From an uncultured Acidiferrobacteraceae bacterium (GTDB lineage: Bacteria > Pseudomonadota > Gammaproteobacteria > Arenicellales > UBA868): 64,000 bases of DNA. Below, one piece after another: positions 1-64,000 of this stretch. Within the stretch, counting starts at the first letter, position 1; the number at the start of each line of letters is the position of its first letter. The stretch covers positions 1 through 64,000 of the forward strand of contig CAZVVN010000006.1 of the NCBI GenBank assembly GCA_964630665.1, written 5' to 3'. The position numbers and the translations under genes were made by a program. Below the pieces are notes generated by a model. That model saw nothing but the letters and a program-made list of their open reading frames with translations. It was not told where the DNA came from and searched no databases.

Positions 1-796
1 CCAGGTGAGGGTCGGCTCAGTGTGATTCTCCTGGAGAAAACGTGGGTTTTGTTCCGCCAGAGGAAAGCTGACTGGTTCCGATCTCTGACGGTGCCACCAC
101 CATTTGAGCAACTCCGAACGGGACTTGTCGATGGCCGGATAGTGGTTGTTGCGAAAGGTCCCGTCTGGAAGGTGGTGCTTGGGCAACAAAGAGTGCGTGT
201 CGCTTCGCACCAATGGGGTCAGAACACCAGCAGTGCTTAAACAGGTCAACACAACGACGACCCATTGGCTAGCCGTACACCACCAAAGCCTCACGATTGA
301 TTGCAGCGGCCTGGTTGTCATCTGATCAGATTTTCGATGTGTTGCGATTGCTGTACCTCTGGGTGTTGCAGCTAGGTTTGCCTGGATCGCAGAGTGTGAC
401 CCAATGCTGTTTTCTTTGCTTTTAGCAAAAACTCATCCTGTTCTGAGAAACTGAGATCCTTTGTACTCGTCATCGTTGCTGGTTGTGATGCCCATCACAT
501 TCCCCAGCCCGTTTCCGGGCCCGAGGTGATGAGGGTCACAGATGTTCATCCCCCTGCTGTCCAAAATGGTGTCACTGGGACAGATCAGAAGATCTTTAAA
601 CACCTCGGAGCAGGAGAAGAACTGATGGAACTATTGCTCAACATCGTATTTTTTTACCGACTCTTTGAATTCATGCTGTGCACAACGATTCCGGGACACC
701 TGCGAAATCTGGCCAATCCGCCAATTTATCGCTACTTCGCCCAGATCCCATTGGGCTAGTGCCAGCGTGCCGCTTCGACAAGCGGCAACCGACCTT

Positions 797-1816
797 TTAC
801 CAACGGTACCCCAGTCGAATCTTATAGGTCTGATCCAGTTCTTCGATTCCCTCAGGGGCGCCGGAATCGAACTCAAGCTTGATCTCAGCCGCGACCTCGA
901 CTTTACGCAACAATGGTACTGAAAGACCAACCCGGGTATTGAGCACCAGATCTTCGGTCGCCTCCAGATTCCAGACACCCACCTGATTGAGGTAAAGACG
1001 GGTTTTCTTCCCCAGCATGTTGCTGGAAGCGTCGATGTTCCAGGTGCTACTGATGTATTTCTTTCCCTCTGACGCGACAATGAAATCTTCAGTGACATAA
1101 GCAAGACCCGGTTCGGTCATCAATGTGAACCGCGGCTTTCCGAACCACTGCCAACCATAATGGCCACCAACAAAGGTTCGCCGATCAAGATCGGCAAACT
1201 GATCTGATTCAAGGTACAGGGCTGCACCCCAGTACCTGGTGTCGGTCAGGAAATGGTCCGATTTCCCCATCAGGGTCCAGTTATCTGTATTCTTTTCTTT
1301 ACTGACGTTGTCCAACTCCCCCTCCCCTTTCAATATCCAGCGGGTTGATCCTTTGCGCCACTGGGTATCCAGCAGGCAGTCGAGTTCGTTCTTATCGGTA
1401 TTGCCGCTTTCAATGTCCCAGGAGAAACTGACAAATCCGGACCAATTGAACCCCTGCCCAAGCATCCAGGGCTCAGGGTTGAGGGACTTGATATCGCTGA
1501 CACTGTAGGTGGTGTGATCAACCCCCGCGGTGGTGACCACGAAGTTTCTGTGCGCTATCGAGATCGGCTGCGCCTTGAGGAGCCGGCCGTCCCGGAGCTG
1601 CAGGACAAGTGACTGACCGCTGTACAGGGACTCGATTTGATCTGCACTGATCATCAGGATGCCGGAGAACTCGGTCCTGATCTCGACCTGCCCTTTGCTC
1701 GCCCCGAGTACTGTGCCGAAGATCTGTGACCCGTCCGTCAGAAATATTCTGTCCAGGGTAGTGTCATCACCCTCGATGACAGATACCCACAACATGAAGA
1801 GCAGCCCCAGGATCAA
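797..1816 (-). CDS. Outer-membrane beta-barrel protein, DUF481/YdiY-like, with signal peptide and C-terminal aromatic residue
   Basis: 339-aa ORF with an N-terminal hydrophobic signal-like segment (MILGLLFMLWVSVIEG). It has an alternating hydrophilic/hydrophobic beta-strand pattern and ends ...YKIRLGYRW, a terminal aromatic typical of OMP barrels. The overlapping ORF at 631..1104 is in another frame and is rejected. Confidence 0.55.
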   Translation of the reverse strand: MILGLLFMLWVSVIEGDDTTLDRIFLTDGSQIFGTVLGASKGQVEIRTEFSGILMISADQIESLYSGQSLVLQLRDGRLLKAQPISIAHRNFVVTTAGVDHTTYSVSDIKSLNPEPWMLGQGFNWSGFVSFSWDIESGNTDKNELDCLLDTQWRKGSTRWILKGEGELDNVSKEKNTDNWTLMGKSDHFLTDTRYWGAALYLESDQFADLDRRTFVGGHYGWQWFGKPRFTLMTEPGLAYVTEDFIVASEGKKYISSTWNIDASSNMLGKKTRLYLNQVGVWNLEATEDLVLNTRVGLSVPLLRKVEVAAEIKLEFDSGAPEGIEELDQTYKIRLGYRW

Positions 1817-1989
1817 CCGAGATATTTTTTGTTCAGGAATAGTAGCTTGGCATCAGTTTCTCCACTCTAGATCGTCTGAAAGTCGGCTGAAGGGGTCTTC
1901 ACATGGGCCGGATTATAGGCAAAACCGTTGCCAGGCAGATCATGCACGCAGACTCAGCCAGTGAGCCTCGGGACGATTAGAATCGAAGA

Positions 1990-4900
1990 ATGTCAGCTGG
2001 CATTTTTCACCCCGCGGTCGAGCGCTGGTTCACCGATCAATTCGGTCGTCCCACCCCTGTCCAGATACAGGCCTGGCCAGCTATCCACGGCGGTGCACAT
2101 ACCCTGCTGGCCGCACCTACCGGCTCTGGCAAGACACTCGCTGCATTTCTCGCGGTGATCGACGACCTGGTCTGCGAGGGAGAGGTCTTCGGTCTGCCAG
2201 ACGAGACTCGAATCCTCTATATTTCACCGCTGAAAGCGCTGTCAAACGATATCCATCGAAACCTGGAAGCACCGCTTGCCGGGATCACCCGCGAGCTTGG
2301 CGCACTTACACCGCTGTCGATCCACTCGGCGGTCCGCACCGGGGATACGCCGAAAGCCGAGCGGGCCAAGATGCGCCGCCAGCCACCGCACATACTGGTC
2401 ACAACCCCCGAGACACTGTTCATTTTTCTCACCTCGGTGTCCGGCCGCCGTATGCTGGGATCGGTCCGCACGGTCATTGTCGATGAACTACATGCCGTGG
2501 CGGACAACAAGCGCGGTGCCCATCTGTCGCTGTCCCTTGAGCGTCTCGAGGCACTCTGCGCATCACCGCTACAGCGGATCGGTATTTCAGCCACCCAGAA
2601 ACCCATCGACAGCATGGCGGCGTTCCTGCTCGGTGACCGCGACAGTTCTGCCAACTGCAGGATCATCGACACCGGTTTTGTACGGGAGCGGGATCTGGCC
2701 ATCGAACTGCCACGCTCGCCGCTGCAACCGATCATGGCGACGGAAGTCTGGGGCGAGCTGTACGACCGCCTGGCAGACCTGGTCGCCGAACACCGCTCCA
2801 CGCTGATCTTTGTCAATACCCGTCGTATGGCCGAGCGTGTTGCCAAGCACCTTGCCGAGCGGATGGAGGACAGAGGACTCCCCGAGTCCGAAGTCACTGC
2901 CCACCACGGCAGCCTTGCCCGCGAACACCGGCTGGACGCCGAACAGCGGCTCAAGAACGGTCAGCTCAAGGCACTGGTAGCAACGGCATCATTGGAGCTC
3001 GGCATCGATATCGGTGATGTCGATCTCACCTGTCAGCTGGGCTCGCCGCGTGGAATCGCTACGTTTCTGCAGCGGGTCGGGCGTTCCGGGCACGGCGTCG
3101 ATGCCCTGCCAAAAGGCCGGCTCTTCCCGCTGTCACGAGATGAATTGATGGAGTGCACTGCGCTGCTCGATGCCGTACAGCGACAGGAACTCGACGCCAT
3201 CCAACTGGTACGGCCGGCCTGGGACGTGCTGGCCCAGCAGATCGTCGCTGAGATCTCCGCAGCTGAATGGGACACTGACGCGCTTTTCGAGATGCTCCGC
3301 CGTGCGTGGCCCTACCGTGAGATGCCCCGGCAGCGGTTTGACCAGGTCATACGGATGCTGGCAGACGGCTATACGACCCGCCGCGGCCGGCGAAGTGCCT
3401 ACCTGCATCTGGATGCCGTCAACGGCCGACTACGCGGCCGGCGGGGCGCGGGCCTGGTCGCGATGACCAACGGCGGTGCGATCCCTGACCAGTTCGACTA
3501 TGACGTCGTTCTGATGCCGGAGGACTGCCCGATCGGCACCCTCAACGAGGATTTTGCCTTCGAGAGCCTGCCGGGAGATATATTCCAGCTGGGCAACACC
3601 TCTTACCGAATCGCCCGGGTCGAGACCGGCAAAGTCTACGTCGAGGATGCCAAAGGCCAGCCGCCCAGCATTCCATTCTGGGTCGGTGAAGCGCCCGGCC
3701 GCAGCGACGAGCTTTCTTTTGCCGTCTCCCGGTTGCGAGAGCAGTTAAACCTGCACCTTGGAGTCGACAGCACCGGCATTCAAGCAGCCCGTACCTGGCT
3801 GCAGACTGAGATTGGCCTGTCGCCGCCAGCGGCTGAACAGCTTGCCGAATATGCCGGCCTGTCAAAAGCCGCCCTTGGCAACCTGCCCACCCAGTCAAAC
3901 ATCATCCTTGAGCGGTTCTTTGACGAGGTCGGCGACACCCACCTGGTCATCCATTCTCCATTCGGCTCGCGAGTGAACCGCGCCTGGGGACTTGCGATCA
4001 GAAAGAAGTTCTGCCGGAAATTCAATTTTGAACTTCAGGCAGCTGCCCTGGAGGACAGTGTCATCCTATCCCTGGGGCCCACCCACAGCTTCCCGCTGAT
4101 TGAGGTCGTAGGCTACCTGCGTCCCAAGAGTGTCAGGGACGTTCTGATCCAGGCTCTACTTGCCGCACCGATGTTTCCGATCCGCTTTCGCTGGGTTGCC
4201 ACGACCGCACTCGCTGTCAGGCGTAATCGAAACGGCAAGAAAACACCACCCCAGTTCCAGCGCAGCGATGCCGAGGATCTGCTGGCCGTGGTATTTCCCG
4301 ATCAGCTGGCCTGTGCCGAGAACATCGAGGGGAACCGCGAGATTCCGGACCACCCGCTGGTCGATCAAGTCCTCGCCGACTGCCTCCACGAAGTGATGGA
4401 TGTGGAGGGCCTTGAATCGATCATCGGCAAGCTGTGCAGCACGATATCCGGCCCGGACACCATACAGGTTACGACCTGTGAACTTGCCACTCCCTCACCC
4501 CTGGCCCAGGAGATCATCACGGCGAGGCCTTATGCTTTTTTGGACGACGCCCCGGCAGAGGAGCGTCGCACGCAGGCGATACGCAGCCGCTATCTGTTCG
4601 ACATAGAGGAAGCCGCAAAACTGGCCACCCTCGATCCCTTGGCGATCAAGACCGTGTGTAGCGAGGCGTGGCCCGATGCACGCACTGCCGATGAGCTTCA
4701 CGACGCCCTGGTTCTGGCCGGTTTCATCAGCCCCGACGAGACGGGGTCGGACCTGAGGCAATGGTCGTCGTTCTTTCTGGCACTCACAGCAGACCGGAGA
4801 GCCACCCAGCTGTCGCCCCCGGGAGGCGGGGTGCTGTGGGTCAGTGCCGAGCGGCTTGGGCAAGTGCTGCAGGTACTCGGTGATGACGTGCCAATGCAGC

Positions 4901-6447
4901 CGGAGATCGAACCGGTGCGGCTCGGTGACAATTCCAGCAGTGCCCAGACAACCACTCAAGAGGCACTGGTCGAGATCGTGCGCAGCCGGCTGGAAGCGCT
5001 GGGGCCGGTGACCGCACCAGCCCTGGCGGCACCGATGGGCCTTGCCCGTGGGGCCATCGACCAGGCGCTGCTCGCGCTGGAAACCGAGGGCTTCGCGATA
5101 CGCGGATTGTTCCGGACAGATTCGGCAGACAGTTGCGAAAAACGCTTTGGTACTCGAGAGGAATGGTGTGATCGTCGGCTGCTGGCTCGAATCGGCCGAT
5201 ACACGATCAAGACCCTTCGCAAGCAGGTTCAGCCGGTTACGGGTACAGCTTTCGTGCGTTTTCTCATTCACTGGCAAGGCCTCACAGGCGAGCGAACAGA
5301 AGGTCCCGAGGCTGTCCGCCAGGCGCTGCTGCGGCTGCAGGGCTTTGCTGCACCGGCGCTGGCCTGGGAATCGTCACTACTTCCTCACCGGGTTCCTGAC
5401 TACAACCCGGATCACCTGGATCAACTGCTACTGGCCGGGGAGTTCCTCTGGCTGCGGCCTCTGACCCCGGTTAAGAACGTCCGCCGCAACGGTCCGGTGA
5501 AAAACACGCCCATCATGTTCATCGAACGCAGTCAGATCAGTCACTGGCTGGTACGGGTCGCCCATACCGGCCTGCAGGCGGGTACGTTGTCGGGCTGGGC
5601 TTCGCTGTCTGCCCCGGCAACCCGGGTAAGGGATGCTCTGCTTTCCGGCGGCGCGTCGTTCTTCAGCGACCTCGTGGCCCGGACCGACCTGCTACGCAGC
5701 CAGGTCGAGGATGCCTTATCTGAGCTGGTGGCCTGGGGGATCGTTACCTCTGACAGTTTTTCCGGATTGCGGACCCTGACAACACCGTCGGCTAGAAGAC
5801 CAAGGTTCTCGCGGGCAGGCCGCAGGAGATCTGTCGCTATAGAAAGTAGCGGTCGCTGGTCGCTAGTTGAGCAGGTGTTGTTTCCCCGGGCCACGGAGAC
5901 AACACCGAACAACTCCAACGAGACCCGACTTTCCGATTCGGTGACAGGAATCGAACAGGCCGCGGTCGCACTGCTGGACCGTTACGGCATCGTTTTCCGC
6001 AGTCTGCTCGCCCGCGAGCACCGATCGCTACCACAGTGGCGCGAACTGGTACGCTGGTACAGGCGTATGGAAGCCCGAGGTGAGATTCGCGGCGGGCGCT
6101 TCGTCAGTGGTTTCAGTGGTGAGCAGTTCGCCTGGCCCGAAACCGTCGAACAAATCCGATACTACCGCGATTCAGCGCTCCACCCGGAACACAACAAACC
6201 GGTCATTGTGTCTGCTGCTGACCCACTCAATATTCAAGGCATCATCACGCCGGGTGAGAAAGTCCCGATGACAGAGGGCAACCGCCTGCTCTACCGGAAC
6301 GGAGTAAGTGTCGCCAATCTTATCGGTGGCCATTTTCAGTGGCTGGCGGAACCCGACGCTGGAACGGAATGGTCGGCTCGGAACCTGCTGATTCGCAATG
6401 ACCCGCAAGCAGTTCCACTGCCTGACCTGTCCTGCACTGGGTCGTGA
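1990..6447 (+). CDS. lhr: ATP-dependent helicase Lhr (large helicase-related, DEAD/DEAH superfamily 2)
   Basis: 1485 aa. The N-terminus carries the Q-motif/Walker A (PTPVQIQAWPAIHGGAHTLLAAPTGSGKTLAAF), a DEL-type motif II (VIVDELHAV) and the helicase C motifs (QRVGRSGH). The long C-terminal extension is typical of Lhr. A clean ATG at 1990 is preceded by an intergenic gap. Confidence 0.9.
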   Translation: MSAGIFHPAVERWFTDQFGRPTPVQIQAWPAIHGGAHTLLAAPTGSGKTLAAFLAVIDDLVCEGEVFGLPDETRILYISPLKALSNDIHRNLEAPLAGITRELGALTPLSIHSAVRTGDTPKAERAKMRRQPPHILVTTPETLFIFLTSVSGRRMLGSVRTVIVDELHAVADNKRGAHLSLSLERLEALCASPLQRIGISATQKPIDSMAAFLLGDRDSSANCRIIDTGFVRERDLAIELPRSPLQPIMATEVWGELYDRLADLVAEHRSTLIFVNTRRMAERVAKHLAERMEDRGLPESEVTAHHGSLAREHRLDAEQRLKNGQLKALVATASLELGIDIGDVDLTCQLGSPRGIATFLQRVGRSGHGVDALPKGRLFPLSRDELMECTALLDAVQRQELDAIQLVRPAWDVLAQQIVAEISAAEWDTDALFEMLRRAWPYREMPRQRFDQVIRMLADGYTTRRGRRSAYLHLDAVNGRLRGRRGAGLVAMTNGGAIPDQFDYDVVLMPEDCPIGTLNEDFAFESLPGDIFQLGNTSYRIARVETGKVYVEDAKGQPPSIPFWVGEAPGRSDELSFAVSRLREQLNLHLGVDSTGIQAARTWLQTEIGLSPPAAEQLAEYAGLSKAALGNLPTQSNIILERFFDEVGDTHLVIHSPFGSRVNRAWGLAIRKKFCRKFNFELQAAALEDSVILSLGPTHSFPLIEVVGYLRPKSVRDVLIQALLAAPMFPIRFRWVATTALAVRRNRNGKKTPPQFQRSDAEDLLAVVFPDQLACAENIEGNREIPDHPLVDQVLADCLHEVMDVEGLESIIGKLCSTISGPDTIQVTTCELATPSPLAQEIITARPYAFLDDAPAEERRTQAIRSRYLFDIEEAAKLATLDPLAIKTVCSEAWPDARTADELHDALVLAGFISPDETGSDLRQWSSFFLALTADRRATQLSPPGGGVLWVSAERLGQVLQVLGDDVPMQPEIEPVRLGDNSSSAQTTTQEALVEIVRSRLEALGPVTAPALAAPMGLARGAIDQALLALETEGFAIRGLFRTDSADSCEKRFGTREEWCDRRLLARIGRYTIKTLRKQVQPVTGTAFVRFLIHWQGLTGERTEGPEAVRQALLRLQGFAAPALAWESSLLPHRVPDYNPDHLDQLLLAGEFLWLRPLTPVKNVRRNGPVKNTPIMFIERSQISHWLVRVAHTGLQAGTLSGWASLSAPATRVRDALLSGGASFFSDLVARTDLLRSQVEDALSELVAWGIVTSDSFSGLRTLTTPSARRPRFSRAGRRRSVAIESSGRWSLVEQVLFPRATETTPNNSNETRLSDSVTGIEQAAVALLDRYGIVFRSLLAREHRSLPQWRELVRWYRRMEARGEIRGGRFVSGFSGEQFAWPETVEQIRYYRDSALHPEHNKPVIVSAADPLNIQGIITPGEKVPMTEGNRLLYRNGVSVANLIGGHFQWLAEPDAGTEWSARNLLIRNDPQAVPLPDLSCTGS

Positions 6448-6477
6448 TCTTAAAGCCCGGTACCAACCGAACCTCGC

Positions 6478-7071
6478 CTAGGCCCCGAACCGGTACTCTG
6501 AATCGACCTGCCAGCGACGACCATCGTGACGCAAAAGCGCCATCCCTGTCACCTGGAAACACTCAGTGAATGACTTATCGCGAACCTCGGCCCAGAGTTT
6601 CCGAAACTGGCTACGCTTGAGATCACGGAATGCCACGCTCACGTGGGGACAAAATGGCCGGTCTACCGACAGATCACAACCGATCCCGAAAGTCACCTTC
6701 AGGCGCCTGGAAAGTATCGACTGCACAGTCATCAGCTCCGGCGTCTGTACGACGTCGATATAGACCACCCGAGGGGGGAATGCGCCAAATCCGGAAAGCG
6801 TCACATCAATCGCCGGGGTTTGTCCAGCACACACGGTCAAGACCGATTTCAACACCTTGTTCTCATCATCTCCCAGCTTGAAAGGCGATTGCAGCGTGAC
6901 GTGCGGTGGTAATCGCAATGCCGCCTGGCTGTCGAAGGTGTCACGTGCCCACACCTGGTAGCGCTCGACCTGGTGCGCGGCACTCGGCGGCAGCAACAGT
7001 GCGATGAAGTAAAGATCAGCCAGCACGGAAATCAAAGCATATTTTTCATTGCTTTTGCATGTCTGGATCAA
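6478..7071 (-). CDS. 2H phosphoesterase superfamily protein (LigT/2'-5' RNA ligase-like)
   Basis: 197 aa with two H-x-T/S-x motifs (HVTLQ and HVSVAF) spaced as in LigT-like 2H enzymes. The N-terminal LYFIALLLP resembles the LFFAL start of the family. The exact start is uncertain. Confidence 0.55.
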   Translation of the reverse strand: MIQTCKSNEKYALISVLADLYFIALLLPPSAAHQVERYQVWARDTFDSQAALRLPPHVTLQSPFKLGDDENKVLKSVLTVCAGQTPAIDVTLSGFGAFPPRVVYIDVVQTPELMTVQSILSRRLKVTFGIGCDLSVDRPFCPHVSVAFRDLKRSQFRKLWAEVRDKSFTECFQVTGMALLRHDGRRWQVDSEYRFGA

Positions 7072-7096
7072 ACGGATATCTGACCATGATTTGAGC

Positions 7097-7171
7097 GTTA
7101 CCCAATCTCAAGGTAAGTACCCGGTAACATTTAGCCATAGGGTATAGGTTCGGTCTAATATTACCCGTAAC
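7097..7171. promoter_or_regulatory. Divergent promoter region (2H phosphoesterase <-> aminotransferase) with repeated TTACCCG(G)TAAC-like palindromic motifs
   Basis: Within a relatively AT-rich 200-bp intergenic region there are three sites: gTTACCCaatc (7097-7103), gTACCCGGTAAC (7117-7128) and TTACCCGTAAC (7161-7171). The latter two are near-palindromes with TTAC..GTAA half-sites. Confidence 0.25.
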
Positions 7172-7271
7172 GATCATGCCACGGGTTCGACCATTGGTAG
7201 CGGTACAGTTCAGAAACCCGTCATCTGGGCGATTCAAAGACCCACAATCACAATTTTCGAGAGACAAAAAA

Positions 7272-8186
7272 ATGACCACAGGGTTCTATCATTTCCAGGA
7301 CGATGCCCGCAATGCAGGCATCCAGATCGATATCAATGGGCAGTTGTTTCACCGTAACCAGGCTATGATCTCCGTATTTGACTCAGGCTTCGTCCTGGGC
7401 GATGGAATCTGGGAGGGACTGCGTGTCTTCAATGGACGAGTGGCCTTCTTCGATGAACACATGGACCGACTCTTTGAAGGCGCCAAGGCACTCGACTTCG
7501 AACTGGGCCTGACCCGCGCTCAACTGTCCGAACGCATCGACCGGCTACTCGCCGCAAACGGGATGCACGACGGGGTCAGTATCCGCCTGATGGTCTCCCG
7601 CGGCGTCAAGTCCACACCGAACCAGGATCCCAGAGTCACCATCGGCGGTCCCACCATCGTCATCATTGCAGAATTCAAAGAACCCGATCCGGAGATGCTT
7701 GTCCGCGGGCTTCGGATCTTCACCGTTCACGTCCGGCGGGGTCATCCCGATGTACAGGATCCGAGACTGAATACCCATTCCAAACTAAATTGCATCACCG
7801 CCTGCATCCAGGCCACCAAAGCCGGGTTCGACGAGGCATTGATGCTGGACCCGCACGGCTTCGTTGCGACCTGCAACTCGACACACTTCTTTATTGTCCG
7901 CAGTGACGAAGTCTGGACGTCGACCGGAGACTATTGCCTGACAGGGATTACCCGCGCTAATGTCATCAATTTGTGTCGCAATAACGCTATCCCGGTGTTC
8001 GAGAAGAAATTCAGTCTGAGCCAGGTCTACGGTGCACAGGAAGCCTTCGTAACCGGCACCTTCGGCGGCCTGGTACCGGTCATTGAAGTCGACGGGAGGT
8101 CGATCGGTGAACGGCGGCACGGGCCGATGGTCAAACACCTGCAGGGCCTCTACAGCGAGCTCGTCAACAAAGATACACGGGCCTGA
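7272..8186 (+). CDS. Class IV PLP-dependent aminotransferase (branched-chain amino acid / D-amino acid aminotransferase family)
   Basis: The ORF track starts at 7176, but the conserved region begins at MTTGFYHF (ATG at 7272, preceded by a purine-rich stretch). Motifs IWEGLRVFNGRVAFFDEHMDRL and EAFVTGTFGGLVPVIEVDGR are typical of the fold type IV IlvE/DAAT family. Confidence 0.8.
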   Translation: MTTGFYHFQDDARNAGIQIDINGQLFHRNQAMISVFDSGFVLGDGIWEGLRVFNGRVAFFDEHMDRLFEGAKALDFELGLTRAQLSERIDRLLAANGMHDGVSIRLMVSRGVKSTPNQDPRVTIGGPTIVIIAEFKEPDPEMLVRGLRIFTVHVRRGHPDVQDPRLNTHSKLNCITACIQATKAGFDEALMLDPHGFVATCNSTHFFIVRSDEVWTSTGDYCLTGITRANVINLCRNNAIPVFEKKFSLSQVYGAQEAFVTGTFGGLVPVIEVDGRSIGERRHGPMVKHLQGLYSELVNKDTRA

Positions 8187-8323
8187 CTGCCCGCACCGCG
8201 AGTCACCGCAGGATCAATTGCGGCCAGCGGACGAACTCGCCAGTGACCTCACAGCGTGCCGTCCTGCCAATGAAGCGAACAGCTGATCAGATTTTAGTTC
8301 CCAGTCGCCGAAGCGCTTCGGAG

Positions 8324-10216
8324 TCAGCCGATGGACTCTCCTGCTGAGCGTGTCACCCACTTCTGGAAAACCGGGGTCTTGGGCGGCTGCAGCGTGGTGT
8401 CAGCCTGGCAGCGGGCTTTGAGTTCCTCGACTGTTCCGCCGAAATCAAACAGTTCGACGCTGCCCCGCTGGGCCGCCATCTTGCGTCTCAGATCCTTTGT
8501 GGCGGATTCATCGACCAAAAGCTCACCCGTCAGGACCACACCGTATCGCCGGGCACCGTCTGTCGTTACCAGCCCTCGCTGAGTGTCGAGGGCAACCTTG
8601 GCAGGCTCCCGCTCCAGCGGGTCGCCCCAACCGCCGCCTCCCCAGGTGTTGAAGTACAGGGTATCTCCAGCTGCGACCCTGACTCTGTCGCACTTGGAGT
8701 GCATCCACTCCGTCTTGCCGTCGGACCGGACCATCAGCTTATTGCTGCGCTGACCCGGCAGTCCGCCATTGACGCCCCAGGGATGTGTCAGCCAGCGGTC
8801 ATCATGGATGGAGATCTCGCCAGGTTCAAGGAATTGATAGCCCATCGAGAGGCCGTTTCCACCGCGATGCAGGCCGGGCCCGCCGCTGTCAGCAATAGTC
8901 TCGTATTTAACGATCCGCAGCGGGAAATAGGCCTCGAGAAATTCGTTCGGTACATTAGTAAATGCCGGCCACAATGAGTGGCCATCTGGGCCGTCCCCGG
9001 CTGGCCGGCCGGGTATCCCGCCGAACCCGATCTGATAAAGCTGATACCACTCGCCGTTTTGATCATAACCCGAGTACATGAAGTGCGGGCTGTCCGAGAA
9101 ACCCGCAGCGCAGAGCGCATCTGGAGATCCCTGCCCCAGCAGACCGCTCATGATGTCAAAGATCCGTCCAAGCATATGGGTGCGTGAACTCAACGCGGCC
9201 GGGCGTATGGGCTTGAGAATCGAGCCACGCGGGATCCGCACTTCGACCAGATCATAGAAACCATCGTTGAAAAGGATCTGGGGATCAAACAGATTGATAA
9301 AGAATGCACCCAGAAACATCTTGAACATCTCTTCGTTCAACAGGAAGTTGACCGAACTGATCGACTGAGGATCGGTTCCTTCAAAATCAAAGAACACCTT
9401 TTCACCCTCGCGCCACATCGCGCAGCTGACCTTGTAAGGGCCCATGCCCATCCCGTCATCATCGATGTAATCGACAAAGTGCTGCTTCGTCTCCGGTACC
9501 ACCATATTCAGTATCGAGCTCATCGCCCGCTTGTTGCGATCCAGCATTTCGACCATGGCGGCGACGAACTCCTCGACACCAAACCGTTCGGCCATCTCCA
9601 GCACGCGCCGCTCAGCCAGTCTCAGAGCCGCGACAATGGCATTGAAATCCGAGCGGTTCCAATCCGGTAACCGGCAGTTCCGCAGGATCAACTCGAGGAT
9701 TTCCTTATTGAGCTCGCCCTTGCGGATGATCTTGACCGGCGGAACCTGAATACCTTCTTCAAATACCTGGGCAGCATCGGTCGGCAGACTCCCTGGAACC
9801 TTGCCACCGATATCCGTCATGTGACCGAACATAGCGGCCCAGGAAACCAGCCGCCCGTCGATATAGATCGGCATCATCATGAGCCAGTCATTCAAATGAC
9901 TGATCGCGCCATTGCAGGTATAGGGATCATTGGTCAGAAAAACGTCACCTTCTTCGATCGTCCCGTCGTAACCCTGCTGGAAGCCCCAGAAAAAAGAGCC
10001 GAACTGTCCGACGACCATCTTGCCTTCGTGGTTGGCAATCATCGGGAAGGCATCGTGCTGTTCGCGGATCCCGGGAGACATGGCTGTTCTGAACAGAACT
10101 GCGTCCATTTCCGTCCTGGCATTACGCAGGGCGTTCTCGATAATGTCGAGCGTGACCGGGTCGACCGTTACATCCTGGAATGGTGTGGTGTTGCTCTGAA
10201 TGACTTGTGCAGGCAT
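8324..10216 (-). CDS. hyuB: Hydantoinase B / oxoprolinase family protein (HyuB-like), cluster 1
   Basis: 630 aa. The N-terminal DPVTLDIIENALRNARTEMDAVLFRTAMSPGIREQHDAFPMI is characteristic of Hydantoinase_B, as are GGGGWGDPLEREP near the C-terminus and FDFGG at the end. It lies immediately downstream of hyuA with a 25-bp gap. Confidence 0.85.
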   Translation of the reverse strand: MPAQVIQSNTTPFQDVTVDPVTLDIIENALRNARTEMDAVLFRTAMSPGIREQHDAFPMIANHEGKMVVGQFGSFFWGFQQGYDGTIEEGDVFLTNDPYTCNGAISHLNDWLMMMPIYIDGRLVSWAAMFGHMTDIGGKVPGSLPTDAAQVFEEGIQVPPVKIIRKGELNKEILELILRNCRLPDWNRSDFNAIVAALRLAERRVLEMAERFGVEEFVAAMVEMLDRNKRAMSSILNMVVPETKQHFVDYIDDDGMGMGPYKVSCAMWREGEKVFFDFEGTDPQSISSVNFLLNEEMFKMFLGAFFINLFDPQILFNDGFYDLVEVRIPRGSILKPIRPAALSSRTHMLGRIFDIMSGLLGQGSPDALCAAGFSDSPHFMYSGYDQNGEWYQLYQIGFGGIPGRPAGDGPDGHSLWPAFTNVPNEFLEAYFPLRIVKYETIADSGGPGLHRGGNGLSMGYQFLEPGEISIHDDRWLTHPWGVNGGLPGQRSNKLMVRSDGKTEWMHSKCDRVRVAAGDTLYFNTWGGGGWGDPLEREPAKVALDTQRGLVTTDGARRYGVVLTGELLVDESATKDLRRKMAAQRGSVELFDFGGTVEELKARCQADTTLQPPKTPVFQKWVTRSAGESIG

Positions 10217-10241
10217 CGGATTGCTCTCGAGATGGTGGCCT

Positions 10242-12614
10242 TCAGGCTGGCCTGATCAGCAGATTTCCAACGGAATCCACTTCTCCAGCATGGCCGGGTA
10301 AGACCAGGGTCGTGGAGTCCATTTCGGTTACGATCGCGGGACCCGCAATCCTGTCTCCGGCCCTAAGCACGGCCCGGTCAAGAATGTCAGCGTCGTGCTC
10401 GCGACCTTCAAAGTAGATCTTGGAACGGGCATAGACCGCCCCGGAGGCATCGCCGTTTCCGCCGGCTAGCGCTTCGGCTTCTGCTGCGCTTTCCCTGCCC
10501 TGAACCAGTGCCCGAAGCGTGTAGAGTTCCCGCTCGGTCTCCAGGGCAAAAGTGAACAGTTGCTCGTGCATCGCATCAAAACGTTTCCCGAGCTCAGCAA
10601 GGCCACCGGATTCAAATTCGGCCGGCGTCATCTCGATAGTCAAACGCATACCCTGCCCGGCATAACGAAGATCGACCTGGTAGGCTGTCGACTGATCGCT
10701 TCGCGGAACGCCTTCAGCATCCAGAGTTGCGGCAGCCGAACCCGCCAGTTCAGTCAGGATTCCCAGTACCTGCGTGTCATCAGTTTCAGAGAATCGTCGG
10801 ACGAAGGTCCGAGAAGCCTCGTCGCGGACCCGGGTCGTGGCGTCACCGTAAGCGCACAACACCCCGGGTCCTGGCGGAATAATCACCGGCCAGGAATTCA
10901 TCAGACTGCCCAGGGCATTGGCATGCAGCGGGCCGGCCCCACCAAAGGCGACCAGTGCAAAATCCCTGGGATCAAAGCCCTGTTCCACTGACACCAGCCG
11001 CAGTGCGCCAAACATGTTCTCGTTGACGATGTTGACGATCCCTTCCGCTGCGTCCTGAACCGACAAACCCATGGCCTTGCCGACAGCAGCGACTGCCTGT
11101 TCCGCCTGATCGCGATCGAGCTCCATGTCGCCGCCGAGCTTGGCACTCGACGGCAGGTAGCCCAGGACCACGTTGGCATCGGTCACGGTGGGCTCGGTTC
11201 CACCCATGGCATAGGCAGCCGGCCCCGGCTCAGCACCGGCACTCTGTGGTCCGACGCGCAGGGCCCTCGTCAATTCCGGAACGTAAGCAATCGATCCTCC
11301 CCCCGCACCCACAGTCCGCACATCAATGGAAGACGAGCGCACGGTCACGTCCGCAACCCGGGTCTCGCGTCTTGTCTGAGCTACACCGTTTTGAATCAGG
11401 GCAACGTCTGTCGACGTGCCACCCATATCGAAGGTTAGAAGATCGCTGTAACCGGCCTGCCTGGCCATCCACACTGCACCCGACACGCCACCGGCCGGCC
11501 CGCTCATCAGCAGGTTGACCGGGGTTGCCTTGGCCGCCTCGGCCGACGCCAGGCCACCATCGGAACGCAGAATATGCAACTGCATCCCGCTCATTCGCCG
11601 ATTGAGCTCCGACTCAAGGTTCTCAATGTAGTTCGAGACCACCGGCCTGATGTACGAATTCACGACCGTTGTCTCGGTTCGTTCATACTCGTACATCTCC
11701 GGAACCACTTCCGATGAAATCGAGATCGGGATGCCAGGCAAAATACCCTCGGCCACCTGTCGAACCCGCTGCTCGTGTACACCGTTGGCGTAAGCGTTCA
11801 TCAGCGACACGGTCAGCGCCTCGATCCCGGCGCCGGACAACGCTTTCAGTGCCTCAGCCAGGGCATCCTCATCAAGGGGCCGGACGACCTCCCCTTTTGC
11901 GCCGATCCGCTCGTCTGCTTCAATGGTCAACTCCAGTGGCGCCAGGGGATCGCTCTTATTAAAGATCACCCAGCCACCCAGGCCACCCGGTACATAGGAC
12001 CGGGCGATCTGCAGAACCTGCTTGTAGCCTTTGGTCGTCACCAGCCCAACCCGGGCACCACTGGCTGTCAAAACGGTGTTGGTGGCCACTGTCGTGCCGT
12101 GCATGACATGACTGATATCAGCGAGAGAAACACCGGCCTGCTGACAGACCCGCTCGATGCCACTCAGTACCCCGATCGAAGAGTCTTTCGGGGTAGAGGG
12201 CACCTTGGCGGTAAAACTACGCCCGCTGGACTCCTCGATCAGCAGGATGTCGGTAAAAGTTCCACCAACATCAGCCCCCAGTCGGTAGCCGGCTTGACCG
12301 GCAACGCGCCTGGGCGCCGCAGTGGGCCCTTCCGTCGGAGCGGGTGTCGAAGCCGCCTGGGTACTGGCAGGCCTGCTTCTCGTTGCCGGCAGGTCAGGCG
12401 GTGGATCGTCTTCAGGCCTTTTCCGGGCCACCTCGGGTGAACGCTCCGCCGGTGGATCGTCAGAACGAGTCGTCCGCGGCGGGGCAGGAGGCTTGACCTG
12501 GGCAGGTTCTCCCGCCCGGGTCCGGTCACCCCGGGCCAGTGCAGCAAAGTCATCCTTTGCCTTTTTCAGTTCGGCATCGAACCAGCCCGTCGATTTACGC
12601 GAATCTTTCGTCAT
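10242..12614 (-). CDS. hyuA: Hydantoinase A / oxoprolinase family protein (HyuA-like) with a Pro/Ala-rich N-terminal extension of about 110 aa, cluster 1
   Basis: 790 aa. The core begins GADVGGTFTDILLIEE (Hydantoinase_A N-terminal signature). Before it sits a low-complexity segment (KPPAPPRTTRSDDPPAERSPEVARKRPEDDPPPDLPATRSRPASTQAASTPAPTEGPTAAP). No internal Met is available, so the extension is translated if ATG 12614 is used. Confidence 0.8.
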   Translation of the reverse strand: MTKDSRKSTGWFDAELKKAKDDFAALARGDRTRAGEPAQVKPPAPPRTTRSDDPPAERSPEVARKRPEDDPPPDLPATRSRPASTQAASTPAPTEGPTAAPRRVAGQAGYRLGADVGGTFTDILLIEESSGRSFTAKVPSTPKDSSIGVLSGIERVCQQAGVSLADISHVMHGTTVATNTVLTASGARVGLVTTKGYKQVLQIARSYVPGGLGGWVIFNKSDPLAPLELTIEADERIGAKGEVVRPLDEDALAEALKALSGAGIEALTVSLMNAYANGVHEQRVRQVAEGILPGIPISISSEVVPEMYEYERTETTVVNSYIRPVVSNYIENLESELNRRMSGMQLHILRSDGGLASAEAAKATPVNLLMSGPAGGVSGAVWMARQAGYSDLLTFDMGGTSTDVALIQNGVAQTRRETRVADVTVRSSSIDVRTVGAGGGSIAYVPELTRALRVGPQSAGAEPGPAAYAMGGTEPTVTDANVVLGYLPSSAKLGGDMELDRDQAEQAVAAVGKAMGLSVQDAAEGIVNIVNENMFGALRLVSVEQGFDPRDFALVAFGGAGPLHANALGSLMNSWPVIIPPGPGVLCAYGDATTRVRDEASRTFVRRFSETDDTQVLGILTELAGSAAATLDAEGVPRSDQSTAYQVDLRYAGQGMRLTIEMTPAEFESGGLAELGKRFDAMHEQLFTFALETERELYTLRALVQGRESAAEAEALAGGNGDASGAVYARSKIYFEGREHDADILDRAVLRAGDRIAGPAIVTEMDSTTLVLPGHAGEVDSVGNLLIRPA

Positions 12615-12674
12615 CCTTTAACGAATTTCCATCTGCTTGTTCATCATCCAATACCTAACGCAGACCGCGGCCCA

Positions 12675-13316
12675 TCAGTCCAGCGCCTGCCGCCACGCTC
12701 TGATCTGACCAATTGCCTCATCGGCATCGGTCAGATCACAATAACGGCGCTCAACATCCCGCAGGTTGTCATGGTGCGGGCCTTCATCCTGATCTCCCAC
12801 ACAGTCCTCGGGCACCAGCGTCCGGAACCCCCACTGGAAACAGTCCACGATCGACGCACGGACACAGCCCGATGTCGTGCAGCCCACCACAAAGATTGTA
12901 TCCACTGACTCCTTGTTGAAAAAGGCGGCGGCTGGTGTCTGAAAGAACATCGAGGCCCCCGATTTGCGCATCGCAACGTCGTAATCAGGGTCATAGGTCC
13001 GGGGATCAAGTTGAGTGGGCGTCTCACCTTCGATCAGATCTTCGAGCACCGCTGAGATCTTCCAGTAAGGCATATCCCGCCGGGAGTTGTAACCCGTATA
13101 ACAGGTCGCCACGGGCACACCGCAGGACCTGGCAACTTCGAGTAAGCGAGCAGTATTCTCGATCGCCCGCTGAACCAGGGGTGCACCACCTAGGGAAAAA
13201 ACGGGATCGGTAAAGCCGAGCTGGAAATCAACTACGGCGATCCCGGGCTTGCTACCAAAACCGATCGCCTCGCTGCCGTAGGAGCGTTGGCTGTAAACGT
13301 CCTGCTCGCCATTCAC
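12675..13316 (-). CDS. Isochorismatase-family cysteine hydrolase (N-carbamoylsarcosine amidase-like), cluster 1
   Basis: 213 aa. Motif VVGCTTSGCVRAS (catalytic Cys region of isochorismatase/CSHase-like hydrolases), AVVDFQLGFTDP near the N-terminus, and a DxxxxxN region. It lies directly upstream of hyuA-hyuB on the same strand. Confidence 0.75.
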   Translation of the reverse strand: MNGEQDVYSQRSYGSEAIGFGSKPGIAVVDFQLGFTDPVFSLGGAPLVQRAIENTARLLEVARSCGVPVATCYTGYNSRRDMPYWKISAVLEDLIEGETPTQLDPRTYDPDYDVAMRKSGASMFFQTPAAAFFNKESVDTIFVVGCTTSGCVRASIVDCFQWGFRTLVPEDCVGDQDEGPHHDNLRDVERRYCDLTDADEAIGQIRAWRQALD

Positions 13317-13362
13317 TGTATCGCATCCGTCAGAGTGGTCACTATTGACGGCCCATCGGCTC

Positions 13363-14313
13363 TCACTGGGCGGCCTGGTGGGCGAGTACGTCGTCGGGGA
13401 ATATCCCGGCTTTCATCAACTGACCAGGCAGGGGATCGTCAAAATGACCTTCCACCCAGTTGGCGACCTCTATCAAGCCGGAGAGATCGACACCGGTTTC
13501 ATAGTCCATATTGCGCAATACATAACAAAGGTCCTCGGTGGAAATGTTACCGGTTGCACGAGGGGCAAACGGGCAACCGCCTATGCCCCCGACCGAAGCG
13601 TCCAGGATACGCACCCCTGATTCAACCGCCGCAACGGCGTTGGCGATCCCGGTGTTGCGGGTGTTGTGGAAGTGACAGCCTATGGCGACCGAACCATCGA
13701 GAATCTCCTGAACCGCTGTCAAACGCTCGCGCACCTGGCTCGGAACGGCACAGCCGATACTATCGGCAAGCAGGATCTCGTTCACGCCCATCTGATCCAG
13801 ACGACGGGCAATGTCGACAACAGCGCCAATGCTGACTTCGCCCTCAAATGGACAGCCGAACGAAGCTGCAATCACAGCTGAGAAGACTTTACCGGACTGG
13901 TGAACTCGCTGAGCGATGGATTCCAGACCGCCAAGTGTCTCGGCAATGCTGGCGCCCTGGTTCTTCTGATTGAAGGTCTCGCTGGCCACGACCACGTAGC
14001 GCACCTCGTCGACTTGAGCATCAAGAGCTCGCTCAACACCCTTCATATTCAAAGCCAGACCTGAGAACCGGACCCCGGTCGATCGATCGACCTCACCCAT
14101 GACCAATTCCGCGTCGGCCATCTGCGGGACCCGTTTGGGGTTGACGAAACTGACCGCTTCAATCCGTCGGATACCCGTCTGCGCCAGGCGATCGATCAAC
14201 TCGACACGCTCGGCAACACTCCAGATCCGTTTTTCACTCTGCAGTCCGTCACGGGCGGCAACGTCACAGATCTCGATAGACCTGGCGCGGTCAGATGATC
14301 CCGTCATTTTCAA
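13363..14313 (-). CDS. HMG-CoA lyase-like (DRE-TIM metallolyase) protein
   Basis: 316 aa. Motifs EICDVAARDGLQ (N-terminal DRE-TIM signature) and IGCHFHNTRNTGIANAVAAVESGVRILDASVGGIGGCPFAPRATGNISTEDL (HMGL-like metal-binding region). It overlaps the upstream CoA transferase by 23 nt. Confidence 0.75.
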   Translation of the reverse strand: MKMTGSSDRARSIEICDVAARDGLQSEKRIWSVAERVELIDRLAQTGIRRIEAVSFVNPKRVPQMADAELVMGEVDRSTGVRFSGLALNMKGVERALDAQVDEVRYVVVASETFNQKNQGASIAETLGGLESIAQRVHQSGKVFSAVIAASFGCPFEGEVSIGAVVDIARRLDQMGVNEILLADSIGCAVPSQVRERLTAVQEILDGSVAIGCHFHNTRNTGIANAVAAVESGVRILDASVGGIGGCPFAPRATGNISTEDLCYVLRNMDYETGVDLSGLIEVANWVEGHFDDPLPGQLMKAGIFPDDVLAHQAAQ

Positions 14314-15523
14314 GCTCCTTCAGATCGTCCTCAGATAGACCCAGCATGCCACAGTAAACCTCCTCATTGTGGACACCCACCTCGGATGGGCCAAGCCAGG
14401 CGATCTCACTGTGGGTCTCGCTCAGTTTCGGCACAAATCCCGGCACTGCAATTTCACCGAGTTCTTTATCCTGAAACCGGCAAATCATATCCCGCGCCTG
14501 GTAGTGCGGGTCGTTGACGATATCCTCGATCGAGTAGATGGGCCCTGACACCACGCCATGTTTATCCAGTCGCTCATCCAGTTCGGCAGCGCTCAACTCC
14601 CGGGTCCAGTCTGCAATCAGGCTATCCAGTTCGTCGCCGTTCTGCCCGCGGGCCTGATGCGTACTGTAACGTGGGTCATCGGCGAGTTCCGGCTGCTCCA
14701 TAGCATCGCACAGGCGTTTGAACATCGGGTTGAGATTCGCCGCGATCACTACCCACTTGCCATCGCTGGTCGGAAAGATATTGGACGGCGAGACGTTTGC
14801 CAGGCCGGTGCCGCTCGGCTCCCTCACAAATCCCACCTTGTCATACTCTGACAGTGCACTTTCCATCATCGCGAAGCACGATTCCGTGATCGATGCATCG
14901 ATCACCTGGCCCCTGCCCTTGCCAACCGTGTCTCGCCAGTAAAGTGCCATCAGCACCCCCTGGGCGGCAAACATTCCGGCCAGTGTGTCTCCCAGCGAGA
15001 TCCCCATTCGTGGCGGGGGCTGATCCGGGAACCCATTGATGTATCGGAGACCGCCCATCGCTTCACCGACACTGGCGAACCCTGGGCGATCTGCGTAGGG
15101 GCCGGTCTGGCCATATCCAGAAACACGGGCAATGACCAGGCCGGGGTTGATCTCGTGCAGAGCACTGGGCGCGAGACCCCATTTCTCCAGAGTACCCGGC
15201 TTGAAGTTCTCAACCAGTACATCTGCTGTCTCGATCAGGCGACGGACCAGATCCTGCCCTCGAGATTCGCGGAGATTCGCCGAGACCGACTTTTTGTTGC
15301 GCGCCAGGACCGGCCACCAGAGTCCCCGATCCTTGTACCGGTGATGTCCCCAGGCCCGCATCGCGTCTCCGTTGCCCGGTGTTTCGACCTTGATCACTTC
15401 GGCCCCGAAATCCGCCATCCGCGAACCCACAAAAGGACCGGCAACCAGCTGACCCATCTCGATCACCCGCACACCGGCCAGGGGGCCTTTGAGCCGTTCA
15501 TCGGTTTTCGTGCGCTCAGGCAT
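14291..15523 (-). CDS. CoA-transferase family III (CaiB/BaiF) protein
   Basis: 410 aa. GVRVIEMGQLVAGPFVGSRMADFGAEVIKVE is the canonical CaiB/BaiF N-terminal motif. Conserved Asp-containing regions are VLVENFKPG and LGDTLAGM. Confidence 0.8.
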   Translation of the reverse strand: MPERTKTDERLKGPLAGVRVIEMGQLVAGPFVGSRMADFGAEVIKVETPGNGDAMRAWGHHRYKDRGLWWPVLARNKKSVSANLRESRGQDLVRRLIETADVLVENFKPGTLEKWGLAPSALHEINPGLVIARVSGYGQTGPYADRPGFASVGEAMGGLRYINGFPDQPPPRMGISLGDTLAGMFAAQGVLMALYWRDTVGKGRGQVIDASITESCFAMMESALSEYDKVGFVREPSGTGLANVSPSNIFPTSDGKWVVIAANLNPMFKRLCDAMEQPELADDPRYSTHQARGQNGDELDSLIADWTRELSAAELDERLDKHGVVSGPIYSIEDIVNDPHYQARDMICRFQDKELGEIAVPGFVPKLSETHSEIAWLGPSEVGVHNEEVYCGMLGLSEDDLKELENDGII

Positions 15524-15630
15524 TACGCCACCTCGTCAGACTTGATTGTCAGCCCGGATTCTATACAAGAACACGGTTCCCGATCCCTGACCCGAGTTTT
15601 CACTTCGACTCCCGCCACGACGCTTCAACG

Positions 15631-16470
15631 CTAGTGGCGGCCAAGAAACGAAAAGAGGAGTTCACAGAACTCGGCCTTCTGTGCTTTGCCAGCCACGACG
15701 TGAGCTGTATTTTTCATGGTGACCCCTTCGGCGCCGGGTATCGCCTGTTCGATCGGCAATGTAGTCCGGGGACTTGTGATCATGTCCATGGCCGCATGGA
15801 TGACGAGCGTTGGGGCACTGATCAAAGCGAGGCGATCTCTGGTGTCATGCGTAAGACAGGCATCGACCAGACGTTCGTGGGTCACATAGTTGTCTCTCAG
15901 CTCTGGCCACTCACCGCCAGGACCCAGCAAACGGTGCCGGTTCTGATTGTAGAACTCGGGAAGGAACGAACAGATGCACACAAATTCCTGAAACGTGTAA
16001 AACCCCGAGTCCTTATGGACAGTCCTGAATAAATTCAGCTGATCTCGAAGATAGTCATCGCAGAAAGCCCAGGCCCCCATATTCACCATACTACGGACGA
16101 GGTCAGGACGATTAAGAGCAATTTCCTGGGCCACACCACAGCCCATTCCAACCAGGCCGATAAGGTGGACATCACGCCAGCCCAGAGAATCGAGCAAGCC
16201 GATCAGATCATCGGCATAAAGTCTCATCGATGCCGGTCTACCCGGTTCATCGCTGGATTCGGCAATGCCCCGGTAGTCGAAGACCAGCACCTTGTAGCGG
16301 TCGGTCAGACCCCGAGCCAGGCCCCGGCCATCGCGGTGGCAGTAGGTTCCCCAGCCTCCCATGCACACGGCGGGATCTCCTTCACCGTGGATCTCGTAAT
16401 ACATCTGGTGATTGTTGATCTCGGCAAGCGGCACGGTGAAATCCCCGGGTAGTGATGAATTGCCGGCCAT
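15631..16470 (-). CDS. Alpha/beta-fold hydrolase
   Basis: The ORF track extends to 16629, but that would leave only 5 bp to the divergent amidase start. The internal ATG at 16470 (MAGNSS...MYYEIHGEGDPAV) gives a typical a/b-hydrolase N-terminus. The nucleophile-elbow-like motif is GLVGMGCG. Confidence 0.6.
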   Translation of the reverse strand: MAGNSSLPGDFTVPLAEINNHQMYYEIHGEGDPAVCMGGWGTYCHRDGRGLARGLTDRYKVLVFDYRGIAESSDEPGRPASMRLYADDLIGLLDSLGWRDVHLIGLVGMGCGVAQEIALNRPDLVRSMVNMGAWAFCDDYLRDQLNLFRTVHKDSGFYTFQEFVCICSFLPEFYNQNRHRLLGPGGEWPELRDNYVTHERLVDACLTHDTRDRLALISAPTLVIHAAMDMITSPRTTLPIEQAIPGAEGVTMKNTAHVVAGKAQKAEFCELLFSFLGRH

Positions 16471-16634
16471 TCTATACGACCCGGGAGCGGTTCCAGCAGA
16501 ACGGCCTGGTACTTTGATCTGGTAGCCCAGCGGCACTTTCCCGGCAGATACCGCGACCTCAAGCCAGCTCTCACCCAATTGTGCTATCGTGCTGCGACTC
16601 AATGTGAGCCTCTTTCCCCACTCGAACATATCCC

Positions 16635-18032
16635 GTGTCCCAACCCATCGTCTTTCAGCCCCTACATCGCCAGCTCACGACCCTTAACCGGGGCGAGTGT
16701 TCGGCCCGTGAACTGACTGCTGCCTATCTGGACCGGATTGACCGTTTTGATCCCCAGCTGAATGCCTACGTCACTGTATTCCGGGATGAGGCACTGCAAG
16801 CGGCCGAGAACGCAGACCGGCAACGTGCGGCCGGAAAACCGCTCGGCGCTCTACATGGGATACCCTTCGGACTCAAGGACATCATTGAGGTCCAAGGTCA
16901 ACCGGCCGCGTGGGGCTGTCGTGCCCTGGATGGCCGAGTGTCGCCAGTCTCGGCTACCGTGGTGGATCGCCTCACAAGCGAAGGTGCGATCATCCTGGGT
17001 AAAACCCAGTCCGTGGAATTTGCGTTGGGTGGCTGGGGCACCAACCAGCACTGCGGCACCCCGTGGAACCCGTGGGACCTTAAGACTCACCGCGTACCCG
17101 GAGGCTCGAGCAGCGGTTCTGGCGTTGCTGTTGCGGCCGGTCTCACTTCGGCCGCACTGGGCACCGACACCGGCGGCTCAGTCCGCCTGCCGTCGGCCTT
17201 CTGCGGACTGACAGGGCTGAAGCCGACCTTCGGCCGGGTGTCGAACCATGGCGTGATGCCACTCTCACACTCACTGGATACAGTCGGTCCCATGGCACGC
17301 TGTGTCCAGGATGTCGCTCTGATCTACCAGGTATTGCAGGGCCCAGATTCCAGAGATCGGACAACACTGTATCTGCCCGCGGATGAGCCAATGGCTGGAA
17401 TTCGCGATGGAATCAAGGGCATGTGCCTCGCTGCATTACCGGACGAACAAAGAAAAGAATCGACCGAGCCGGTCAACCTGGCCTATGAAAGGGCGCTGGA
17501 ATGCGCCGGAAAACTGGGCGCAGAGATCGTCATTCGGGGGCTTCCCCATTCCTTCGAGACTTACCGTAACCTCTCTTCCGTGATCGCGAGTGCGGAAGGC
17601 TATGCGCATTGTCATGAATTGATCGACCAGCAAGACCTGCCGATCGGCGATGCGACGCGTGCGCGAATGCTACCCGGAAAGACCTGCTCGGCGAAGGACT
17701 ACCTGGACGCCATGAACCAGATTGAGCGCTGGCGGACAGAATACGAAGAACACATGCGCGGGATTGATGCGCTACTGACCCCGACTGCGATGGTCCCGGC
17801 CATTCCGGTCGAGGAAGTTGACGAAAAGATACTGCCCGCCTACTACACGCGGGCAACAAACGTCCTTGGTCTGTGTGCGCTTGCTCTACCCATCGGTCAG
17901 TCAGGCGAAGGGTTGCCGGTATCGCTGTGCCTGCACGGGCACTCTTTTGCCGAAGCCACGATCCTAAGGATCGGCTCGGCACTCGAACAGGGACTGGGTG
18001 AAAACAGCCGGATCCCTGCAGGACTGGAGTAG
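16635..18032 (+). CDS. Amidase-signature (AS) family amidase
   Basis: 465 aa. [15 protein letters not shown]...GTDTGGSVRLPSAFCGLTGLKPTFGRVS is the amidase signature with the Ser-cisSer-Lys catalytic region. The N-terminal GIPFGLKD fits the family. Confidence 0.8.
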   Translation: MSQPIVFQPLHRQLTTLNRGECSARELTAAYLDRIDRFDPQLNAYVTVFRDEALQAAENADRQRAAGKPLGALHGIPFGLKDIIEVQGQPAAWGCRALDGRVSPVSATVVDRLTSEGAIILGKTQSVEFALGGWGTNQHCGTPWNPWDLKTHRVPGGSSSGSGVAVAAGLTSAALGTDTGGSVRLPSAFCGLTGLKPTFGRVSNHGVMPLSHSLDTVGPMARCVQDVALIYQVLQGPDSRDRTTLYLPADEPMAGIRDGIKGMCLAALPDEQRKESTEPVNLAYERALECAGKLGAEIVIRGLPHSFETYRNLSSVIASAEGYAHCHELIDQQDLPIGDATRARMLPGKTCSAKDYLDAMNQIERWRTEYEEHMRGIDALLTPTAMVPAIPVEEVDEKILPAYYTRATNVLGLCALALPIGQSGEGLPVSLCLHGHSFAEATILRIGSALEQGLGENSRIPAGLE

Positions 18033-18066
18033 CAGACCAACCCCTGCGCAGGAATCTGCCTGCAGA

Positions 18067-19005
18067 CTAGAGCAGCTTGAGCATAGCGTCGGCCCCACTG
18101 CTGTCGACCTGGTGACCGGCCTCGACGATAAGGTCCTTGATGACACCGTCGTTGACGATCATGGCATAGCGCCTGGAACGCAGGTTAAGACCCAGAAACC
18201 TCAAGTCTTCGACCATTCCCATTGCCCGGGTGAATTCGCCGTCTCCATCTGCAACCATACTGACCCGACCCTCGACGTTCTGGCTTCGGCCCCAGGCTTG
18301 CATGACAAAAGGATCATTGACAGCCAGACAGATGATGTCGTCGATACCCCGGTCGCGGATCTGATCGGCCTGCCGCACATAGCCCGGCAAGTGCTCTGCA
18401 GAACAGGCCGGTGTATAGGCGCCGGGTACTGCGAACAGAACTATCCTGCGCTGCGAAAAGAGCGCTTTGACGTCCACCGCCTGCGCTGTGTCACTTATAA
18501 GCTGGTAGACCTTCGCGCTCGGAACGGGATCACCGATAGCAAACCGGGCGTCAAGATAACCCAGCAGCGCTTTCATCTCATCACGCAACTGCCCTCTGGA
18601 TGACCATTTGACGAGCTGGCCAGTTGGATTTACCAGGCAAAGACCTGCAGAAACCACCGGTGGAAGACTGCGATCAAGATTCGCCGTAAACGACCCGCCA
18701 GGGTCACTGACCATGTCGAACGGCAGTTGGTACTGCTCAATAAACCTTCTGTTGGTCGCTGCATGATGGCCATTAAGACCGATTATCAGCGTGTTACGCG
18801 AAGTGAATTCCGGATAGTGATCGCGTAACCAATGCCAGTCGTCCGAGAGACCTGCTACGGGGAAATGATCGGTCCTCAGCAGCAACACATGGTGGCCGCG
18901 GTAATCGCTGAGATCCGTCAACACGCCCTGCTGGTTGGGCAACCCGCCAGTCGCTACAGGCGAGGAGCCTTGATTGGAGAACATCCCGCGGGACTCGGCT
19001 CGCAA
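18067..19005 (-). CDS. Tandem redoxin protein: degenerate N-terminal redoxin-like domain plus C-terminal Prx5-type peroxiredoxin
   Basis: The C-terminal half carries FAVPGAYTPACSAEHLPGY, the Prx5/AhpC-TSA peroxidatic Cys motif. The N-terminal half looks redoxin-like but lacks the active-site Cys (HFPVAGLSDD). Confidence 0.6.
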   Translation of the reverse strand: MRAESRGMFSNQGSSPVATGGLPNQQGVLTDLSDYRGHHVLLLRTDHFPVAGLSDDWHWLRDHYPEFTSRNTLIIGLNGHHAATNRRFIEQYQLPFDMVSDPGGSFTANLDRSLPPVVSAGLCLVNPTGQLVKWSSRGQLRDEMKALLGYLDARFAIGDPVPSAKVYQLISDTAQAVDVKALFSQRRIVLFAVPGAYTPACSAEHLPGYVRQADQIRDRGIDDIICLAVNDPFVMQAWGRSQNVEGRVSMVADGDGEFTRAMGMVEDLRFLGLNLRSRRYAMIVNDGVIKDLIVEAGHQVDSSGADAMLKLL

Positions 19006-19010
19006 CTAAA

Positions 19011-19469
19011 TCAGAGCAGTTGGACGCAACGCCTCAAGGCATCGTCTACAGCTTCTTGGTAGGCCGCTTCTTCGGTTTCCCGCTCGTTTCGGTAAACGCC
19101 AGGCACCGGGGGCTCAATCCGGGCCGACCCAAACTGCGCCTTGCGTGAATCCTGCCCGGACAACTCAAGACAGCACAGCACAACGATTTCATCTCCCTCG
19201 CGTCGACGGTCCCGGACCTGGCAGCGCCACTGGTCCGGGAAATGCCGGTCAAGCCAGGCCGACGGACCAAGACTGTCGAGATCATTCTTTTCCGGCCTGA
19301 CCTGCTGCATATCCGCAACCGGTGGTACGCCGGGCGCCGGTTGCCGGTTACGGGCAGACCCGGCGCTGCCGATACCCGATCCATCGTAGAGCGATTCCAG
19401 TTGGCGCCGATTCCCTTCGAGCAGGGTATCGAACGATTGACCGAAGCTTGGCCCGGAGTTAGAACCCAC
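19011..19469 (-). CDS. Small protein with a disordered N-terminus and a C-terminal Rad52-like minidomain, paralogous to the HyuB-fused extensions
   Basis: 152 aa. WLDRHFPDQWRCQV...EIVVLCCLELSG...EAAYQEAVDDALRRCVQLL aligns with the N-extension of HyuB (23164) and the C-extension of HyuB (34549). It sits between the isochorismatase-like and peroxiredoxin genes in a tightly spaced, co-directional string. Confidence 0.5.
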   Translation of the reverse strand: MGSNSGPSFGQSFDTLLEGNRRQLESLYDGSGIGSAGSARNRQPAPGVPPVADMQQVRPEKNDLDSLGPSAWLDRHFPDQWRCQVRDRRREGDEIVVLCCLELSGQDSRKAQFGSARIEPPVPGVYRNERETEEAAYQEAVDDALRRCVQLL

Positions 19470-19480
19470 TTGATCTTCTC

Positions 19481-20224
19481 TTAAGACCTGACAGCCGTCG
19501 GCAGCCTATCCTGCCACCACTGGCGAAAGTCATTATCCGCCACTGCCGCCAACCCACCGGCGTCGACCAGCGCTCCGAGATACTCCAATACGTCCCGCTC
19601 TGACTCGACATCACAATACTTGGCGTCCATGTCAAACAAGTTCGCCTGGTGTGGTCCATCGGCACGGTCACCGACCCCTTCACGTACGACCACAGTCTGA
19701 AAGCCATGCTGCAGAGAATCAACCGCAGAGGCCCGGACACAGCCGCTGGTCGTACAGCCTGTGATGATCACGGTGTCCACGTCGAGTCCGTGGAAGTAGA
19801 CATCCAACTCCGTGCCAAAAAAAGCGCTGGCGAATTTCTTGACAATGACCTGCTCGCCCTCAACCGGTGCGATCCGCTCGTCGATCTCCACCAGCGGCGA
19901 CCCGTTGACCAGAATCGAGAGCGAAGGTACCTTCTTGATGAACACACCAGCATCGCGAAAGTCGGGGTCATAGGCCACCGTGGTGTAAACAACCGGTAGA
20001 CGGCCCCGGCGGAACTCGGCCAGCAGGCGGGATGTGGTGTCCAGTTGCCGTGTGAAGTCCCCACCCAGCGGTGAGTCCGGGTCCGTGAAGCCATTGCTGA
20101 AATCGATGATCAGGAGCGCAGGATTTTGCCCATAGCCCGAGCGACTGGCGAGCCCCTTGGCGAGGTACGACTCGCGGGTGCTGTCCTGCCAGTCATTCAT
20201 GCTGTAAAGAGGGCTGCCTGACAA
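19481..20224 (-). CDS. Isochorismatase-family cysteine hydrolase (N-carbamoylsarcosine amidase-like), cluster 2
   Basis: 247 aa. ITGCTTSGCVRASAVD and ALLIIDFSNGFTDP are close paralog matches to the 12675..13316 product. Confidence 0.75.
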   Translation of the reverse strand: MSGSPLYSMNDWQDSTRESYLAKGLASRSGYGQNPALLIIDFSNGFTDPDSPLGGDFTRQLDTTSRLLAEFRRGRLPVVYTTVAYDPDFRDAGVFIKKVPSLSILVNGSPLVEIDERIAPVEGEQVIVKKFASAFFGTELDVYFHGLDVDTVIITGCTTSGCVRASAVDSLQHGFQTVVVREGVGDRADGPHQANLFDMDAKYCDVESERDVLEYLGALVDAGGLAAVADNDFRQWWQDRLPTAVRS

Positions 20225-20244
20225 TCAGAGAAATCCTGCACACG

Positions 20245-20811
20245 TCAACCAGGCCCGGATGATGACCTGGGCGGTGTCCAGCGATGGCGCCACCCCAGCC
20301 GGAATGACCGGACAACGCGGTGCAGCAGGTAGAAGAGCACAGCCAGCACTACCAGCACGAACACTGACAGCAACCGGCGGCCGAATGCAGCATCAATCAC
20401 AGAGCCGTCGTTCATCAGGTGTCCACTCAGCATCTCGACGGCCTGTATGGTCGCACCGGCACACAGGATGACGGCAGCTAGAACCGCGATCTGCAGCGTA
20501 TCGAAAATCAGATCCTGAGCGTTCGATTCAGTTACCCCCTGGAAAATACTTTTTCGAAATGACTGCCAGTGAGAGACGACGAAACTGATCACGGCGACCA
20601 GCGAGGCAAACCAGAACAATATGTTGGAGAAGTGAATTCTCGGGATATTGTCGATCAAGTACTGTACGAAAGGCTGGTAGAAAAGCAAGAAAATGATCAG
20701 AATCACGATCACAATCAGCCCAATCCACCGGCCTGGGCTGTGCCACCGACTGCTAGGCTCTTCCATCAGGTATAGGGGCCTCTTGCGGTGCCAGGAACGC
20801 AGAACGCTCAT
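20245..20811 (-). CDS. Small polytopic membrane protein (unknown family), paralog of 32788..33264
   Basis: 188 aa with about 4 predicted TM helices. Shared motifs with the 32788 ORF are FYQPF/FFQPF, GATIQAVE/GATLQAVQ and DAAFGRRL/DADFGRRI. Confidence 0.5.
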   Translation of the reverse strand: MSVLRSWHRKRPLYLMEEPSSRWHSPGRWIGLIVIVILIIFLLFYQPFVQYLIDNIPRIHFSNILFWFASLVAVISFVVSHWQSFRKSIFQGVTESNAQDLIFDTLQIAVLAAVILCAGATIQAVEMLSGHLMNDGSVIDAAFGRRLLSVFVLVVLAVLFYLLHRVVRSFRLGWRHRWTPPRSSSGPG

Positions 20812-21080
20812 GGCAGACCTTGAATCACGTCACGTCAGACACTAATGATAGTGCAGCCAGTGGGCAATGCCAAACTCAACTGATGCCAGAGTCTGCGCCA
20901 GCCCCGGAGATAAGACGCTTGCGGACCCGGCTGTAGAACCGTTCAGTGGCGTGTCGGGTCTTCCCGAGGGTAGTGTTCTGTTGTAGATTTGTCCGGTTTC
21001 AACACTAAACAGCGGCAGGCCATACGGACATGGACCAGCGCCGGCAATTGCTGGAATAACAAAGGAGAGATCGGACCCGC

Positions 21081-23150
21081 ATGTCTATCCGCCTCGGCAT
21101 CGACGTTGGAGGGACCTTCACAGACCTGTTGCTTTTTGACGAGGTCAACGAAGTGTTTCATCTTCACAAGACCCCGTCGACACCCGATGACCAGTCGCTG
21201 GCTATCCTGCAGGGCGTTGGCGATCTTCTCGACCAGTCCGGGGTATCTGCCGACCAGGTCCAGTCGCTCCTGCATGGTACGACAGTTGGAACCAACATCG
21301 TTCTCGAGGGGAAAGGGGCCAGAGTCGGCCTGCTGGTCACCGAAAACTTTGAGCAAGTACTGCATCTGGCCAGATCGCAGACACCCGGGCCACTGGCTGG
21401 CTGGATCACCATGCAGAAACCCGATCCCCTGGCTGATCTTGAATTCACCCGGGGAATACCCGAACGGATCAACGCCCGCGGGCAAATTATCCAGCCAATG
21501 GACGAGGCCCATGCCCGACAACTGATCGATGAGTTGGTGAACAAAGGCGCCGAATCGATCACGATTTCGCTGCTGCATGGCTACACAAACCCAACCCATG
21601 AGCGGAAACTTCGTGACATCATAGCGGTCACCTATCCTGATCTGCCCGTCTCGATATCCTCGGACATCCTCCCCGAGTTTCGCGAATACGAACGCACCCT
21701 CGTGACTGTCATGAACGCGTATATACGCCCAGACATGCGCGGATACCTGGCAGGTTTCAAGCAGAAGCTCGAAGCCCTGAATTCCACCCCCAAGCTGCAC
21801 ATTGTCCGCTCGGACAGCGGACTGATGGGTATCGAACATGCGATGGAGTCCCCGGTCTACACGCTGCTGTCAGGCCCCGCCGGCGGTGTCGGCGGGGCAG
21901 CCTACCTGTCCAGACTGACGGGACACCCGGATACGGTCGGCTTCGATATGGGCGGCACATCGACCGACATCTCCCTGATTCGAAACGGGCAGCCCACCGC
22001 ATCCCGGCAGACGTCACTCGGGAGTTACCCGATCAAGATCCCATCGGTCGAAGTCCACAGCGTAGGTGCGGGCGGTGGCTCGATTGCCCACGTCCCGATG
22101 ACCGGAGCTTTACGGGTAGGACCTGAAAGTGCCGGTGCCGTCCCGGGGCCTGCCTGCTACGGCAACGGTGGTACGGCAGCCACGGTGACCGATGCCAACG
22201 TAGTTCTCGGCCGCCTGCCGGAGTACCTGCTCGGCGGGAAAATGCCGCTCGATATCAAGGCAGCAGAAGATGCTGTCGGGGCAGTCGCACGACAACTCGA
22301 TCTGGACGTTTTCGAAGCCGCCCAGGGCATCATCGACATTGTCAATGAGAACATGTTCGGCGCCCTGCGCCTGACCACGGTTCAAAAAGGACTGGACCCG
22401 CGGAACTTCGGCTTGGTGGCGTTCGGTGGCGCTGGCCCGTTGCATGCCAATGCCCTGGCGATTCTCGGGCGGTGCTATCCCGTCATTGTGCCCCCTACGC
22501 CAGGGGTGTTGTCAGCGCTCGGTTTTCTCCAAGCCAGTGTCCGGAACGAAGCCAACCAGAGCATCATCCGGAACCTCTCCGATGTCGCCCCGGAGGAGTT
22601 GGGCAACATCGCATCCCGCCTGACTGATAACATCAGAAACTGGCTCTCTGGAGAAGGCATTGCTGTCAACGACCAGTCCTTGCAGCACGAGATCGACATG
22701 CGCTACCTCCGACAGGGCTATGAACTGTCGCTGCCATTTCAGCCAGAGAAAATCACCCAGGCAACACTGCAGGATCTGGGTGAGCGCTTCAATACCCTGC
22801 ACGAGCAACACTACGGGTTCAAGGTGAACTCGGTCGTGGAGATCGTCAACCTGCGCGTGATCGGCTTGGGTAAGGTTGCCGAGATGAATTCGCCAAAAGC
22901 ACGGCCTGGCAGTGCTGATCCAGCGGCTGCCTTGGCTGGGGAGCGACAGGTTTTCTTCGATGGCGCATCATTTGCTACAAATATCTACGAAAGAAACGGG
23001 TTGACAGCGGGTAATGAGATCACCGGCCCGGCCATCATCAGCCAGACCGATGCGACTACCATGATCCACCCGGATCACGTTGCTACAGTCGATGAGCACC
23101 TGAATATTCTTATCCAGCCCAGGATCCCGGCTACCGAGACCAGACACTAG
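21081..23150 (+). CDS. hyuA: Hydantoinase A / oxoprolinase family protein (HyuA-like), cluster 2
   Basis: 689 aa beginning MSIRLGIDVGGTFTDLLLFDE. It is preceded by a Shine-Dalgarno-like AAAGGAGAGA. Hydantoinase_A core motifs run throughout. Confidence 0.85.
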   Translation: MSIRLGIDVGGTFTDLLLFDEVNEVFHLHKTPSTPDDQSLAILQGVGDLLDQSGVSADQVQSLLHGTTVGTNIVLEGKGARVGLLVTENFEQVLHLARSQTPGPLAGWITMQKPDPLADLEFTRGIPERINARGQIIQPMDEAHARQLIDELVNKGAESITISLLHGYTNPTHERKLRDIIAVTYPDLPVSISSDILPEFREYERTLVTVMNAYIRPDMRGYLAGFKQKLEALNSTPKLHIVRSDSGLMGIEHAMESPVYTLLSGPAGGVGGAAYLSRLTGHPDTVGFDMGGTSTDISLIRNGQPTASRQTSLGSYPIKIPSVEVHSVGAGGGSIAHVPMTGALRVGPESAGAVPGPACYGNGGTAATVTDANVVLGRLPEYLLGGKMPLDIKAAEDAVGAVARQLDLDVFEAAQGIIDIVNENMFGALRLTTVQKGLDPRNFGLVAFGGAGPLHANALAILGRCYPVIVPPTPGVLSALGFLQASVRNEANQSIIRNLSDVAPEELGNIASRLTDNIRNWLSGEGIAVNDQSLQHEIDMRYLRQGYELSLPFQPEKITQATLQDLGERFNTLHEQHYGFKVNSVVEIVNLRVIGLGKVAEMNSPKARPGSADPAAALAGERQVFFDGASFATNIYERNGLTAGNEITGPAIISQTDATTMIHPDHVATVDEHLNILIQPRIPATETRH

Positions 23151-23163
23151 CGAGGAGAGATCG

Positions 23164-25479
23164 GTGAGTAGCAAATCAGCATCACTGGAAGAACTGGTCA
23201 GGGCCAACAAGGCGCAGTTCGACCGGATCTTTTCGACACAGATGGGAACGCCGGATGCACAACCGGGTGACACTGCCGAACCGTCTGAAACCCCGGCTTC
23301 AGTGGCAGAAGACGGTCAGGCTCCCCTGGACAGCAGTATCAGAAAGGTCCTGACCGAACGTTACGGCGACGGCTGGTCGCAGGAGATTGTCGAGCACAGT
23401 ATCGACGGTGACGAGGTCCGGGTCGTGTGCAGACTCGAAGCCGATGGATTGGCCAGTACGCAGCATGGCAACGCCAGGAACAGCGGCAACGTCGGGATCG
23501 CTCTGCAGCGTGCCAGCGACAATGCTCTGGCCCGCTGTTACCGTGAACTGGACCCAGACGGCACCCGAGCAACTGACTCATTTAAGGCGCCTGCGGCTTC
23601 AACATCTTCCCTGCCCCAGGATCTCCTGCCTACCGCTGCTGTCCGTTTAGCGGCCAGCCAGCGACAACGACCGGGGCAGCAGATCGATACAGTCACCCTG
23701 GATCTGATCGAAAACGCTCTCAGGAACGCGCGCCATGAAATGGACGCGGTACTGTTCCGCTCTGCCATGTCCCCAGTCATACGCGAACAGCACGACGAAT
23801 TCCCGATGATCACCGATCGACGGGGGCGAATGATTGTCGGTCAGTTCGGTTCCTACGTCGCCCAGATGCTCCGTGAGAAGAAGTTCGACCTCTCACCGGG
23901 AGACGTGATTCTTCAAAGTGATCCCTACCAGTGCGGCGGTGCGATCAGTCACATCAACGACTGGCTGGTCCTCGTTCCGGTGTTCCACCAGGAGGCTCTG
24001 GTCGGCTTCAGTTCCATGTTCGGACACATGATGGATGTTGGCGGACCAGTCGCCGGCAGTATGCCTACTGGCGCAACCACAATCTATGGGGAAGGCATCC
24101 GAATCCCGCCCATCAAGATCTTTGAGAAAGGCAAAGTCAACCAGGCAGCGCTGGATCTGATCCTCAACAATACCCGAACACCTCAGATGAACTACAGCGA
24201 CCTGATGGCAATCATCGCTGGAAGCCGTGCAGGTGAGAAACGGGTGGTGGAAATCTGTGACCGGTTTGGGCGAGAGACTTATTTTCAGGCCTGCGAGGCC
24301 CTCCTTGACCGTACCCAACAGGCCATGAAACGACTGATCGTCCAAAACCTGCCCACGGAACCCCAGTCATTCGAAGATTATGTCGACGATGACGGCTGTG
24401 GCAACGGCCCGTTCAAAATGAAACTCACACTCTGGCGGGAGGGTGAGCACGCTTTCTTCGACTGGACCGGTACCTCTGACCAGGCACCCGGCCCCATCAA
24501 CTTCTACCTGCACGAAGGTATGTTCAAGATGTTTATCGGGGTCTACATGATCATGGTCTTCGACCCACAGATCCTCTTCAATGACGGGTTCTATGATCTG
24601 GTCCATGTCACCATGCCCACAGGATCCGTACTGCAGCCCGAGTTTCCTGCAGCACTGGGCTGCAGGACCCACGCCCTGGCACGCCAATTCGATGTCCTGG
24701 GCGGTGCACTGAGTCACAAAGCCCCTGAGCTGGCCACTGCAGCGGGCTACGGCTCCAGCCCGCATTTTCTCTACTCTGGCATTGACCGGCAGGGTACCCC
24801 GTTTCAGTTGATGGAGATCCTGTATGGCGGTATTCCCGGCAGACCTGTTGGCGACGGCCTGGATGGGCATTCGTGGTGGCCGCTTTTTGAAAACATTCCG
24901 ACCGAATACCTTGAGATTTATTTCCCTCTGGTGGTCGAAAGCTACGCCAGCATCCGCGACTCCGGCGGCGCTGGCCAGCACCGCGGGGGCAACGGTGTCG
25001 AAAAGATCTACCACATTCTGGAGCCTGGGGAGATCTCGATCCATGACGACCGGCACCAAAGCCAGCCCTGGGGTATTCTCGGAGGCAAACCCGGTGCCTG
25101 TTCAGAGAAATGGATCATCCAGAAAGAGGCAGGGCGTAAAGCACTGTCCTCAAAAGTCGACAATGTGCAGGTCTATCCTGGTGATAGAATCATTTTCAGG
25201 ACCGCCGGCGCCGGCGGCTGGGGTGACCCCCTGGAACGGGAGGTGGGCGCAGTCAGGAACGACGTCGCGCGCAATCTGGTCGGTGTCGATACCGCGCGAC
25301 AGGCGTACGGTGTCATCATCAACGAAAACACCCTCGAGGCTGATGTCAGGCAGACCGAGGAGTTGAGGCAGAGAATGAGGAACAACCGATCCCCGCTGGC
25401 TGTCTTTGACTTTGGCAGCAGGATTGTCGGGGTTTCCCACAGGAATGGGGTCGAATCTGGTGAGCAGGCCCCGGTTTGA
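23164..25479 (+). CDS. hyuB: Hydantoinase B family protein (HyuB-like) with a roughly 170-aa N-terminal extension containing a Rad52-like minidomain, cluster 2
   Basis: 771 aa. The Hydantoinase_B core starts near residue 175 (TLDLIENALRNARHEMDAVLFRSAMSPVIREQHDEFPMI). The N-extension contains LTERYGDGWSQEIVEHSIDGDEVRVVCRLEADGL...ALQRASDNALARCYREL. It follows hyuA after a 13-bp gap. Confidence 0.85.
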   Translation: MSSKSASLEELVRANKAQFDRIFSTQMGTPDAQPGDTAEPSETPASVAEDGQAPLDSSIRKVLTERYGDGWSQEIVEHSIDGDEVRVVCRLEADGLASTQHGNARNSGNVGIALQRASDNALARCYRELDPDGTRATDSFKAPAASTSSLPQDLLPTAAVRLAASQRQRPGQQIDTVTLDLIENALRNARHEMDAVLFRSAMSPVIREQHDEFPMITDRRGRMIVGQFGSYVAQMLREKKFDLSPGDVILQSDPYQCGGAISHINDWLVLVPVFHQEALVGFSSMFGHMMDVGGPVAGSMPTGATTIYGEGIRIPPIKIFEKGKVNQAALDLILNNTRTPQMNYSDLMAIIAGSRAGEKRVVEICDRFGRETYFQACEALLDRTQQAMKRLIVQNLPTEPQSFEDYVDDDGCGNGPFKMKLTLWREGEHAFFDWTGTSDQAPGPINFYLHEGMFKMFIGVYMIMVFDPQILFNDGFYDLVHVTMPTGSVLQPEFPAALGCRTHALARQFDVLGGALSHKAPELATAAGYGSSPHFLYSGIDRQGTPFQLMEILYGGIPGRPVGDGLDGHSWWPLFENIPTEYLEIYFPLVVESYASIRDSGGAGQHRGGNGVEKIYHILEPGEISIHDDRHQSQPWGILGGKPGACSEKWIIQKEAGRKALSSKVDNVQVYPGDRIIFRTAGAGGWGDPLEREVGAVRNDVARNLVGVDTARQAYGVIINENTLEADVRQTEELRQRMRNNRSPLAVFDFGSRIVGVSHRNGVESGEQAPV

Positions 25480-25509
25480 ATCTAGGAGTCGAATCCATAA
25501 ACACTGGCT

Positions 25510-28095
25510 TTGAGAACGGGGATTTCACCCATGTCAATTGAAACGTTGATCACACTGGTGATCCTGGCCGTCATTGCGGTCGCGATCTTCTACATCATCT
25601 CTGTCTGGGTCTACAAAAGGGCCCCGGCCAACATGGGTTTTATACGGACGGGGTTCGGCGGAACCAAGGTCTGCCTGGGCCAGGGGGCGATGGTGCTGCC
25701 GGTCTTCCATGAAGTCAGCTGGGTATCACTGGAGACCATAAAGCTGATTGTCAGCCGCTCCCGTGACCAGGCGATACTGACCTCAGACAAGATCCGTGTC
25801 GACGTGGTAGCCGAACTCTACACCCATGTCGGACACACGGAAGAGGACTTATTGACCGCCAGCCGTAGCCTCGGAGAGAAGACCTTCGACGCCGACAACG
25901 TCCGGAACCTTCTGGAGGCAAAGATCATCAGCGCCTTGCGCAGCTATGCAGCGACCAAGACACTGAACGAGTTGCACGAAAACCGAGACACCTTCGCAAA
26001 AGACATCAAGAGCCAGGTCCGCGACAGTTTCCAGGCCAATGGCCTGAACCTCGAAGAGGTCACCATCGTGACAATGGAGCAAACCGGCAAGGAGTATTTC
26101 AAGACCGATAACGTGTTCGATGCCGAAGGGCTCAAGATCATCACGGCGATCACCTCCAAGGCCAAACGCGAAGTTCACGACACCGAGAAGAAAGCCAGTG
26201 TCGCTATTCGTCAGAAAGAACTCGATACCCAACTCGAGCTGCTCGAGATCGAACGCCAGGAGGCCTTTGCCAAGGCCAATCAGGATAAAGCAGTGTCCAA
26301 TGAGCAGGCCCTGCGGGTTGGTGAAAAACAGCGTTACGTCCTTGAGCAGAAAATGGCGGTCGAACAGAAAGAAATCGAGAACGAACAGACGCTGGAGCAA
26401 CTTCGGACCGACCGGGATGTCGCGATCATCGAAGAGGCTCGTAAGCGTGAAATCGCCGAGATTGAGAAAACCCGGATCACCGAACAACAAAGGCGGGACC
26501 GGGAGATCCATCTAATCTCCAAGGCCAAGGAGGAGGAACTCGCCAATATCCAGCGGAACCTGGATCTGGAAAAAGCCGAGAAGGATCGGCAAATCGAACT
26601 TCACGTAAAATCAAAAGAAGAACAACTCGCCCAGATCCAGCGTGAACAGGCACTGGAGATTGCAGAGAAGGACAAGCAAATCCAGTCCATCGCAAACGAC
26701 CGGCAACGTCAGGAGGCTGAAATTCTCCGACAGACTGCGATCACGACCAGCGAGGAACAGGCCCGTGAAGAAAGGGTCAAGGCCAGTGAAATTGCCGAAG
26801 TCGCGATTCAACAGCAGAAACTTGCGAGCCGTCTGTCCCTGCTGGATGTGGACAAGAATGACGCTTTTGCAACAGCGACCCAGGAAAAAGAAATTGCCGA
26901 AGAGCAGGCTAGGATCCTGACCCAGAAGCAGTTGTTTTTGCTCGAGCAGAAGTGGCAGGTGGAGCAGGAAGAAATCCACAAGGAACTCTCTGTCGAACAG
27001 GCGCAGATAGACAAGGAAGCACAGGTCCTGCTGGAATCACAGAAAAAAGAAACGGCCGAAGTGCAACGCTCACTGGCCCGACAATCCGAGGAACGCAATC
27101 GGGAAATCGCCCTGGCGGCCAAGGAAATGGAGCTCGAGCAGGCCGAGGCGCGTCGCCTTGAGGCCACCGCGGCCCGGCAGAAAGCCGAGCACGAGGCCGA
27201 ATCGGTGCGGCACGTCGCGGATGCTGAGCGGCAACGTATCATTGACCTGATAGAGGCAGAGAACAGCGCCGAGACCCGGCGGGTGGAGGAAGAAAACAAG
27301 GCGCAGATCTCTAGAATGCATATGCTCGCCCAGGCCGAAGCCCGCAAAGAATCAGCACAGCGTGAGGCGGATGCCACCCTGACGAGAGCCAGGGCCTCCA
27401 GTGAGGCGCAGCAAATCAATGCGCTCGGTATTGAAAAAGAAGCTGCCGCCAAAGGCCGCGCCGAGATGGAGATCGAGCAACTGCGGGTTGACAACACCCA
27501 GCGCATGCTCGAGGCGGAGGCCAGTGGTATCGAGGCCAAAGCCGACGCGCTCAAGAAGTACAACCTGGCGGCGACTTTCCTGGAGCTTTCCAAGCTGCAT
27601 ATCGAGGCCGAACGTGATGTGCGCAGCGATCAGGCCAAAGCCATGGGCAATGCCCTGCAGGGTGCCCAGATCCGCATGTACGGCGGCAGCGACGATGGGA
27701 CCATAGACAACATTCGGAGCCTGTTTACCTCGGGCTTCGGCGTCGGTGAGGCCCTAGAAGGTCTTGCCCAGTCGATGCCGGAGGGCCTGCGGCAACGCTT
27801 TGCAGAAAACGGTATCCGTGGCCTGTTCGGTGCCCCCGGAGGTGCCGGGCGCTTCCAGCACGCGGTGACCGAAATTGGAGAGCTTCTGACGCAGACTTTG
27901 AAAACAAAGAAAAGCCGGGAAGAAACAGATTTCAGGGACGCCATGCTGCAGCTCGAAGAGGCCGCGGGATCGGATAAGTCCAAGTTAGAAGCAGTTTCGC
28001 TGCTGACTGATTTCAACCAGGCCGGGGTGTTCGATGAAGTGTCGTTCGAGACCGTCTGGAGCCTATTGCTGGCAACCTCGAAAAGCGTCAACTAA
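25510..28095 (+). CDS. Flotillin / SPFH (band 7) family protein with N-terminal TM helix and a very long coiled-coil region (861 aa)
   Basis: It has an N-terminal hydrophobic helix (IETLITLVILAVIAVAIFYII). The SPFH domain follows (GFIRTGFGGTKV...IVTMEQTGKEYF). About 450 aa of heptad-like E/K/Q/R/A-rich repeats come next, then a flotillin-like C-terminus. The gene sits 30 bp after hyuB. Confidence 0.8.
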   Translation: MRTGISPMSIETLITLVILAVIAVAIFYIISVWVYKRAPANMGFIRTGFGGTKVCLGQGAMVLPVFHEVSWVSLETIKLIVSRSRDQAILTSDKIRVDVVAELYTHVGHTEEDLLTASRSLGEKTFDADNVRNLLEAKIISALRSYAATKTLNELHENRDTFAKDIKSQVRDSFQANGLNLEEVTIVTMEQTGKEYFKTDNVFDAEGLKIITAITSKAKREVHDTEKKASVAIRQKELDTQLELLEIERQEAFAKANQDKAVSNEQALRVGEKQRYVLEQKMAVEQKEIENEQTLEQLRTDRDVAIIEEARKREIAEIEKTRITEQQRRDREIHLISKAKEEELANIQRNLDLEKAEKDRQIELHVKSKEEQLAQIQREQALEIAEKDKQIQSIANDRQRQEAEILRQTAITTSEEQAREERVKASEIAEVAIQQQKLASRLSLLDVDKNDAFATATQEKEIAEEQARILTQKQLFLLEQKWQVEQEEIHKELSVEQAQIDKEAQVLLESQKKETAEVQRSLARQSEERNREIALAAKEMELEQAEARRLEATAARQKAEHEAESVRHVADAERQRIIDLIEAENSAETRRVEEENKAQISRMHMLAQAEARKESAQREADATLTRARASSEAQQINALGIEKEAAAKGRAEMEIEQLRVDNTQRMLEAEASGIEAKADALKKYNLAATFLELSKLHIEAERDVRSDQAKAMGNALQGAQIRMYGGSDDGTIDNIRSLFTSGFGVGEALEGLAQSMPEGLRQRFAENGIRGLFGAPGGAGRFQHAVTEIGELLTQTLKTKKSREETDFRDAMLQLEEAAGSDKSKLEAVSLLTDFNQAGVFDEVSFETVWSLLLATSKSVN

Positions 28096-28119
28096 CCAGC
28101 CAGAAGCGATTTCGCCGTC

Positions 28120-29202
28120 ATGCCAGAGTACGACGTCGTTCTGAGCGACGTCTGCAAGACCTTCTCCGGTGATACCCGGGCCGTGATCGATTTCAATGCC
28201 AAGATCGAACATGGTGCATTCGTCGCGATGCTCGGGCCAAGCGGTTGCGGCAAAACCACGACGCTTCGCATGATCGGAGGGCTCGAGGAAGTCACATCGG
28301 GAAAGATTTACCTGTCCGGCACCGATGTGACCGACCTGCCGCCCTCGGAGCGTGACACCTCGATGATGTTTCAAAGCTTTGCCCTGTTCCCGCACCGTAC
28401 GGTACTGCAAAACGTCGAGTTTTCGTTGAAGATGCGGGGCGTGTCACCCGAAGTCCGCCTGCGCCAGACCTGGGAAATGCTGGAACTGATCGGGCTCAGT
28501 GAACTGGCCCAACGCTATCCCAGGGATCTCAGTGGCGGCCAGCAGCAGCGTGTGGCCCTCGGCAGGGCCTTGATCAGTCATCCCACCGTTCTACTCCTCG
28601 ATGAACCACTCGGCTCTCTGGATTACAGCCTGCGTCAGGCGATGATGGTTGAATTGAAGAAAATTCAGCGGGAACTGGGCATCACCTTCATCATGGTGAC
28701 GCATTCCCAGCAGGAAGCGTTGTCCATGGCTGATCAGGTCATTGTGATGAGTGACGCCGTCATTCAGCAGATCGGCACCTCCCGGGAAATCTACGAGGCG
28801 CCCAAGACCCGGTTTGTTGCTGAGTTCATCGGCACCAATAACCTGTTTTCCGGTGTGGTCCGCTCCCAAAGTGGTTCCATCGTGATCCTTGAGCAGAATG
28901 ATCAACTCTTTTACGTTACAGCCGATGACTCAGCAGACAGCATACCGATTGGTGCCGAAGCCTATCTGTCGGTCCGAGCAGACAAGATGCATACTGGCCA
29001 CCAGAATGAGATGGCGAATCACGTAACCGGCAATTACCTGGCCACCGAATACCTGGGGTCACTTGAGACTGATGTCTTTGAGATCGCACCCAACCACTTC
29101 ATCCATGTGGAACAACATCGTGATTCAATACAGCGCGATTACCAGGTCGGTGAGCCGGTCGAGATCAGCTGGCCAACAAACGCCGGGGTACTGCTCCAAT
29201 AA
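28120..29202 (+). CDS. ABC transporter ATP-binding protein, PotA/FbpC-like with C-terminal TOBE-like regulatory domain
   Basis: Walker A GPSGCGKTT, signature LSGGQQQRVALGRAL, Walker B LLLDEPLGSLD and H-loop VTHSQ. The C-terminal 120 aa are typical of PotA-type importers. Confidence 0.85.
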   Translation: MPEYDVVLSDVCKTFSGDTRAVIDFNAKIEHGAFVAMLGPSGCGKTTTLRMIGGLEEVTSGKIYLSGTDVTDLPPSERDTSMMFQSFALFPHRTVLQNVEFSLKMRGVSPEVRLRQTWEMLELIGLSELAQRYPRDLSGGQQQRVALGRALISHPTVLLLDEPLGSLDYSLRQAMMVELKKIQRELGITFIMVTHSQQEALSMADQVIVMSDAVIQQIGTSREIYEAPKTRFVAEFIGTNNLFSGVVRSQSGSIVILEQNDQLFYVTADDSADSIPIGAEAYLSVRADKMHTGHQNEMANHVTGNYLATEYLGSLETDVFEIAPNHFIHVEQHRDSIQRDYQVGEPVEISWPTNAGVLLQ

Positions 29203-29228
29203 CACGTCCCAGCCCAGTCAGGGCCACG

Positions 29229-29272
29229 GAAAACAGCGACTGCGGTGCTGCGTTAACCGCCTGCCAGTCGCT
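29229..29272 (-). terminator. Candidate intrinsic terminator between the convergent PotA-like and PotC-like genes
   Basis: An 8-bp inverted repeat AGCGACTG/CAGTCGCT (29235-29242 / 29265-29272) encloses an inner 5-bp stem GCGGT/ACCGC. On the minus strand the structure is followed by TTTTCC. It overlaps the potC-like stop. Confidence 0.35.
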
Positions 29273-30098
29273 AGTGCGTCCTGCGATACAGCAGGCTGTA
29301 GACCACCAGAAAAAGACCAATCATCACCAGTGAAAACAGTGTCGACGCCGTACCAAGTGCGAACAGTGTCGGTCGAATCCGCTGAGTCATCGATGCATTG
29401 ATATCCAGGGGCAGTGTGTTGAACTCTCCGGCCAGCAGGGTTGTGCGGGCAAATTCATCATAAGACAGCGTGAAGCCGAACAATCCGGCGGCAACGATTC
29501 CGGGCAGGATCAGAGGGAAAGTAACCTCCTTGAACACCGTCCACTCGTCAGCACCCATGTCTCGGGCTGCCTCCTCCAAGCTGGTGTCGAAACGATTGAA
29601 GACCGCCATCATGACCAGGAAACCGAACGGCAGAGTCCAGACCACATGGACGCCAAGGCCCGAAGACCACCATGCTGCTGGAATACCGATCTGCCTCATA
29701 AGAGTCGCCAGTCCCAAACTCAGCAGAATGCCTGGCACCATCAGGCCAGCCATGACCGTATAGAACAGCAGATTAGAACCTACAAATCGTTTCCGGAATG
29801 CCATTGCCAACATGGTTGAGAAAAGCGCCGTGATCACCATCACGATCAAAGCCAGGATCAAAGAGCGCAACAGTGCCCCCTGCATATCACCTACGGTCGA
29901 AGGCTCAACAAGTTTCTGCCACCAGTAAAAACTCGTACCACGCATCGGAAAACTGGTACCGCCACGGCGTCCCTGGAACGACAGAATAAACATAGCGATC
30001 ATCGGGCCGTAAATAAAAACCAGAAACAAACCGTAGTAGCTGCTGAACAACGTGGTGATCCATGCCCGTTTTTTTCTTTGCCTGGTCCAGCGCGCCAT
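29271..30098 (-). CDS. ABC transporter permease, PotC-like
   Basis: 275 aa, 6 TM, with the EAA loop motif EEAARDMGADEWTVFKEVTFPL. Confidence 0.8.
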   Translation of the reverse strand: MARWTRQRKKRAWITTLFSSYYGLFLVFIYGPMIAMFILSFQGRRGGTSFPMRGTSFYWWQKLVEPSTVGDMQGALLRSLILALIVMVITALFSTMLAMAFRKRFVGSNLLFYTVMAGLMVPGILLSLGLATLMRQIGIPAAWWSSGLGVHVVWTLPFGFLVMMAVFNRFDTSLEEAARDMGADEWTVFKEVTFPLILPGIVAAGLFGFTLSYDEFARTTLLAGEFNTLPLDINASMTQRIRPTLFALGTASTLFSLVMIGLFLVVYSLLYRRTH

Positions 30099-30100
30099 GG

Positions 30101-31090
30101 TTACAACTCCTTTCGGATGTTCACCAGGCGCAAGATAATCACCACGCCGATCATCATTGCCAGCATCAGCATGATTGCGTTGACAGCAGCGAACGGATAG
30201 TTTGCGATCGCGTAATAATTCAGAATGACAGTACCGACTGTACTGGCTTTGCCCCCGTAGACGACCACGGCCGTTGCAAATTCACCCATCAGCATGACGA
30301 ATATGAAGATCATGCCAATGGCCACCCCGGGCAGCGACAAAGGCAGGATGATCTCGCGAAAAATCTGGAATGCCGTGGCACCCATATCCCGGGCAGCTTC
30401 CAGAATATCGTTGTCGATCTTGGCCAGTGAGAAGAAGATCGGGCCCACACACAGGACCACATAGAGCTGCGCCAGCGCAGTGGTATAGCCAAATTCTGAG
30501 TAAAGCAGGAACCGGGCCGGTTTATCGATAATACCCAGTGATAGCAACAATGAATTGAGCAGTCCCCGCCGGCCGAGCATGGGCAGCCAGGCCACGGCCC
30601 GGATCAGGTAGCTGGTCCAGAACGGCACCATGCAAACCAGGAATAACGCCATCTGCCACTTGAAGCTGCTGACCCGCATGGCCAGAAAATAGGCGATCGG
30701 GTAACCGAGCAGGAGGCACAAGACCATCACTTCAAGGGTGTAGGCAAAAGTGCTGCCGAGAGTCCTGAGAAACACGCTGAGTCTCAGAAAATTCCTGTGG
30801 TCGGGGTCAAAAAATCCTTCCGCCAGAAAATACTCAGCGTAGTTACCGAAGTTAAGATCGGGCTCCAATCCATGACCTGTAGAAGTCCACAGGCTGAACA
30901 CAACAATACTGACCAGCGGAATCACCAGAAAGACAAGCAGCCAGACCGCACTGGGGGCGATCAGCCAGCCAACCGGGAACCCACCTTCTCGATGGCGGCG
31001 CTTCACACTGGCTTCGACCCCAGGGCGCTCGGGCGCCACAGGCTGGTCTCCGACCAGGCCCGGATGACTCGATGGCGTCAACGACTCCAT
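30101..31090 (-). CDS. ABC transporter permease, PotB-like
   Basis: 329 aa, multi-TM, with the EAA motif LEAARDMGATAFQIFREIILPL. It sits 3 bp upstream of the PotC-like gene. Confidence 0.8.
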   Translation of the reverse strand: MESLTPSSHPGLVGDQPVAPERPGVEASVKRRHREGGFPVGWLIAPSAVWLLVFLVIPLVSIVVFSLWTSTGHGLEPDLNFGNYAEYFLAEGFFDPDHRNFLRLSVFLRTLGSTFAYTLEVMVLCLLLGYPIAYFLAMRVSSFKWQMALFLVCMVPFWTSYLIRAVAWLPMLGRRGLLNSLLLSLGIIDKPARFLLYSEFGYTTALAQLYVVLCVGPIFFSLAKIDNDILEAARDMGATAFQIFREIILPLSLPGVAIGMIFIFVMLMGEFATAVVVYGGKASTVGTVILNYYAIANYPFAAVNAIMLMLAMMIGVVIILRLVNIRKEL

Positions 31091-31306
31091 GATTGTCCTC
31101 GAGAGCGGTTTACAGCACGGCAGCCGGGCCTGTGCCGCAGGCCGGCAAAGAAAAGCGGCGCCTCTACAGCCGATACCAACCAGGCTGAAAGAGTCGCCGC
31201 TTGCTCATTCTCCCGAGCGCAGGTGTCACCCGGGCATCCACACCCAGCCAGGCTATCCCTGGCCGGTCCCGGTTCAAGCCCACCCATGCCGCGGGCAGAC
31301 CTCTGA

Positions 31307-32596
31307 TCAGGCCGTCAGGAACTCGGTCCAGCGCTTGACCAGGTAGTCGTTCTCTTTCATCAGCGAGTTCCACACACCGATATTAGAGAAACGATCCCAG
31401 TACGACCCACCATCCCGGACCTCACCTTTAGGTACCAGCGGATTACCGAACGGGTCCATCAGTTCCTTGGCCGCAGGCTTGCCCAGGTACCAGTAGTCCC
31501 ACTCTTCCGGCTCAAGATGCTTCTTGACGTTCTCGGTCTGGGACATGTAGTACCCCTGTCGGGCCACAAACGCGCCACCCCAACCGCTCAACCACCAGTT
31601 GATATACTCGTAGGCCTGATCGAGTTTCTTACCGGACACCTTGTTCGAAATCGACAGTCCACCGTGCCAGCCACGATAACCTTCTTTGAGGTCAGCATAG
31701 ATACACGGCACACCTTCCGACCTGATTGCAGTCACTGCAGGCGACCACATGCTCTCGACCGCGACTTCACCTGAGACCATGAGGTTGACGGACTGACCGA
31801 ATGTCTCCCAGAACGCGCGGAAATGACCTTCCTGCTTTTTCTCGATCAGGAAGTCGATCAAAACATCGATTTCCTCACGAGTCATATCCCCCTTGTCCTT
31901 GAAATCGATCAGCCCAATAGCCTCTGCTGCCATGGCCGCGTCCATAACACCGATCTGCGGCACGTTCAAAAGTGCAGTTCTGCCCCGGTACTTCTCATCA
32001 AACAGCTCACCCCAACTCTCCAGCTTGCCACCGGTCTCTTCCGGGTTGTATCCCAGCGTGTCAGCGTTGTGCCAAGTCGGTACGGCTGAGACCCAGCGTG
32101 TCGGGCCATCCACCAGATCACCGCTTTCGTTCAGCCACAACTTCCGGAAAGGTGCGTCGCCGTCACCTTCCTTGGAGTCAGGTGTGAGCTTGCCTTTCTT
32201 GCTCAGGTCAGAGATAGAGTCCCACTCCTTGACCCGAGTAGTGTCTGTCGGGTGCCAGACTTTGGCTGGAATGAAGACGTCAAAGTCGTTGTAGTACCCT
32301 TCGGCGATGTCGTACTGGTCATTCTGGTTGAGCATCTTGCCGAACATGGCGCCATAACCCAGTGCCTGACCACGGATCTCGAATCCCAGGTCCTTAGAGG
32401 CCTGAGCCTGGATCTCGTTGATGATACTGACACCCAGACCAATGGTGCGCAGCGGTTCATTTCCCGTCGAGATGTAAGGGAAACTGGCGGCCACCGTGCC
32501 GGCCGCAACAGCTTTTGCCGTGGTTCCCATGAACTCACGGCGGGTAACATCAGTGCGCCCTTTGGCGGCGCTCCGTTTCTTCGTGGTGTCTGTCAT
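31307..32596 (-). CDS. ABC transporter periplasmic substrate-binding protein (solute-binding family 1, PotD/PotF-like) with Tat signal
   Basis: 429 aa. The N-terminal RREFMGTTAKAVAAGTVAASF is a twin-arginine signal. AAGGAGG lies 11 nt upstream of the ATG. Confidence 0.8.
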   Translation of the reverse strand: MTDTTKKRSAAKGRTDVTRREFMGTTAKAVAAGTVAASFPYISTGNEPLRTIGLGVSIINEIQAQASKDLGFEIRGQALGYGAMFGKMLNQNDQYDIAEGYYNDFDVFIPAKVWHPTDTTRVKEWDSISDLSKKGKLTPDSKEGDGDAPFRKLWLNESGDLVDGPTRWVSAVPTWHNADTLGYNPEETGGKLESWGELFDEKYRGRTALLNVPQIGVMDAAMAAEAIGLIDFKDKGDMTREEIDVLIDFLIEKKQEGHFRAFWETFGQSVNLMVSGEVAVESMWSPAVTAIRSEGVPCIYADLKEGYRGWHGGLSISNKVSGKKLDQAYEYINWWLSGWGGAFVARQGYYMSQTENVKKHLEPEEWDYWYLGKPAAKELMDPFGNPLVPKGEVRDGGSYWDRFSNIGVWNSLMKENDYLVKRWTEFLTA

Positions 32597-32613
32597 TTTT
32601 CAGTGTCCTCCTT

Positions 32614-32653
32614 GGTTTACTAAGTTGAACGAGTGTTTACTAAGTTGAACGAG
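32614..32653. repeat. Perfect tandem direct repeat (2 x about 20 bp, unit GTTTACTAAGTTGAACGAG) immediately upstream of the RBS of the substrate-binding protein gene
   Basis: Read directly: ttggtttactaagttgaacgag-tgtttactaagttgaacgag. The 19-nt core is identical in both copies. It is AT-rich relative to the surroundings and sits 1 nt before the AAGGAGG RBS (minus-strand orientation). Confidence 0.8.
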
Positions 32654-32787
32654 CTCCTGGTCATCCACGATACCAAATATCTTCAACGGGACAAATACCT
32701 CCTTGACACCTGTGCAGTCAGGCCAGCAGTGAAAAATTTCCACATTTTCGATTCAGGCTCCAGGTGTTACCTTTCAAGAATCAAGAC

Positions 32788-33264
32788 TTATGCCCTGACC
32801 GGTCGAATCAGCTTCAGCAGCCAGAAAATAACACAGAATATACCCGTGATGATCACCAGGGCGATCGTCGCTGCAATACGCCTGCCGAAATCCGCGTCAA
32901 ACCCATGGCCGCTCTGCAACAGATAAGTACAGACGTTCTGGACCGCCTGCAGGGTCGCACCACCGCTCAACAGAATCGCCGTGAAAGTCGATCCTCTCAA
33001 AGAGGTCAGAACCATCGATTCGATGCTGCGCTGCTGGACGATATGTACCTTATAGGCGTGCCAGTGAAATGTGCAGAATCCGATGATGCCGATTATCAGA
33101 GCAGCCCAGAAAATCGCATTGCTGTAGGTCACCCCATTGAGGACCAGAGTAAAGAGGTCCTCAAATGGCTGGAAGAAATAAAGGAACACCAGGACGAGAA
33201 TGAGCAGGAGAAATCCTACCAGCGTCCAGAACCACTGCCATCCTGTCATATTCACTGCACCCAA
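32788..33264 (-). CDS. Small polytopic membrane protein (unknown family), paralog of 20245..20811
   Basis: 158 aa with about 4 TM helices. It shares motifs with the 20245 ORF (see that entry). It is last in the string isochorismatase-hyuA-hyuB-membrane-membrane. Confidence 0.5.
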   Translation of the reverse strand: MGAVNMTGWQWFWTLVGFLLLILVLVFLYFFQPFEDLFTLVLNGVTYSNAIFWAALIIGIIGFCTFHWHAYKVHIVQQRSIESMVLTSLRGSTFTAILLSGGATLQAVQNVCTYLLQSGHGFDADFGRRIAATIALVIITGIFCVIFWLLKLIRPVRA

Positions 33265-33432
33265 AAATCTGTGGCCAATCGGAAATCCTATCCCGATCGT
33301 GCCTTACTAAACGCTAGTTATTACCCAGGGTAAGTGCGCTCGAGCCCATGTAATCTGAACCAAATCGTGCTCGAATTCAAGCAAACACCGCCCGGCGGGC
33401 TGTCAGACCCATGCCCACTCCAGCAAGTGCCC

Positions 33433-34476
33433 TCAAGGAATAGCCCTCAACAGCAACACAGCAAAAAGAATGACAAAAATACTGTCCCGTGCCGGTCCAC
33501 CACCGTGACGATCAGTACCCCGGGTCGCGATCAGTGCAATGATCTCGATAATCAGGAATATCAGCGCAAGTACGGCGAACGGCCATACGCTGGACCACCA
33601 GGACACGTCCTCCGATACTTCCAGTCCACGGTGCATCCGCCAAATTTGAAGCAACAACGGGATGATCGTGAAGTAACCATAGGCCACCAGGAACCGGTAG
33701 CGGGTCACCTTTCGATCGAGTAGCCAGAAGGTAAAAAAGAACAAGACAAGATTGAGTAAATCCCAAAACAGAACGTTGTAGTTTTCATTGCCGCCGTGTC
33801 TGACCAGGTTTAGGAACCCCAGAAACAGCAGAAAGGTCGCCGCATCGCAGAACACCCACTCCCTGAATGGTTCTCCTTTACCCTTGATCGACCAAGAGCG
33901 TGTCGCTTTGTCGAACAGCAGTACCAGCGACACTCCGAGAACTGCGGGATAAAGCAGGTAGACCACAAGCCGGTACTGATCGACCTTGTCGACAAAGGTC
34001 CAGTTCAACACCAGAAACGCGAGAACAAGTGCCGCCAGGCCCAGAAGCCGGGTTCCGCCCGGTGTCTGCGATAGTTCCGGATCGGTCGTATCCGCTACCG
34101 CGCCGGCGTCACGGGTTGTGGATCGCCCTCGGACGATCATGCCGACCAGGAAAGCAATCAGTGCGACCGTGCCGATGACCAGCATCGCAACCAGAAATAC
34201 CAGGGAACGTGTATCTCCCCGCCAGGAATCGCCACCCTCCATTCCACCGGGATAGAGGAAGACAATAATCACAATCACTGCAACGACGACCGCTACCAGG
34301 GCGAGAACTGCCAGCAGATATTCGAACCACCGGGCCCCGGCACGGGCAGATCCTGGAGCGGTAGCCCGCGCACCGCTTGCGACCCGCCGTACGACCAGGT
34401 GGACACAGAACGCAACAAGCGCTGCAGCCGCGATCGCGGCCATGACCAGGATAAATATCAGGGATTGTGTTTCCAA
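33433..34476 (-). CDS. Polytopic integral membrane protein (about 9-10 TM, unknown family)
   Basis: 347 aa, highly hydrophobic with regularly spaced TM-length segments. It sits directly downstream of hyuB (cluster 3) on the same strand with a 72-bp gap. Confidence 0.5.
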   Translation of the reverse strand: METQSLIFILVMAAIAAAALVAFCVHLVVRRVASGARATAPGSARAGARWFEYLLAVLALVAVVVAVIVIIVFLYPGGMEGGDSWRGDTRSLVFLVAMLVIGTVALIAFLVGMIVRGRSTTRDAGAVADTTDPELSQTPGGTRLLGLAALVLAFLVLNWTFVDKVDQYRLVVYLLYPAVLGVSLVLLFDKATRSWSIKGKGEPFREWVFCDAATFLLFLGFLNLVRHGGNENYNVLFWDLLNLVLFFFTFWLLDRKVTRYRFLVAYGYFTIIPLLLQIWRMHRGLEVSEDVSWWSSVWPFAVLALIFLIIEIIALIATRGTDRHGGGPARDSIFVILFAVLLLRAIP

Positions 34477-34548
34477 ACGTTTGCCTCCGACTCAGGAACT
34501 CAAGATTTCACGACAGGCAGGTAGTCTGAAACCCTTCGATCCCCGCAG

Positions 34549-36711
34549 TCAGTTATCTCGCAGAACTTTCTGCGCACATTTGAACAGGCTCTGGTCGGCG
34601 GCAGCCTGAAGGCGTGCGCCGATCGATGATGCGCTGGGGTTCTCATCGGTACCGGTTTCGCTGGCATAGGTGCCGTTGGCCCGCAACTCACCACGCACTT
34701 CGGCAAAACCTCGGCGAGAGGAGTAATAAACGACGTCAAAACTCCAGGCCTCACCAAACGCCTCGCGCAGGGATTCGATCGTTGAATCACGGCTCTGGCT
34801 TACACCAGAAACCGCTGTTTCAACGGCGGTCGACCTTCGGCCGGGTGCAGTCCGCTGGGCTGTTTCAGAGGTCGCAAGCCGTGATTCTCTGAGCGCAACC
34901 TCTTCGGGGCTGCGATCCCGGCTTTCACTCAGGGTCCCAGCCGGCTGACTGCGCATCTGGGCGCGGAGCGATTCGGTGGCAGTGTCATTGACCCTTTCTG
35001 CAGCCAGATCAACAACCACACCATAGGCCGCCTTAGCGTGTTCCACCGTACAGAAATCGTCCAGTACATCTTCTAGAACCTGCGACGCTGGACGTTCCAG
35101 TGGGTCGCCGTATCCGCCGCCACACGGTGCGTAGAACGCGTGAACCTCACCGGCTTTGATCTTCAGGCCGGAGAACTTGGCCGGCATCTGTTGAATGTCA
35201 TCCGGATCATCGACGTTGTAGATCTCGACCTTGCCGGTTGTTCCCGGCCAACCGCCGAATATGCCCCAAGGCACGTCATGGTGCCGTTCGTTTTCGTGGG
35301 TGATGAAACCGTCGGTGAGCACGCGCTGGGACTTGACCACACCGATACCACCGCGAAAGCGCCCGGCTCCGGGCAGCACATCGTCGCGAAGCTCATAACG
35401 GTCACAGATCATCGGCAAGTGCATCGCGAGGTCTTCCAGCGGATTGTTACGCGTATTGGCCATCAGGTTATCTATGCTGTCCGGGCCATCGGAGAGCGGC
35501 CGACCTCCATAGGCGCCCTCGTTGACTTCCAGAAAGACCCAGTAATCACCCGATGGCCTGACTCCCGAATAAGAGACAAAAGACAGCGACGCGGAACTGC
35601 CAGCGATGATCTGATCGGGTAGAACCGGCGCCAGAGCCTTATAAATGAGGTCGATCACCCGGTTGACCTGGGTAAACCTTGCTTCTGCGGCAGCAGGAAA
35701 CTCAGGGTTGTAGATCGAACCTTTGGGCGCGATCACCTTGATCGGTCGGAACGAACCTTCGTTGGACGGCACCTGGATCTCCGAGGTTTCGGCATCCAGC
35801 AGCAAAGAGCGGATCGCGCAGAAACATGCGACTTTAGTCGAACCTTCAAATGGCACGTTAAATCCGGTCTCGACCTGGTCTGATGAACCGGTCAGGTCGA
35901 TCTCAATCGAATCGCCTTGAACCCGCACGCAGACCTTGATGGGCAAGCGTACGTCGCGGTTTTTGCCGTCATCATCCAGATAACCTTCCGCACGGTATTC
36001 ACCATCCGGAATCTTGTCGATCTTCTGCCTCAGTATCCGCTCGGTGTAGTCCATCAGCTGGCCGGTGGCTGCCAGGATCGTGTCCTTCCCATAACGCTCC
36101 ATGAGTTCGACAAAGCGCCGCACACCCAGCTTGGCAGAGGCGATCTGAGCCTCTATATCACTTTGCAACTGTTTGGCAGCGCGGCTGTTTCGTCCCAGAA
36201 ACTCCCACAGGGCGTCATTGCGGACACCCCTTTCATAGAGCTTGGTACCGGCAAACAGCATGCCCTCGGCATAGACATCCGGTATATCGATGATCAACCC
36301 CGGGGTGGCCGCTCCGATATCTAGATGATGCGCGGTGTTAGCTGCAAAACCGACCAGCTGGTCCTGATAAAAACAGGGAATCACAATGGCAAGGTCAGGC
36401 GAGTGACTGGCTCCGAAGTAGGGGTGGTTGTGAAGCACCACGTCGCCCTCGTTCCAGACACCACCTTGCAGTGACTCCTGGATGCCGTACAGGTAACCAG
36501 GCAGAGAACCAATGTGCAACGGTGTCGACTCCGATTCACACAAAGTGTTGAAATCAGTATCAAACAGGCCGGCACCGAGATCCTGCGATTCGCGAATGAT
36601 CGACGAGAAGGACATCCGGTAAAGGATATGGCCCATCTCCTCGGCGATGGTATCCAGCGCGCCGCTGATGACCTGTAAAGTGATCGGATCTAGTTCGTCA
36701 GCTGCCATCAC
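34549..36711 (-). CDS. hyuB: Hydantoinase B family protein (HyuB-like) with a roughly 130-aa C-terminal extension containing a Rad52-like minidomain, cluster 3
   Basis: 720 aa. The Hydantoinase_B core is marked by DPITLQVISGALDTIAEEMGHILYRMSFSSIIRESQDLGAGLF... and GGGYGDPLERP. The C-terminal tail contains LREAFGEAWSFDVVYYSSRRGFAEVRGELRANG...LQAAADQSLFKCAQKVL. Confidence 0.85.
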   Translation of the reverse strand: MMAADELDPITLQVISGALDTIAEEMGHILYRMSFSSIIRESQDLGAGLFDTDFNTLCESESTPLHIGSLPGYLYGIQESLQGGVWNEGDVVLHNHPYFGASHSPDLAIVIPCFYQDQLVGFAANTAHHLDIGAATPGLIIDIPDVYAEGMLFAGTKLYERGVRNDALWEFLGRNSRAAKQLQSDIEAQIASAKLGVRRFVELMERYGKDTILAATGQLMDYTERILRQKIDKIPDGEYRAEGYLDDDGKNRDVRLPIKVCVRVQGDSIEIDLTGSSDQVETGFNVPFEGSTKVACFCAIRSLLLDAETSEIQVPSNEGSFRPIKVIAPKGSIYNPEFPAAAEARFTQVNRVIDLIYKALAPVLPDQIIAGSSASLSFVSYSGVRPSGDYWVFLEVNEGAYGGRPLSDGPDSIDNLMANTRNNPLEDLAMHLPMICDRYELRDDVLPGAGRFRGGIGVVKSQRVLTDGFITHENERHHDVPWGIFGGWPGTTGKVEIYNVDDPDDIQQMPAKFSGLKIKAGEVHAFYAPCGGGYGDPLERPASQVLEDVLDDFCTVEHAKAAYGVVVDLAAERVNDTATESLRAQMRSQPAGTLSESRDRSPEEVALRESRLATSETAQRTAPGRRSTAVETAVSGVSQSRDSTIESLREAFGEAWSFDVVYYSSRRGFAEVRGELRANGTYASETGTDENPSASSIGARLQAAADQSLFKCAQKVLRDN

Positions 36712-36732
36712 TTATATGCCCATGACGGGTAT

Positions 36733-38808
36733 TTAGTTGCTGCGCTCAATCGTCAGATTGCCGAACACACCGGTATGCGCTACGTAACCGGGCGGGATCA
36801 GTATGGTGGAGTTATGCTGTATGACGATCGACGGACCGGTGAGGATATGGCCCGCCCGCAATCGGCCCCGATCATATCGAGGCGTCTGTACGGCCCGTCC
36901 GTCGTCAAAAACCGTTTCGCGATGATAGAGAAGCGCTTCCTCCACCGTGCTGCCACCGGCCTCTTCCAGACTCGAAACCTTCAAAGGCGTCACCCGCTCC
37001 ATACCAATTACCCGAATGGTGATCAACTCCACCTCCCCGTCCTCGAACGCATAGCCATAGTCCAGACGGTGCTGCGCGTGAAAACCGGCGACGATGTTCG
37101 GCACGTTGTCCTGGGTCACTTCACCTTCGGGTATGTCCGCTCTCAACTCAAAGCCCTGCCCGTGATACCGGCACTCGGCAATGCGCTGAAACTGCTGACG
37201 GGCGGCCGGAACACCGTCGTTCTCAAGGTCTTTCCGGCACTCGGCTACCAGATCGCTGACCAGGGTGTTCATTCTCTCTATCGTGTCGGCGGAAACCTCC
37301 GACAGTGAACTGATCAGGGAACGTGCATGCTCGTACTGCATGTCGGTCTGCAGCAGGCCCATCGCGGCCGTGATCCCCGGAGCCACAGGGACGATGACGT
37401 TCTTTGCCGACACCGCCTCGGCCAAGGCAACGCCGTGCAGAGGCCCGGCTCCGCCGAACGGCATCAGGGAGAATTCCCGTGGATCGACACCGCGGGCCAC
37501 CGAGTTCGAACGGATCGCCAGAGCCATGTTCGAGTTGATTACCTTGATAACCCCGAGGGCCGCATCAGTCACAGAGACCCCGAGCGGCCGGGCAATTTTG
37601 TTCTCAACTGCGCGCCTGGCAAGTTCCTCATCAAGAAGAAGGTCACCGCCCAGCATCTTGTCTGCATCCAGACGGCCAAGAACCACTTGGGCATCGGTTA
37701 CCGTCGGTTCCTCGCCGCCAAGCCCGTAACAGGCGGGGCCCGGGTCAGCCCCTGCCGAACGGGGTCCGACATGGAAACCACCGGCAGAATCGACATAAGC
37801 AATCGAGCCACCGCCGGCACCGATGGTTACCAGATCGATCATCGGGACCAGTATCGGGTGACCGCTGATGTAGGAATCCCGGGCATTCATGATCTTTATC
37901 TGGCCGCCGGGTATGGTACTGATATCTGCAGAAGTTCCACCAATGTCGACAGTGATCATGTTCTCACTGCCGGACCAGAGCCCTTCTGACTTTCCGCCGA
38001 TCACACCCCCGGCGGGCCCGGACATCAGCATGTTGACCGCTCGACGTGAACTCGCCTCGATGGTTGAAATACTGCCGTTCGACTGCATGACCCGAAGATT
38101 CGCCCTGAAACCTTCACTGCTCAGTTTTCCCTGCAGGTTGCTCAGGTAGAAGGAGGTGCTTGGACCGACAAATGCGTTCATTGCGGCAGTCGAAAAACGC
38201 TCGTATTCACGCAGCACGTTGGCGACATCGGAGGATGTACAGACAAACACGCCTGGCATCTCCTGTTCGACGATCGCCCGGGCCTGGCGTTCGTGGCTGT
38301 CGTTGAGAAAGGAAAAAAGAAACCCGATGACGACAGACTGTATCCCCCGTTTCTTGAACAACGCCACCGCTTCAAGCACTTCGTTTTCATTCAGCGGGGT
38401 CTCGACTTCTCCGGTGGGTGGCATGATCCTTTCTGTCACCGGGATCCGATTGCGCCGCTTGACCAGTGCCCGGCTCTGCCAGGGTACGTCGAAATGCAGG
38501 GAGAAATTATGTGGCCGCTTGTGCCGCCCGATATGAAGAATGTCCCGGAAATTCCGGGTCGTGATCATCCCGACCTCGGCTCCGTTATGCTCGAGCGTGA
38601 TGTTCGTCGCGACCGTTGTGCCATGGACAATCAACTCGATCTCGTCAGGCTTGACCTGGGCCTGCTCACACAACTCGGAAAGCCCCTTGAGAACACCTTC
38701 AGACTGATCCTGCGGGGTGCTCGCGACCTTGTGAAAGTAGACCCCGTGGTCGGCTTCGAGCACCAGATCGGTGTTCGTACCTCCGACATCAACGCCTACT
38801 CTAGCCAT
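36733..38808 (-). CDS. hyuA: Hydantoinase A / oxoprolinase family protein (HyuA-like), cluster 3
   Basis: 691 aa beginning MARVGVDVGGTNTDLVLEAD. Hydantoinase_A core motifs run throughout. It sits 21 bp upstream of hyuB. Confidence 0.85.
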   Translation of the reverse strand: MARVGVDVGGTNTDLVLEADHGVYFHKVASTPQDQSEGVLKGLSELCEQAQVKPDEIELIVHGTTVATNITLEHNGAEVGMITTRNFRDILHIGRHKRPHNFSLHFDVPWQSRALVKRRNRIPVTERIMPPTGEVETPLNENEVLEAVALFKKRGIQSVVIGFLFSFLNDSHERQARAIVEQEMPGVFVCTSSDVANVLREYERFSTAAMNAFVGPSTSFYLSNLQGKLSSEGFRANLRVMQSNGSISTIEASSRRAVNMLMSGPAGGVIGGKSEGLWSGSENMITVDIGGTSADISTIPGGQIKIMNARDSYISGHPILVPMIDLVTIGAGGGSIAYVDSAGGFHVGPRSAGADPGPACYGLGGEEPTVTDAQVVLGRLDADKMLGGDLLLDEELARRAVENKIARPLGVSVTDAALGVIKVINSNMALAIRSNSVARGVDPREFSLMPFGGAGPLHGVALAEAVSAKNVIVPVAPGITAAMGLLQTDMQYEHARSLISSLSEVSADTIERMNTLVSDLVAECRKDLENDGVPAARQQFQRIAECRYHGQGFELRADIPEGEVTQDNVPNIVAGFHAQHRLDYGYAFEDGEVELITIRVIGMERVTPLKVSSLEEAGGSTVEEALLYHRETVFDDGRAVQTPRYDRGRLRAGHILTGPSIVIQHNSTILIPPGYVAHTGVFGNLTIERSN

Positions 38809-38869
38809 GATCGCGGTCCATTGGCCGGTCGCATCTGACGTTCAGTTTCCCCGATCTCATGGTCTGGTG

Positions 38870-39565
38870 TCATGCGACCTCATGTTGCGAGCCCGATTCG
38901 ACCGTGGCAAGGTAGTCCAGCACCCGGCTCAGTGGCTCGACATCGCCGAACTTGGCGTCTATATCGAACAGATTCCATTCAGTCACTGCCGGTACGCGGT
39001 CTCCTACGGCCTCTCGGACCACGATCGGCCGAAACCCCTCGGCAATCGCGTCTTCTGTGGTGTGTCTCACACAACCGGCCATCGTGACGCCGGTAATGAT
39101 TACTGTATCCACGTCCTGTGCCCGCAGGAAACCTGCCAGATAGGTTCCGTGAAATCCACTGGCACGTTTCTTCTCTATCACCATCTCGTTGTCGAGCGGC
39201 GCAATTCGGTCATCGATAGCACAAGTTTCACTGCCGGCCTGCAGTAACTCCGCCGGAATCTTCTTGTGCCACAGACCCATGTCCGTGGGATCGCCTTGGG
39301 TGACATTGTAGGCGGTGGTCGTGAACACGATCGGAATACCAGCGGCGCGGGACGCTTTGAGCAAAGCCTGGGTAGAAGGGATGATGACATCCATGTTGTC
39401 GCAGAAAAAGACATTGCCGGGGCGGGTCCAGGCATTGGCAAGGTCGATATTCAAAAGTGCCGGACGCTTGCCGAATCCGATCCGCCGCTGGAATCCCCGC
39501 TCCTTGTACAGCGCCGAATCAATGGCGAAGATCTTGTCTAATGCATCCTGAATCTCGTCTGACAT
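38870..39565 (-). CDS. Isochorismatase-family cysteine hydrolase, closest in motif content to N-carbamoylsarcosine amidase (CSHase), cluster 3
   Basis: 231 aa. Motifs are ERGFQRRIGFGKRPALLNIDLANAWTRPG, IDDRIAPLDNEMVIEKKRASGF and ITGVTMAGCVRHTTEDAIAEGFRPIVVRE. They match my recollection of the Arthrobacter CSHase family, including the GCVRH catalytic-Cys context. This is unverified. Confidence 0.75.
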   Translation of the reverse strand: MSDEIQDALDKIFAIDSALYKERGFQRRIGFGKRPALLNIDLANAWTRPGNVFFCDNMDVIIPSTQALLKASRAAGIPIVFTTTAYNVTQGDPTDMGLWHKKIPAELLQAGSETCAIDDRIAPLDNEMVIEKKRASGFHGTYLAGFLRAQDVDTVIITGVTMAGCVRHTTEDAIAEGFRPIVVREAVGDRVPAVTEWNLFDIDAKFGDVEPLSRVLDYLATVESGSQHEVA

Positions 39566-39783
39566 TTGCTCAATTTCCTGAAACGCCGGTCACCATAACA
39601 GGCGTTCACTCCTGTTGATCGGAATCGTCATCCACAAAGCCAACGCTGTACACCGGCAGTCTGGACAGTGTCCAGATCAGTATACATCACCCCATCCGGC
39701 GTCGGCCGGGTAGCAGGGCTGCGGATCACGTCTTCTACCCCTTTGCAACAATCGCGCACGGCGATATTCAACCGACCTTGGAT

Positions 39784-40764
39784 TTAGCCGTTGATCTGGC
39801 TTAACTTAGGCAGAACCTCCTGTGCAAATCGCTCCATGTGATCGAGGCGCTCCTCGTAAGGACCGACCAGGTCGAGAATAATATAGCGAACGCCGGCATC
39901 ATAGAACGCCCGCAGATTCTCGGCAATCTGCTCGGCAGTGCCCAATGCGCAGTAGCGCTCGGCGGCCCGCCGGAAGTCCATGTTGTAGCGCACGCTCAGG
40001 CTGTGGCTTGCAACATCCAGAGCCGTTTCGTAATCCGTGTCGAGGCGGGTGTAAAGCAAGTGTGCTGTAGCAAAGTACGGGCTGGTACGGCCCTCCTTCC
40101 GGTAGGCGGCTCCTATCGTGTCCAGAGCAGCACGGTACATGGGCGGCGTGACCACGTAGCTCATCCAGCCGTCGGCCATCTGACCCGCGCGGCGCAATGC
40201 CGCGTCAGACCGCCCACCCAGCCAGATCGGCGGACCGCCTGCCTGGCAAGGTGCTGGTTCCATGAGAATATCCTGGAAACTGAAATGCTGGCCCGAATGA
40301 CTGACCCGCTGTCCGCTCCACAATTTTCGGATGACCTCGATGGATTCGCTCAGCCGGCTGCCGCGTTCATCACGGGGCGTCCCGGCGACATTGAAATCGC
40401 TGTCGAACTCTCCTCCCACACCCATGCCAAAAATCAGCCGCCCGTCGGACAACAGATCGAGGGTCGCGATCTGTTTTGCGGTCGGGCCAGGATGGCGCAG
40501 TGGCTGCAGGAACACCGCCGTGCCGATCTTCAGCCGGGTACTGAAGACAGCGGCCTGAGCCAGCTGAACGACTGGATCGAGTATCGGAATTGCAAATGCC
40601 AGGTGGTCACCCACCCAGATGGAATCGAAGCCCAGCTGCTCAACCCGCTCCACTACGTCACGCCCGTCCTGCTGGTTCGGTACCCAGGGTGTGTCAACGG
40701 GCTCGGTCCGTCTGTAGATGGTTTGAATTCCGAACGTCAGACCTTCGGCGAGTGGCAGCGTCAT
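39784..40764 (-). CDS. LLM-class flavin-dependent oxidoreductase (luciferase-like monooxygenase family)
   Basis: 326 aa. GFDSIWVGDHL, the GRLIFGMGVGG region and a C-terminal AGVRYIIL TIM-barrel signature are typical of the F420/FMN-dependent LLM family. Confidence 0.75.
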   Translation of the reverse strand: MTLPLAEGLTFGIQTIYRRTEPVDTPWVPNQQDGRDVVERVEQLGFDSIWVGDHLAFAIPILDPVVQLAQAAVFSTRLKIGTAVFLQPLRHPGPTAKQIATLDLLSDGRLIFGMGVGGEFDSDFNVAGTPRDERGSRLSESIEVIRKLWSGQRVSHSGQHFSFQDILMEPAPCQAGGPPIWLGGRSDAALRRAGQMADGWMSYVVTPPMYRAALDTIGAAYRKEGRTSPYFATAHLLYTRLDTDYETALDVASHSLSVRYNMDFRRAAERYCALGTAEQIAENLRAFYDAGVRYIILDLVGPYEERLDHMERFAQEVLPKLSQING

Positions 40765-40852
40765 ACCAGATCATCCCGAGTATGTGATACCAGGTGTATC
40801 TTAACAAAACACCCGTCATTACCTGGAGTGGCATTCACTATTCAGGAAGCAA

Positions 40853-42166
40853 TTGTTCAATCTCCTTACTGCTCCTCTGGCCTGCCTAGGCTCGGTGGAT
40901 AGCTTGACACCGCAGCAGCTGCCCTGCGAGGCTTGCGCTGCACCCATGAACGCCTACGATGACATGACAGCGCGACAACTGCATCTGGAAGACCCCCGTC
41001 AGGCGATGGTCAAGGGACCGGAGATCCGTATCAGCGGGCAGCCAGAAGGTCTCCTCGCTGGCCGGCGCTTCGTGGTCAAGGACCTTTTCGATGTCGCCGG
41101 TATCCCTACAGCTGCGGGCAGCCCCGACTGGAACCGGGGACAACCGAACCCTGGCCGTCACGCGGCAGCAGTTGAGACGCTTCTCGACGCCGGCGCACAG
41201 CTGATCGGCAAAACTATCACCGACGAGATCTCTCTGGGGATCCTTGGAGAGAACGTCTTTGACGGTACGCCGCAGAACCCGGCTTGTCCGGGCCGGGTGC
41301 CTGGTGGCTCATCGGCCGGCTCCGCTGCTGCAGTGGCGGGGAATTATTGTGACTTTGCCCTTGGAAGCGACACCGGCGGCTCGGTGCGCGTACCTGCGAG
41401 CTTCTGCGGCATATACGGAATGCGGCCGACCCACGGGCGAGTGGCCGTCGACGGCATGCTGCCCCAAGCACCCTCCTCCGATACGGTCGGCTGGTTCGCC
41501 AGAGAAGCCCGCGTCCTGAGCGAGGTCGGCAGGGTATTGCTGAATGAAAACATTCCGGACAGTCCACCGAGCACGCTGCTCATCGCGCGCGATGCGTTCT
41601 CTTTTGCCGATCAGTCCGCCCAGATCGACCTGCAACCTTTACTCGATCGGCTCAGCTCGTTGTTCGACGATGTCAATGAGGTCAACATGGCGGTCGAAGG
41701 CCTGGTATGCTGGTCCAGGGCACAACGCACGATCCAGCCGGTAGAAGGCTGGCAGAGCTTTGCAGGCTGGATCGATACGCATAACCCCCGCCTGTCGTAC
41801 ACGGTCGCCCGAAACCTCTTTCTCGCCTCGCAGACATCACAGGACGATCTGAGCTGGGCGAGGCTGATCCGCAGGCAAGCCAAAGCAAGGATGAAAACTC
41901 TTCTCCAACCGGGAACCATACTGTGCCTGCCAACTACACCGTTCTGTGCACCGCCGACCGGGCTGCCGGTGCAGCAGACCGATGAACTGCGGATGCGGAT
42001 CTCGGTGCTCTGCTGTCACGGCGGCCTGACCGGTGTTCCCCAGGTCTCCATTCCAGGGACCACAACAGGCCCAGACCAGGCCCCCGTTGGCCTGTCAGTC
42101 GTTGCCGGTCACAATCGGGATACCGAACTGCTTGCTGTTGCGGCGGCACTGGAGGCCACCTCATGA
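40853..42166 (+). CDS. Amidase-signature family amidase (AtzE/HpxW-like context)
   Basis: Amidase signature GGSSAGSAAAVAGNYCDFALGSDTGGSVRVPASFCGIYGMRPTHGRV. Its stop overlaps the start of the downstream NTF2-like gene (ATGA). The exact start is uncertain: the N-terminal helical region is short. Confidence 0.75.
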   Translation: MFNLLTAPLACLGSVDSLTPQQLPCEACAAPMNAYDDMTARQLHLEDPRQAMVKGPEIRISGQPEGLLAGRRFVVKDLFDVAGIPTAAGSPDWNRGQPNPGRHAAAVETLLDAGAQLIGKTITDEISLGILGENVFDGTPQNPACPGRVPGGSSAGSAAAVAGNYCDFALGSDTGGSVRVPASFCGIYGMRPTHGRVAVDGMLPQAPSSDTVGWFAREARVLSEVGRVLLNENIPDSPPSTLLIARDAFSFADQSAQIDLQPLLDRLSSLFDDVNEVNMAVEGLVCWSRAQRTIQPVEGWQSFAGWIDTHNPRLSYTVARNLFLASQTSQDDLSWARLIRRQAKARMKTLLQPGTILCLPTTPFCAPPTGLPVQQTDELRMRISVLCCHGGLTGVPQVSIPGTTTGPDQAPVGLSVVAGHNRDTELLAVAAALEATS

Positions 42167-42570
42167 CCGAATCACCGGAAATCAATCGAAGGGACGTGGT
42201 GGAAGAGATCCGCGAATTGTTCGAACGCTATGAGTCTGCTCTGATCAGCAAAGATGTCGAAGTCCTGGATAGCTCGTTCTGGGACAGTCCACACACGATC
42301 CGCTACGCCATGCATGAGAACGGTTATGGATTCGACGAGATCCACCAACACCGCGTGTCGCGGAAGAAAGGACCGGGGATCAAGGAACGAAGACGACGCC
42401 TCGAGATCCTGACGTTGGGTGATTCGTTGGCGACCGTCAACCTCGAGTTTCAGGTCAGAGGATCCGAGGACATCGGTCGTCAGAGCCAGACCTGGGTCCG
42501 GTTTCCCGAACTTGGTTGGAAAGTGGTGTCGGCCCACGTCTCAATCATGGATCAAGAACCGCGCTGGTGA
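42163..42570 (+). CDS. NTF2-like/SnoaL-like small protein, possibly AtzH/HpxZ-like (DUF3225-type)
   Basis: 135 aa. It ends ...QTWVRFPELGWKVVSAHVSIMD, reminiscent of DUF3225/AtzH-like proteins that follow AS-amidases in ureide catabolic operons. It is translationally coupled to the amidase. Confidence 0.5.
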   Translation: MTESPEINRRDVVEEIRELFERYESALISKDVEVLDSSFWDSPHTIRYAMHENGYGFDEIHQHRVSRKKGPGIKERRRRLEILTLGDSLATVNLEFQVRGSEDIGRQSQTWVRFPELGWKVVSAHVSIMDQEPRW

Positions 42571-42619
42571 GCCGGCTGCTTGCTAGGCCCGACTACAGAC
42601 GAACCCAGGAACTCTCCGT

Positions 42620-43324
42620 ATGAAAGACCATGACTTGACTTGGAAAGCAGCGGCCAGCGTGTCCGCCGCCATTACCACACGACACTCGATCCGCCGCTTC
42701 TTATCTACTCCTGTCAGCCGTACCCAGGTGGAACAGATCCTGGCGCTCGCCTGCCGCTCCCCCAGTGGCACCAACATGCAGCCCTGGCACGTTTGGGTAC
42801 TCGCCGGCGAGCGAAAACGTGCCCTGTCGTCGGCACTGAGCGTCGCCCACGACCAGGACCCTTCTACCTGGCAACCGGAGCACCGCTACTACCCGAAGGA
42901 ATTCAAGGAACCTTATCGGTCCCGCAGAAGAAAGGTCGGCTGGGATCTCTACGGCCTGCTCAAGATTGAACGCGGAGAGAAAGACAAAATGCACCGCCAG
43001 CACGGGCGAAATTTCCTTTTCTTTGATGCTCCTGTGGGACTGATCTTCGCCATCGATCGGGACCTGGAAATCGGCAGCTGGCTGGACTACGGCATGTTTA
43101 TTCAGAACGTGATGCTGGCAGCGCGAGAGATCGGGCTTCACACCTGCCCGCAGGTCGCTTTTACTGGTCATCACAAGGTCATCCGTGAGCATCTGGATAT
43201 TCCGGAGACCCAGGTGCTGGTGTGCGGTATGTCGCTCGGCTATGCTGACCCGGACGCGATCGAGAACAGTCTGATCACGGAACGCGAGCCAGTTGACAAC
43301 TTCGCCCGGTTTCTCGATCTTTAG
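42620..43324 (+). CDS. Nitroreductase family protein
   Basis: 234 aa. TRHSIRRFLSTPVSRTQVEQILALACRSPSGTNMQPWHVWV is a typical nitroreductase N-terminal FMN-binding motif. Confidence 0.75.
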   Translation: MKDHDLTWKAAASVSAAITTRHSIRRFLSTPVSRTQVEQILALACRSPSGTNMQPWHVWVLAGERKRALSSALSVAHDQDPSTWQPEHRYYPKEFKEPYRSRRRKVGWDLYGLLKIERGEKDKMHRQHGRNFLFFDAPVGLIFAIDRDLEIGSWLDYGMFIQNVMLAAREIGLHTCPQVAFTGHHKVIREHLDIPETQVLVCGMSLGYADPDAIENSLITEREPVDNFARFLDL

Positions 43325-43354
43325 CCCCATGAACGCGAAAAACAGGACACAGCG

Positions 43355-43645
43355 ATGACCCAGGCAAGACCCCGCGCAACACCCACGGTCCAAATCGAAA
43401 ACGACTGGATGATCGTAACGGAGTGGCGCTTTCCGCCCCACGGTGAGACCGGCTGGCACGTCCATCAGTACGATTACGTGGTGGTCCCGCTGGTCACCGG
43501 GCAGTTACTGCTGGAGACGCCTGACGGCGAAGGGACCGCCGAACTCGTTACCGGGCAATCCTATACCCGAAATGCCGGCATCGAACACAACGTGATCAAC
43601 AACAACGACTACGAATTTGTCTTCATCGAGGTCGAGCGTAAATAG
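43355..43645 (+). CDS. Cupin domain protein
   Basis: 96 aa. GETGWHVHQYDYVVVPLVTGQLLLETPDGE is the two-His cupin motif 1, and GQSYTRNAGIEHNVIN is motif 2. Confidence 0.6.
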   Translation: MTQARPRATPTVQIENDWMIVTEWRFPPHGETGWHVHQYDYVVVPLVTGQLLLETPDGEGTAELVTGQSYTRNAGIEHNVINNNDYEFVFIEVERK

Positions 43646-43685
43646 CCTGACTCACGGCCTTACCAACCTTTCGAGATTGAGCGCA

Positions 43686-44333
43686 ATGAAACCTGATCCG
43701 AACAGTGTACACACCAAATTCAGTACTCTTCGTGACATGATGGGCGACCCATCGGAACTGGCTGTTCGCAAGAGCATCACCAGACTCGACAAACACTGCC
43801 GCGAATTCATCCGTCGTTCACCGTTCGTGTGTATCGGCACCTCCAACGGCAAGGGCAAAGCCGACGTCAGTCCCAAGGGTGACCCACCCGGATTTGTTCA
43901 GGTACTGGACGATCAAACGCTGTTCATACCGGACCGACCTGGTAACAACCGGCTCGATTCGATGTCCAACCTGGTCATGAACCCCGCCATTGCATTGTTG
44001 TTTCTGATTCCGGGATTCAATGAAACCCTGCGGGTCAACGGTCAGGCCGTGATCGTTCAAGACGATACCCTTAACCAACAATCGTCGATCAACGGCAGAA
44101 CACCAAAAGTCGGTATCCAGGTGTCGGTAGAGACTGCTTTCCTGCATTGCGCAAAAGCGTTCAAACGCTCGAAGCTGTGGGAACCGGAAAGCCGGCAGAA
44201 CCGAAAGGAAATGCCCTCGCTTGGACAGATCATCATCGAACAGGCGACACCTGCAGGACAAAGCGTCGAACAGGACGAAGTGGTGCGCGCCGAACTGGCC
44301 ATAGAGAAAAGCAGCAGGACACGCCTTTACTAG
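43686..44333 (+). CDS. Pyridoxamine 5'-phosphate oxidase-like FMN-binding protein (MSMEG_1061-type)
   Basis: The ORF track starts at 43617 and overlaps the cupin gene. The ATG at 43686 (MKPDPNS) removes that overlap. ADVSPKGDPPGFVQVLDDQTLFIPDRPGNNRLDSMSNLVMNP fits the PPOX-like split-barrel family. Confidence 0.6.
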   Translation: MKPDPNSVHTKFSTLRDMMGDPSELAVRKSITRLDKHCREFIRRSPFVCIGTSNGKGKADVSPKGDPPGFVQVLDDQTLFIPDRPGNNRLDSMSNLVMNPAIALLFLIPGFNETLRVNGQAVIVQDDTLNQQSSINGRTPKVGIQVSVETAFLHCAKAFKRSKLWEPESRQNRKEMPSLGQIIIEQATPAGQSVEQDEVVRAELAIEKSSRTRLY

Positions 44334-44364
44334 CAGCAGGGCGAACCGACTGCCAGCACGCCAC

Positions 44365-44811
44365 TCAGGTCATTTCTTCCAGTGACCTGATGCTGTTGGT
44401 CAGTCTGGCCGGAAAATCACTTTTTTTCTGGCTCTTATAGTCGAATCCGACAATCTCCGACCTGCCGTGGGCGGCGACCTTCTGGTGATTGATACTGAAG
44501 ACGACATGCTGCATCACGAAGTAATCTGACCCCAAGTCTATTACTTTACCCCCGACCAGAATTCGGTCAGGAGCCGTCAGGGGCAAGCGGAAATTACATT
44601 CTACAGATTTGAGTATGCCACTCCTGCCCGAGGTCTCCCCTGACTCACGAAGCTGGATCTGGTCGAAGTATGCAAACCGGGAAGTCTCCATCCAGCGGAT
44701 GTATGCGGTGTTGTTGACATGCCGCATGGAATCCATTTCACCCCAGACGACAGGGAGTTCGATGACAACCGGAAAAGCGTCGTAGACCGCTTGATCAGAG
44801 TACAGTTTCAT
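44365..44811 (-). CDS. Acyl-CoA thioesterase, hotdog fold (YbgC/4HBT-like)
   Basis: 148 aa. VIELPVVWGEMDSMRHVNNTAYIRWMETSRFAYF is a typical 4HBT/YbgC N-terminal motif with the catalytic Asp. Confidence 0.65.
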   Translation of the reverse strand: MKLYSDQAVYDAFPVVIELPVVWGEMDSMRHVNNTAYIRWMETSRFAYFDQIQLRESGETSGRSGILKSVECNFRLPLTAPDRILVGGKVIDLGSDYFVMQHVVFSINHQKVAAHGRSEIVGFDYKSQKKSDFPARLTNSIRSLEEMT

Positions 44812-44814
44812 GGA

Positions 44815-45774
44815 TTATTGGCAGATCCGGCAGAGTAGTTCGACGTTCCGCAGGCCTTCTTCGCCGGAGACTTCAGGATCGCGACCTTCCCGAATCGAGG
44901 TAACGAAGTCGGCAATCTCGCCGGCATAAGGATTCACCTCGGTAAATCCGATCTCTCCTTCGTGGGTGTCGATGCGCCCGCCACCCCCGCGACCGAGTGT
45001 CTGGTCACAGTAAGCGTATCCCTTGCTGCCACAGATCTCTCCCCGGTTCGGCGCTGCGAAAAGCGCTGATGAGACAAACTGCGCGACAGCTCCGGACTCG
45101 AACTGCAAACCGACCGCTGCCGACTCGTCGTGCTGGCTGCCCAGTATGTTTCGCGTGATGGTACTGGTGACTTCAACCACTTCGCCACAACCAGGGGTCA
45201 GCATCCAGCGAAGCCAGTCGAGGCTGTGGGTTCCGACACCGGCAAGACTCCACCAACGTCCGACCTCATCGTGAGCCCGCCAGTTGCCGAAATCCGGCGC
45301 CTGGAAGGTCCACTGAGCCCGTGCATAGCGAATCTCTCCGAAGTCCCCCCGGTGAACCCGTTCGGCCAGCGCCCGGTGCCCCTGGTGCCAACGCATGTGG
45401 TAAGCCACGCCGAGGCGCACATCGGCACTTCGACAAGCTGCGACTATCGCCTCGGCATCCGCAACCGTGGTCGCCATGGGTTTCTCGACCAGCACGTGCT
45501 TCCCTGCGGCAGCAGCTGCGATGGCCTGTTCGGCGTGGAGCTTGTCCGGTGTTGCGATCACCACCGCATCAAGATCAGGGTCGGCCAGGAAGGCCCTCAG
45601 ATCATCGAACCCAGGCATTGGCGCCTGGGCGCTGTTCTGCCGGGCAAACTCAGTGGCCCGGTTTTTCTCTCGACTCAGGACACTCCAGAGCACCGCGTCT
45701 TCAACTTCGGCAATCGCGGGCGTCAACGCATCACGACTGATGTTTCCGGTACCGATCATTCCCAGACGAAGCAT
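44815..45774 (-). CDS. Gfo/Idh/MocA family oxidoreductase
   Basis: Rossmann motif LRLGMIGTGNISRD. The ATG at 45774 is preceded by AGGGGGAAAAGG, whereas the ORF-track start at 45822 has no RBS. The EKP motif is VLVEKPMATT. Confidence 0.8.
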   Translation of the reverse strand: MLRLGMIGTGNISRDALTPAIAEVEDAVLWSVLSREKNRATEFARQNSAQAPMPGFDDLRAFLADPDLDAVVIATPDKLHAEQAIAAAAAGKHVLVEKPMATTVADAEAIVAACRSADVRLGVAYHMRWHQGHRALAERVHRGDFGEIRYARAQWTFQAPDFGNWRAHDEVGRWWSLAGVGTHSLDWLRWMLTPGCGEVVEVTSTITRNILGSQHDESAAVGLQFESGAVAQFVSSALFAAPNRGEICGSKGYAYCDQTLGRGGGGRIDTHEGEIGFTEVNPYAGEIADFVTSIREGRDPEVSGEEGLRNVELLCRICQ

Positions 45775-45927
45775 GCCTTTTCCCCCTGACCAAAAGCACG
45801 ATTCTACAATTCGCAATCTCATTTACAATACAAATTCGTATCGCCCGGAAAAGCGAAGCCGCTGGCCCATACACCGCCGGTCGAACATCGGGAACCGGAC
45901 TCAGCTGTCTACAGCCCCAGTGAATAC

Positions 45928-46395
45928 ATGCAAGGCCTGATCCTGCTCGTCTCAGTTACCCTGCTTTATGCGGGTTACAACCTGTTCGTCAAGGTGTCGA
46001 GTGGACATGTTGCAGAGAAGGTCACCAGTACCGTGCTCGCGACCATCTGCCTGCAGTTCACCGCCCTGCTGGTCTCGACCCTGTTCGCGATCTACCTGCT
46101 CAGAAAGGGTGGGCAGGTCCTGGCACTCGGCCCGCCCGCCTATGGCTGGGCTGCGGCAGCAGGCCTTTGTATCGGCGCAGCCGAGATCGGGTATTTCTAC
46201 CTGTTTGGCAATTTCAGTGCAGGAAAGTCGATCCCTGCAAGCATCGTGATTCCAACAGTCGTCTGCGGCACGGTCATTGTGGCACTGCTGGCGTCACGAT
46301 TTCTGTTCAATGAGGCCCTATCCATCGTTCAGATCGGCGGCGTCGTGATCACCATCACGGGCATCGTCATGATCTACGCGGGCAGAACCGCCTGA
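45928..46395 (+). CDS. Small EamA-like/DMT-superfamily membrane protein
   Basis: 155 aa with about 4-5 TM segments, an N-terminal LFVKVSS... and a C-terminal GIVMIY, as in single-domain EamA/DUF6 proteins. Confidence 0.45.
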   Translation: MQGLILLVSVTLLYAGYNLFVKVSSGHVAEKVTSTVLATICLQFTALLVSTLFAIYLLRKGGQVLALGPPAYGWAAAAGLCIGAAEIGYFYLFGNFSAGKSIPASIVIPTVVCGTVIVALLASRFLFNEALSIVQIGGVVITITGIVMIYAGRTA

Positions 46396-46502
46396 CGCTG
46401 GGAAAATTCCCGCAGCGACAAAGGTCCGTTGACTCTACGACAAACCGGACACCGGCTGTCACCACAGAAGATCGCTGTAAAGCCTGGCTTTGTTGCCCGC
46501 CG

Positions 46503-46906
46503 CTAGTCCGGCCCATCGACGGTATGTGTTTTGAAGTCCGCCGGCGCAACGATTTCCAGAACCTCGAAGTCTTCTGACATCTCGATCTCCCGGTGTTTAA
46601 TCATCGGGATCTGGTTGATGCAGTCACCTTTGCGGATCGTTCTCACGCCCTGGCCCTCCCATTCAAAAGTCGCCCAGCCGTTCAGGACAAAGGTCATCTG
46701 GAAGGTACAGTCATGCACGTGCCACTGCTGGACACTGTCCTTTTGCTGCTTGCCGTTGTTTCGGATGACCTGTGCCACATAGTCCCCTTTGGTGCCGCCG
46801 TCTATTCCAAGGTAACGGTAGGATAGAATCTTCCGCAGCCCTTCTTCCCACACCGCGTCCTTGGCTTCGCTGTGCACGTATGTCCAACCTTCTTTTTTGC
46901 CCATGA
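46503..46906 (-). CDS. Cupin domain protein
   Basis: The ATG at 46906 (MGKKEGW) has AAGGAG 6 nt upstream. The ORF-track start at 46979 lacks an RBS. HVHDCTFQMTFVLNGWATFEWEGQG and DFEVLEIVAP are cupin motifs. Confidence 0.55.
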
Positions 46907-47037
46907 CTGCTCCTTGACTGGTAAGTTGGCGATAGAAGATTGTACCGCGCGCCAGATACACCGGGAAAGAATGTGTCACTCGACCCCGCCTTTGTTACCA
47001 TAGGCCGCTACTCAGCCTGACCAGGAGAAACAAAACA

Positions 47038-47307
47038 ATGACCGTTACCGTTATTATTTCTGTGGAGGTGAGCGATTTCGACGAGTGGAAAACCATGTTC
47101 AACGAAATCGAGAAGCAGCGTGTTGCGGCAGGTATCCATGCTAAGCCTTACCGGAAACCCGGCGACCCGAATGCGGCCTATGTCATTGGCAGCGCGCCTT
47201 CCAAAGAAGCCTTCACAGCATTTATCACTTCCCCGGAACGGATGAAGATTCAGAACAGCGGCATTATCACATCTCAACCGACAATCACATTTCTGGAAGA
47301 CGGCTAA
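47038..47307 (+). CDS. Hypothetical small protein (89 aa)
   Basis: A good RBS (AGGAGAAACAAAACAATG) sits upstream. No recognisable family from sequence alone. Possibly ferredoxin-like fold. Confidence 0.35.
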   Translation: MTVTVIISVEVSDFDEWKTMFNEIEKQRVAAGIHAKPYRKPGDPNAAYVIGSAPSKEAFTAFITSPERMKIQNSGIITSQPTITFLEDG

Positions 47308-47590
47308 CTCAAGACTACATTCATATCTCTTAGAACGGGATTAGTATTCGTTTCAGTGCCGCACTCGCAGAAGTAGAGTTTGCTGGGATCGGATGAACAC
47401 AATGGACCTTGCAAATCACTTTTCAATAAGGATCAATCTACCTTATCTCTTTCAAGAAGATCTCCGCTGATCCTATGTAATAATGCTGTATCGTTCTCCA
47501 TGGCTCACGGGTTATTCGACCGTATCGACATAGGCAAAGCTCTTGAATTCACCGTCGACTGCGCTACCATTGCTGCAGAGACAATACGTT

Positions 47591-48370
47591 ATGAAACTTG
47601 ACAAGGACCAGCTGGAACAATTTCACACAGAAGGTTTTCTGTTCCTGCCCGAATGCTTCTCTATGGCCGAATCAAACGCTCTGCTGGACGAGGCACACAA
47701 AGTCTATCAACTGGACCGACCCGAGGTCGTGCAAGAAGCCAGTGGCGTGGCGCGAACGGCGTTTGCAGCCCACACCTACAACGACGCTTTTGGCAGGCTC
47801 GGTGCCCACCCTCGTTTAATTGAACCGGTAGTCCAAATTCTGGGTGAAGAGGTCTACATGCACCAGTACAAGGTCAATGCCAAAGCCGCCTTTGACGGAG
47901 AAGTCTGGCAGTGGCACCAGGACTTCGGCACCTGGCACAGAGACGACGAAATGCCGGAACCGCGGGCCATGAACATCGCGGTTTACCTCGACGATGTGAC
48001 GGCCGCCAATGGGCCACTGCTGTTCATTCCCGGCAGCCATATGGACGGGACCCTGCCCGCAGGACACGACATCGAGACGACGTCCTACCCGCTGTGGACC
48101 CTGGACCGGGCCACAGTCACTCGACTGGCAACCGCAGGTGGAATCGAAGCGCCGGTCGGCAAAGCGGGTTCAGTTGTGCTGTTTCACGGCAACCTGGTCC
48201 ACGCAAGCCCACCCAACATCAGCCCCTTTGGACGCACGATCGTCTACCTCAGCCTTTGTGCCATTTCCAACCACATCCGGCGCTACAAGCGACCCGAATA
48301 CATCGCCCACCGCGATTTCAGGCCAATCACGCCACTGGCCGATGACTGCCTGTCCGAACTGGCTGCCTGA
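47591..48370 (+). CDS. PhyH-family Fe(II)/2-oxoglutarate dioxygenase, ectoine hydroxylase (EctD)-like with diverged signature
   Basis: EEVYMHQYKVNAKAAFDGEVWQWHQDFGTWHRDDEMPEPRAMNIAVYLDDVTAANGPLLFIPGSH parallels the EctD signature region (F-x-W-H-S-D-F-E-T-W-H-x-E-D-G-M-P ... PGSH) but has several substitutions. The His-x-Asp...His triad context is present. The ORF-track TTG start at 47543 is rejected in favour of the ATG at 47591. Confidence 0.7.
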   Translation: MKLDKDQLEQFHTEGFLFLPECFSMAESNALLDEAHKVYQLDRPEVVQEASGVARTAFAAHTYNDAFGRLGAHPRLIEPVVQILGEEVYMHQYKVNAKAAFDGEVWQWHQDFGTWHRDDEMPEPRAMNIAVYLDDVTAANGPLLFIPGSHMDGTLPAGHDIETTSYPLWTLDRATVTRLATAGGIEAPVGKAGSVVLFHGNLVHASPPNISPFGRTIVYLSLCAISNHIRRYKRPEYIAHRDFRPITPLADDCLSELAA

Positions 48371-48471
48371 ACCGCCTCATGTGAAGCGACTTTAATGTGA
48401 CATGGAGACGCCCTTACACTGGGCTGACCCGCTAATGCCACCTCCTTGGTCAACGGCAGTTTACCTGCAGT

Positions 48472-49659
48472 TCAGGTCAGCTTCTCCAGGAAGAAAGTGG
48501 TCATGGCACCTTTGTTCTTGAGGTCGGTCCAACCTCGCTCGACAACCTCCGCGGACCGATCCAGAAACGCCCGACTTGCCTCGGAGATGTGCACCTTGCC
48601 AGCCTCGCCGCTCGCTTCCATACGAGCCGCAATATTGACCGCATCGCCCCACACATCGAAAGTCCCACCGGAATAGCCCGCGATCACCGGCCCGGTGTGT
48701 ATCCCAACCCGAATCGGCCATTCCGGCTTGCCCAGTGTCCTGTGCTGTATATTGCTTCCTTCAACGAACTGCACCAGATCAAGCGCCGCCGCGCATGTAT
48801 CTCGAATGTGTGTCGGGCGCCCTTCCGGTACCCCGCCGACACACATGTAGGCATCACCGATGGTTTTCACCTTCTTGAGACGGTGTTTTGCCGTGATCTG
48901 ATCAAAACCCTTAAAGAAAGTATTCAAGGTGTCGAGTAATTCACCGGGCTGGATCTGTTCGACCAGACGAGTGAAGCCGACAAAATCAGTAAACATGATA
49001 CTTGCCGAGGAGAAGTACTCCCCTTTGGCATCAGTGCCAGTATCAGCCTCTGAGTCGTTCTCACCGGCAACGCGTCGTGCAGTCCCATCGCCTTGCTCGA
49101 GCAGGGTGACCACCTGGTCCGATAATAGTCTCAATCCTTCCTTCTGGCCGTGAACCAGCTTCGCAGGCTCGAAGTCGACCACACACAACGTACCTAGCGC
49201 GTACCCCCGACTGCTGACCAGAGGGGTCCCGGCATAGAATCGGATTCCCGAAGCAGATGGCATGTTCTGAAAATTCCGGGTGCGCTCGTCCTCGTCGATA
49301 TCCTCAATGATCAACTGTTCCCCTGGAGTGGCAAGCACATACTGGCAGATGCTGGTATCCCGCGGTGTCTGTTTCAAGCGCTCTTTGGTCTCGACATCAA
49401 TCCCGCTGCTCAACTTGCAGAACTGGCTGTCATTACTCAAGATATTGATGACGCTGACTGGGCACTCGGTGAGGTAACTGGCGATCTGAGTCACGTTGTT
49501 GAAACGTCGATCGCTTTCGAAATCCTTTTCCACAAGACCTAGTCGTTTGAGCTCGTCAAGCCGTTGTTCTTCATCTGGCGGGTTCGATACCGGGACGATC
49601 CCGGCTTCCAGGCCCTGCGCCTTGGCTTGTTCAAATATCTCCTGCTTGACGGCATCCAT
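48472..49659 (-). CDS. GAF domain-containing class III adenylate/guanylate cyclase
   Basis: 395 aa. The N-terminal GAF-like region is EQRLDELKRLGLVE...GTLCVVDFEP. The C-terminal cyclase homology domain motifs are FTDFVGFT, KTIGDAYMCVGG, VGIHTGPVIAG and VWGDAVNIAARMEASG. Confidence 0.75.
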   Translation of the reverse strand: MDAVKQEIFEQAKAQGLEAGIVPVSNPPDEEQRLDELKRLGLVEKDFESDRRFNNVTQIASYLTECPVSVINILSNDSQFCKLSSGIDVETKERLKQTPRDTSICQYVLATPGEQLIIEDIDEDERTRNFQNMPSASGIRFYAGTPLVSSRGYALGTLCVVDFEPAKLVHGQKEGLRLLSDQVVTLLEQGDGTARRVAGENDSEADTGTDAKGEYFSSASIMFTDFVGFTRLVEQIQPGELLDTLNTFFKGFDQITAKHRLKKVKTIGDAYMCVGGVPEGRPTHIRDTCAAALDLVQFVEGSNIQHRTLGKPEWPIRVGIHTGPVIAGYSGGTFDVWGDAVNIAARMEASGEAGKVHISEASRAFLDRSAEVVERGWTDLKNKGAMTTFFLEKLT

Positions 49660-49819
49660 GGATAAGCTTCTGATTTTTAACGATTGTTCAGTCCGGGCGC
49701 GGGGCGCTGACGTCAGATCGACACCTGATTCCTACTGAATAGAATACTATACTGGACTATTATGACCCTAGCTATGACGGGTGGAGATACTCAGGCCCGT
49801 CAGTACGAGGTCTCTTTTC

Positions 49820-51052
49820 ATGAGCCAGAATCTGACAACCAACGGCGATCGCTTTCTCGCTGATCTCGACGCTCTGCGGGAATTCGGCAAACAAGGCAGC
49901 GGAGTGGTCCGGCCCGCGTTCTCACCTCCTGATATCGATTCGCGGCGTTGGCTTACCGGCAAATTTGAAGCCTGTGGGTTGAGGCCCCGGTGGGACCCAG
50001 CGGCCAACCTGTTCGGAATGCCCCCGCAGTCCGGCAAACCGATCCTGATCGGATCACACTCCGACACCCAGCCCGAGGGCGGCTGGCTCGATGGCGCTTA
50101 TGGGGTCATTCTAGCCCTCGAAGTGGCGCGAACTTGTCAGGAAGCCGGTGGACCACCGGTCGCCGTGGTCTCATTTCAGGATGAAGAAAGTGCCTTCATG
50201 CCCATGACTGGCAGCTGCTTCTTCAGTGGTAACTTGTCCCGCGACACACTGTATGACCTGAGCAACGCTGCCGGACAACGTTACGGTGACCTCGCCAGTG
50301 CTCTGCCGGAACTCGAGCAACCTGAGTCACTGGATCCCGGCTTGTTCAGTGCTTTCCTGGAAGCCCACATCGAACAGGGCCCGGTTCTGGACCAGGCGGG
50401 TGAGATCATCGGGGTGGTTGAGACCATTGTCGGCAGTCGCCAGTTTGAAGTCACGATCACAGGCCAGCAGAACCACGCTGGGACGACGCCAATGGCCCTG
50501 CGACAGGACGCAGTCACTGGCTTTGCCGCTTTCATAACCAAGCTGGAAGAACGGTTCACAGAAATTGCAACACCACGTTCGGTCTGGACCATCGGCCGGG
50601 TGGACGTACGCCCCAATGCGCCTTCCATCGTTCCGGGAGCGCTGAACTGCTCCGTGCAGATGCGCGACGGCTCCCTCTCGCAACTGGATGCCATGTGCGA
50701 GATAACTCAGAAGGTGGCCGCCCAGACAGCAGCAGAAAGAAACCTCAACATTTCGCTGTTAGAGACAAAAGCTGTCGACCCGGTTGACATGGATGACCAG
50801 ATCATCGAGGCCTTCTGTGATGCTGCCGGATCAAATGCACCTGGTGCCTGGCGGCTTATGCCCTCCGGTGCGCTGCACGACGCCATGAACCTTGCGCCGC
50901 GAATCCCGACAGGGATGATGTTCGTGCCTTCGATCGGTGGCGTCAGCCACGCCTTCGAAGAGGACACCGAAAGAGAACACCTGGTTGCCGGTGTTCAGGT
51001 CATGGCCGATGCGGTCACCCGGCTCGCGGATCAACTGGGCGATAGCGGCTAG
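49820..51052 (+). CDS. M20-family Zn amidohydrolase: N-carbamoyl-L-amino-acid hydrolase / allantoate amidohydrolase type
   Basis: ATG at 49820 with GAGG upstream. The family traits read off the translation are [19 protein letters not shown] (the His/Asp metal-binding region of AmaB/AllC-like enzymes) and the insertion domain around NHAGTTPM. Its stop CTAG is shared with the convergent acyl-CoA synthetase stop. Confidence 0.75.
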
Positions 51053-52743
51053 GCTGTACTCGTCTCTTCCAGGTCGAGTTCTGAGACCATCTTCTCGCGC
51101 ATGAGAAACTTCTGCGGCTTACCCGTCACCGTCATTGGAAATTCCGTAACCGTGCGGACATATCGGGGAACCTTGAAATGCGCGATCTGGCCTTCGCAGT
51201 GGGTACGGACATCTTCGAGCGACACCTGCGCGCCCTGAGCTGGAACAATCCAGGCACAGATCTCTTCACCGTATTTCTCATCCGGAATTCCAAAAACCTG
51301 AACGTCCTGGATTCCGGGATGACCGAGTAGAAACTCCTCGATTTCGCGGGGGTAGACGTTCTCCCCACCGCGGATCAACATGTCTTTGACCCGCCCGACG
51401 ATGTTGCAGTAGCCCTCCGAATCAATCGTCGCGAGATCACCAGTGTGCATCCAACCATCACTGTCGATGGATTTAGCGGTTTGTTCCGGGTCCTCCCAAT
51501 ATTCCCGCATGACCAGATAACCACGGGTATGAAGTTCCCCTTGTTGCCCGGATGCCACGGTCTCACCCGATTCATTCACCACCTTGGCTTCGACATGCGG
51601 GTGAATCCGTCCAACCGTTGAGACGCGCCGCTCGATAGGATCGTCGACGGCACTCTGGAAAGATACCGGACTGGTCTCGGTCATGCCGTAAGCGATGGTC
51701 ATTTCCTCCAGGTGCATCTCGGAAACCACCCGCTTCATCAGTTCGATCGGACAGGGTGCGCCAGCCATAATACCGGTACGAAGAGTGCGCAGGTCGAACT
51801 GGCTGAAATCGGGCAAATTGACCATCGCACTGAACATTGTGGGAACACCATGCACGCCGGTACAACGTTCCTGACTCAGGGTCTGAAGCGTCTGCAAAGC
51901 ATCAAACCCCTCTCCGGGAAACACCATGGTACTTCCAGCTGTCACACAGGCGAGGTTACCCAGCACCATGCCGAAGCAGTGATAAAGTGGCACCGGTATG
52001 CACAATCGATCCTGGTGAGTCAGCCGCATGCAGTCTGCGACGAACCTGGCATTGTTGACGATATTCCGGTGGGTCAGTGTGGCGGCCTTGGGCGAACCGG
52101 TCGTACCGGAGGTGAACTGCAGGTTGATCGCGTCATCCGGAACCAGCGTAGCACCGATCGCATCCAGCCGCGCACGCTGTCCGGGCCCGCCTCGTGTCAT
52201 CACGTCACTGAAGCAGAGCATGCCCGCTACTGGAGCATCACCGACCTGGATCACGCTCTTCAGCGACGGAAGATTCTTGGATTCCAGCTGACCGGGCTGA
52301 CAGCGGCCAAGTTCCGGCGCAATATCCTGCAGCATTTCCAGGTACTGACTGGTCTTGAAGGAAACAGCGCTGATCAGCGCCTTGACGCCGGCCTTGGCCA
52401 GTGCGTATTGCAGCTCTGCCCGCCGATAGGCCGGGTTGATGTTGACCAGTATGGTGCCAATCCGCGCAGTGGCAAACTGGGCAAGGACCCACTCTGGCCG
52501 ATTGGGGGCCCAGATACCAACCCTGTCTCCTTTGTAGACACCTATAGCCAGCAGGCCAGCAGCAAGCTCATCGACCTTTTTCGAGAGCTGATCCCAAGTC
52601 CAGCGCTCTCCGGATTCGGAGAAAACACAGGCGTCACGGCTACCGTGTTGAGCCACGGTCCGGGCAAGAAAATCCGGGATCGTCACGGCCTCCAGTGTGG
52701 GCGTCTCCGGACCCTTGACATGCGAGTGGACTAAGCCTGCCAT
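51049..52743 (-). CDS. AMP-forming acyl-CoA synthetase / fatty-acid-CoA ligase
   Basis: The ATG at 52743 (MAGLVHS) avoids overlap with the upstream gene. The AMP-binding motif is region [12 protein letters not shown]. Other motifs are YGMTETSPV and the GWMHTGDLA...[20 protein letters not shown]-terminal domain. Confidence 0.8.
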
Positions 52744-52810
52744 CAGAGGTTCTCTGCTAGACATGAATCTGGTCGGACACATCCGGGACAACTCTGAGTC
52801 GGACGCGTTG

Positions 52811-55153
52811 TCACATCTGCCTCCAGTCACCCAGCTGCTCAAACGCATGAGCGGCCTGGTAGATAGTGGACTCACCGTAATGCCGGCTGATCAACATCAT
52901 CCCGACCGGCAACCCCTCTCCCATGCCACACGGAACAGACATGGCCGGATGGCCAGTGACGTCGAACGGGCTGGTATTTGCAAGCATCTCGAAAGCTCTC
53001 TGGCAGTACAGCGCCAGGGGGGCATCGGGCGGCGGCAGGGGGGTGGCCTTCATCGGCAACGTTGGCATCATCAGTAGGTCGCACTGCTCCAGTGTCGCAT
53101 TGTAGGTCTCTTTCAGTTTACGACCTAGGTTCTGGGCCTTAGCATAGAAATGCCCGCGGTAATGCCGGAGGAAATACTCTCCGAGAAACATGCTGACCTT
53201 GAGGGTATCGGACAACTCGTCGGCCCGATTAAGCCAGTTTGAATGATGATCGAGCAGACTGGTCGTATAGAGGCCCTTCCAGCCGGTGCCGAAACCGTTG
53301 CCCTTCATCATCTGGTTGGTCAGGCCTTCGAGCGCGATAGGTGTCCAGATGGCGGCGCCTTCATTATGCATCGGGATGGAGATGTCCTGGACATCAGCAC
53401 CGAGTTCACGCAGCCGGTCCGCGGCCGATCGCACTTTCGCGTCTACATCCGTCTCAGACTCGGGCCGACCAAAGCCTTCCTGTACCACCCCGATCTTCAG
53501 CCCCCGCACACCGCGACCAAGCGCCGAGGTGTAATGATCGACTCTGGGCGCATATTGTCTCGGGTCCAATCCATCTTCACCTGCGATCACTTCCAAGAGC
53601 AGCGCATTATCGGCAACGTTCTGTGTCATAGGACCAGTGTGATCGATCGTGGTCTCGATCGGCATCACACCCGTGTAGGGAACCAGCCCATGCGTCGGCT
53701 TCAAGCCGTAGCAACCGCAGTACGACGCGGGCATGCGGATTGACCCGCCCTGATCCCCTCCCATGGCCATGTCGACCTGCCCAGAAGCAACCAGGGCACC
53801 CGAGCCCGAGGACGAGCCCCCGGCTGAATACCCCATCCTGTGCGGATTGTGGCAGGGACCGGTCGCATTCGTGTGGCTACCACCTGAGAGACAGAAGTAC
53901 TCGCAGTGGGCTTTACCGACAATCGTACCACCGGCGTCGAGAATTCGTGTTACTACGGTCGCGTCCACATCCGGAATGTAGCCCTCCAGCGTAGACGCAC
54001 CATTCATCATGGGCACACCGGCCAGACTGATGTTGTCTTTAAGCGCCACTGTTTTTCCGGCAAGGGGTCCGCGTGGTGCACCTTTGACCTCACACTTGAC
54101 GTACCACGCATTGAGGGGGTTTTCTTCCGCGGAAGGCCGGTATCCCGGTGTTCTGGGATAATCCACCGTAGGCAGGTAATCGGGCATCCCATCGATCAGG
54201 TCATAGACCTTAATCGTGTCCTCCATGACCTCCAGGAACTCTGCTATCCGTTCGTCCGACAAGTGCATCCCCAGATCCAGGGTAATTTCCTTGAGTTGTT
54301 CGTGGGTCGGTCTCTTGACAGTCATATAGTCAAACCTCTTGTGGCTGGCCAACGCAGTCGCTATGGGCTGGCCTGCAGTTGCTGTGGTTTCGTTCTTAGG
54401 TATCAGTTCAGTTACGTGCTTGGGCATTGCATTGCTGGACCCAAAACCGACAAACTCCTCAATCAGTGAAGAATCCGTTGTATGCCCGTCACCTATTTCA
54501 CCGGTGATATCGCCTTTCTGCAACAGCAGGACCCGGTCCGACAGCGCCGTGATGAACTCAAGATTCTGTTCAACGAGCACGATACTCAATCCGTGCTCGG
54601 TATTCAGGCGTTTAAGCAGGTCAATAATACCCTCGACAATGGACGGTTGAATCCCTTCTGTCGGCTCATCCAAGAGTACCAGGTCCGGCTTGCTGATTAG
54701 GCAGCGAGCGATCGCCAGTATCTGCTGTTCCCCGCCGCTTAGGGCAGCCCCCGACCGATCGAGCAACGGTTGAAGCTGAGGGAAAGTCTGCACGATGGCT
54801 TCAATGGCCTCATGCTCTTCCTCACCATGCTCCACGACTCCCATCCTTAGGTTATCGTAGACCGAGAGCTGGGGAAAGATGCCTCTCCCCTGGGGCACAT
54901 ACCCCAACCCCAGGCGGGAGCGCTCATAAGCCGGCTCATCGGAAATATCCATTCCGTCGAATTCGATTCGACCCGAGGTCGCCGGCACGATCCCCATTAG
55001 CGTCTTCAGCAGAGTAGTCTTACCCATACCATTGTGCCCCAGCACACCGACGATCTGACCTTCAGCCACAGACAGATCTATGCCGTGAAGTATTGGCACT
55101 CGCCCATAACCCGCGTGCAGGTCCCGAACATTCAGCATCGGCGAGTCACTCAT
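52811..55153 (-). CDS. Fusion protein: N-terminal LivF-type ABC ATPase (about 237 aa) fused in-frame to a C-terminal amidase-signature enzyme (about 540 aa)
   Basis: A single uninterrupted 780-aa ORF. The N-terminus carries Walker [13 protein letters not shown], signature [15 protein letters not shown] and Walker [14 protein letters not shown] (LivF/UrtE-like). From about residue 239 it carries the amidase signature [47 protein letters not shown]. There is no stop codon between the two domains. Confidence 0.75.
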
Positions 55154-55881
55154 GCACTTTTCCGCTGGCCAAGGTAGACCTCCCGGACGCGCTCGTCCGA
55201 CGACACCTCGTCCATAGCACCTTCAGTCAGGATTCGGCCCTGGTGAAACACCGTGACCTTGCGCGCAATCATGCGGATGAACTGCATGTCGTGCTCGACA
55301 ACAATCATCGTTGCACTTCGATTTATTTCCTGGATGATTTCTGCAGTCCGAACAACCTCATCCTGAGTCATTCCAGCGGTCGGTTCATCGAGTATCACCA
55401 ACCAGGGTTCGCCCGCCAGCACCATTCCCAGTTCCACCAGTTGCCGCTGCCCGTGAGCGAGTGATCCCAGCTGAATTTTCCGTACCTTCCCCAGTTCCAG
55501 TCGGTCGATAACTTCCGTCGTGATCACCCGTGCCCGCTTGACACTGGCGGACTGGCTGGCCGAGAGCCAGATGTTCTCTTCGACATCCAGACCGTCGAAT
55601 ACATTCGGCACCTGGGTCTTGATCCCGACCCCCATTCTCGCAACCTGGTGGGATTCGCTGCCGGTGACATTGAAATCTCGTATCACAACATCACCGGCCG
55701 TCGGGCGCAACTGGGCGGTCAGGCATTTGAAAAAAGTGCTCTTGCCGGCGCCGTTGGGCCCAATTAGACAACGTAACTCATTCTCTCTCAGGGAAAAATC
55801 GACCCGATCAACAGCCACGACACCGCCGAAATGCATCGACAGCCCTCGGGTTTCGAGCACCACGTTACTCCTCAAGGCCAC
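55150..55881 (-). CDS. ABC transporter ATP-binding protein, LivG/UrtD-like
   Basis: Walker [13 protein letters not shown], signature [15 protein letters not shown] and Walker [12 protein letters not shown]. Its stop overlaps the fusion gene's start (ATGA). Confidence 0.85.
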
Positions 55882-56926
55882 CCTCCTTTACCCTTGTTCG
55901 ACCGCGTCGCCTAAATTTGCGGGCTGAGCGCGCCGTCATCCGTCGTGATCGTCTTCTGTCCCACATCTGCACCACCGACGGCACGATCCCCCTGGGCACC
56001 ACCAGGACAAAAATGATCAGAACCAACCCAAGGAACAAGTTGATGTTCACGACAGACTGCTGGCCAAGGAATGATGTCAGGTAAAACAAGACCAGGGCCC
56101 CGAAAATCGGCCCGATCAATGTGCCGCGACCGCCGATGATCACCCAGATAATCGCAAGTGCCGCGTTGTAGAGGTTGAATACATCCGGGGTAATTCGTCC
56201 AATCGAGTTGGCGAACATTATTCCCCCGAGGCCGGCGATGGCACCACCGACAGTGAACATGCAAAGTTTGTACAGGCGAACGTCATAGCCCAGTAGTTCT
56301 GTGCGCACTTCATTTTCCCGGATCGACACCGACACCCGCCCGAAATGCGATTTCGTCAGCCATACGCAGAGAAAATACGATCCCAGAAGGGCCACCATTG
56401 CGACATAGAACACCTGTTCTGGGAACAGGAACTGGTTGGCGTCCCAGGGAATGTTAATCGGCGGCACATTGATTCCGTTGAATCCTCCCAGCTTGGCAAT
56501 ACCAATCTTGTATTCGGGACCTGATGTCCGACGAATCACGCTGTACAGAATGAGTGTCAAGGTCAGGGTGATCACGGCCAAGTAAACATCGCTCAGGCGG
56601 CCGTAGAACATGAAATAGCCCAGGATCGCCGCCACGGCCGCCGCCACCAGAATTGCAATAAGTATTGCGCCGCTGCTGCCGCCGAAATTCAGTGCTGCAA
56701 TCGCGTAGGCATAACCACCAATCCCAAAAAACGCCGTCTGGCCAAAACACAGAATGCCGCCGTAACCCCAGATCAAGCCCAGGCTCAAGGCAAGTATTGC
56801 CAGGCTGACCGCGGTGGTCAGGCTGATCACCGCAAAGAGATCGAGGCTCTGGGGCGCAGCGAACAACACGACCAAGCCGACGATCCCAATCGACACGAGA
56901 GCGTTGGTCTCTCTGGTTCGTTTCAC
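55865..56926 (-). CDS. ABC transporter permease, LivM/UrtC-like
   Basis: 353 aa, multi-TM, branched-chain-amino-acid-type permease architecture. It overlaps the neighbouring genes by a few nt. Confidence 0.8.
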   Translation of the reverse strand: MKRTRETNALVSIGIVGLVVLFAAPQSLDLFAVISLTTAVSLAILALSLGLIWGYGGILCFGQTAFFGIGGYAYAIAALNFGGSSGAILIAILVAAAVAAILGYFMFYGRLSDVYLAVITLTLTLILYSVIRRTSGPEYKIGIAKLGGFNGINVPPINIPWDANQFLFPEQVFYVAMVALLGSYFLCVWLTKSHFGRVSVSIRENEVRTELLGYDVRLYKLCMFTVGGAIAGLGGIMFANSIGRITPDVFNLYNAALAIIWVIIGGRGTLIGPIFGALVLFYLTSFLGQQSVVNINLFLGLVLIIFVLVVPRGIVPSVVQMWDRRRSRRMTARSARKFRRRGRTRVKEGGLEE

Positions 56927-57792
56927 AGGCTTCGCTTAAAGAAACGACCAGTGATGCCCTGTGGCATCAAACGCAGCAAGACGATGGCCAACAGGAGCAG
57001 TGCCACCTCACCCATGGTCGGGCCAATCACGAAGCTGACGATACCGTTGATACCCCCCAGTAGGATAGATGCCGAGGCTGTTCCGGCAAGAATTGCAGTG
57101 CCACCGGAGATAACGGTGATGAAGGCCTTACCGATGTAGATCGCTCCGATGGTTGGCAGAATACCAGTGATTGGTGCCAGCAGGCCTCCAGCGAGGCCTG
57201 ATAGGGCAGCACCGATCCCGAAGGTTGTCGAGTACACGCGCTGGGTGCTGACTCCCAGCGCTGCAGCCATGTCTGCAGCCTGCATGGTGCCGCGGGCCAC
57301 CAGGCCCAGCTTGGTGTAGCGCAGCAGAAAGTACAGCAGGACGACCAGGAGAATCGCCACCAGGATGAGAAACAACTCATACCCACTCGAGCTGAATTCC
57401 CCGATGGTAATCGGACCGAACGGTGGCGCAATTGTTGTGGCCGTTTGCGCTCCAAAGATTGTCGTGATCAAGCCGATAAAGAACAAGCTCAACCCCCAGG
57501 TGGCCAGCAGGGTATCGACCATCCGGCCGTACAGAAAACGGATCAGAACCCACTCAACAATCAGTCCAATGATCCCGACGATCAGCGGCGCCAGGATGAA
57601 CATCGCAATCCAAATATTGACGCCACCGTTGGTGGCCACAATGACCGTGTACCCGCCCAGCATTAGGAACTCCCCATGGGCAAGGTTGATCACCCGCATC
57701 ATCCCGAAAATAACCGCCAACCCGATGCTGATCAGCACCAGGTTGGCGATGCCGTAGACGATTTGAAGCGCCAGAGCGGCTACAAGATCCAC
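56923..57792 (-). CDS. ABC transporter permease, LivH/UrtB-like
   Basis: 289 aa, multi-TM. The conserved N-terminal INLAHGEFLMLGGY is typical of LivH-type permeases. Confidence 0.8.
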   Translation of the reverse strand: MDLVAALALQIVYGIANLVLISIGLAVIFGMMRVINLAHGEFLMLGGYTVIVATNGGVNIWIAMFILAPLIVGIIGLIVEWVLIRFLYGRMVDTLLATWGLSLFFIGLITTIFGAQTATTIAPPFGPITIGEFSSSGYELFLILVAILLVVLLYFLLRYTKLGLVARGTMQAADMAAALGVSTQRVYSTTFGIGAALSGLAGGLLAPITGILPTIGAIYIGKAFITVISGGTAILAGTASASILLGGINGIVSFVIGPTMGEVALLLLAIVLLRLMPQGITGRFFKRSL

Positions 57793-57829
57793 TGTTGGCT
57801 TCCCGGCTGATGTCGAGACGCTGTCCGAA

Positions 57830-59083
57830 CTAGTCGATGCCTGCTGCCTTCAAACCGTTTTCAAAGTAGAAGGTCGACTGGTTCGGCGTGCTGATCAGAT
57901 CACAAACCAGCTGAGTGTCGGTCGGCTGCTGCTGTTCGTAGGTCTGGATAATGTTGAACTTCTGGTTCTGCAGCTCCGCGAGATACACGTTCTGAACCGC
58001 ATGATGCGTCTGCGGGTCGATCGAGATGTTGCCACTCGGGCCGGCAAAACTCGTCGGGGCATCCAGCGCTTCGATCACCTTCATCCGCTCGGCGGTGCCA
58101 GCAGCTTTGACGGCCTCGGCCCACAGATAGATTCCTTCGTACTGCCGGGCGGCCAGTTCGTTTAGGTACGGCGCGTCGGCGCCAAATCGGGCCTTAAACC
58201 GTTCCACGAACGCCTTGTTGTCGGCCGACTGGATCTCCTCGAAGTAACTGTACGCGACGATCATGCCGTCACCTTCCTCGGCAGAAATCATCAGATGCTC
58301 ATTGCCCACACCAAAAGTGGTGGAAGCAATGGGAACACTCTTGCTCATGCCGGCGGCAGCATACTGCCGGTAAAACGAGACGTGCGCGCCGCCGACCAGA
58401 GCGGACATCACCATGTCCGGTTTTGCCGCCTGGATCTTCTTGATGGTCGGCCCGAAGTTGGTGACATCGAGGGGGAAGAACTCTGTCTCCACTGGATCGC
58501 CGCCATTGTCACGAACATACTTCTGTACCCAATCCGCTGTGATGTGGCCATAGTTGTAGTCGGCCGCAATGATGTAGACCTTCTTGCCCCACTTGTTCAT
58601 GGTGTACGGCACCAGTTTTTCGACGGTCTGGCCCGGGGTCGAACCTGTACAGTAGTTGTTGGTGTCACAGACACCGCCTTCGTATAGCGTGTTGTAGAAA
58701 TAGAGAGTCTGGTAGCGGCTCAGTAACGGCCTGATCGATTCTCTTGAAGCCGATGTGATACCTGCCTGGACCACGTCCACACGATCGCTGGTCGCTGCCT
58801 TGGTCGCGTACTGCGTGTAAAACTGGATGGTCGACTGAGGATCGTAGACCGTAAGATCTACCTGCTTGCCGAGCAGGCCGCCCGCTGCGTTGATTTCCTC
58901 TACTGCCAGGTGACTCGCATCCACCATCGGCCGGCCATAGATATCAAGCCCACCGGTCTGGTCCAGTATCACTGCCATCTTCAGTTCGTCGGCAGCTTGG
59001 GCGCGGCCAATAAAAGCCGGTGCAGCGACAGCCGCGGCGGCAGCCGACGTACTTTTGAGAAAGTTTCTGCGATTGATTGACAT
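57830..59083 (-). CDS. Periplasmic substrate-binding protein of a Liv/Urt/Fmd-type ABC importer (type I PBP) with Tat signal
   Basis: 417 aa. The N-terminal RRNFLKSTSAAAAAVAAPAFIGRAQA is a Tat signal. The body resembles the UrtA/FmdD/AmiC-like amide/urea-binding family. AAAGGAGAAATAG lies upstream of the ATG. Confidence 0.8.
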   Translation of the reverse strand: MSINRRNFLKSTSAAAAAVAAPAFIGRAQAADELKMAVILDQTGGLDIYGRPMVDASHLAVEEINAAGGLLGKQVDLTVYDPQSTIQFYTQYATKAATSDRVDVVQAGITSASRESIRPLLSRYQTLYFYNTLYEGGVCDTNNYCTGSTPGQTVEKLVPYTMNKWGKKVYIIAADYNYGHITADWVQKYVRDNGGDPVETEFFPLDVTNFGPTIKKIQAAKPDMVMSALVGGAHVSFYRQYAAAGMSKSVPIASTTFGVGNEHLMISAEEGDGMIVAYSYFEEIQSADNKAFVERFKARFGADAPYLNELAARQYEGIYLWAEAVKAAGTAERMKVIEALDAPTSFAGPSGNISIDPQTHHAVQNVYLAELQNQKFNIIQTYEQQQPTDTQLVCDLISTPNQSTFYFENGLKAAGID

Positions 59084-59103
59084 TCTATTTCTCCTTTTGG
59101 TCT

Positions 59104-59134
59104 AGAAAATTATGTCGGATCGGCCAACCGACCC
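59104..59134 (-). terminator. Candidate weak intrinsic terminator between the flotillin gene and the Liv/Urt-like operon
   Basis: Minus-strand hairpin GGTCGGTTGGCCGATCCGAC (stem TCGG/CCGA extended with one mismatch) followed by ATAATTTTCT. It lies 45 nt downstream of the flotillin stop and upstream of the SBP RBS. Confidence 0.3.
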
Positions 59135-59178
59135 TTGTTTGCCTTCTACTAATCACTCCATCCGGCGTAACGCCCGAA

Positions 59179-60789
59179 TTACTCCTCGCTGGGTTCCCCA
59201 GAAGCCTGATCATCCGATGATTCAGACACCTGATCAGAAATACCTTTGATGCCATCACCTATGTTGACTCCAATTTCCTCACCCAGTTTTTTCACGGCAG
59301 GCAGCTGCAGTGCCATCGACAGAACACCGTCGACGACCTGATTCACCACTGCCTTGTCGGCACTACTGTCCTGCCCTCCTCCACCACCTGAGTTGCCAAA
59401 CCCGGTGACATGATTGATCCGTATGCTGTCGATTTTCTCTGCCGGTTTCACCATGCTGTCGACCACGTCCGGCAGAATCTCCAGCTTGCGCATATGCAGC
59501 TTCATCTCGATCAGATCATCACTTTGACTGTTTTCGGAAGCGATCAGCGCAGCTTCTCCTTCTGCTCGGGCCAGCAGTTCCGAACGCTGAGCATCAGCCC
59601 GGGTCTTTGTGGCTTCCGCCTCTGCTTTTGCCATCGCCATGAGGGTTCCGGTCTCACTGCCAACACGCGTTTCATCGACTTCGGCCTGCTCGCGAGCCCG
59701 GATCATCGCCAACGCTCGCTCGCGCTCGGCAGCGGCTACCTCGCGGGTCGTCTCAAGATCTTCTTTTGCCTTGATCTCTTCGGAACGGGCCTGCTCGACA
59801 GCAACTTGGGCTCTGGCGACTTCCGCTTCCTGCGCGGCAATCACGATGTCCCGTTCCAAGCGGCGCAGTTCAGAGGACTGGGTCGCCTCGAGCTCGGCCT
59901 TACGGACTTCCCGCCCGGTCTGTATTTCCTTGGCCTTGACCTCCTTGTCTTTTTCGATTCGGGCGAATTCACGCCGTTGCTCGGATTCGGACTGTTCCTC
60001 GGCAATCGCAGCATCGCTCGCAGTGCGCTCACGCTCGATGTTCAACTGCTGCCGAATCTGCGCTTCTTCCTCCTCCTGATCAATATTCAAACGCTTCTTG
60101 GTCGCGTCTAGCTTGCTCATCCGAACTGCTACATCCGCATCGGCCTCGATCACGGCGCGTTCTTTCTTGCTGTTTGCAACGATTTCCGCCAGGCGCCGCA
60201 GGCCGATTGCATTGAATGCGTTGTTTTCGTCAAGTGTGTGGAAAGGCGCCTGGTCCAGTCGGGTCAGCGAAACCGATTCCAGTAACAGACCGTTCTGTAA
60301 AAGATTGGGTTTGAGGATCTCTGTGATCTGTCCGACATACCTGCCCCGCTCGTTCTGCAGTTCATCCATCGTATAGTTAGCGGCCACGGATAGAATCGCA
60401 TCGACCAGTTTGCCTTCAAGGGTCTCGGCAAGGTCTTCCGAACGAAAGGTCTTCCCGGCCAAGGCCTGAGCTGCGGTCGCGACACCCGAATCGCTGGGGT
60501 CCACCCGAACGTAGAACTCGACCGTGGCATCGACTCGCAAACGGTCTACAGTGATCACAGATTTCTCAGCGTTGCGAACGACCTCGAGCCGGGTCGTTTT
60601 CATGTTGACTTCCGATACACGGTGAAGGAACGGAAGCGCCAGAAACCCCCCGTCCGTTATGATTTTCTGACCCCCCAGACCGGTTCGGATCAGCGCAATT
60701 TCGCGAGATGCTTTCCGGTAGAAGCGGTTCAGCAGAATGATGATCACCACAAGGGCAACAATCAGTACGATCAACCAGACCCAGTACAT
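59179..60789 (-). CDS. Flotillin / SPFH (band 7) family protein (YqiK/FloT-like), 536 aa
   Basis: N-terminal TM (YWVWLIVLIVALVVIIILL), then the SPFH domain (IALIRTGLGGQKIITDGG...). An E/A/R-rich coiled coil follows, then a Gly-rich acidic C-terminus. It is a paralog of 25510..28095. Confidence 0.8.
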   Translation of the reverse strand: MYWVWLIVLIVALVVIIILLNRFYRKASREIALIRTGLGGQKIITDGGFLALPFLHRVSEVNMKTTRLEVVRNAEKSVITVDRLRVDATVEFYVRVDPSDSGVATAAQALAGKTFRSEDLAETLEGKLVDAILSVAANYTMDELQNERGRYVGQITEILKPNLLQNGLLLESVSLTRLDQAPFHTLDENNAFNAIGLRRLAEIVANSKKERAVIEADADVAVRMSKLDATKKRLNIDQEEEEAQIRQQLNIERERTASDAAIAEEQSESEQRREFARIEKDKEVKAKEIQTGREVRKAELEATQSSELRRLERDIVIAAQEAEVARAQVAVEQARSEEIKAKEDLETTREVAAAERERALAMIRAREQAEVDETRVGSETGTLMAMAKAEAEATKTRADAQRSELLARAEGEAALIASENSQSDDLIEMKLHMRKLEILPDVVDSMVKPAEKIDSIRINHVTGFGNSGGGGGQDSSADKAVVNQVVDGVLSMALQLPAVKKLGEEIGVNIGDGIKGISDQVSESSDDQASGEPSEE

Positions 60790-61146
60790 AAGCCGTTGGC
60801 CTCCTCGTTTTTATCATCGACCGGGCGCCGTGGCTTCTCCGGCCGATAGTCATCCTATGCCGTTCAGATCAGCTGGCGGCACCTTTTGGTGGAATCTCGC
60901 ACAGTAGATGAGGTGAAGCCTGTAAGTCAATATATTTCTGGGTAACAATTACGAATGACATCTGAACTCAACAAGCCCGCGTCGCCCAGGGATAGTCTTA
61001 ATCTAGTGCAACAATCCGAGGTATCGTCAGCTCGCTCAAAGCGTCCGAGCGCCGTAGCCCGATCTCGGCGGAAGACAAGAATCAGCTACCCCACGACACA
61101 CCATCCCTGATACGCTACCGGCGGTTTCACAATCGCAGGCAAGAAC

Positions 61147-62079
61147 ATGAGCTTGGCAGTTGACGATCTTCTTCAGAGCAATCATCCAGTCTTTTTGGAC
61201 GGGGGTATCGGTACCGAATTGCAACGCCTGGGCGCACCGATGGACCACGAAGCGTGGTGCGCTGTTGCACTGGAGACCCATCCTGACCTGGTCCGACAGG
61301 TTCACCGCTCCTATATCGAGTCCGGTGCCGACATCATTACGGTCAACACCTACGCGACAACCCGCCAGGCGCTCAAGAGTGCTGGCATGGAAGAACAGTT
61401 TACCCGCTGGAACATCCGCGCAGTTCAGATTGCCAGGGAGACGCTGGAGGAATCGGCGCCTGAACGAGATATCCTGATTGCCGGGTCGGTTTCGACCTTT
61501 GGAAATTTCAACCGGTTCAGCGACGCTGAGCTGGAACCCTATTTCCATGAGCAGGCCGAGATCCTAGTTGAGAACGGCGTCGATCTAGTCATCCTCGAGA
61601 CGCTTTCATCCCGGGTGTCAACGATTGTCACCGCCCTGAATGCGCTGGCTGATTTCGACCTGCCCGTGTGGGTCGCTATCAGCGGCGTTCAGGACCGAAA
61701 CTCAGGTGCACTTTATTTGGGCGTAGAAGAAAGCCCTGCCCATAGCGATTCGGTCACTACCCACGAGCCCTTCGCCGATGCGATCCAGAAGATCATGGTC
61801 GAAGGCGGCTCGGCACTGCTGCTCATGCACTCCCCCGTTAATGTCTGCAGGCCTGGCCTTGAAGTGATGAGCGAGAATTATTCGGGGGTTCTGGGTGCTT
61901 ACCCCAATGCCGGCTACTGGCAACGTCCCGACTGGGCCTTTGTCGACCAGATCACTCCCGATGACTACCTTAAAGCCGCCGGGGACTGGATCGACGCCGG
62001 CGCGAAAATCGTCGGCGGCTGCTGCGGCATCGGCCCGGCGCACATCAGCGCGCTTTCGGCCGAGCTCCGCGGCAGATAG
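61147..62079 (+). CDS. Homocysteine S-methyltransferase family protein (MmuM/BHMT-like Hcy-binding domain)
   Basis: 310 aa. N-terminal FLDGGIGTELQR, then IITVNTYATT and the C-terminal Zn-binding IVGGCCGIGPAHI motif. Confidence 0.8.
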   Translation: MSLAVDDLLQSNHPVFLDGGIGTELQRLGAPMDHEAWCAVALETHPDLVRQVHRSYIESGADIITVNTYATTRQALKSAGMEEQFTRWNIRAVQIARETLEESAPERDILIAGSVSTFGNFNRFSDAELEPYFHEQAEILVENGVDLVILETLSSRVSTIVTALNALADFDLPVWVAISGVQDRNSGALYLGVEESPAHSDSVTTHEPFADAIQKIMVEGGSALLLMHSPVNVCRPGLEVMSENYSGVLGAYPNAGYWQRPDWAFVDQITPDDYLKAAGDWIDAGAKIVGGCCGIGPAHISALSAELRGR

Positions 62080-62101
62080 TCGCCCAGTTCTCTCCTGCCG
62101 G

Positions 62102-62815
62102 CTAGATTTTCTTTTTCCTCACCACCCGCTTGAGCGGCGTCAGGTTGATCTCGTCAAAAACGGTCCCCGTACGGACATTCAGCGCAACGGACACGGCTTC
62201 GGCCACGTCTTCCGGCTCAATGACATTGGCAGGATCCGGGCCGGGCTCGAAGTCAAGCTGATCAAAAAACCGAGTTTGAACCATGCCGGGATTGACGATG
62301 GTGATTCTCACACCCGCGGCTGCACACTCTTCCCGGAGCGACTGGGCCAGCCCTCGTAAAGCAAACTTGGTTGCAGAGTAGACGGCACCGTATCGCCCTC
62401 CGGACAGGGCCGCCTCCGATCCCATCAGCACGATGTCGCCACCGCCATTGCGTTTTATCAGGGGCAGAAACGCTCGTACCACACAGACCTGGCTAGTGAA
62501 GTTGAGGTCGATGAGCGATCTGATGTCTGCGTAGGACATCTGCTCCAGGGAACCAAACCATCCGCTGCCCGCACAGCAGATCACAGCGCTGATCTGGGGA
62601 TGGCTGCGGGCCAGTGCGGTCAACCGATCGGGAAGTCGCTCAAGGTCTGCAAGGTCTATCGAAACCGGTTCGAAGCACGTGTCGGCGGTTGAGATTCCTC
62701 TGAGATCCCGGGCGACGCCGATCACACGCTCACCGTCTGCAAGAAGGCGCGTGCTGATGGCATGGCCGATACCGGCACTGGCTCCGGTCACGAGCAGCGT
62801 GCGGGGTTCAGTCAT
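62102..62815 (-). CDS. SDR-family short-chain dehydrogenase/reductase
   Basis: Rossmann motif LLVTGASAGIGHAI, and the catalytic region YSATKFALRGLAQSL (YxxxK). The start at ATG 62815 minimises overlap with the upstream gene. Confidence 0.8.
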   Translation of the reverse strand: MTEPRTLLVTGASAGIGHAISTRLLADGERVIGVARDLRGISTADTCFEPVSIDLADLERLPDRLTALARSHPQISAVICCAGSGWFGSLEQMSYADIRSLIDLNFTSQVCVVRAFLPLIKRNGGGDIVLMGSEAALSGGRYGAVYSATKFALRGLAQSLREECAAAGVRITIVNPGMVQTRFFDQLDFEPGPDPANVIEPEDVAEAVSVALNVRTGTVFDEINLTPLKRVVRKKKI

Positions 62816-63872
62816 CACCAGGTGCCGGACAGGGCGAGACGTCTCTATCACTACGATTTCCCGTTACGTTGGGCCGGGATTCCGGTGAACAGGAAAACAA
62901 CTTGCTCGGCGGCAGATAGCGGGACAGTTCGTTGGCACAGAACTCGATCATCTCGTATTCACGCGATTCGGCATAGGAAATCATTGTACCGCGGTCAGAA
63001 AATGGGCTGGCGAACAGTGGTTCCTCCGGGTAAAGACGGGCAACGTTGCGAAAGAATGTCTTCGGCATACGGAACGGACCAAGCGTTACCGAGTGGATGC
63101 TTTGTACGGAAAGGCTGCTGAACACCTCTGTAAAGAGCGCCCGATAACGCGCCTGATAAGTGGACTCAAACAGGATCGGATCGAAACGCAACCCGACCTG
63201 CCAGCCGCGCCTTGCCAATTTGGCCATCGCGTCGAGGCGTTTACTCACGGGGGGAGCCTTGTGTTCCAGCGCCGCCGCGGTATCAGTCGGGGTGAGGCTG
63301 AAAGCGACCACCACATTTTGCCGGGGTTCTGCCACTAGCAGCGGCCGGACCTGGGTGCTCTTGGTCCGTAACTCGATGTGGGCCCGTGGGTGACTGTTCA
63401 GCCAGACCAGCAACTCGCTCACAAACCCCGTAACCGGTTCCAACGCCAGGCTATCACAGTCATAGCCTGAGAAAAACCAGACGTCCTCGCCCGGATGCGC
63501 CTCGAGTTTGTCGGCCATACCGGTAAAGAACCGCTCGTAGTTCACAAAGACGACGTAGTGGGCGGAACGGTACATCCCCTGCAGGAAACAGTAGCGACAG
63601 TCGTAGATACAGTTCATCATGTGGGAGAAGTAGTAATTGTGTGCTCCGCCGATGCCGTAACCCGGGGGAGTCAACAACATTGTTTCACCAAATTTTTCTG
63701 CCAATATCAGGGACGGGCGAGATTTCTGCAGCCGGAAGTTCTGCGCTTTGGGATTGAAGACCTCGCCGTAGCGCTCGCAAATCACCTGGGTGACGTCTGG
63801 AAAGTGCGCCAAGATTCTTTGCGCACGCGCATCGTCCTCGAGCGCCTGTTCAACGTAGATCGTATTGATCAT
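62808..63872 (-). CDS. Spore photoproduct lyase-family radical SAM protein (SplB-like DNA photoproduct lyase)
   Basis: 354 aa. The radical SAM Cx3Cx2C motif is CIYDCRYCFLQ. The N-terminal MINTIYVEQALED... and overall length fit the SPL/DNA-repair-photolyase-like family. Confidence 0.65.
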   Translation of the reverse strand: MINTIYVEQALEDDARAQRILAHFPDVTQVICERYGEVFNPKAQNFRLQKSRPSLILAEKFGETMLLTPPGYGIGGAHNYYFSHMMNCIYDCRYCFLQGMYRSAHYVVFVNYERFFTGMADKLEAHPGEDVWFFSGYDCDSLALEPVTGFVSELLVWLNSHPRAHIELRTKSTQVRPLLVAEPRQNVVVAFSLTPTDTAAALEHKAPPVSKRLDAMAKLARRGWQVGLRFDPILFESTYQARYRALFTEVFSSLSVQSIHSVTLGPFRMPKTFFRNVARLYPEEPLFASPFSDRGTMISYAESREYEMIEFCANELSRYLPPSKLFSCSPESRPNVTGNRSDRDVSPCPAPGDD

Positions 63873-64000
63873 GGGTTCTGCACAGCAGGTTCATCCAGCA
63901 GGGTGCCGTCTTGGTCCTGCAGAAAATGTATCGGCTGTTGCTCCAGATGCCATTCCAGGTGTTGCAAGACATCCACTGAACCTCGGCATTTTGTGAGCCC

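Follow-up and report, generated by a model that had tools for sequence, protein, structure and literature searches.

The closest described systems are the ATP-hydrolysing N-methylhydantoin amidohydrolase (N-methylhydantoinase, EC 3.5.2.14; PDB 7HK5/9H03), a single chain of 1288 aa, the two-subunit caprolactamase CapAB of Pseudomonas jessenii (PDB 6YRA; PMC8453981), and N-carbamoylsarcosine amidase (CSHase, EC 3.5.1.59; PDB 1NBA), with the adjacency of cshA and hyuAB already known from the creatinine clusters of Corynebacterium, Pseudomonas, Arthrobacter and Roseobacter (PMC8864220). We analysed a 64,000-nucleotide stretch of an uncultured Acidiferrobacteraceae bacterium (the window), in which a preliminary description had placed three HyuA-HyuB-isochorismatase modules. 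Our preferred reading, to which we give a probability of roughly 0.6, is that this marine gammaproteobacterium carries in the region one conserved supercluster for the catabolism of cyclic amides and ureides, with a Rad52-like domain proposed to bring its enzymes together.

All nine ORFs were found exactly where the preliminary description had placed them, with hydrolase-hyuA-hyuB on one strand in modules 1 and 3 and the hydrolase on the opposite strand in module 2 (Table 1). Full-length Pfam matches were obtained throughout: Hydantoinase_B covers the three HyuB ORFs end to end (E 1e-145 to 1e-152), Hydant_A_N, Hydantoinase_A and Hydant_A_C match the three HyuA ORFs (E down to 1e-91), and Isochorismatase matches the three small ORFs (E 1e-25 to 1e-32). 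All modules have the two-subunit architecture of CapAB, and, by the motif definitions given for caprolactamase (PMC8453981), the ATP motifs DxGGTxTD, DxGGT and GxxPGP are intact in every HyuA (DVGGTFTD, DMGGTSTD and GAEPGP in HyuA1), as is the Asp-His-Asp-His metal tetrad in every HyuB (D55/H107/D110/H132 in HyuB1, aligned with CapB D41/H99/D102/H124; D211/H263/D266/H288 in HyuB2; D44/H103/D106/H128 in HyuB3). The Asp-Lys-Cys triad (1NBA D51/K144/C177) on which the CSHase assignment depended is kept in the alignments of Iso1, Iso2 and Iso3. The best NCBIfam model for all six Hyu proteins is caprolactamase, at 215-577 bits against equivalog cut-offs of 1000, and no Hyu or Iso protein reached an equivalog cut-off. 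Pairwise identities are 46% (1/2), 37% (1/3) and 37.5% (2/3) for HyuA, 51%, 29% and 30% for HyuB, and 36-37%, 28-30% and 42-44% for Iso; such values, 28-51% overall, indicate an old divergence of the modules and no recent duplication, as had been argued from the peptides VVGCTTSGCVRAS (Iso1) and ITGVTMAGCVRHT (Iso3), both found in the window translations. The surroundings also agree with that description: three amidase-signature amidases, two ABC importers and an M20 protein passing the TIGR01879 'hydantoinase/carbamoylase family amidase' cut-off are present.

Table 1. Features of the supercluster and its flank, in window coordinates
Feature	Coordinates	Strand	Evidence and remarks
HyuB1, beta subunit, 630 aa	8324-10216	-	Pfam Hydantoinase_B, residues 19-533, E 9e-147
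HyuA1, ATP-binding alpha subunit, 790 aa	10242-12614	-	Pfam Hydant_A_N, Hydantoinase_A, Hydant_A_C from residue 111
Iso1, Cys-hydrolase, 213 aa	12675-13316	-	Pfam Isochorismatase E 1e-25; D/K/C triad
HMG-CoA-lyase-like, module-1 operon, upstream of Iso1	13363-14313	-	Pfam HMGL-like; passes NCBIfam NF004283, 319 bits vs cut-off 246
Family-III CoA-transferase, module-1 operon	14291-15523	-	Pfam CoA_transf_3; 23-nt overlap with HMG-CoA-lyase-like gene
Alpha/beta hydrolase, module-1 operon	15631-16629	-	Pfam Abhydrolase_1
Amidase-signature amidase, 465 aa, between modules 1 and 2	16635-18032	+	Pfam Amidase E 7e-103
Tandem AhpC/Redoxin-fold protein, 312 aa, last gene of Iso2 operon	18067-19005	-	Pfam Redoxin 158-309; AhpC-TSA in two stretches
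Free Rad52-like protein, 152 aa	19011-19469	-	No Pfam match; AF2 and Foldseek; begins 11 nt after Iso2 stop
Iso2, CSHase-family Cys-hydrolase, 247 aa	19481-20224	-	Pfam Isochorismatase E 1e-32
Membrane protein, 188 aa, several hydrophobic stretches, first gene of Iso2 operon	20245-20811	-	No Pfam match
HyuA2, alpha subunit, 689 aa	21081-23150	+	Three Hyu-A Pfam domains; ATP motifs
HyuB2, beta subunit, 771 aa	23164-25479	+	Pfam Hydantoinase_B beginning at residue 175
SPFH/Band-7 protein, 861 aa	25510-28095	+	Pfam Band_7 E 2e-16; begins 30 nt after HyuB2
ABC importer ATPase, module-2 operon	28120-29202	+	Pfam ABC_tran/TOBE_2
ABC importer permeases, module-3 operon	29271-30098, 30101-31090	-	Pfam BPD_transp_1 twice
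ABC importer binding protein, module-3 operon	31307-32596	-	Pfam SBP_bac_8
Membrane protein, 158 aa, downstream of HyuB3	32788-33264	-	No Pfam match; paralog of 20245-20811
Membrane protein, 347 aa, downstream of HyuB3	33433-34476	-	No Pfam match
HyuB3, N-methylhydantoinase beta part, 720 aa	34549-36711	-	PDB 7HK5 residues 701-1262, E 2e-179
HyuA3, N-methylhydantoinase alpha part, 691 aa	36733-38808	-	PDB 7HK5 residues 1-687, E 1e-185, 622 bits; ATP motifs
Iso3, candidate N-carbamoylsarcosine amidase ortholog, 231 aa	38870-39565	-	PDB 1NBA E 1e-79
LLM (luciferase-like) oxidoreductase, module-3 flank	39784-40764	-	Pfam Bac_luciferase
Amidase, module-3 flank	40853-42166	+	Pfam Amidase; passes NCBIfam NF006169
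HpxZ/AtzH-like protein, module-3 flank	42163-42570	+	Pfam AtzH-like; passes HpxZ 'oxalurate catabolism' equivalog, 137.3 bits vs cut-off 135

By homology to solved structures, module 3 is the two-subunit N-methylhydantoinase and N-carbamoylsarcosine amidase pair of the creatinine pathway, and the creatinine-type model proposed for the locus fits it closely. HyuA3 and HyuB3 match both halves of N-methylhydantoinase end to end; unlike the single chain of the solved enzyme, the module-3 enzyme is divided into two subunits, and the C-terminus of HyuB3 is extended by about 150 residues that end in a Rad52-like domain and have no counterpart in the solved enzyme. The identity of Iso3 to Arthrobacter CSHase 1NBA is 56%, D51/K144/C177 and R202 are all kept, and the Iso3 gene directly precedes hyuA-hyuB, in agreement with the cshA-hyuAB clusters (PMC8864220). 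Module 3 would thus turn N-methylhydantoin into N-carbamoylsarcosine, from which the amidase would release sarcosine, CO2 and NH3. Creatinine deaminase, creatininase and sarcosine oxidase/dehydrogenase are absent among the window ORFs scanned, so the source of N-methylhydantoin and the fate of sarcosine have no local genes. Unlike creatinine-pathway systems, module 3 is embedded with two paralogous modules, an SPFH gene and membrane proteins of unassigned family, of which the two downstream of HyuB3 are kept after HyuB3-type genes in three loci. The flank beyond Iso3 (oxidoreductase, amidase and HpxZ/AtzH-like gene) is repeated in one other locus.

The three modules belong to a single conserved supercluster spanning about 32 kb, so the catabolic battery suggested earlier is real in its genes but does not consist of separate cassettes. 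The supercluster is syntenic in related marine gammaproteobacterial MAGs (95% nucleotide identity over 20.5 kb with MAG SP340), its layout is repeated in 21 loci, and further metagenomic lineages contain its core. Synteny across modules 1 and 2, with all the genes in between, persists in relatives in which the small linker protein shows just 45-50% identity, which argues against a chance arrangement. One importer (28120-32596) is common to modules 2 and 3, with its ATPase in the module-2 operon and its permeases and binding protein in the module-3 operon; seven loci share this layout. In two loci of other lineages (L023 and L028), a single Iso2-type amidase adjoins both HyuA2B2-type and HyuA3B3-type enzymes.

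In module 2, HyuA2 scores 435 bits against N-methylhydantoinase 7HK5, 344 against caprolactamase 6YRA_A, 307 against acetophenone carboxylase and 257 against acetone carboxylase. Iso2 shares 50% identity with PDB 26st ('N-carbamoylsarcosine amidohydrolase'; E 5e-63) and has both the triad and the Arg202 equivalent; it probably also cleaves an N-carbamoyl acid. The membrane protein that opens the Iso2 operon has homologs in the same position in 16 loci, and the AhpC/Redoxin-fold gene that closes it follows the free Rad52-like gene in 12. An SPFH gene lies directly 3' of every HyuB2-type gene for which downstream sequence is available (12 loci). Its 861-aa product resembles SPFH (stomatin/prohibitin/flotillin/HflK-C) scaffolds in its hydrophobic N-terminus, its Band_7 domain and a long Glu/Lys/Gln/Ala-rich region that appears by eye to be coiled-coil. 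SPFH genes are usually partnered with an NfeD protein or a protease; the window gene departs from this pattern, sharing its operon with a hydantoinase-type enzyme and an ABC ATPase, and our literature search found no paper mentioning both SPFH and hydantoinase. The preliminary description mentioned neither this gene, nor the free Rad52-like protein after Iso2, nor the Rad52-like domains on HyuB2 and HyuB3.

HyuB2, HyuB3 and the free protein share a Rad52/22-related domain, a new and unexpected feature of a hydantoinase cluster. The free protein consists of an N-terminal helix, a disordered linker and an alpha-beta3-alpha domain modelled by AF2 with pLDDT >90, whose top Foldseek matches in the PDB are human RAD52 rings (E 7e-5). 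The N-terminal ~135 aa of HyuB2 (23164-23568) align with the free protein as a full copy of helix, linker and domain (family HMM E 1e-15). The C-terminal domain of HyuB3 (34552-34815), the third copy in the window, can be aligned to the N-domain of HyuB2 (blastp of the two sequences, E 1e-9), and its AF2 model (pLDDT >90) has the same alpha-beta3-alpha topology; the HyuB3-type gene of L023 also carries such a tail. Of 36 weaker family-profile matches, 9 are Rad52_Rad22 (PF04098) proteins by Pfam, and hhalign of the small-protein family against one of these gave 97.9% probability (E 5e-13). Pfam and PHROGs gave no direct match to the window copies, and a profile search of PDB sequences with the family did not retrieve RAD52. 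The beta-beta-beta-alpha core is common to the family and the Rad52/Rad22 annealing proteins (PF04098; RAD52 rings 8RIL, 8RJ3 and 8BJM); unlike the latter, the window copies fall below Pfam and PHROGs thresholds, have no recombination partner genes nearby, and occur within metabolic operons or as fusions to a subunit of a hydrolase. The family (245 clusters in a profile search) has its own conserved N-terminal helix, two near-invariant cysteines and a near-invariant basic patch, R-D-R-R-R, on strand 1. In every case scanned among its longer matches, the fusion partner is Hydantoinase_B. The sole apparent isochorismatase fusion has the appearance of a frameshift artefact. Except in L011 and L012, every HyuB2-type gene includes the extension as a fusion, and wherever upstream sequence is available (>20 loci, several near-identical) the free copy directly follows an Iso2-type gene.

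These arrangements could also be explained by three independent substrate-specific cassettes, in which the Rad52-like protein is a small structural third subunit of the HyuAB clade and links neither modules, amidase nor membrane. In L011 and L012 it has a gene of its own between hyuA and hyuB, and elsewhere it is fused to HyuB2, a pattern typical of an enzyme subunit; module 1 has no Rad52-like domain yet looks complete. Acetone carboxylase has a small gamma subunit sitting on its HyuB-like subunit, and the role would be comparable. We nevertheless consider this explanation unlikely, because the free copy is tied to the Iso2-type amidase gene and not to hyuAB, in six loci the free copy follows an Iso2-type gene where the contigs, several of them short, show no adjacent hyuAB, the window lineage retains fused and free copies together, and the third copy is on another enzyme, HyuB3, at the opposite terminus. 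No subunit of this kind is part of the solved N-methylhydantoinase or caprolactamase, as judged from chain lengths and match ranges, and the importer common to modules 2 and 3 argues against independent cassettes.

A retained nucleic-acid role is still less probable, whether as an RNA- or ssDNA-binding regulator coupling enzyme abundance or substrate state to expression, or as the relic of a mobile-element annealing protein. Homology to the Rad52/22 annealing proteins and the conserved basic patch would fit it, as would the resemblance of the HyuB3 tail model to the RNA/ribosome-binding dsRBD and HPF folds, generic matches of which none was significant in the fold search. Against it, no phage or mobile-element genes surround the Rad52-like copies, their place inside metabolic operons is kept across lineages of just 35-50% identity, in-frame fusion to a metabolic enzyme is repeated, and the PHROGs annealing-protein families match a true Rad52 protein and no window copy.

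Comparison of HyuA2, HyuA3 and HyuB1-3 with solved structures revealed N-methylhydantoinase 7HK5 as the best match and caprolactamase as the next, with acetone and acetophenone carboxylases far lower, a result that does not refute the original proposal; HyuB1, for example, scores 234 bits against 7HK5 and 211 against 6YRA_B. Modules 1 and 2, closer to each other than to module 3 (29-37% identity), are predicted from sequence to form a sister clade of ATP-dependent ring-opening enzymes. Caprolactamase differs in yielding an amino acid, which needs no downstream amidase, and in lacking the Rad52-like domain of HyuB2 and HyuB3. That modules 1 and 2 are ATP-dependent carboxylases of the acetone/acetophenone type or plain 5-oxoprolinases, unrelated to the nearby isochorismatase-fold genes, is very improbable: the HyuA/HyuB family includes both activities, the metal tetrad and ATP motifs are common to all members (PMC8453981) and the module-1/2 proteins reach no NCBIfam equivalog, but HyuB1 and HyuB2 score 64-68 bits against acetone carboxylase and 228-234 against N-methylhydantoinase, their first metal ligand is Asp as in hydrolases and not the Glu of acetone carboxylase alpha (PMC8453981), Pfam found no Acetone_carb_G-type gamma subunit among the window ORFs scanned, the Iso-HyuA-HyuB linkage kept in all relatives argues for an amidase-requiring product, and 5-oxoproline opening needs no amidase.

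The creatinine-type model fits module 1 less well. The best PDB matches of Iso1 are 4L07 (E 6e-34), 26st, 3OT4 and 1NBA, and it is no closer to CSHase than to the 4L07/4L08 and 3OT4/3UAO hydrolases (~35% identity; 36% to 26st), with which it shares the triad. These hydrolases, titled merely 'isochorismatase family' by their depositors, correspond to Ami and NicF, the maleamate amidohydrolases of nicotine and nicotinate breakdown, a pathway of which the cluster has no other gene. Iso1 has Gln where both groups and CSHase have Arg (1NBA Arg202), the residue that holds the substrate carboxylate in CSHase. A carbamoyl-amino-acid substrate for module 1 is therefore doubtful, given also the co-operonic family-III CoA-transferase and HMG-CoA-lyase-like protein, a pair that stays with the system in two further loci. 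Iso1 probably cleaves an amide other than an N-carbamoyl acid, the carbon skeleton passing to these two enzymes. The 110-aa N-terminal extension of HyuA1 (12285-12614) comprises a ~30-aa peptide conserved across relatives and a variable Pro/Ala-rich linker; the peptide has no detectable relationship to the helix of the free Rad52-like protein, so module 1 is not visibly tied to the proposed Rad52-like assembly. The amidase between modules 1 and 2 reached no NCBIfam equivalog, and its position is kept in ten loci.

In the supercluster reading that we prefer, the ABC importer would take up the substrate or substrates and, by analogy with the family, each HyuA would use ATP to activate the ring amide as a phosphorylated lactim, which would move on to the metal site in its HyuB partner for hydrolysis and ring opening; a CSHase-family cysteine hydrolase would then remove the carbamoyl or amide group via a Cys thioester. 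The Rad52-like domain may self-associate as Rad52 domains do and thereby keep the amidase in one assembly with the two distinct hydantoinase-type enzymes, perhaps located at the membrane next to the importer and the SPFH protein. This co-assembly role is suggested by gene fusion, gene order and analogy to Rad52 rings. If it is correct, intermediates would pass directly from enzyme to enzyme.

The nine open reading frames of the three modules, each comprising HyuA, HyuB and an isochorismatase-fold cysteine hydrolase (Iso), were found at precisely the coordinates claimed in the preliminary description. The neighbors it named, three amidase-signature amidases, an M20 protein and two ABC importers, are also present, and the M20 protein passes the cut-off of the hydantoinase/carbamoylase family TIGR01879. 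Modules 1 and 2 share 46% identity in HyuA, 51% in HyuB and 36–37% in Iso; modules 1 and 3 share 37%, 29% and 28–30%, and modules 2 and 3 share 37.5%, 30% and 42–44%, respectively, indicating an old divergence of the paralogs. The ATP motifs DxGGTxTD, DxGGT and GxxPGP are present in each of HyuA1–3, and the Asp-His-Asp-His metal tetrad (CapB D41/H99/D102/H124) is present in HyuB1–3, with both features as defined for caprolactamase (PMC8453981). The tetrad was mapped through the alignment of HyuB1 with the caprolactamase chain 6YRA_B and the alignment of HyuB1–3. The Asp-Lys-Cys triad of the Arthrobacter N-carbamoylsarcosine amidohydrolase (CSHase) 1NBA (D51/K144/C177, numbering recovered from its alignment in a structure search with Iso3) is conserved in Iso1, Iso2 and Iso3 on alignment; its absence had been named as grounds for rejecting the initial reading. 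Judged from sequence, all six Hyu subunits and the three amidases look catalytically competent.

Features of the window, with positions, strands and domain evidence
Feature	Position	Strand	Evidence or description
HyuB1	8324-10216	-	Full-length Hydantoinase_B (Pfam, E 1e-145 to 1e-152 for HyuB1–3)
HyuB2	23164-25479	+	Full-length Hydantoinase_B (Pfam)
HyuB3	34549-36711	-	Full-length Hydantoinase_B (Pfam)
HyuA1	10242-12614	-	Hydant_A_N, Hydantoinase_A, Hydant_A_C (Pfam, all above cut-offs)
HyuA2	21081-23150	+	The same three domains
HyuA3	36733-38808	-	The same three domains
Iso1	12675-13316	-	Isochorismatase (Pfam)
Iso2	19481-20224	-	Isochorismatase (Pfam)
Iso3	38870-39565	-	Isochorismatase (Pfam)
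Rad52-like small protein	19011-19469	-	152 aa
Tandem AhpC/Redoxin-fold protein	18067-19005	-	Degenerate N-terminal repeat; 5 nt after the Rad52-like protein
SPFH protein	25510-28095	+	861 aa
Flotillin (second SPFH protein)	59179-60789	-	536 aa; Band_7 and Flot domains
Membrane protein	20245-20811	-	No Pfam family; conserved in related loci
Membrane protein	32788-33264	-	No Pfam family; conserved in related loci
Membrane protein	33433-34476	-	No Pfam family; conserved in related loci
Amidase	40853-42166	+	Passes NF006169; 4-nt overlap with the HpxZ/AtzH-like gene
HpxZ/AtzH-like (oxalurate / 1,3-dicarboxyurea catabolism)	42163-42570	+	HpxZ equivalog, 137.3 bits (cut-off 135)
ABC ATPase-amidase	52811-55153	-	780 aa; UrtE/LivF-type ATPase (aa 7-233) in frame with a complete amidase-signature amidase (aa 277-779)
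Lhr-type large helicase (unrelated neighbor)	1990-6447	+	1485 aa
Class-III adenylate/guanylate cyclase (unrelated neighbor)	48472-49659	-	
Spore-photoproduct-lyase-like, SPL/DUF1848 (unrelated neighbor)	62808-63872	-	

Comparison with solved structures revealed that HyuA3 aligns to residues 1–687 (E 1e-185, 622 bits) and HyuB3 to residues 701–1262 (E 2e-179, 601 bits) of the 1288-aa N-methylhydantoinase 7HK5/9H03. Such end-to-end similarity of both subunits to N-methylhydantoinase (EC 3.5.2.14) was found for module 3 only. Two marks were used for assignment to CSHase (EC 3.5.1.59): an equivalent of 1NBA Arg202, the residue that binds the carboxylate of the substrate, and identity of 50% or more to a structure named as CSHase. 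Iso3 retains this Arg and is 56% identical to 1NBA. By homology, the products of module 3 are assigned as an ATP-dependent enzyme that opens the N-methylhydantoin ring and a carbamoyl-sarcosine amidase. Taken alone, this is an ordinary, already known pair: a CSHase gene adjoining hyuA/hyuB is known from the creatine/creatinine clusters of Corynebacterium glutamicum ATCC 14067, Pseudomonas putida, Arthrobacter and Roseobacter denitrificans (PMC8864220). None of the scanned ORFs of the window was recognized as a creatinine deaminase, creatininase or sarcosine oxidase gene.

For modules 1 and 2, the best solved-structure match is also N-methylhydantoinase (435 bits for HyuA2, 228 for HyuB2 and 234 for HyuB1, the three subunits covered by the comparison), with caprolactamase slightly lower (344, 197 and 211 bits, respectively). 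Judged by these bit scores against solved structures, both modules appear to form a sister clade, of the same superfamily as N-methylhydantoinase and probably separate from the N-methylhydantoinase clade itself. The preliminary description had named clustering of the Hyu proteins with acetone carboxylase or oxoprolinase clades as further grounds for rejection, and the comparisons did not refute the initial reading on this point. The rival explanation that modules 1 and 2 act as carboxylases or oxoprolinases is unlikely. Acetone carboxylase reaches 257 bits with HyuA2 and 64–68 bits with HyuB1 and HyuB2, the NCBIfam equivalogs of acetone/acetophenone carboxylase score 99–310 bits against cut-offs of 1250–1500, the first metal ligand in HyuB1–3 is Asp instead of the Glu of acetone carboxylase alpha, and no member of the acetone carboxylase gamma-subunit family was found among the neighbor genes. 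The caprolactamase equivalogs NF050156 (CapA) and NF050157 (CapB) were likewise not reached (HyuA 495–577 bits, HyuB 215–250 bits, cut-off 1000), and none of the module 1 and 2 proteins reached an NCBIfam equivalog. Iso2 shows both CSHase marks, with the Arg202 equivalent kept and 50% identity to 26st, a structure deposited as N-carbamoylsarcosine amidohydrolase; a literature search on the source or biochemistry of 26st returned nothing. Iso1 shows neither: it carries Gln at the Arg202 position, is 29% identical to 1NBA and 36% to 26st, and is about equally close (~35% identity) to 26st and to the isochorismatase-fold structure 4L07. Its operon also contains genes for an alpha/beta hydrolase, a CoA-transferase of family III and an HMG-CoA-lyase-like protein; the last two genes have 23 nt in common, and the product of the lyase-like gene exceeds the NF004283 cut-off. 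Module 1 may therefore act on another kind of amide, with a carbon skeleton that is finally turned into a CoA-activated hydroxy-acid. No substrate for modules 1 and 2 could be derived from gene context, and cyclic imides (yielding half-amides), oxidized pyrimidines, parabanate/oxalurate and substituted pyroglutamates were all without support.

HyuA1 also differs at its N-terminus, where residues 1–110 comprise a ~30-aa peptide (MTKDSRKSTGWFDAELKKAKDDFAALARG) kept in relatives, followed by a variable Pro/Ala-rich linker. A search for this peptide on other proteins returned only one partial HyuA1 homolog. Its reading as a version of the docking helix of the small Rad52-like protein and HyuB2 is unsupported and was rejected: among 676 window ORFs, a helix-only HMM recovers both of these proteins (E 7e-9 and 5e-6, respectively) and misses HyuA1. 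A weak helix match in the related locus L005 (E 0.004) probably reflects linker composition.

Comparison with related loci revealed that the three modules are parts of one conserved cluster. The window is 95% identical in nucleotides over 20.5 kb to PBDS01000026 ('MAG: Proteobacteria bacterium isolate SP340'), and the gene order is kept in the MAGs 'Acidiferrobacteraceae bacterium NP122' and 'Gammaproteobacteria bacterium REDSEA-S15_B12' and in marine metagenome contigs, where the small protein is 45–50% identical. In these relatives, the ABC ATPase, SPFH, HyuB2 and HyuA2 genes (leftward) are followed by the membrane protein, Iso2, small protein and redoxin genes (rightward), an amidase gene (leftward), and the hydrolase, CoA-transferase, HMGL, Iso1, HyuA1 and HyuB1 genes (rightward). 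The broad family alignment was too diverse for metagenome pattern design, and a narrower alignment yielded 13 further loci. In two loci (L029 and L030), HyuB3 is followed by two membrane proteins, a binding protein and permeases, and then, in the opposite orientation, by the ABC ATPase and SPFH genes, matching the window. From this layout, the importer is divided between two operons, with its ATPase encoded in that of module 2 and its binding protein and permeases in that of module 3. In L023 and L028, an Iso2-type gene and the small protein gene directly precede HyuA3- and HyuB3-type genes, and a separate Iso3 is absent; L028 additionally has HyuA2-HyuB2-SPFH in divergent orientation. Five loci (L013, L018–L020 and L023) carry a CobW/COG0523-type GTPase gene, a ~105-aa ORF and a polysaccharide-deacetylase-family (Polysacc_deac_1/DUF2334) gene between the membrane-protein and Iso2-type genes, and the window lineage has none of the three. 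The preliminary interpretation is partly supported: it holds for the enzyme types and for the pathway of module 3, and is too simple in treating the modules as independent and in its view of module 1.

Further analysis of the module-2 and module-3 proteins identified a shared accessory domain. Hydantoinase_B begins only at residue 175 of HyuB2, HyuB3 has ~150 additional C-terminal residues, and the small protein gene, which starts 11 nt past Iso2, has no Pfam match at E <= 0.001. A ~70-aa domain is common to all three (pairwise blastp E 1e-9, 2e-8 and 6e-4), and the HyuB2 extension reproduces the small protein in full, with both the invariant N-terminal helix (FD.L...N..Q...L) and the disordered linker. 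AF2 models of the free protein and the HyuB3 tail show a helix, three strands and a helix, with pLDDT above 90. In PDB fold searches with Foldseek, the free protein matches rings of human RAD52 best (E 7e-5 to 7e-4); the HyuB3 tail gave generic dsRBD/HPF-like matches only, none significant, so that the fold search is not specific. A profile search of 1.84 billion representatives returned 245 clusters, mostly standalone proteins of 140–200 aa, and in all credible fusions scanned the domain is joined to the N-terminus of a Hydantoinase_B protein. Among 36 weaker profile hits, nine are certified by Pfam as Rad52_Rad22 proteins; one of these nine, P0256, matches the family profile in hhalign with 97.9% probability (E 5e-13) and alone scores Rad52_Rad22 at E 6e-16. 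The profile hits, hhalign and the RAD52 fold matches together indicate that the domain is a divergent offshoot of the Rad52/22 family. Remote homology to PF04098 with a beta3-alpha core was found by profile, hhalign, AF2 and Foldseek, and the Pfam gathering score was missed, the relative P0162 scoring 19.5 bits against a cut-off of 20.3. When the family alignment was run as a profile against PDB sequences, RAD52 was not returned, and the single match, eL24, was due to chance. An apparent isochorismatase-Rad52-like fusion (P0226) has Arg-rich junk between its parts, typical of a frameshift or mis-call, and was not counted; three 'standalone' HyuB3-tail proteins (P0261–P0263) start within the HyuB C-terminal segment, and their split may be an artifact. 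Among PHROGs, P0256 matches phage annealing-protein families, and a scan of the window copies gave no matches, a difference that counts against the unlikely rival explanation that the domain retains a nucleic-acid-binding or regulatory role.

The free copy lies immediately downstream of an Iso2-type gene in every locus with upstream sequence. For each HyuB2-type gene, the extension is either fused or has a gene of its own that lies between hyuA and hyuB, a split counted as reliable in L011 and L012 only. Another, less likely, rival explanation would take the Rad52-like protein as a plain gamma-like subunit. A ~860-aa SPFH gene follows every HyuB2-type gene with downstream sequence. In the window protein, Band_7 spans residues 44–188 (Pfam, E 2e-16), preceded by a visible hydrophobic N-terminus. 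If the enzymes work like caprolactamase and oxoprolinase (PMC8453981), HyuA would phosphorylate the lactim tautomer, and the intermediate would travel by a tunnel to the HyuB metal site for hydrolysis; the Cys-hydrolase may then free NH3, plus CO2 if the substrate is carbamoyl. We hypothesize that the Rad52-like domains could self-associate like Rad52 N-domains, which would bring HyuA2B2 and HyuA3B3 together with the amidase, perhaps next to the importer at the SPFH scaffold. In this proposal, to which we give a probability of roughly one in four, a Rad52/22 branch has been co-opted as a protein-assembly module without a DNA role, tying HyuA2B2, HyuA3B3 and the CSHase-type amidase under an SPFH scaffold by the shared ABC importer into a membrane-proximal channeling complex for cyclic ureides.

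Several further genes were also noted. The 861-aa SPFH protein has a long Glu/Lys/Gln/Ala-rich region resembling a coiled coil; the AT skew of +0.34 at 26–28 kb is probably due to the codon content of this gene. The domain of the small protein has two near-invariant cysteines, and pairing of the AhpC/Redoxin and Rad52-like genes recurs in L002–L010, L016, L026 and L027; a redox link between the AhpC/Redoxin protein and these cysteines is possible. The three membrane proteins without a Pfam family are candidate transport or anchoring components. Those in the Iso2 operon and at 32788-33264 after HyuB3 are paralogs with several hydrophobic stretches, and the third, encoded next to HyuB3 on its downstream side, is a multi-pass protein of 347 aa. 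A 189-aa ORF (32764-33333, forward strand) is spurious, being antisense to the conserved gene at 32788-33264. Beside module 3, nitroreductase-family and PNPOx-family genes come after the HpxZ/AtzH-like gene, and the genes of this region (40853-44333, forward strand) suggest an oxidized-ureide branch of the oxalurate/dicarboxyurea type; a luciferase-like oxidoreductase lies on the opposite strand (39784-40764). The 780-aa ABC ATPase-amidase ORF, whose amidase part scores 821 bits with NCBIfam PRK07235 (cut-off 545), ends a Liv/Urt-type ABC operon (55150-59083) and reflects either a genuine fusion of transporter and amidase or the loss of a stop codon.

The locus is a HyuAB-CSHase system of the creatinine type that has grown to three paralogous sets in one conserved cluster. 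For marine and sponge-associated communities, ureides such as creatine and creatinine have been discussed as sources of nitrogen, with hyuA/hyuB counts as markers (PMC6742649). Only one of the three co-located hyuAB pairs is of the N-methylhydantoinase type, so counting hyuAB genes overstates creatinine potential. The Rad52-derived accessory domain and the co-operonic SPFH protein have no earlier description within the searched literature, which contained no pairing of either Rad52 or SPFH with hydantoinase. Should the domain prove to be an assembly module, it would offer a clear example of a metabolic pathway organized by a repurposed DNA-repair fold, and as a portable tag it would be of practical interest for ATP-dependent lactam/hydantoin biocatalysis. 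The channeling complex, if real, would represent a new use of the Rad52 fold and an enzyme organization undescribed for the hydantoinase family.

Follow-up and report, generated by a model that had tools for sequence, protein, structure and literature searches.

A predicted Rad52-like core, free-standing and fused to HyuB, in hydantoinase gene clusters of uncultured bacteria

What does a small protein of no named family do between the genes for an amidohydrolase and a peroxiredoxin? The question is raised by a 152-aa open reading frame, hereafter ORF152, in the 64,000-nucleotide stretch of DNA analysed here (the window; GCA_964630665.1 CAZVVN010000006.1:1-64000, from an uncultured Acidiferrobacteraceae bacterium), which holds three clusters of hyuA/hyuB and isochorismatase genes (cluster 1, 8324-13316; cluster 2, 19481-25479; cluster 3, 34549-39565). 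A first-pass annotation had placed the frame at 19011-19469 and had described it as the third copy of a small module otherwise found fused to HyuB. We confirmed the frame, which lies on the minus strand and opens with GTG, together with the protein sequence quoted for it and its position between two co-directional genes, the CSHase-like gene and the peroxiredoxin gene (Table 1). The gaps of 6-12 bp given for this arrangement stood on the upstream side, where 11 nt separate the stop codon from ORF152; on the peroxiredoxin side the distance depends on the start chosen, being 5 nt with a TTG start at 19005 and ~26 nt with an ATG start at 18984, the latter giving the better fit to the homologue in locus L001.

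Table 1 Features of ORF152, its module copies and its neighbours, in window coordinates.
Feature	Coordinates	Strand	Remarks
ORF152, free-standing module gene	19011..19469	-	GTG start, 152 aa; N-helix, linker and predicted Rad52-like core
N-terminal helix motif of ORF152, residues 10-28, GQSFDTLLEGNRRQLESLY	19386..19442	-	Conservation; AF2 helix 10-28
Variable linker of ORF152, residues 29-60	19290..19385	-	Predicted disordered; pLDDT <50 at residues 31-56 (AF2)
Predicted minimal Rad52-superfamily core of ORF152, residues 61-152	19014..19289	-	Helix, three strands, long crossing helix
Isochorismatase-family amidohydrolase, CSHase-like	19481..20224	-	Pfam PF00857; likely start M9 (20200)
Amidohydrolase C-terminal tail motif ADNDFRQWW	19514..19540	-	Unique in the window
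Membrane protein, 188 aa, heading the same-strand string	20245..20811	-	Conserved beside HyuA of cluster 2 in Gamma and Alpha loci
HyuA of cluster 2, partner of the module-bearing HyuB	21081..23150	+	Pfam Hydant_A_N, Hydantoinase_A, Hydant_A_C; syntenic in 33 loci
HyuB of cluster 2, 771 aa, with N-terminal module	23164..25479	+	Pfam Hydantoinase_B at residues 175-689
N-terminal helix motif of HyuB of cluster 2, KSASLEELVRANKAQFDRIFSTQ	23173..23241	+	N-helix HMM E 3e-7; AF2 helix 8-26
Fused, predicted Rad52-like core, N-extension of HyuB of cluster 2, residues 58-130	23335..23553	+	tblastn, HMM, AF2
Fused, predicted Rad52-like core, C-terminus of HyuB of cluster 3, residues 643-720	34552..34785	-	HMM E 9e-6
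Two-domain peroxiredoxin, downstream of ORF152	18067..19005	-	Pfam Redoxin and AhpC-TSA, two stretches

The ORF152 gene and the module copies of the window

ORF152 is a real and widely conserved gene. A word-indexed search returned 110 clusters of homologues, 40-95% identical, from marine metagenomes and metagenome-assembled genomes (MAGs), and with an exhaustive profile search the family grew to 374 clusters (50% identity), of which 133 scored E <=1e-10; all family sequences come from uncultured organisms (metagenomes, MAGs). Full-length close homologues measure 146-152 aa, a few matches being shorter fragments, and most of the 374 clusters consist of free-standing proteins of 140-200 aa with the layout of ORF152. 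Two doubts had been raised about the gene, namely that it might lack conservation in related genomes or might lie inside a longer frameshifted gene. The homologue clusters dispel the first, and since the close relatives hold a constant length, ORF152 is not part of a longer, frameshifted gene. A chance reading frame was rejected on the same clusters and on third-position codon bias, with 18, 12 and 45 differences at codon positions 1, 2 and 3 relative to an 83%-identical homologue (L019). The exact protein occurs in NCBI and Logan assemblies, where its relatives are labelled only 'hypothetical protein'. Searches of Pfam, NCBIfam, PHROGs and PDB sequences gave no match for ORF152 or other family members, and none of the libraries searched has a name for the family. 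A promoter-like site (20873-20845) lies upstream of the 188-aa membrane-protein gene that heads the same-strand string, and no terminator-like site was found inside the string; both count as weak evidence.

AF2 models, which here are monomers, divide ORF152 into an N-terminal helix, a linker and a folded core of 80-90 aa. The N-terminus had been described as Gly/Pro-rich and disordered; this holds for residues ~29-60 only, which are variable and predicted to be disordered, whereas residues 10-28 form a conserved, predicted helix. The helix follows the consensus SFDxLxxGNRxQLxxLY, in which F13, D14, L16, N20, Q23 and L27 are invariant among close homologues and the invariant Asn falls at a heptad-like position, while the linker is unconserved and differs in length between aligned homologues. 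Residues 61-152 are modelled at a pLDDT of 84-89. Strictly conserved core positions in the family are W81, G114, A140, C148, L73 and V97; conservation is highest at hydrophobic or small residues of the core, with no polar pocket. We considered and rejected a redox role for the cysteines, which look structural because at C99 the family alternates between Cys and Gly, and because genuine Rad52_Rad22 relatives keep C148 too.

The module occurs three times in the window. Of its 319 ORFs, an HMM built only from copies outside the window matched exactly three: ORF152 at E 7e-34, residues 60-129 of HyuB of cluster 2 at E 6e-25, and residues 646-715 of HyuB of cluster 3 at E 9e-6. The strongest of the remaining ORFs reached E 0.69; the description of ORF152 as the third copy is therefore correct. 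Cluster 2 does carry the module twice, once free and once fused to HyuB, as the annotation had it: ORF152 and the N-extension of HyuB find each other by tblastn at E 5e-6 in both directions over ~140 residues, N-helix included, and an HMM of the N-helix matched only these two proteins in the window. The N-extension is modelled with the same succession of elements (helix 8-26, disorder, helix 59-67, three strands and helix 110-129; pLDDT 86-92), and a further disordered linker of ~40 residues joins the module to the enzyme core. At the other end of the enzyme, the C-terminal module of HyuB of cluster 3 is conserved in loci L015 and L067.

In an unrooted tree the free copies formed one clean clade, and the C-terminally fused copies and the Rad52_Rad22 proteins formed separate clades. 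Copy types are 20-34% identical to one another, roughly the distance of each from genuine Rad52_Rad22 cores, and on this ground the paralogy is old. By these sequence comparisons, the free copies are an old clade of their own and not recent duplicates of the fused ones. Two further candidates were set aside. An apparent isochorismatase-module fusion (P0205, 347 aa) reads like out-of-frame read-through of adjacent genes, and a motif at the N-terminus of HyuA of cluster 1 matched the N-helix by a loose regular expression and found no support from the N-helix HMM. The latter is a separate, strictly conserved motif, DSRKxTxWFDAxLxKAKDDF (12528-12605, minus strand), which in this 790-aa protein is followed by a highly variable Pro/Arg-rich linker of ~85 residues before the enzyme core.

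Relationship to the Rad52 superfamily

The Rad52 superfamily is seen as a group of DNA annealing proteins. The first-pass annotation had proposed profile and structure searches for the module, and these point to this superfamily through Foldseek, hhalign and custom profiles, although Pfam made no assignment. The top six Foldseek matches of the ORF152 domain in the PDB were all human RAD52, and among viral models the top matches were phage Rad52/59/22, Sak3, RAD52-like and Erf proteins. Neither ORF152 nor five other family members matched any Pfam family, even at E <=1, and the gathering threshold of Rad52_Rad22 (PF04098) was not reached. The tail of the exhaustive family profile search includes proteins that do pass it, and hhalign aligned the family with these proteins at 99.0% probability (E 5e-18, 86 columns). 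A reverse Rad52_Rad22 profile matched 132 of 142 family representatives, ORF152 at 28.8 bits, and a Rad52_Rad22-type profile reached yeast and human RAD52 in the PDB (E 5e-6 and 6e-5). Judged by profile homology and by Foldseek on a predicted model, the ORF152 domain is a minimal Rad52-superfamily core, homologous to Rad52. The double-stranded-RNA-binding domain (dsRBD) and the N-domain of uS5 scored below Rad52 structurally, and profile homology favours Rad52; ORF152 had no Pfam match to the dsRBD, which was not its best structural neighbour.

The superfamily is built on a five-element fold, in which the sheet and the helix that crosses it are most conserved and set the curvature of multimers, the second helix is universal, and the beta-hairpin and first helix are variable (PMC9870868). 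ORF152 is predicted to retain elements i and ii, the three-stranded sheet and the long crossing helix, as well as element iii, since its helix 61-76 aligns with the RAD52 segment HRVINLANEMFG by way of the bacterial Rad52_Rad22 profile. Elements iv and v, the beta-hairpin and first helix, are missing in ORF152 and the disordered linker stands in their place. In keeping with this layout, the hhalign match begins at template column 29, past the IKxR...Y hairpin segment, and the segment of human RAD52 that bears R55 and Y65 has no counterpart in ORF152. The hairpin has been described as critical for DNA binding and called essential for annealing (PMC11783212), yet some true Rad52-family annealases also have an altered hairpin or none (PMC9870868).

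Residue mapping extends this picture to the rest of the binding surface, with W81, R146, R147 and Q150 of ORF152 corresponding to W84, K152, R153 and R156 of human RAD52. Across 141 family representatives, Ala occupies the K152 position in 52% and a basic residue in 14%; Lys or Arg stands at the R153 position in 56%; and at the R156 position Glu accounts for 28%, Ala for 23% and Lys or Arg for 20%. Because the R55/Y65 segment is absent and the equivalents of K152 and R156 are unconserved, canonical single-stranded DNA binding looks lost in the ORF152 family. Residual affinity for nucleic acid is possible, since the R153 equivalent is so often basic and ORF152 itself retains Arg-Arg at the K152/R153 positions. 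Net charge and pI do not discriminate for DNA binding, as the module domains are acidic and so are several genuine phage relatives.

Compared with the Rad52/Rad22 annealing proteins (RAD52, yeast Rad52, Mgm101, Sak/Sak3/Erf; PF04098), ORF152 thus shares the core helix, sheet and crossing helix, and it is ~30% identical to bacterial Rad52_Rad22 cores. Unlike them, it is about half their size and stops where the Rad52 cap helices start. A second difference concerns gene context, for the module occurs either free, paired with an amidohydrolase gene, or fused to HyuB, and never with recombination genes.

Partner enzymes and possible roles of the module

To place the module in its context, we gathered 65 loci with the free gene from scans of species genomes (13 loci) and of metagenomes (52 loci) and from an exact-protein look-up, which had supplied the first locus. 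They derive from Gammaproteobacteria (including Acidiferrobacteraceae MAGs), Alphaproteobacteria (Rhodospirillaceae) and SAR324. Wherever at least 700 nt of upstream sequence was available (59 loci, not deduplicated, with proteins 27-92% identical to ORF152), the same type of isochorismatase gene lay directly upstream on the same strand (59 of 59), at a median gap of ~14 nt. A divergent hyuA-hyuB pair is also present in 33 loci, and every complete HyuB of the cluster-2 type that we found (33 loci; 753-785 aa) bears an N-terminal module. Some Alpha-type loci run in the order amidohydrolase, module, HyuA of the cluster-3 type, HyuB of the cluster-3 type with a C-terminal module, and membrane protein. 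Recombination, exonuclease, SSB and phage genes were absent from the ~65 loci, in which the neighbours are transport and catabolic genes. The peroxiredoxin gene is found in Gamma-type loci and is absent from Alpha-type loci; the two halves of the protein are PrxQ-like (residues ~22-111) and Prx5/Redoxin-like (157-309).

The upstream gene had been called CSHase-like, and this is borne out, its closest solved structure being an N-carbamoylsarcosine amidohydrolase (26st_A, E 6e-63; 1nba, E 9e-39) that covers residues 8-209. For HyuB of cluster 2 the closest solved structure is N-methylhydantoinase 7hk5_A (E 2e-66), which matches from residue 177 onward. N-methylhydantoinase and N-carbamoylsarcosine amidohydrolase catalyse consecutive steps in the N-methylhydantoin branch of creatinine breakdown (PMC12623156). 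With enzyme identities taken from the closest solved relatives, the module gene therefore adjoins, or is fused to, what are predicted to be two consecutive enzymes of hydantoin/creatinine-type breakdown. Outside the region matched by solved CSHases, the amidohydrolase ends in a Gly-rich linker and a tail motif, [DE][DEN]FxxWW, that recurs in nearly all lineages (Gamma, Alpha and SAR324 loci) and that the other two isochorismatases of the window lack.

In enzymes of the HyuAB type, a dimer of HyuB forms the core of an (alpha-beta)2 particle (PMC8453981), and each particle would therefore display two modules. As a small, putatively non-catalytic polypeptide linked to a HyuA/HyuB-type ATP-dependent enzyme, ORF152 resembles the gamma subunits of acetone and acetophenone carboxylase (PMC8453981), and we found no similarity of sequence or fold between it and the known small subunits of the HyuAB family (acetone carboxylase gamma type).

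We propose that ORF152 is a non-catalytic, self-associating tether for the hydantoinase and the hydrolase that follows it, a reading that we consider as apt to be right as wrong. ORF152 would be an accessory protein, made of an amphipathic, coiled-coil-like N-helix, a flexible linker and a minimal Rad52 core, and would serve as the dedicated partner of the CSHase-like amidohydrolase, its paralogues being fused by long disordered linkers to the HyuB of N-methylhydantoinase-like, ATP-dependent ring-opening enzymes. The Rad52-like cores would self-associate through the sheet-plus-helix surface, the one that drives multimerisation in real Rad52-family proteins, and free and HyuB-fused copies would mix, with the N-helices and the amidohydrolase's FxxWW tail as docking elements. 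An enzyme that makes an N-carbamoyl intermediate would in this way be tethered to the enzyme that consumes it. The analysis establishes the gene itself, its fold and homology to Rad52, the three copies, the unvarying pairing of genes and the identities of the enzymes; we infer self-association, mixed assemblies, binding of the motifs to partners and a benefit from channelling. Assembly in particular is argued by analogy from the retained core (PMC9870868). The hetero-oligomeric ring or scaffold suggested in the first-pass annotation would gain an unexpected rationale here, as the module is homologous to that part of ring- and filament-forming annealases which sets multimer curvature.

We favour the tether because long disordered linkers flank the fused module, the FxxWW tail is conserved, the pairing with the amidohydrolase gene is invariable, and the enzymes to which the module is paired or fused are consecutive. 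Known tethering and targeting systems such as microcompartment encapsulation peptides and cohesin-dockerin scaffolds likewise use short, conserved helices or tail motifs that are carried on flexible linkers and attached to consecutive enzymes of a pathway. Unlike in those systems, the hub domain here would have a Rad52-type fold, and among those window ORFs that were scanned with Pfam there were neither shell genes (microcompartment, encapsulin) nor scaffoldin genes. Several observations count against the tether: three loci (L010, L011, L014) have the amidohydrolase-module pair and no HyuAB within 10 kb, three (L011, L056, L057) lack FxxWW despite a module gene of normal appearance downstream, and more than half of the family has a basic residue at the R153 position, ORF152 with its Arg-Arg included.

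More tentatively, and with the chances somewhat against it, a Rad52-derived domain that no longer handles DNA could assemble into rings or filaments in which free and enzyme-fused subunits mix and serve as a multi-enzyme hub in marine Proteobacteria. The hub would hold N-methylhydantoinase-like HyuAB and the CSHase-like amidohydrolase and might be associated with membranes or flotillin. Were this true, it would be a new kind of bacterial enzyme scaffold and, to our knowledge, the first non-nucleic-acid role for the Rad52 annealase fold. The fold itself is known; what is new is that it is truncated, has lost determinants of DNA binding and occurs in an obligate metabolic context, and we found no paper joining 'Rad52' and 'hydantoinase'. 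A DNA-annealing fold may thus have been re-used to hold metabolic enzymes together. A Rad52 branch conserved across bacterial classes, without the DNA-binding parts and tied through gene order and fusion to two consecutive catabolic enzymes, would show re-use of the fold for protein organisation and would offer a concrete case of how an ATP-spending ring-opening enzyme might be coupled to the next hydrolase, which bears on how marine bacteria scavenge nitrogen from compounds of the creatinine or hydantoin type. The analysis also gives a name and a fold to a family annotated just as 'hypothetical protein'.

Three other roles have to be weighed. ORF152 could be an accessory or regulatory subunit of the CSHase-like amidohydrolase, a stabiliser, a modulator of activity or a sensor of a small molecule or intermediate, working as a monomer or small complex with no multivalent scaffold, and the fused copies would serve HyuB likewise. 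Strict pairing and close spacing with the amidohydrolase gene suit this role, as do a conserved charged hairpin (RRREGDE) and the surface formed by K110, Q112 and F113. We nevertheless think it unlikely, given that the homology is to Rad52 and to no ligand-binding family, that the top conserved positions are those of a hydrophobic or small core without a polar pocket, and that disordered linkers of 40-60 residues at either end of HyuB suit tethering better than an allosteric domain. A somewhat less probable role would have the protein retain binding to single-stranded nucleic acid and so anchor the enzymes to DNA or RNA, regulate the operon mRNA or act on hydantoin-type base lesions. True homology to single-stranded DNA annealases speaks for this, together with the basic residues at the K152/R153 positions already described, the conserved basic RRR hairpin and the peroxiredoxin gene that adjoins in Gamma-type loci. 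It is opposed by the missing R55/Y65 hairpin, by the mostly Ala equivalent of K152 and mostly Glu or Ala equivalent of R156, by the absence of recombination, exonuclease, SSB and phage genes from the loci, and by the HyuB-fused copies, which lack the RRR hairpin.

The least probable of these roles, though one that could coexist with a scaffold, is that of a localisation adaptor, in which the N-helix, the core or both would dock the enzymes on the conserved membrane proteins or on the large flotillin-like SPFH protein encoded beside HyuB and so bring catabolism close to the ABC importer. A Band_7/SPFH coiled-coil protein of 854-861 aa is encoded beside the module-bearing HyuB in Gamma/Alpha-type loci at 61-98% identity, conserved and unannotated membrane proteins flank clusters 2 and 3, and the N-helix, amphipathic and carried on a long linker, is similar to a targeting peptide. 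Set against this, the SPFH gene is missing from several loci that keep the amidohydrolase-module pair, and shell genes of the microcompartment or encapsulin type did not appear among the window ORFs scanned.

Further genes of the window and related loci

In the window, the SPFH/Band_7 gene (25510-28095, plus strand) directly follows the module-bearing hyuB and encodes an 861-aa, membrane-anchored protein with a very long coiled coil rich in Glu, Ala, Gln and Lys; the strongest AT skew of the window falls in this gene region (0.336 for 26001-28000). A second, ordinary flotillin gene lies at 59179-60789. The 188-aa membrane protein, which is multi-pass and encoded divergently from hyuA of cluster 2, has no Pfam or NCBIfam family, and neither does a 347-aa multi-pass membrane protein encoded after hyuB of cluster 3 (33433-34476, minus strand), which is a conserved part of the system.

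Near-identical copies of the whole region (91-100% protein identity) occur in three loci (L004, L017, L018), namely in the marine MAG 'Proteobacteria bacterium SP340' (PBDS01000026.1) and on two metagenome contigs. The window probably stems from that population or a sister one. In Alpha-type loci the membrane-protein gene and the amidohydrolase gene stand 3-4 kb apart, and the space between them contains a gene whose product carries a GTPase P-loop at its N-terminus, VTGFLGSGKTTLL (L008, 6576-7673, and L015, 6596-7624, both on the minus strand), and looks, by its motif, like a metal chaperone of the COG0523 type. One Rhodospirillaceae MAG (L009) encodes a 1156-aa NACHT/STAND NTPase with HEAT repeats (3007-6477, plus strand), a few kb upstream of its amidohydrolase-module pair.

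Elsewhere in the window, an Lhr-type helicase gene (1990-6447, plus strand, 1485 aa) adjoins a 2'-5' RNA ligase/LigT-like gene (6478-7071, minus strand), both unrelated to ORF152. Further amidases are encoded at 16635-18032 and 52811-55153, the latter in fusion with an ABC ATPase. Just beyond cluster 3, an amidase-signature gene and an AtzH-like gene (40853-42570, plus strand) overlap by 4 nt and resemble the AtzE/AtzH pair of cyanuric-acid breakdown.

Follow-up and report, generated by a model that had tools for sequence, protein, structure and literature searches.

The 174-residue N-terminal extension of a HyuB protein encoded in the 64,000-nucleotide stretch analysed here (the window) is a whole copy of a small, previously undescribed protein, made up of a helix, a disordered linker and a domain of about 75 residues, followed by a second flexible linker. 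The domain probably shares with the Rad52/Mgm101 fold a core of beta-sheet and bridging helix, and is probably distantly homologous to it; the DNA-binding beta-hairpin and the basic groove are missing, whether through loss or because they were never there. The module is most likely not a single-strand-annealing protein (SSAP) and most likely joins proteins rather than binding DNA.

The fusion ORF begins with a GTG codon 13 nt past the hyuA stop, preceded by GAGGAG. Pfam Hydantoinase_B spans only residues 175-689 of the product, and the catalytic part matches PF02538 over its full length (profile positions 1-519 of 519), with the N-methylhydantoinase 7hk5_A as its best PDB sequence match (3e-66). 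A sequence-only reading had described an N-terminal extension of about 170 aa on this HyuB; the extension is real and conserved, and the peptide quoted there, LTERYGDGWSQEIVEHSIDGDEVRVVCRLEADGLASTQHGNARNSGNVGIALQRASDNALARCYREL, is encoded at 23335..23553 in frame with the ORF. At least nine further loci, from MAGs of Alpha- and Gammaproteobacteria, show the same helix-linker-domain-linker-HyuB architecture, with module identities of 37-90% (N-terminal fusions are present in L008, L010, L012-L016, L018, L021 and L023), and the N-terminus of the extension, MSSKSASLEELV..., is found again in relatives. Homologous extensions, which the sequence-only reading had suggested looking for in other genomes and had allowed might be absent from all orthologs, are therefore present. 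Because the fusion recurs in these independent loci, with a conserved N-terminus and a ribosome-binding site, we ruled out both a mis-called start and an assembly artefact. Linker 2 varies in length and sequence between fusions, and its pLDDT is below 50 from residue 134 up to residue 140, where the model of the first 140 residues ends.

Features of the module loci in the window
Feature	Coordinates	Strand	Evidence or remarks
Redoxin/Prx5-like gene, downstream of stand-alone module	18067..19005	-	Pfam Redoxin, residues 158-309
Stand-alone module paralog	19011..19469	-	152 aa: N-helix, linker, domain
Isochorismatase-family amidase, N-carbamoylsarcosine-amidase-like	19481..20224	-	Pfam PF00857
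Multi-TM protein adjoining hyuA, conserved, no family match	20245..20811	-	
HyuA, ATP-binding subunit, co-transcribed upstream of fusion	21081..23150	+	NCBIfam caprolactamase subunit alpha, below curated cut-off
Module-HyuB fusion ORF	23164..25479	+	771 aa, GTG start, GAGGAG RBS
N-terminal amphipathic helix, residues 8-26, SLEELVRANKAQFDRIFST	23185..23241	+	AF2 helix H8-26, pLDDT ~60-76
Linker 1, residues 28-56, disordered, Pro/Ala/Glu-rich	23245..23331	+	pLDDT <50; unconserved in alignment A3
Alpha-beta3-alpha domain, probably Rad52-fold, residues 57-130	23332..23553	+	H58-67, E71-81, E84-93, E96-105, H110-129
Linker 2, residues 131-174, module-to-catalytic-domain joint	23554..23685	+	
Hydantoinase_B catalytic part, C-terminal 597 aa	23686..25479	+	Pfam PF02538, E = 2.7e-145
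SPFH/flotillin-like protein, 861 aa, directly downstream of module-HyuB	25510..28095	+	Pfam Band_7
C-terminal module on cluster-1 HyuB, residues 643-720 of ORF 34549..36711 (-)	34552..34785	-	hmmsearch, hhalign

In L001/L002 a 13-nt deletion relative to the window (within nt 23534..23548) splits the module from HyuB and truncates the last helix of the module; linker 2 begins just downstream. Some strains may be able to do without the fused copy; alternatively, the deletion may have arisen in assembly. At this site the independent contig L005 has the same reading frame as the window, and separate genes were rejected as the normal state, the separation in L001/L002 being due to the deletion. L005 itself was set aside as a stand-alone module because the tail of its contig is a reversed LeuC fragment, and the L004 contig terminates in a Nextera adapter.

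The family to which the module belongs numbers at least 407 clusters at 50% identity (E <= 1e-3) and consists mostly of stand-alone proteins of 140-200 aa (typically about 160 aa). Family members take three forms, stand-alone, N-terminal on HyuB and C-terminal on a second HyuB type, and the window holds one copy of each. The family HMM gives E = 8e-32 for the window fusion and 5e-33 for the stand-alone paralog. The sequence-only reading had held that the extension has no counterpart on the cluster-1 HyuB, but that protein has a homologous module at the C-terminal end (hmmsearch E = 9e-4 among the 676 ORFs of the window); the trio of C-fused copies aligns with the rest of the family in hhalign at Prob 98.5% and E = 4e-15, and the arrangement is also found in L019/L020. 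Placement at either end of HyuB by way of disordered linkers fits a tethered, autonomous module. The third HyuAB cluster of the window has no module, an observation that, like the splitting off of the fused copy in L001/L002, runs against the assembly model set out below. The N-terminus of its HyuA (10242..12614, -) resembles the module helix by eye, but the helix HMM gives no match there.

Numbered as in the window HyuB, the family signature comprises L63, R66, [FY]67, G68, W71, V87, G102, A104, A113, A117, A121, L122 and C125, together with a second part, an N-terminal (S)xFDxML / SLxELxxAxxxQFD helix. Over 192 sequences conservation is 91-99% at most positions (80% at R66; 91% for F and Y together at position 67), reaching 99% for Trp71 and 97% for Cys125. 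N-fused copies have a subfamily signature of their own, a short loop and GDxGAALQRAT, and stand-alone members conserve an ERRRDG turn. An HMM of the N-terminal helix alone matches stand-alone proteins, N-fused HyuBs and also the Redoxin in L008/L009, as expected for a portable docking peptide. The module matches no curated family in Pfam, NCBIfam or PHROGs scans, and a PDB profile search (hmmsearch) returned only insignificant matches, such as the LC8 dynein light-chain 'YGPxWH' motif (E ~0.6). A tblastn search of phage and plasmid collections found no homologs in either, and we rejected a phage or plasmid origin. Two apparent Rosetta-stone fusions, P0155 (amidase and module) and P0022 (module and GCV_H), were discarded as they look like frameshifted or chimeric metagenome ORFs.

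Two AF2 models, obtained from separate queries (the fused copy and the stand-alone paralog) with largely overlapping family alignments, predict a folded domain (pLDDT 83-97) of helix-beta-beta-beta-helix topology, so that the extension is not wholly disordered, an outcome the sequence-only reading had allowed for. Rad52 and Mgm101 are the closest solved structures in both models, followed by dsRNA-binding domains. With the Rad52/Mgm101 annealing domain (PF04098; PDB 5jrb, 8g3g, 9yi6) the module shares a helix leading into an antiparallel sheet of three strands and then into a long bridging helix. Also common to both are the motif (F/Y)G-x-GW-S/R-x-E/S-I, where the first helix meets strand 1, and, in the final helix, the pattern A..(D)AL.(K/R). 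Comparison of 192 module with 97 Rad52 sequences by hhalign gave Prob 84% and P = 7e-6 with only 22-24 columns confidently aligned (Prob 53% with a smaller alignment); greedy and global alignments span RAD52 residues 68-158 with secondary structure in register, which is the register of YGxGW motif, strand and A..AL.R helix that had been claimed from the letters. Against the score of 34.4, the best of 300 column-shuffled controls reached 20.0 and the reversed profile 12.6, and the Rad52 motif likeness therefore exceeds chance. Equating the N-terminal helix and linker with Rad52 alpha-1 and hairpin was rejected, since hhalign aligns them at zero confidence only.

Other properties set the module apart from Rad52 and Mgm101, in that it has about 75 rather than about 180 residues and lacks both the beta-hairpin and the C-terminal stem helices. 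SSAPs are defined by a beta-hairpin together with a beta-sheet, and the hairpin precedes the sheet and is required for ssDNA binding (PMC11783212). In both AF2 models the hairpin is absent ahead of the sheet, where a helix and a disordered linker (pLDDT <50) are found instead. The ssDNA-binding groove of human RAD52 (R55, Y65, K152, R153, R156) is not matched: the K152 equivalent is Ala in 56%, the R156 equivalent is Ala or Glu, the hairpin residues are missing, and the R153-equivalent position, K or R in 60%, is the only one of the three helix-3 basic positions that tends to be basic. The domain is acidic (median net charge -2, pI 5.4), unlike the RAD52 core (pI 8.8). Searching 54 family members against Pfam and PHROGs at E <= 10 gave no match to PF04098 (Rad52_Rad22) or any other SSAP model; a profile search of this kind had been proposed by the sequence-only reading. 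The SSAP-type fold put forward by the sequence-only reading thus stands as to topology and nearest structures, and falls short as to hairpin, charge and matches to curated sequence models.

Structural scores against dsRBDs and the ribosomal protein S5 N-terminal domain are consistently below those against Rad52/Mgm101. A dsRBD would combine the alpha-beta3-alpha fold with a match to a PF00035-type sequence model; the 54 members gave one DSRM_2 match (E = 0.13) and no other dsRBD signal, and we do not class the module there. Helix 2 of dsRBDs has a KKxAK-type basic N-terminus, which is replaced by E/D/A in the module. A small RAD52-like motif inside a protein of different overall function is known from RDM1 (RAD52 motif-containing protein 1) (PMC11783212); the likeness is one of description, and unlike the module RDM1 is eukaryotic, has an RRM beside its motif and is a nucleic-acid binder. 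No paper joining Rad52 with a hydantoinase was found in the literature searched, in keeping with the view that the fusion is undescribed.

The genomic context of the module is metabolic. The gene order hyuA -> module-hyuB is conserved. In the window 11 nt separate the amidase gene from the stand-alone module gene downstream of it, and a PF00857 gene lies 10-28 nt ahead of the stand-alone module gene in 16/16 distinct loci with upstream sequence. The best PDB match of the window amidase is 26st_A, N-carbamoylsarcosine amidohydrolase (5e-63), and this enzyme and N-methylhydantoinase, the best match of the HyuB core, catalyse consecutive steps. Stand-alone and N-fused copies are within 10 kb of each other in seven loci, and L008/L009 and L010, where the HyuB N-termini were read directly, add further dual-copy cases. 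The Redoxin gene keeps its position in L008-L012. Wherever sequence extends beyond module-hyuB, genes for the SPFH protein and an ABC ATPase come after it (the SPFH position is kept in L001, L012-L015, L018, L021 and L023), and a conserved membrane protein gene precedes hyuA. Stand-alone modules in L003 and L006/L007 have neither hyuAB nor an SPFH gene nearby. Recombination and repair genes show no consistent linkage to the module, whose neighbours are amidase, HyuAB and transporter genes, in contrast to Rad52 and Mgm101.

From this architecture and linkage we infer, tentatively, that the module may well serve as a tethered protein-protein assembly module coupling the hydantoinase and amidase steps. 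By mediating protein-protein interaction and oligomerisation, it would unite the ATP-dependent, N-methylhydantoinase-like HyuAB with the amidase, which acts next in the pathway, in a single assembly. Stand-alone copies would bind fused ones, the N-terminal helix possibly docking onto the domain and so joining copies, and the stand-alone protein would be translationally coupled to the N-carbamoylsarcosine-amidase-like hydrolase. Acetone and acetophenone carboxylases offer a parallel, as their HyuB-type subunits hold small accessory subunits by means of terminal arms, and the gamma subunits and arms are likewise small HyuB-side extras that mediate subunit contacts (PMC8453981), contacts that in our case are putative. 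The module is unrelated in sequence to the gamma subunits, with no match to the Pfam acetone carboxylase gamma model, and, whereas the module is an autonomous folded domain on long disordered linkers, the carboxylase arms are not. A more elaborate picture, which we consider unlikely as a whole, is that a hairpin-less bacterial Rad52 offshoot was repurposed as a self-associating scaffold, in which copies tethered to either end of HyuB and a free copy produced along with the amidase would co-assemble, possibly into Rad52-like rings, with the N-helix as docking peptide, into a hydantoin/creatinine-degrading multi-enzyme assembly, perhaps on the SPFH/flotillin scaffold.

The near-invariant C125 and the adjacent Redoxin gene give a hint of some redox or other chemical function, which pure scaffolding leaves unexplained. 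The module could be a regulatory sensor that adjusts the activity of HyuAB and the amidase, either redox-responsive by way of Cys125 or ligand-binding; isochorismatase-family amidases work by means of a catalytic cysteine, the operon continues past the stand-alone module with the Prx5-like Redoxin gene, and Trp71 is also nearly invariant. We think this quite unlikely, as the lone conserved Cys sits in a helix packing on the sheet and may simply belong to the core, there is no obvious pocket or cofactor motif, and attachment at either terminus by long disordered linkers is atypical of an allosteric domain. It also seems quite improbable that the N-terminal helix and module target the enzymes to a membrane scaffold (the SPFH/flotillin-like protein, the multi-TM protein, or both), placing catabolism beside the ABC importer. 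Encapsulation and docking peptides of other systems resemble a short amphipathic helix with a poorly conserved linker, here common to different enzymes of one locus, and the flanking SPFH, ABC ATPase and membrane protein genes fit such targeting; yet cluster 1, with its C-fused module, has neither an adjacent SPFH gene nor the N-terminal helix, and the stand-alone modules of L003 and L006/L007 lack SPFH neighbours.

We give little credence to the view that the module keeps an ancestral Rad52/dsRBD-type nucleic-acid binding, whose target might be ssDNA, structured mRNA (autoregulation) or oxidised hydantoin-type bases to which the hydantoinase might be recruited. The ranking of structural matches, the ERRRDG turn and the K/R preference at the R153 equivalent point towards it, and guanine oxidation is known to yield hydantoins (PMC12623156); the negative charge, the missing hairpin, the non-basic K152 and R156 equivalents, the lack of phage or plasmid homologs and the metabolic neighbours all argue against it. 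It is highly improbable that the extension arose neutrally, through read-through of a small neighbour gene into hyuB, and is functionless when fused: the module does exist as a separate gene and a 13-nt indel suffices to split it off, but the fused copy is kept over two proteobacterial classes at identities between 90% and about 37%, with its own signature, coexists with the stand-alone paralog in the same loci, and has a counterpart in the independent C-terminal fusion.

Folds of the Rad52 type are seen as devoted to the annealing of nucleic acids. A family of this size with a Rad52 core, hairpin-less and without a basic groove, tied to two consecutive catabolic enzymes, would widen the known roles of the fold; lacking a Pfam or NCBIfam model, it is currently invisible in annotation. 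If the scaffold reading is true, it would mark the first time that the Rad52 fold is used for anything other than nucleic acids, and would add a new mode of organising a catabolic pathway. If the coupling is true, the module would offer a testable example of pathway organisation by portable tethered domains, and may help explain how the poorly understood ATP-consuming lactamases of marine and soil Proteobacteria are assembled.

The start codon, the ribosome-binding site, the limits of Hydantoinase_B (full Pfam profile over residues 175-689, E = 2.7e-145) and the peptide quoted in the sequence-only reading, which is encoded at 23335..23553, all fit, so the N-terminal extension of the cluster-2 HyuB is genuine. 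Residues 1-174 gave zero matches in Pfam or NCBIfam, even at E <= 10. An AlphaFold2 model of this fused copy, built with a 54-sequence alignment, has a helix (H8-26), a disordered segment (28-56) and a compact domain (H58-67, E71-81, E84-93, E96-105, H110-129) with pLDDT 83-90. Foldseek against the PDB placed human RAD52 at the top (E = 8e-5), followed by many dsRBDs; the poor global TM of the RAD52 match is due to the disordered regions.

Searching 1.84 billion representatives exhaustively with the HMM returned 407 clusters of this module at E <= 1e-3 (163 of them at E <= 1e-10), the majority being stand-alone proteins of 140-200 aa. Common to the family are an N-terminal helix (consensus SSAFDDMLxxNRRELDxLY; SLxELxxANKxQFDxIF in the fused subfamily), a Pro/Ala-rich, non-conserved linker and the domain. 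Conservation over 192 non-identical domains is highest, in window HyuB numbering, at W71 and A117 (99%) and L63 and C125 (97%), followed by V87 and G102 (96%), A113 and A121 (95%), L122 (93%), and G68 and A104 (91%). None of 54 members matches any Pfam or PHROGs model, tblastn of plasmid and phage collections gave no match, and the genome loci recovered (13/13) are all MAGs. The module represents a new domain family, so far unannotated, whose Rad52-type fold lacks the hairpin.

Only seven short metagenomic proteins came up when residues 1-179 were the query of a word-indexed search. In two 96%-identical contigs (L001, L002) the module is a separate 157-aa gene followed by a 579-aa HyuB. DNA alignment shows that these contigs (96-99% identical) lack 13 nt present in the window (L001 about 1930; L002 about 1650; window equivalent 23534..23548). 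The deletion shifts the frame inside the last module helix and truncates it, hence the separate genes; it may be genuine polymorphism or stem from misassembly. The window reading frame is retained in the independent contig L005. Two apparent stand-alone modules were rejected as artefacts: contig L004 terminates in a Nextera adapter (CTGTCTCTTATACACATCT, 1090..1123) and L005 is chimeric, its tail (745..885) being a reversed LeuC fragment, which gave false C-termini to module proteins P0006 and P0005, respectively. A profile search recovered the partial module-Hydantoinase_B proteins P0009 and P0010 (~50% identity), and direct translation showed the same N-terminal module in the 762-763-aa HyuBs of L008 and L010. 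Further N-fusions occur among cluster representatives (P0186, P0190, P0197, P0200) and in MAG loci L012-L016, L018, L021 and L023. The fusion is conserved among Gamma- and Alphaproteobacterial MAGs, at module identities of 90% to about 37%.

The window holds three module copies. The earlier statement that the cluster-1 HyuB lacks a counterpart is contradicted by a C-terminal module in that protein, which is the third-best family-HMM match among 676 window ORFs (E = 9e-4; next E = 1.9). Against all other family members the C-fused trio reaches hhalign Prob 98.5% and E = 4e-15, and in L019/L020 a second HyuAB pair also carries the module at the HyuB C-terminus. Each of the three paralogous clusters in the window comprises an isochorismatase-family amidase, HyuA and HyuB, the other two HyuBs being 52% and 30% identical to that of cluster 2. 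A helix at the start of the third HyuA resembles the family helix by eye only; the helix HMM gives no match, and it was rejected.

Features of the module loci in the window
Feature	Position	Strand	Remarks
Third cluster	8324..13316	-	no module
Third HyuA	10242..12614	-	110-aa N-terminal extension: short helix TGWFDAELKKAKDDFAALARG, then Pro-rich linker
Redoxin ORF	18067..19005	-	312 aa; Pfam Redoxin covers residues 158-309 only
Stand-alone module paralog	19011..19469	-	11 nt after amidase gene, then Redoxin gene
Cluster 2	19481..25479		two module copies
Amidase gene	19481..20224	-	isochorismatase-family; precedes stand-alone module
Conserved multi-TM protein	20245..20811	-	adjoins hyuA
hyuA	21081..23150	+	stop 13 nt before GTG of module-hyuB
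Module-HyuB ORF	23164..25479	+	771 aa; GTG start, GAGGAG ahead of it
SPFH/flotillin-like gene	25510..28095	+	861 aa; long Glu/Ala/Gln-rich coiled-coil region
Multi-TM paralog	32791..33303	-	30% identical; beside cluster 1
Cluster 1	34549..39565	-	one module copy
Cluster-1 HyuB	34549..36711	-	C-terminal module, residues 643-720, ...STIESLREAFGEAWSFDVVYYSSRRGFAEVRGELRANGTYASETGTDENPSASSIGARLQAAADQSLFKCAQKVLRDN
Second SPFH gene	59179..60789	-	31% identical to 25510..28095 product

The sequence-only reading had likened the extension to Rad52. Alignment A3 of the family matched a single human RAD52 sequence weakly in the register then proposed (Prob 9%, P = 0.004), and a smaller alignment, A4, reached hhalign Prob 53% against Rad52. 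A 97-sequence Rad52 alignment against the 192 module sequences gave Prob 84%, P = 7e-6 and a score of 34.4 over 22 columns centred on (F/Y)G-x-GW-S/R-x-x-I, whereas 150 column shuffles of each profile scored at most 20.0 and a reversed profile 12.6. In greedy and global alignments the match lengthens to RAD52 residues 68-158, and all secondary-structure elements stay in register. Remote homology is plausible from these profiles, though not proven. The SSAP superfamily combines a beta-hairpin with a beta-sheet and bridging helix, both required for DNA binding (PMC11783212); the module has the sheet and bridging helix but not the hairpin, and the equivalent segment is a disordered low-complexity linker in AlphaFold2 models. 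With a median net charge of -2 and a pI of 5.4 its domain is acidic, in contrast to the RAD52 core (pI 8.8), and the positions of RAD52 K152, R153 and R156 hold Ala, K/R (60%) and Ala/Glu, respectively. The module loci examined show no linkage to recombination genes. Given the missing hairpin, the acidic domain, the lost basic positions, and the absence of recombination linkage and of phage matches, the module is probably not an annealing protein. Structure prediction and profile comparison support a Rad52-like fold and signature; on three counts, the hairpin, the curated sequence models and the DNA-binding residues, the module does not qualify as a Rad52/SSAP family member.

The stand-alone module gene lies 10-28 nt downstream of the PF00857 amidase gene in all distinct loci with upstream DNA available (16/16). 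The conserved order is Redoxin, stand-alone module and amidase, all on one strand; then a multi-TM protein, and hyuA, module-hyuB, the 861-aa SPFH/flotillin-like gene and an ABC ATPase. Between amidase and membrane protein, Alphaproteobacterial loci (L008, 4458..6999; L010, L014-L021, L023) add a PF01522 polysaccharide-deacetylase-like gene, a 109-aa protein with an N-terminal CxxC and a CobW GTPase, all absent from the window. The multi-TM protein (about 175-190 aa) adjoins hyuA in all loci and has no family match. Residues 1-157 of the window Redoxin ORF resemble one degenerate half of a thioredoxin fold, unless translation in fact begins internally. In L003 and L006/L007, what follows the amidase and stand-alone module is not hyuAB but a QueF-like gene and a Fer2/molybdopterin oxidoreductase, so the module-amidase pairing is the more basic association.

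We tentatively propose, at somewhat less than even odds, that the module is a tethered protein-protein interaction unit that would co-assemble HyuAB with the amidase, because the helix-linker-domain unit occurs free and translationally coupled beside the amidase, is also tethered to either HyuB end via disordered linkers, and has free and tethered copies in one locus. HyuB-type subunits of acetone and acetophenone carboxylases hold small accessory subunits by terminal arms (PMC8453981). Downstream of the stand-alone module, a Prx5-like Redoxin (L008, 8536..9024 (+); also L009) begins with the N-terminal helix motif of the HyuB fusion (MTEQNRAVGSASLDELFKASKEQFDNIFTTQM, HMM E about 1e-4; matching start SLDELFKASKEQFDNIFTTQM), so a third locus enzyme has a putative docking helix without the domain. 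This likeness suggests that the helix may be a portable docking element.

A role for the module as a redox or ligand sensor centred on Cys125 would fit the 97% conservation of that residue and the adjoining Redoxin gene, but is unlikely. The SPFH/flotillin-like gene lies directly 3' of module-hyuB, with the ABC ATPase next, in every locus with sequence there (window, L001, L012-L015, L018, L021, L023); that the module targets the enzymes to this or the conserved membrane protein is similarly improbable. Residual nucleic-acid binding is more doubtful still, and a neutral fusion can be given very little credence.

The best solved relative of the amidase is N-carbamoylsarcosine amidohydrolase (26st_A, 5e-63; also 1nba, 9e-39) and that of the HyuB core is N-methylhydantoinase (7hk5_A, 3e-66), which places both in enzyme classes catalysing consecutive steps. 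NCBIfam equivalog cut-offs were not reached, and the products of the two module-bearing genes would belong to enzymes for successive reactions of the N-methylhydantoin (creatinine) route, or have a closely related substrate. The module family is linked to a pair of N-methylhydantoinase-like and carbamoyl-amidase enzymes.
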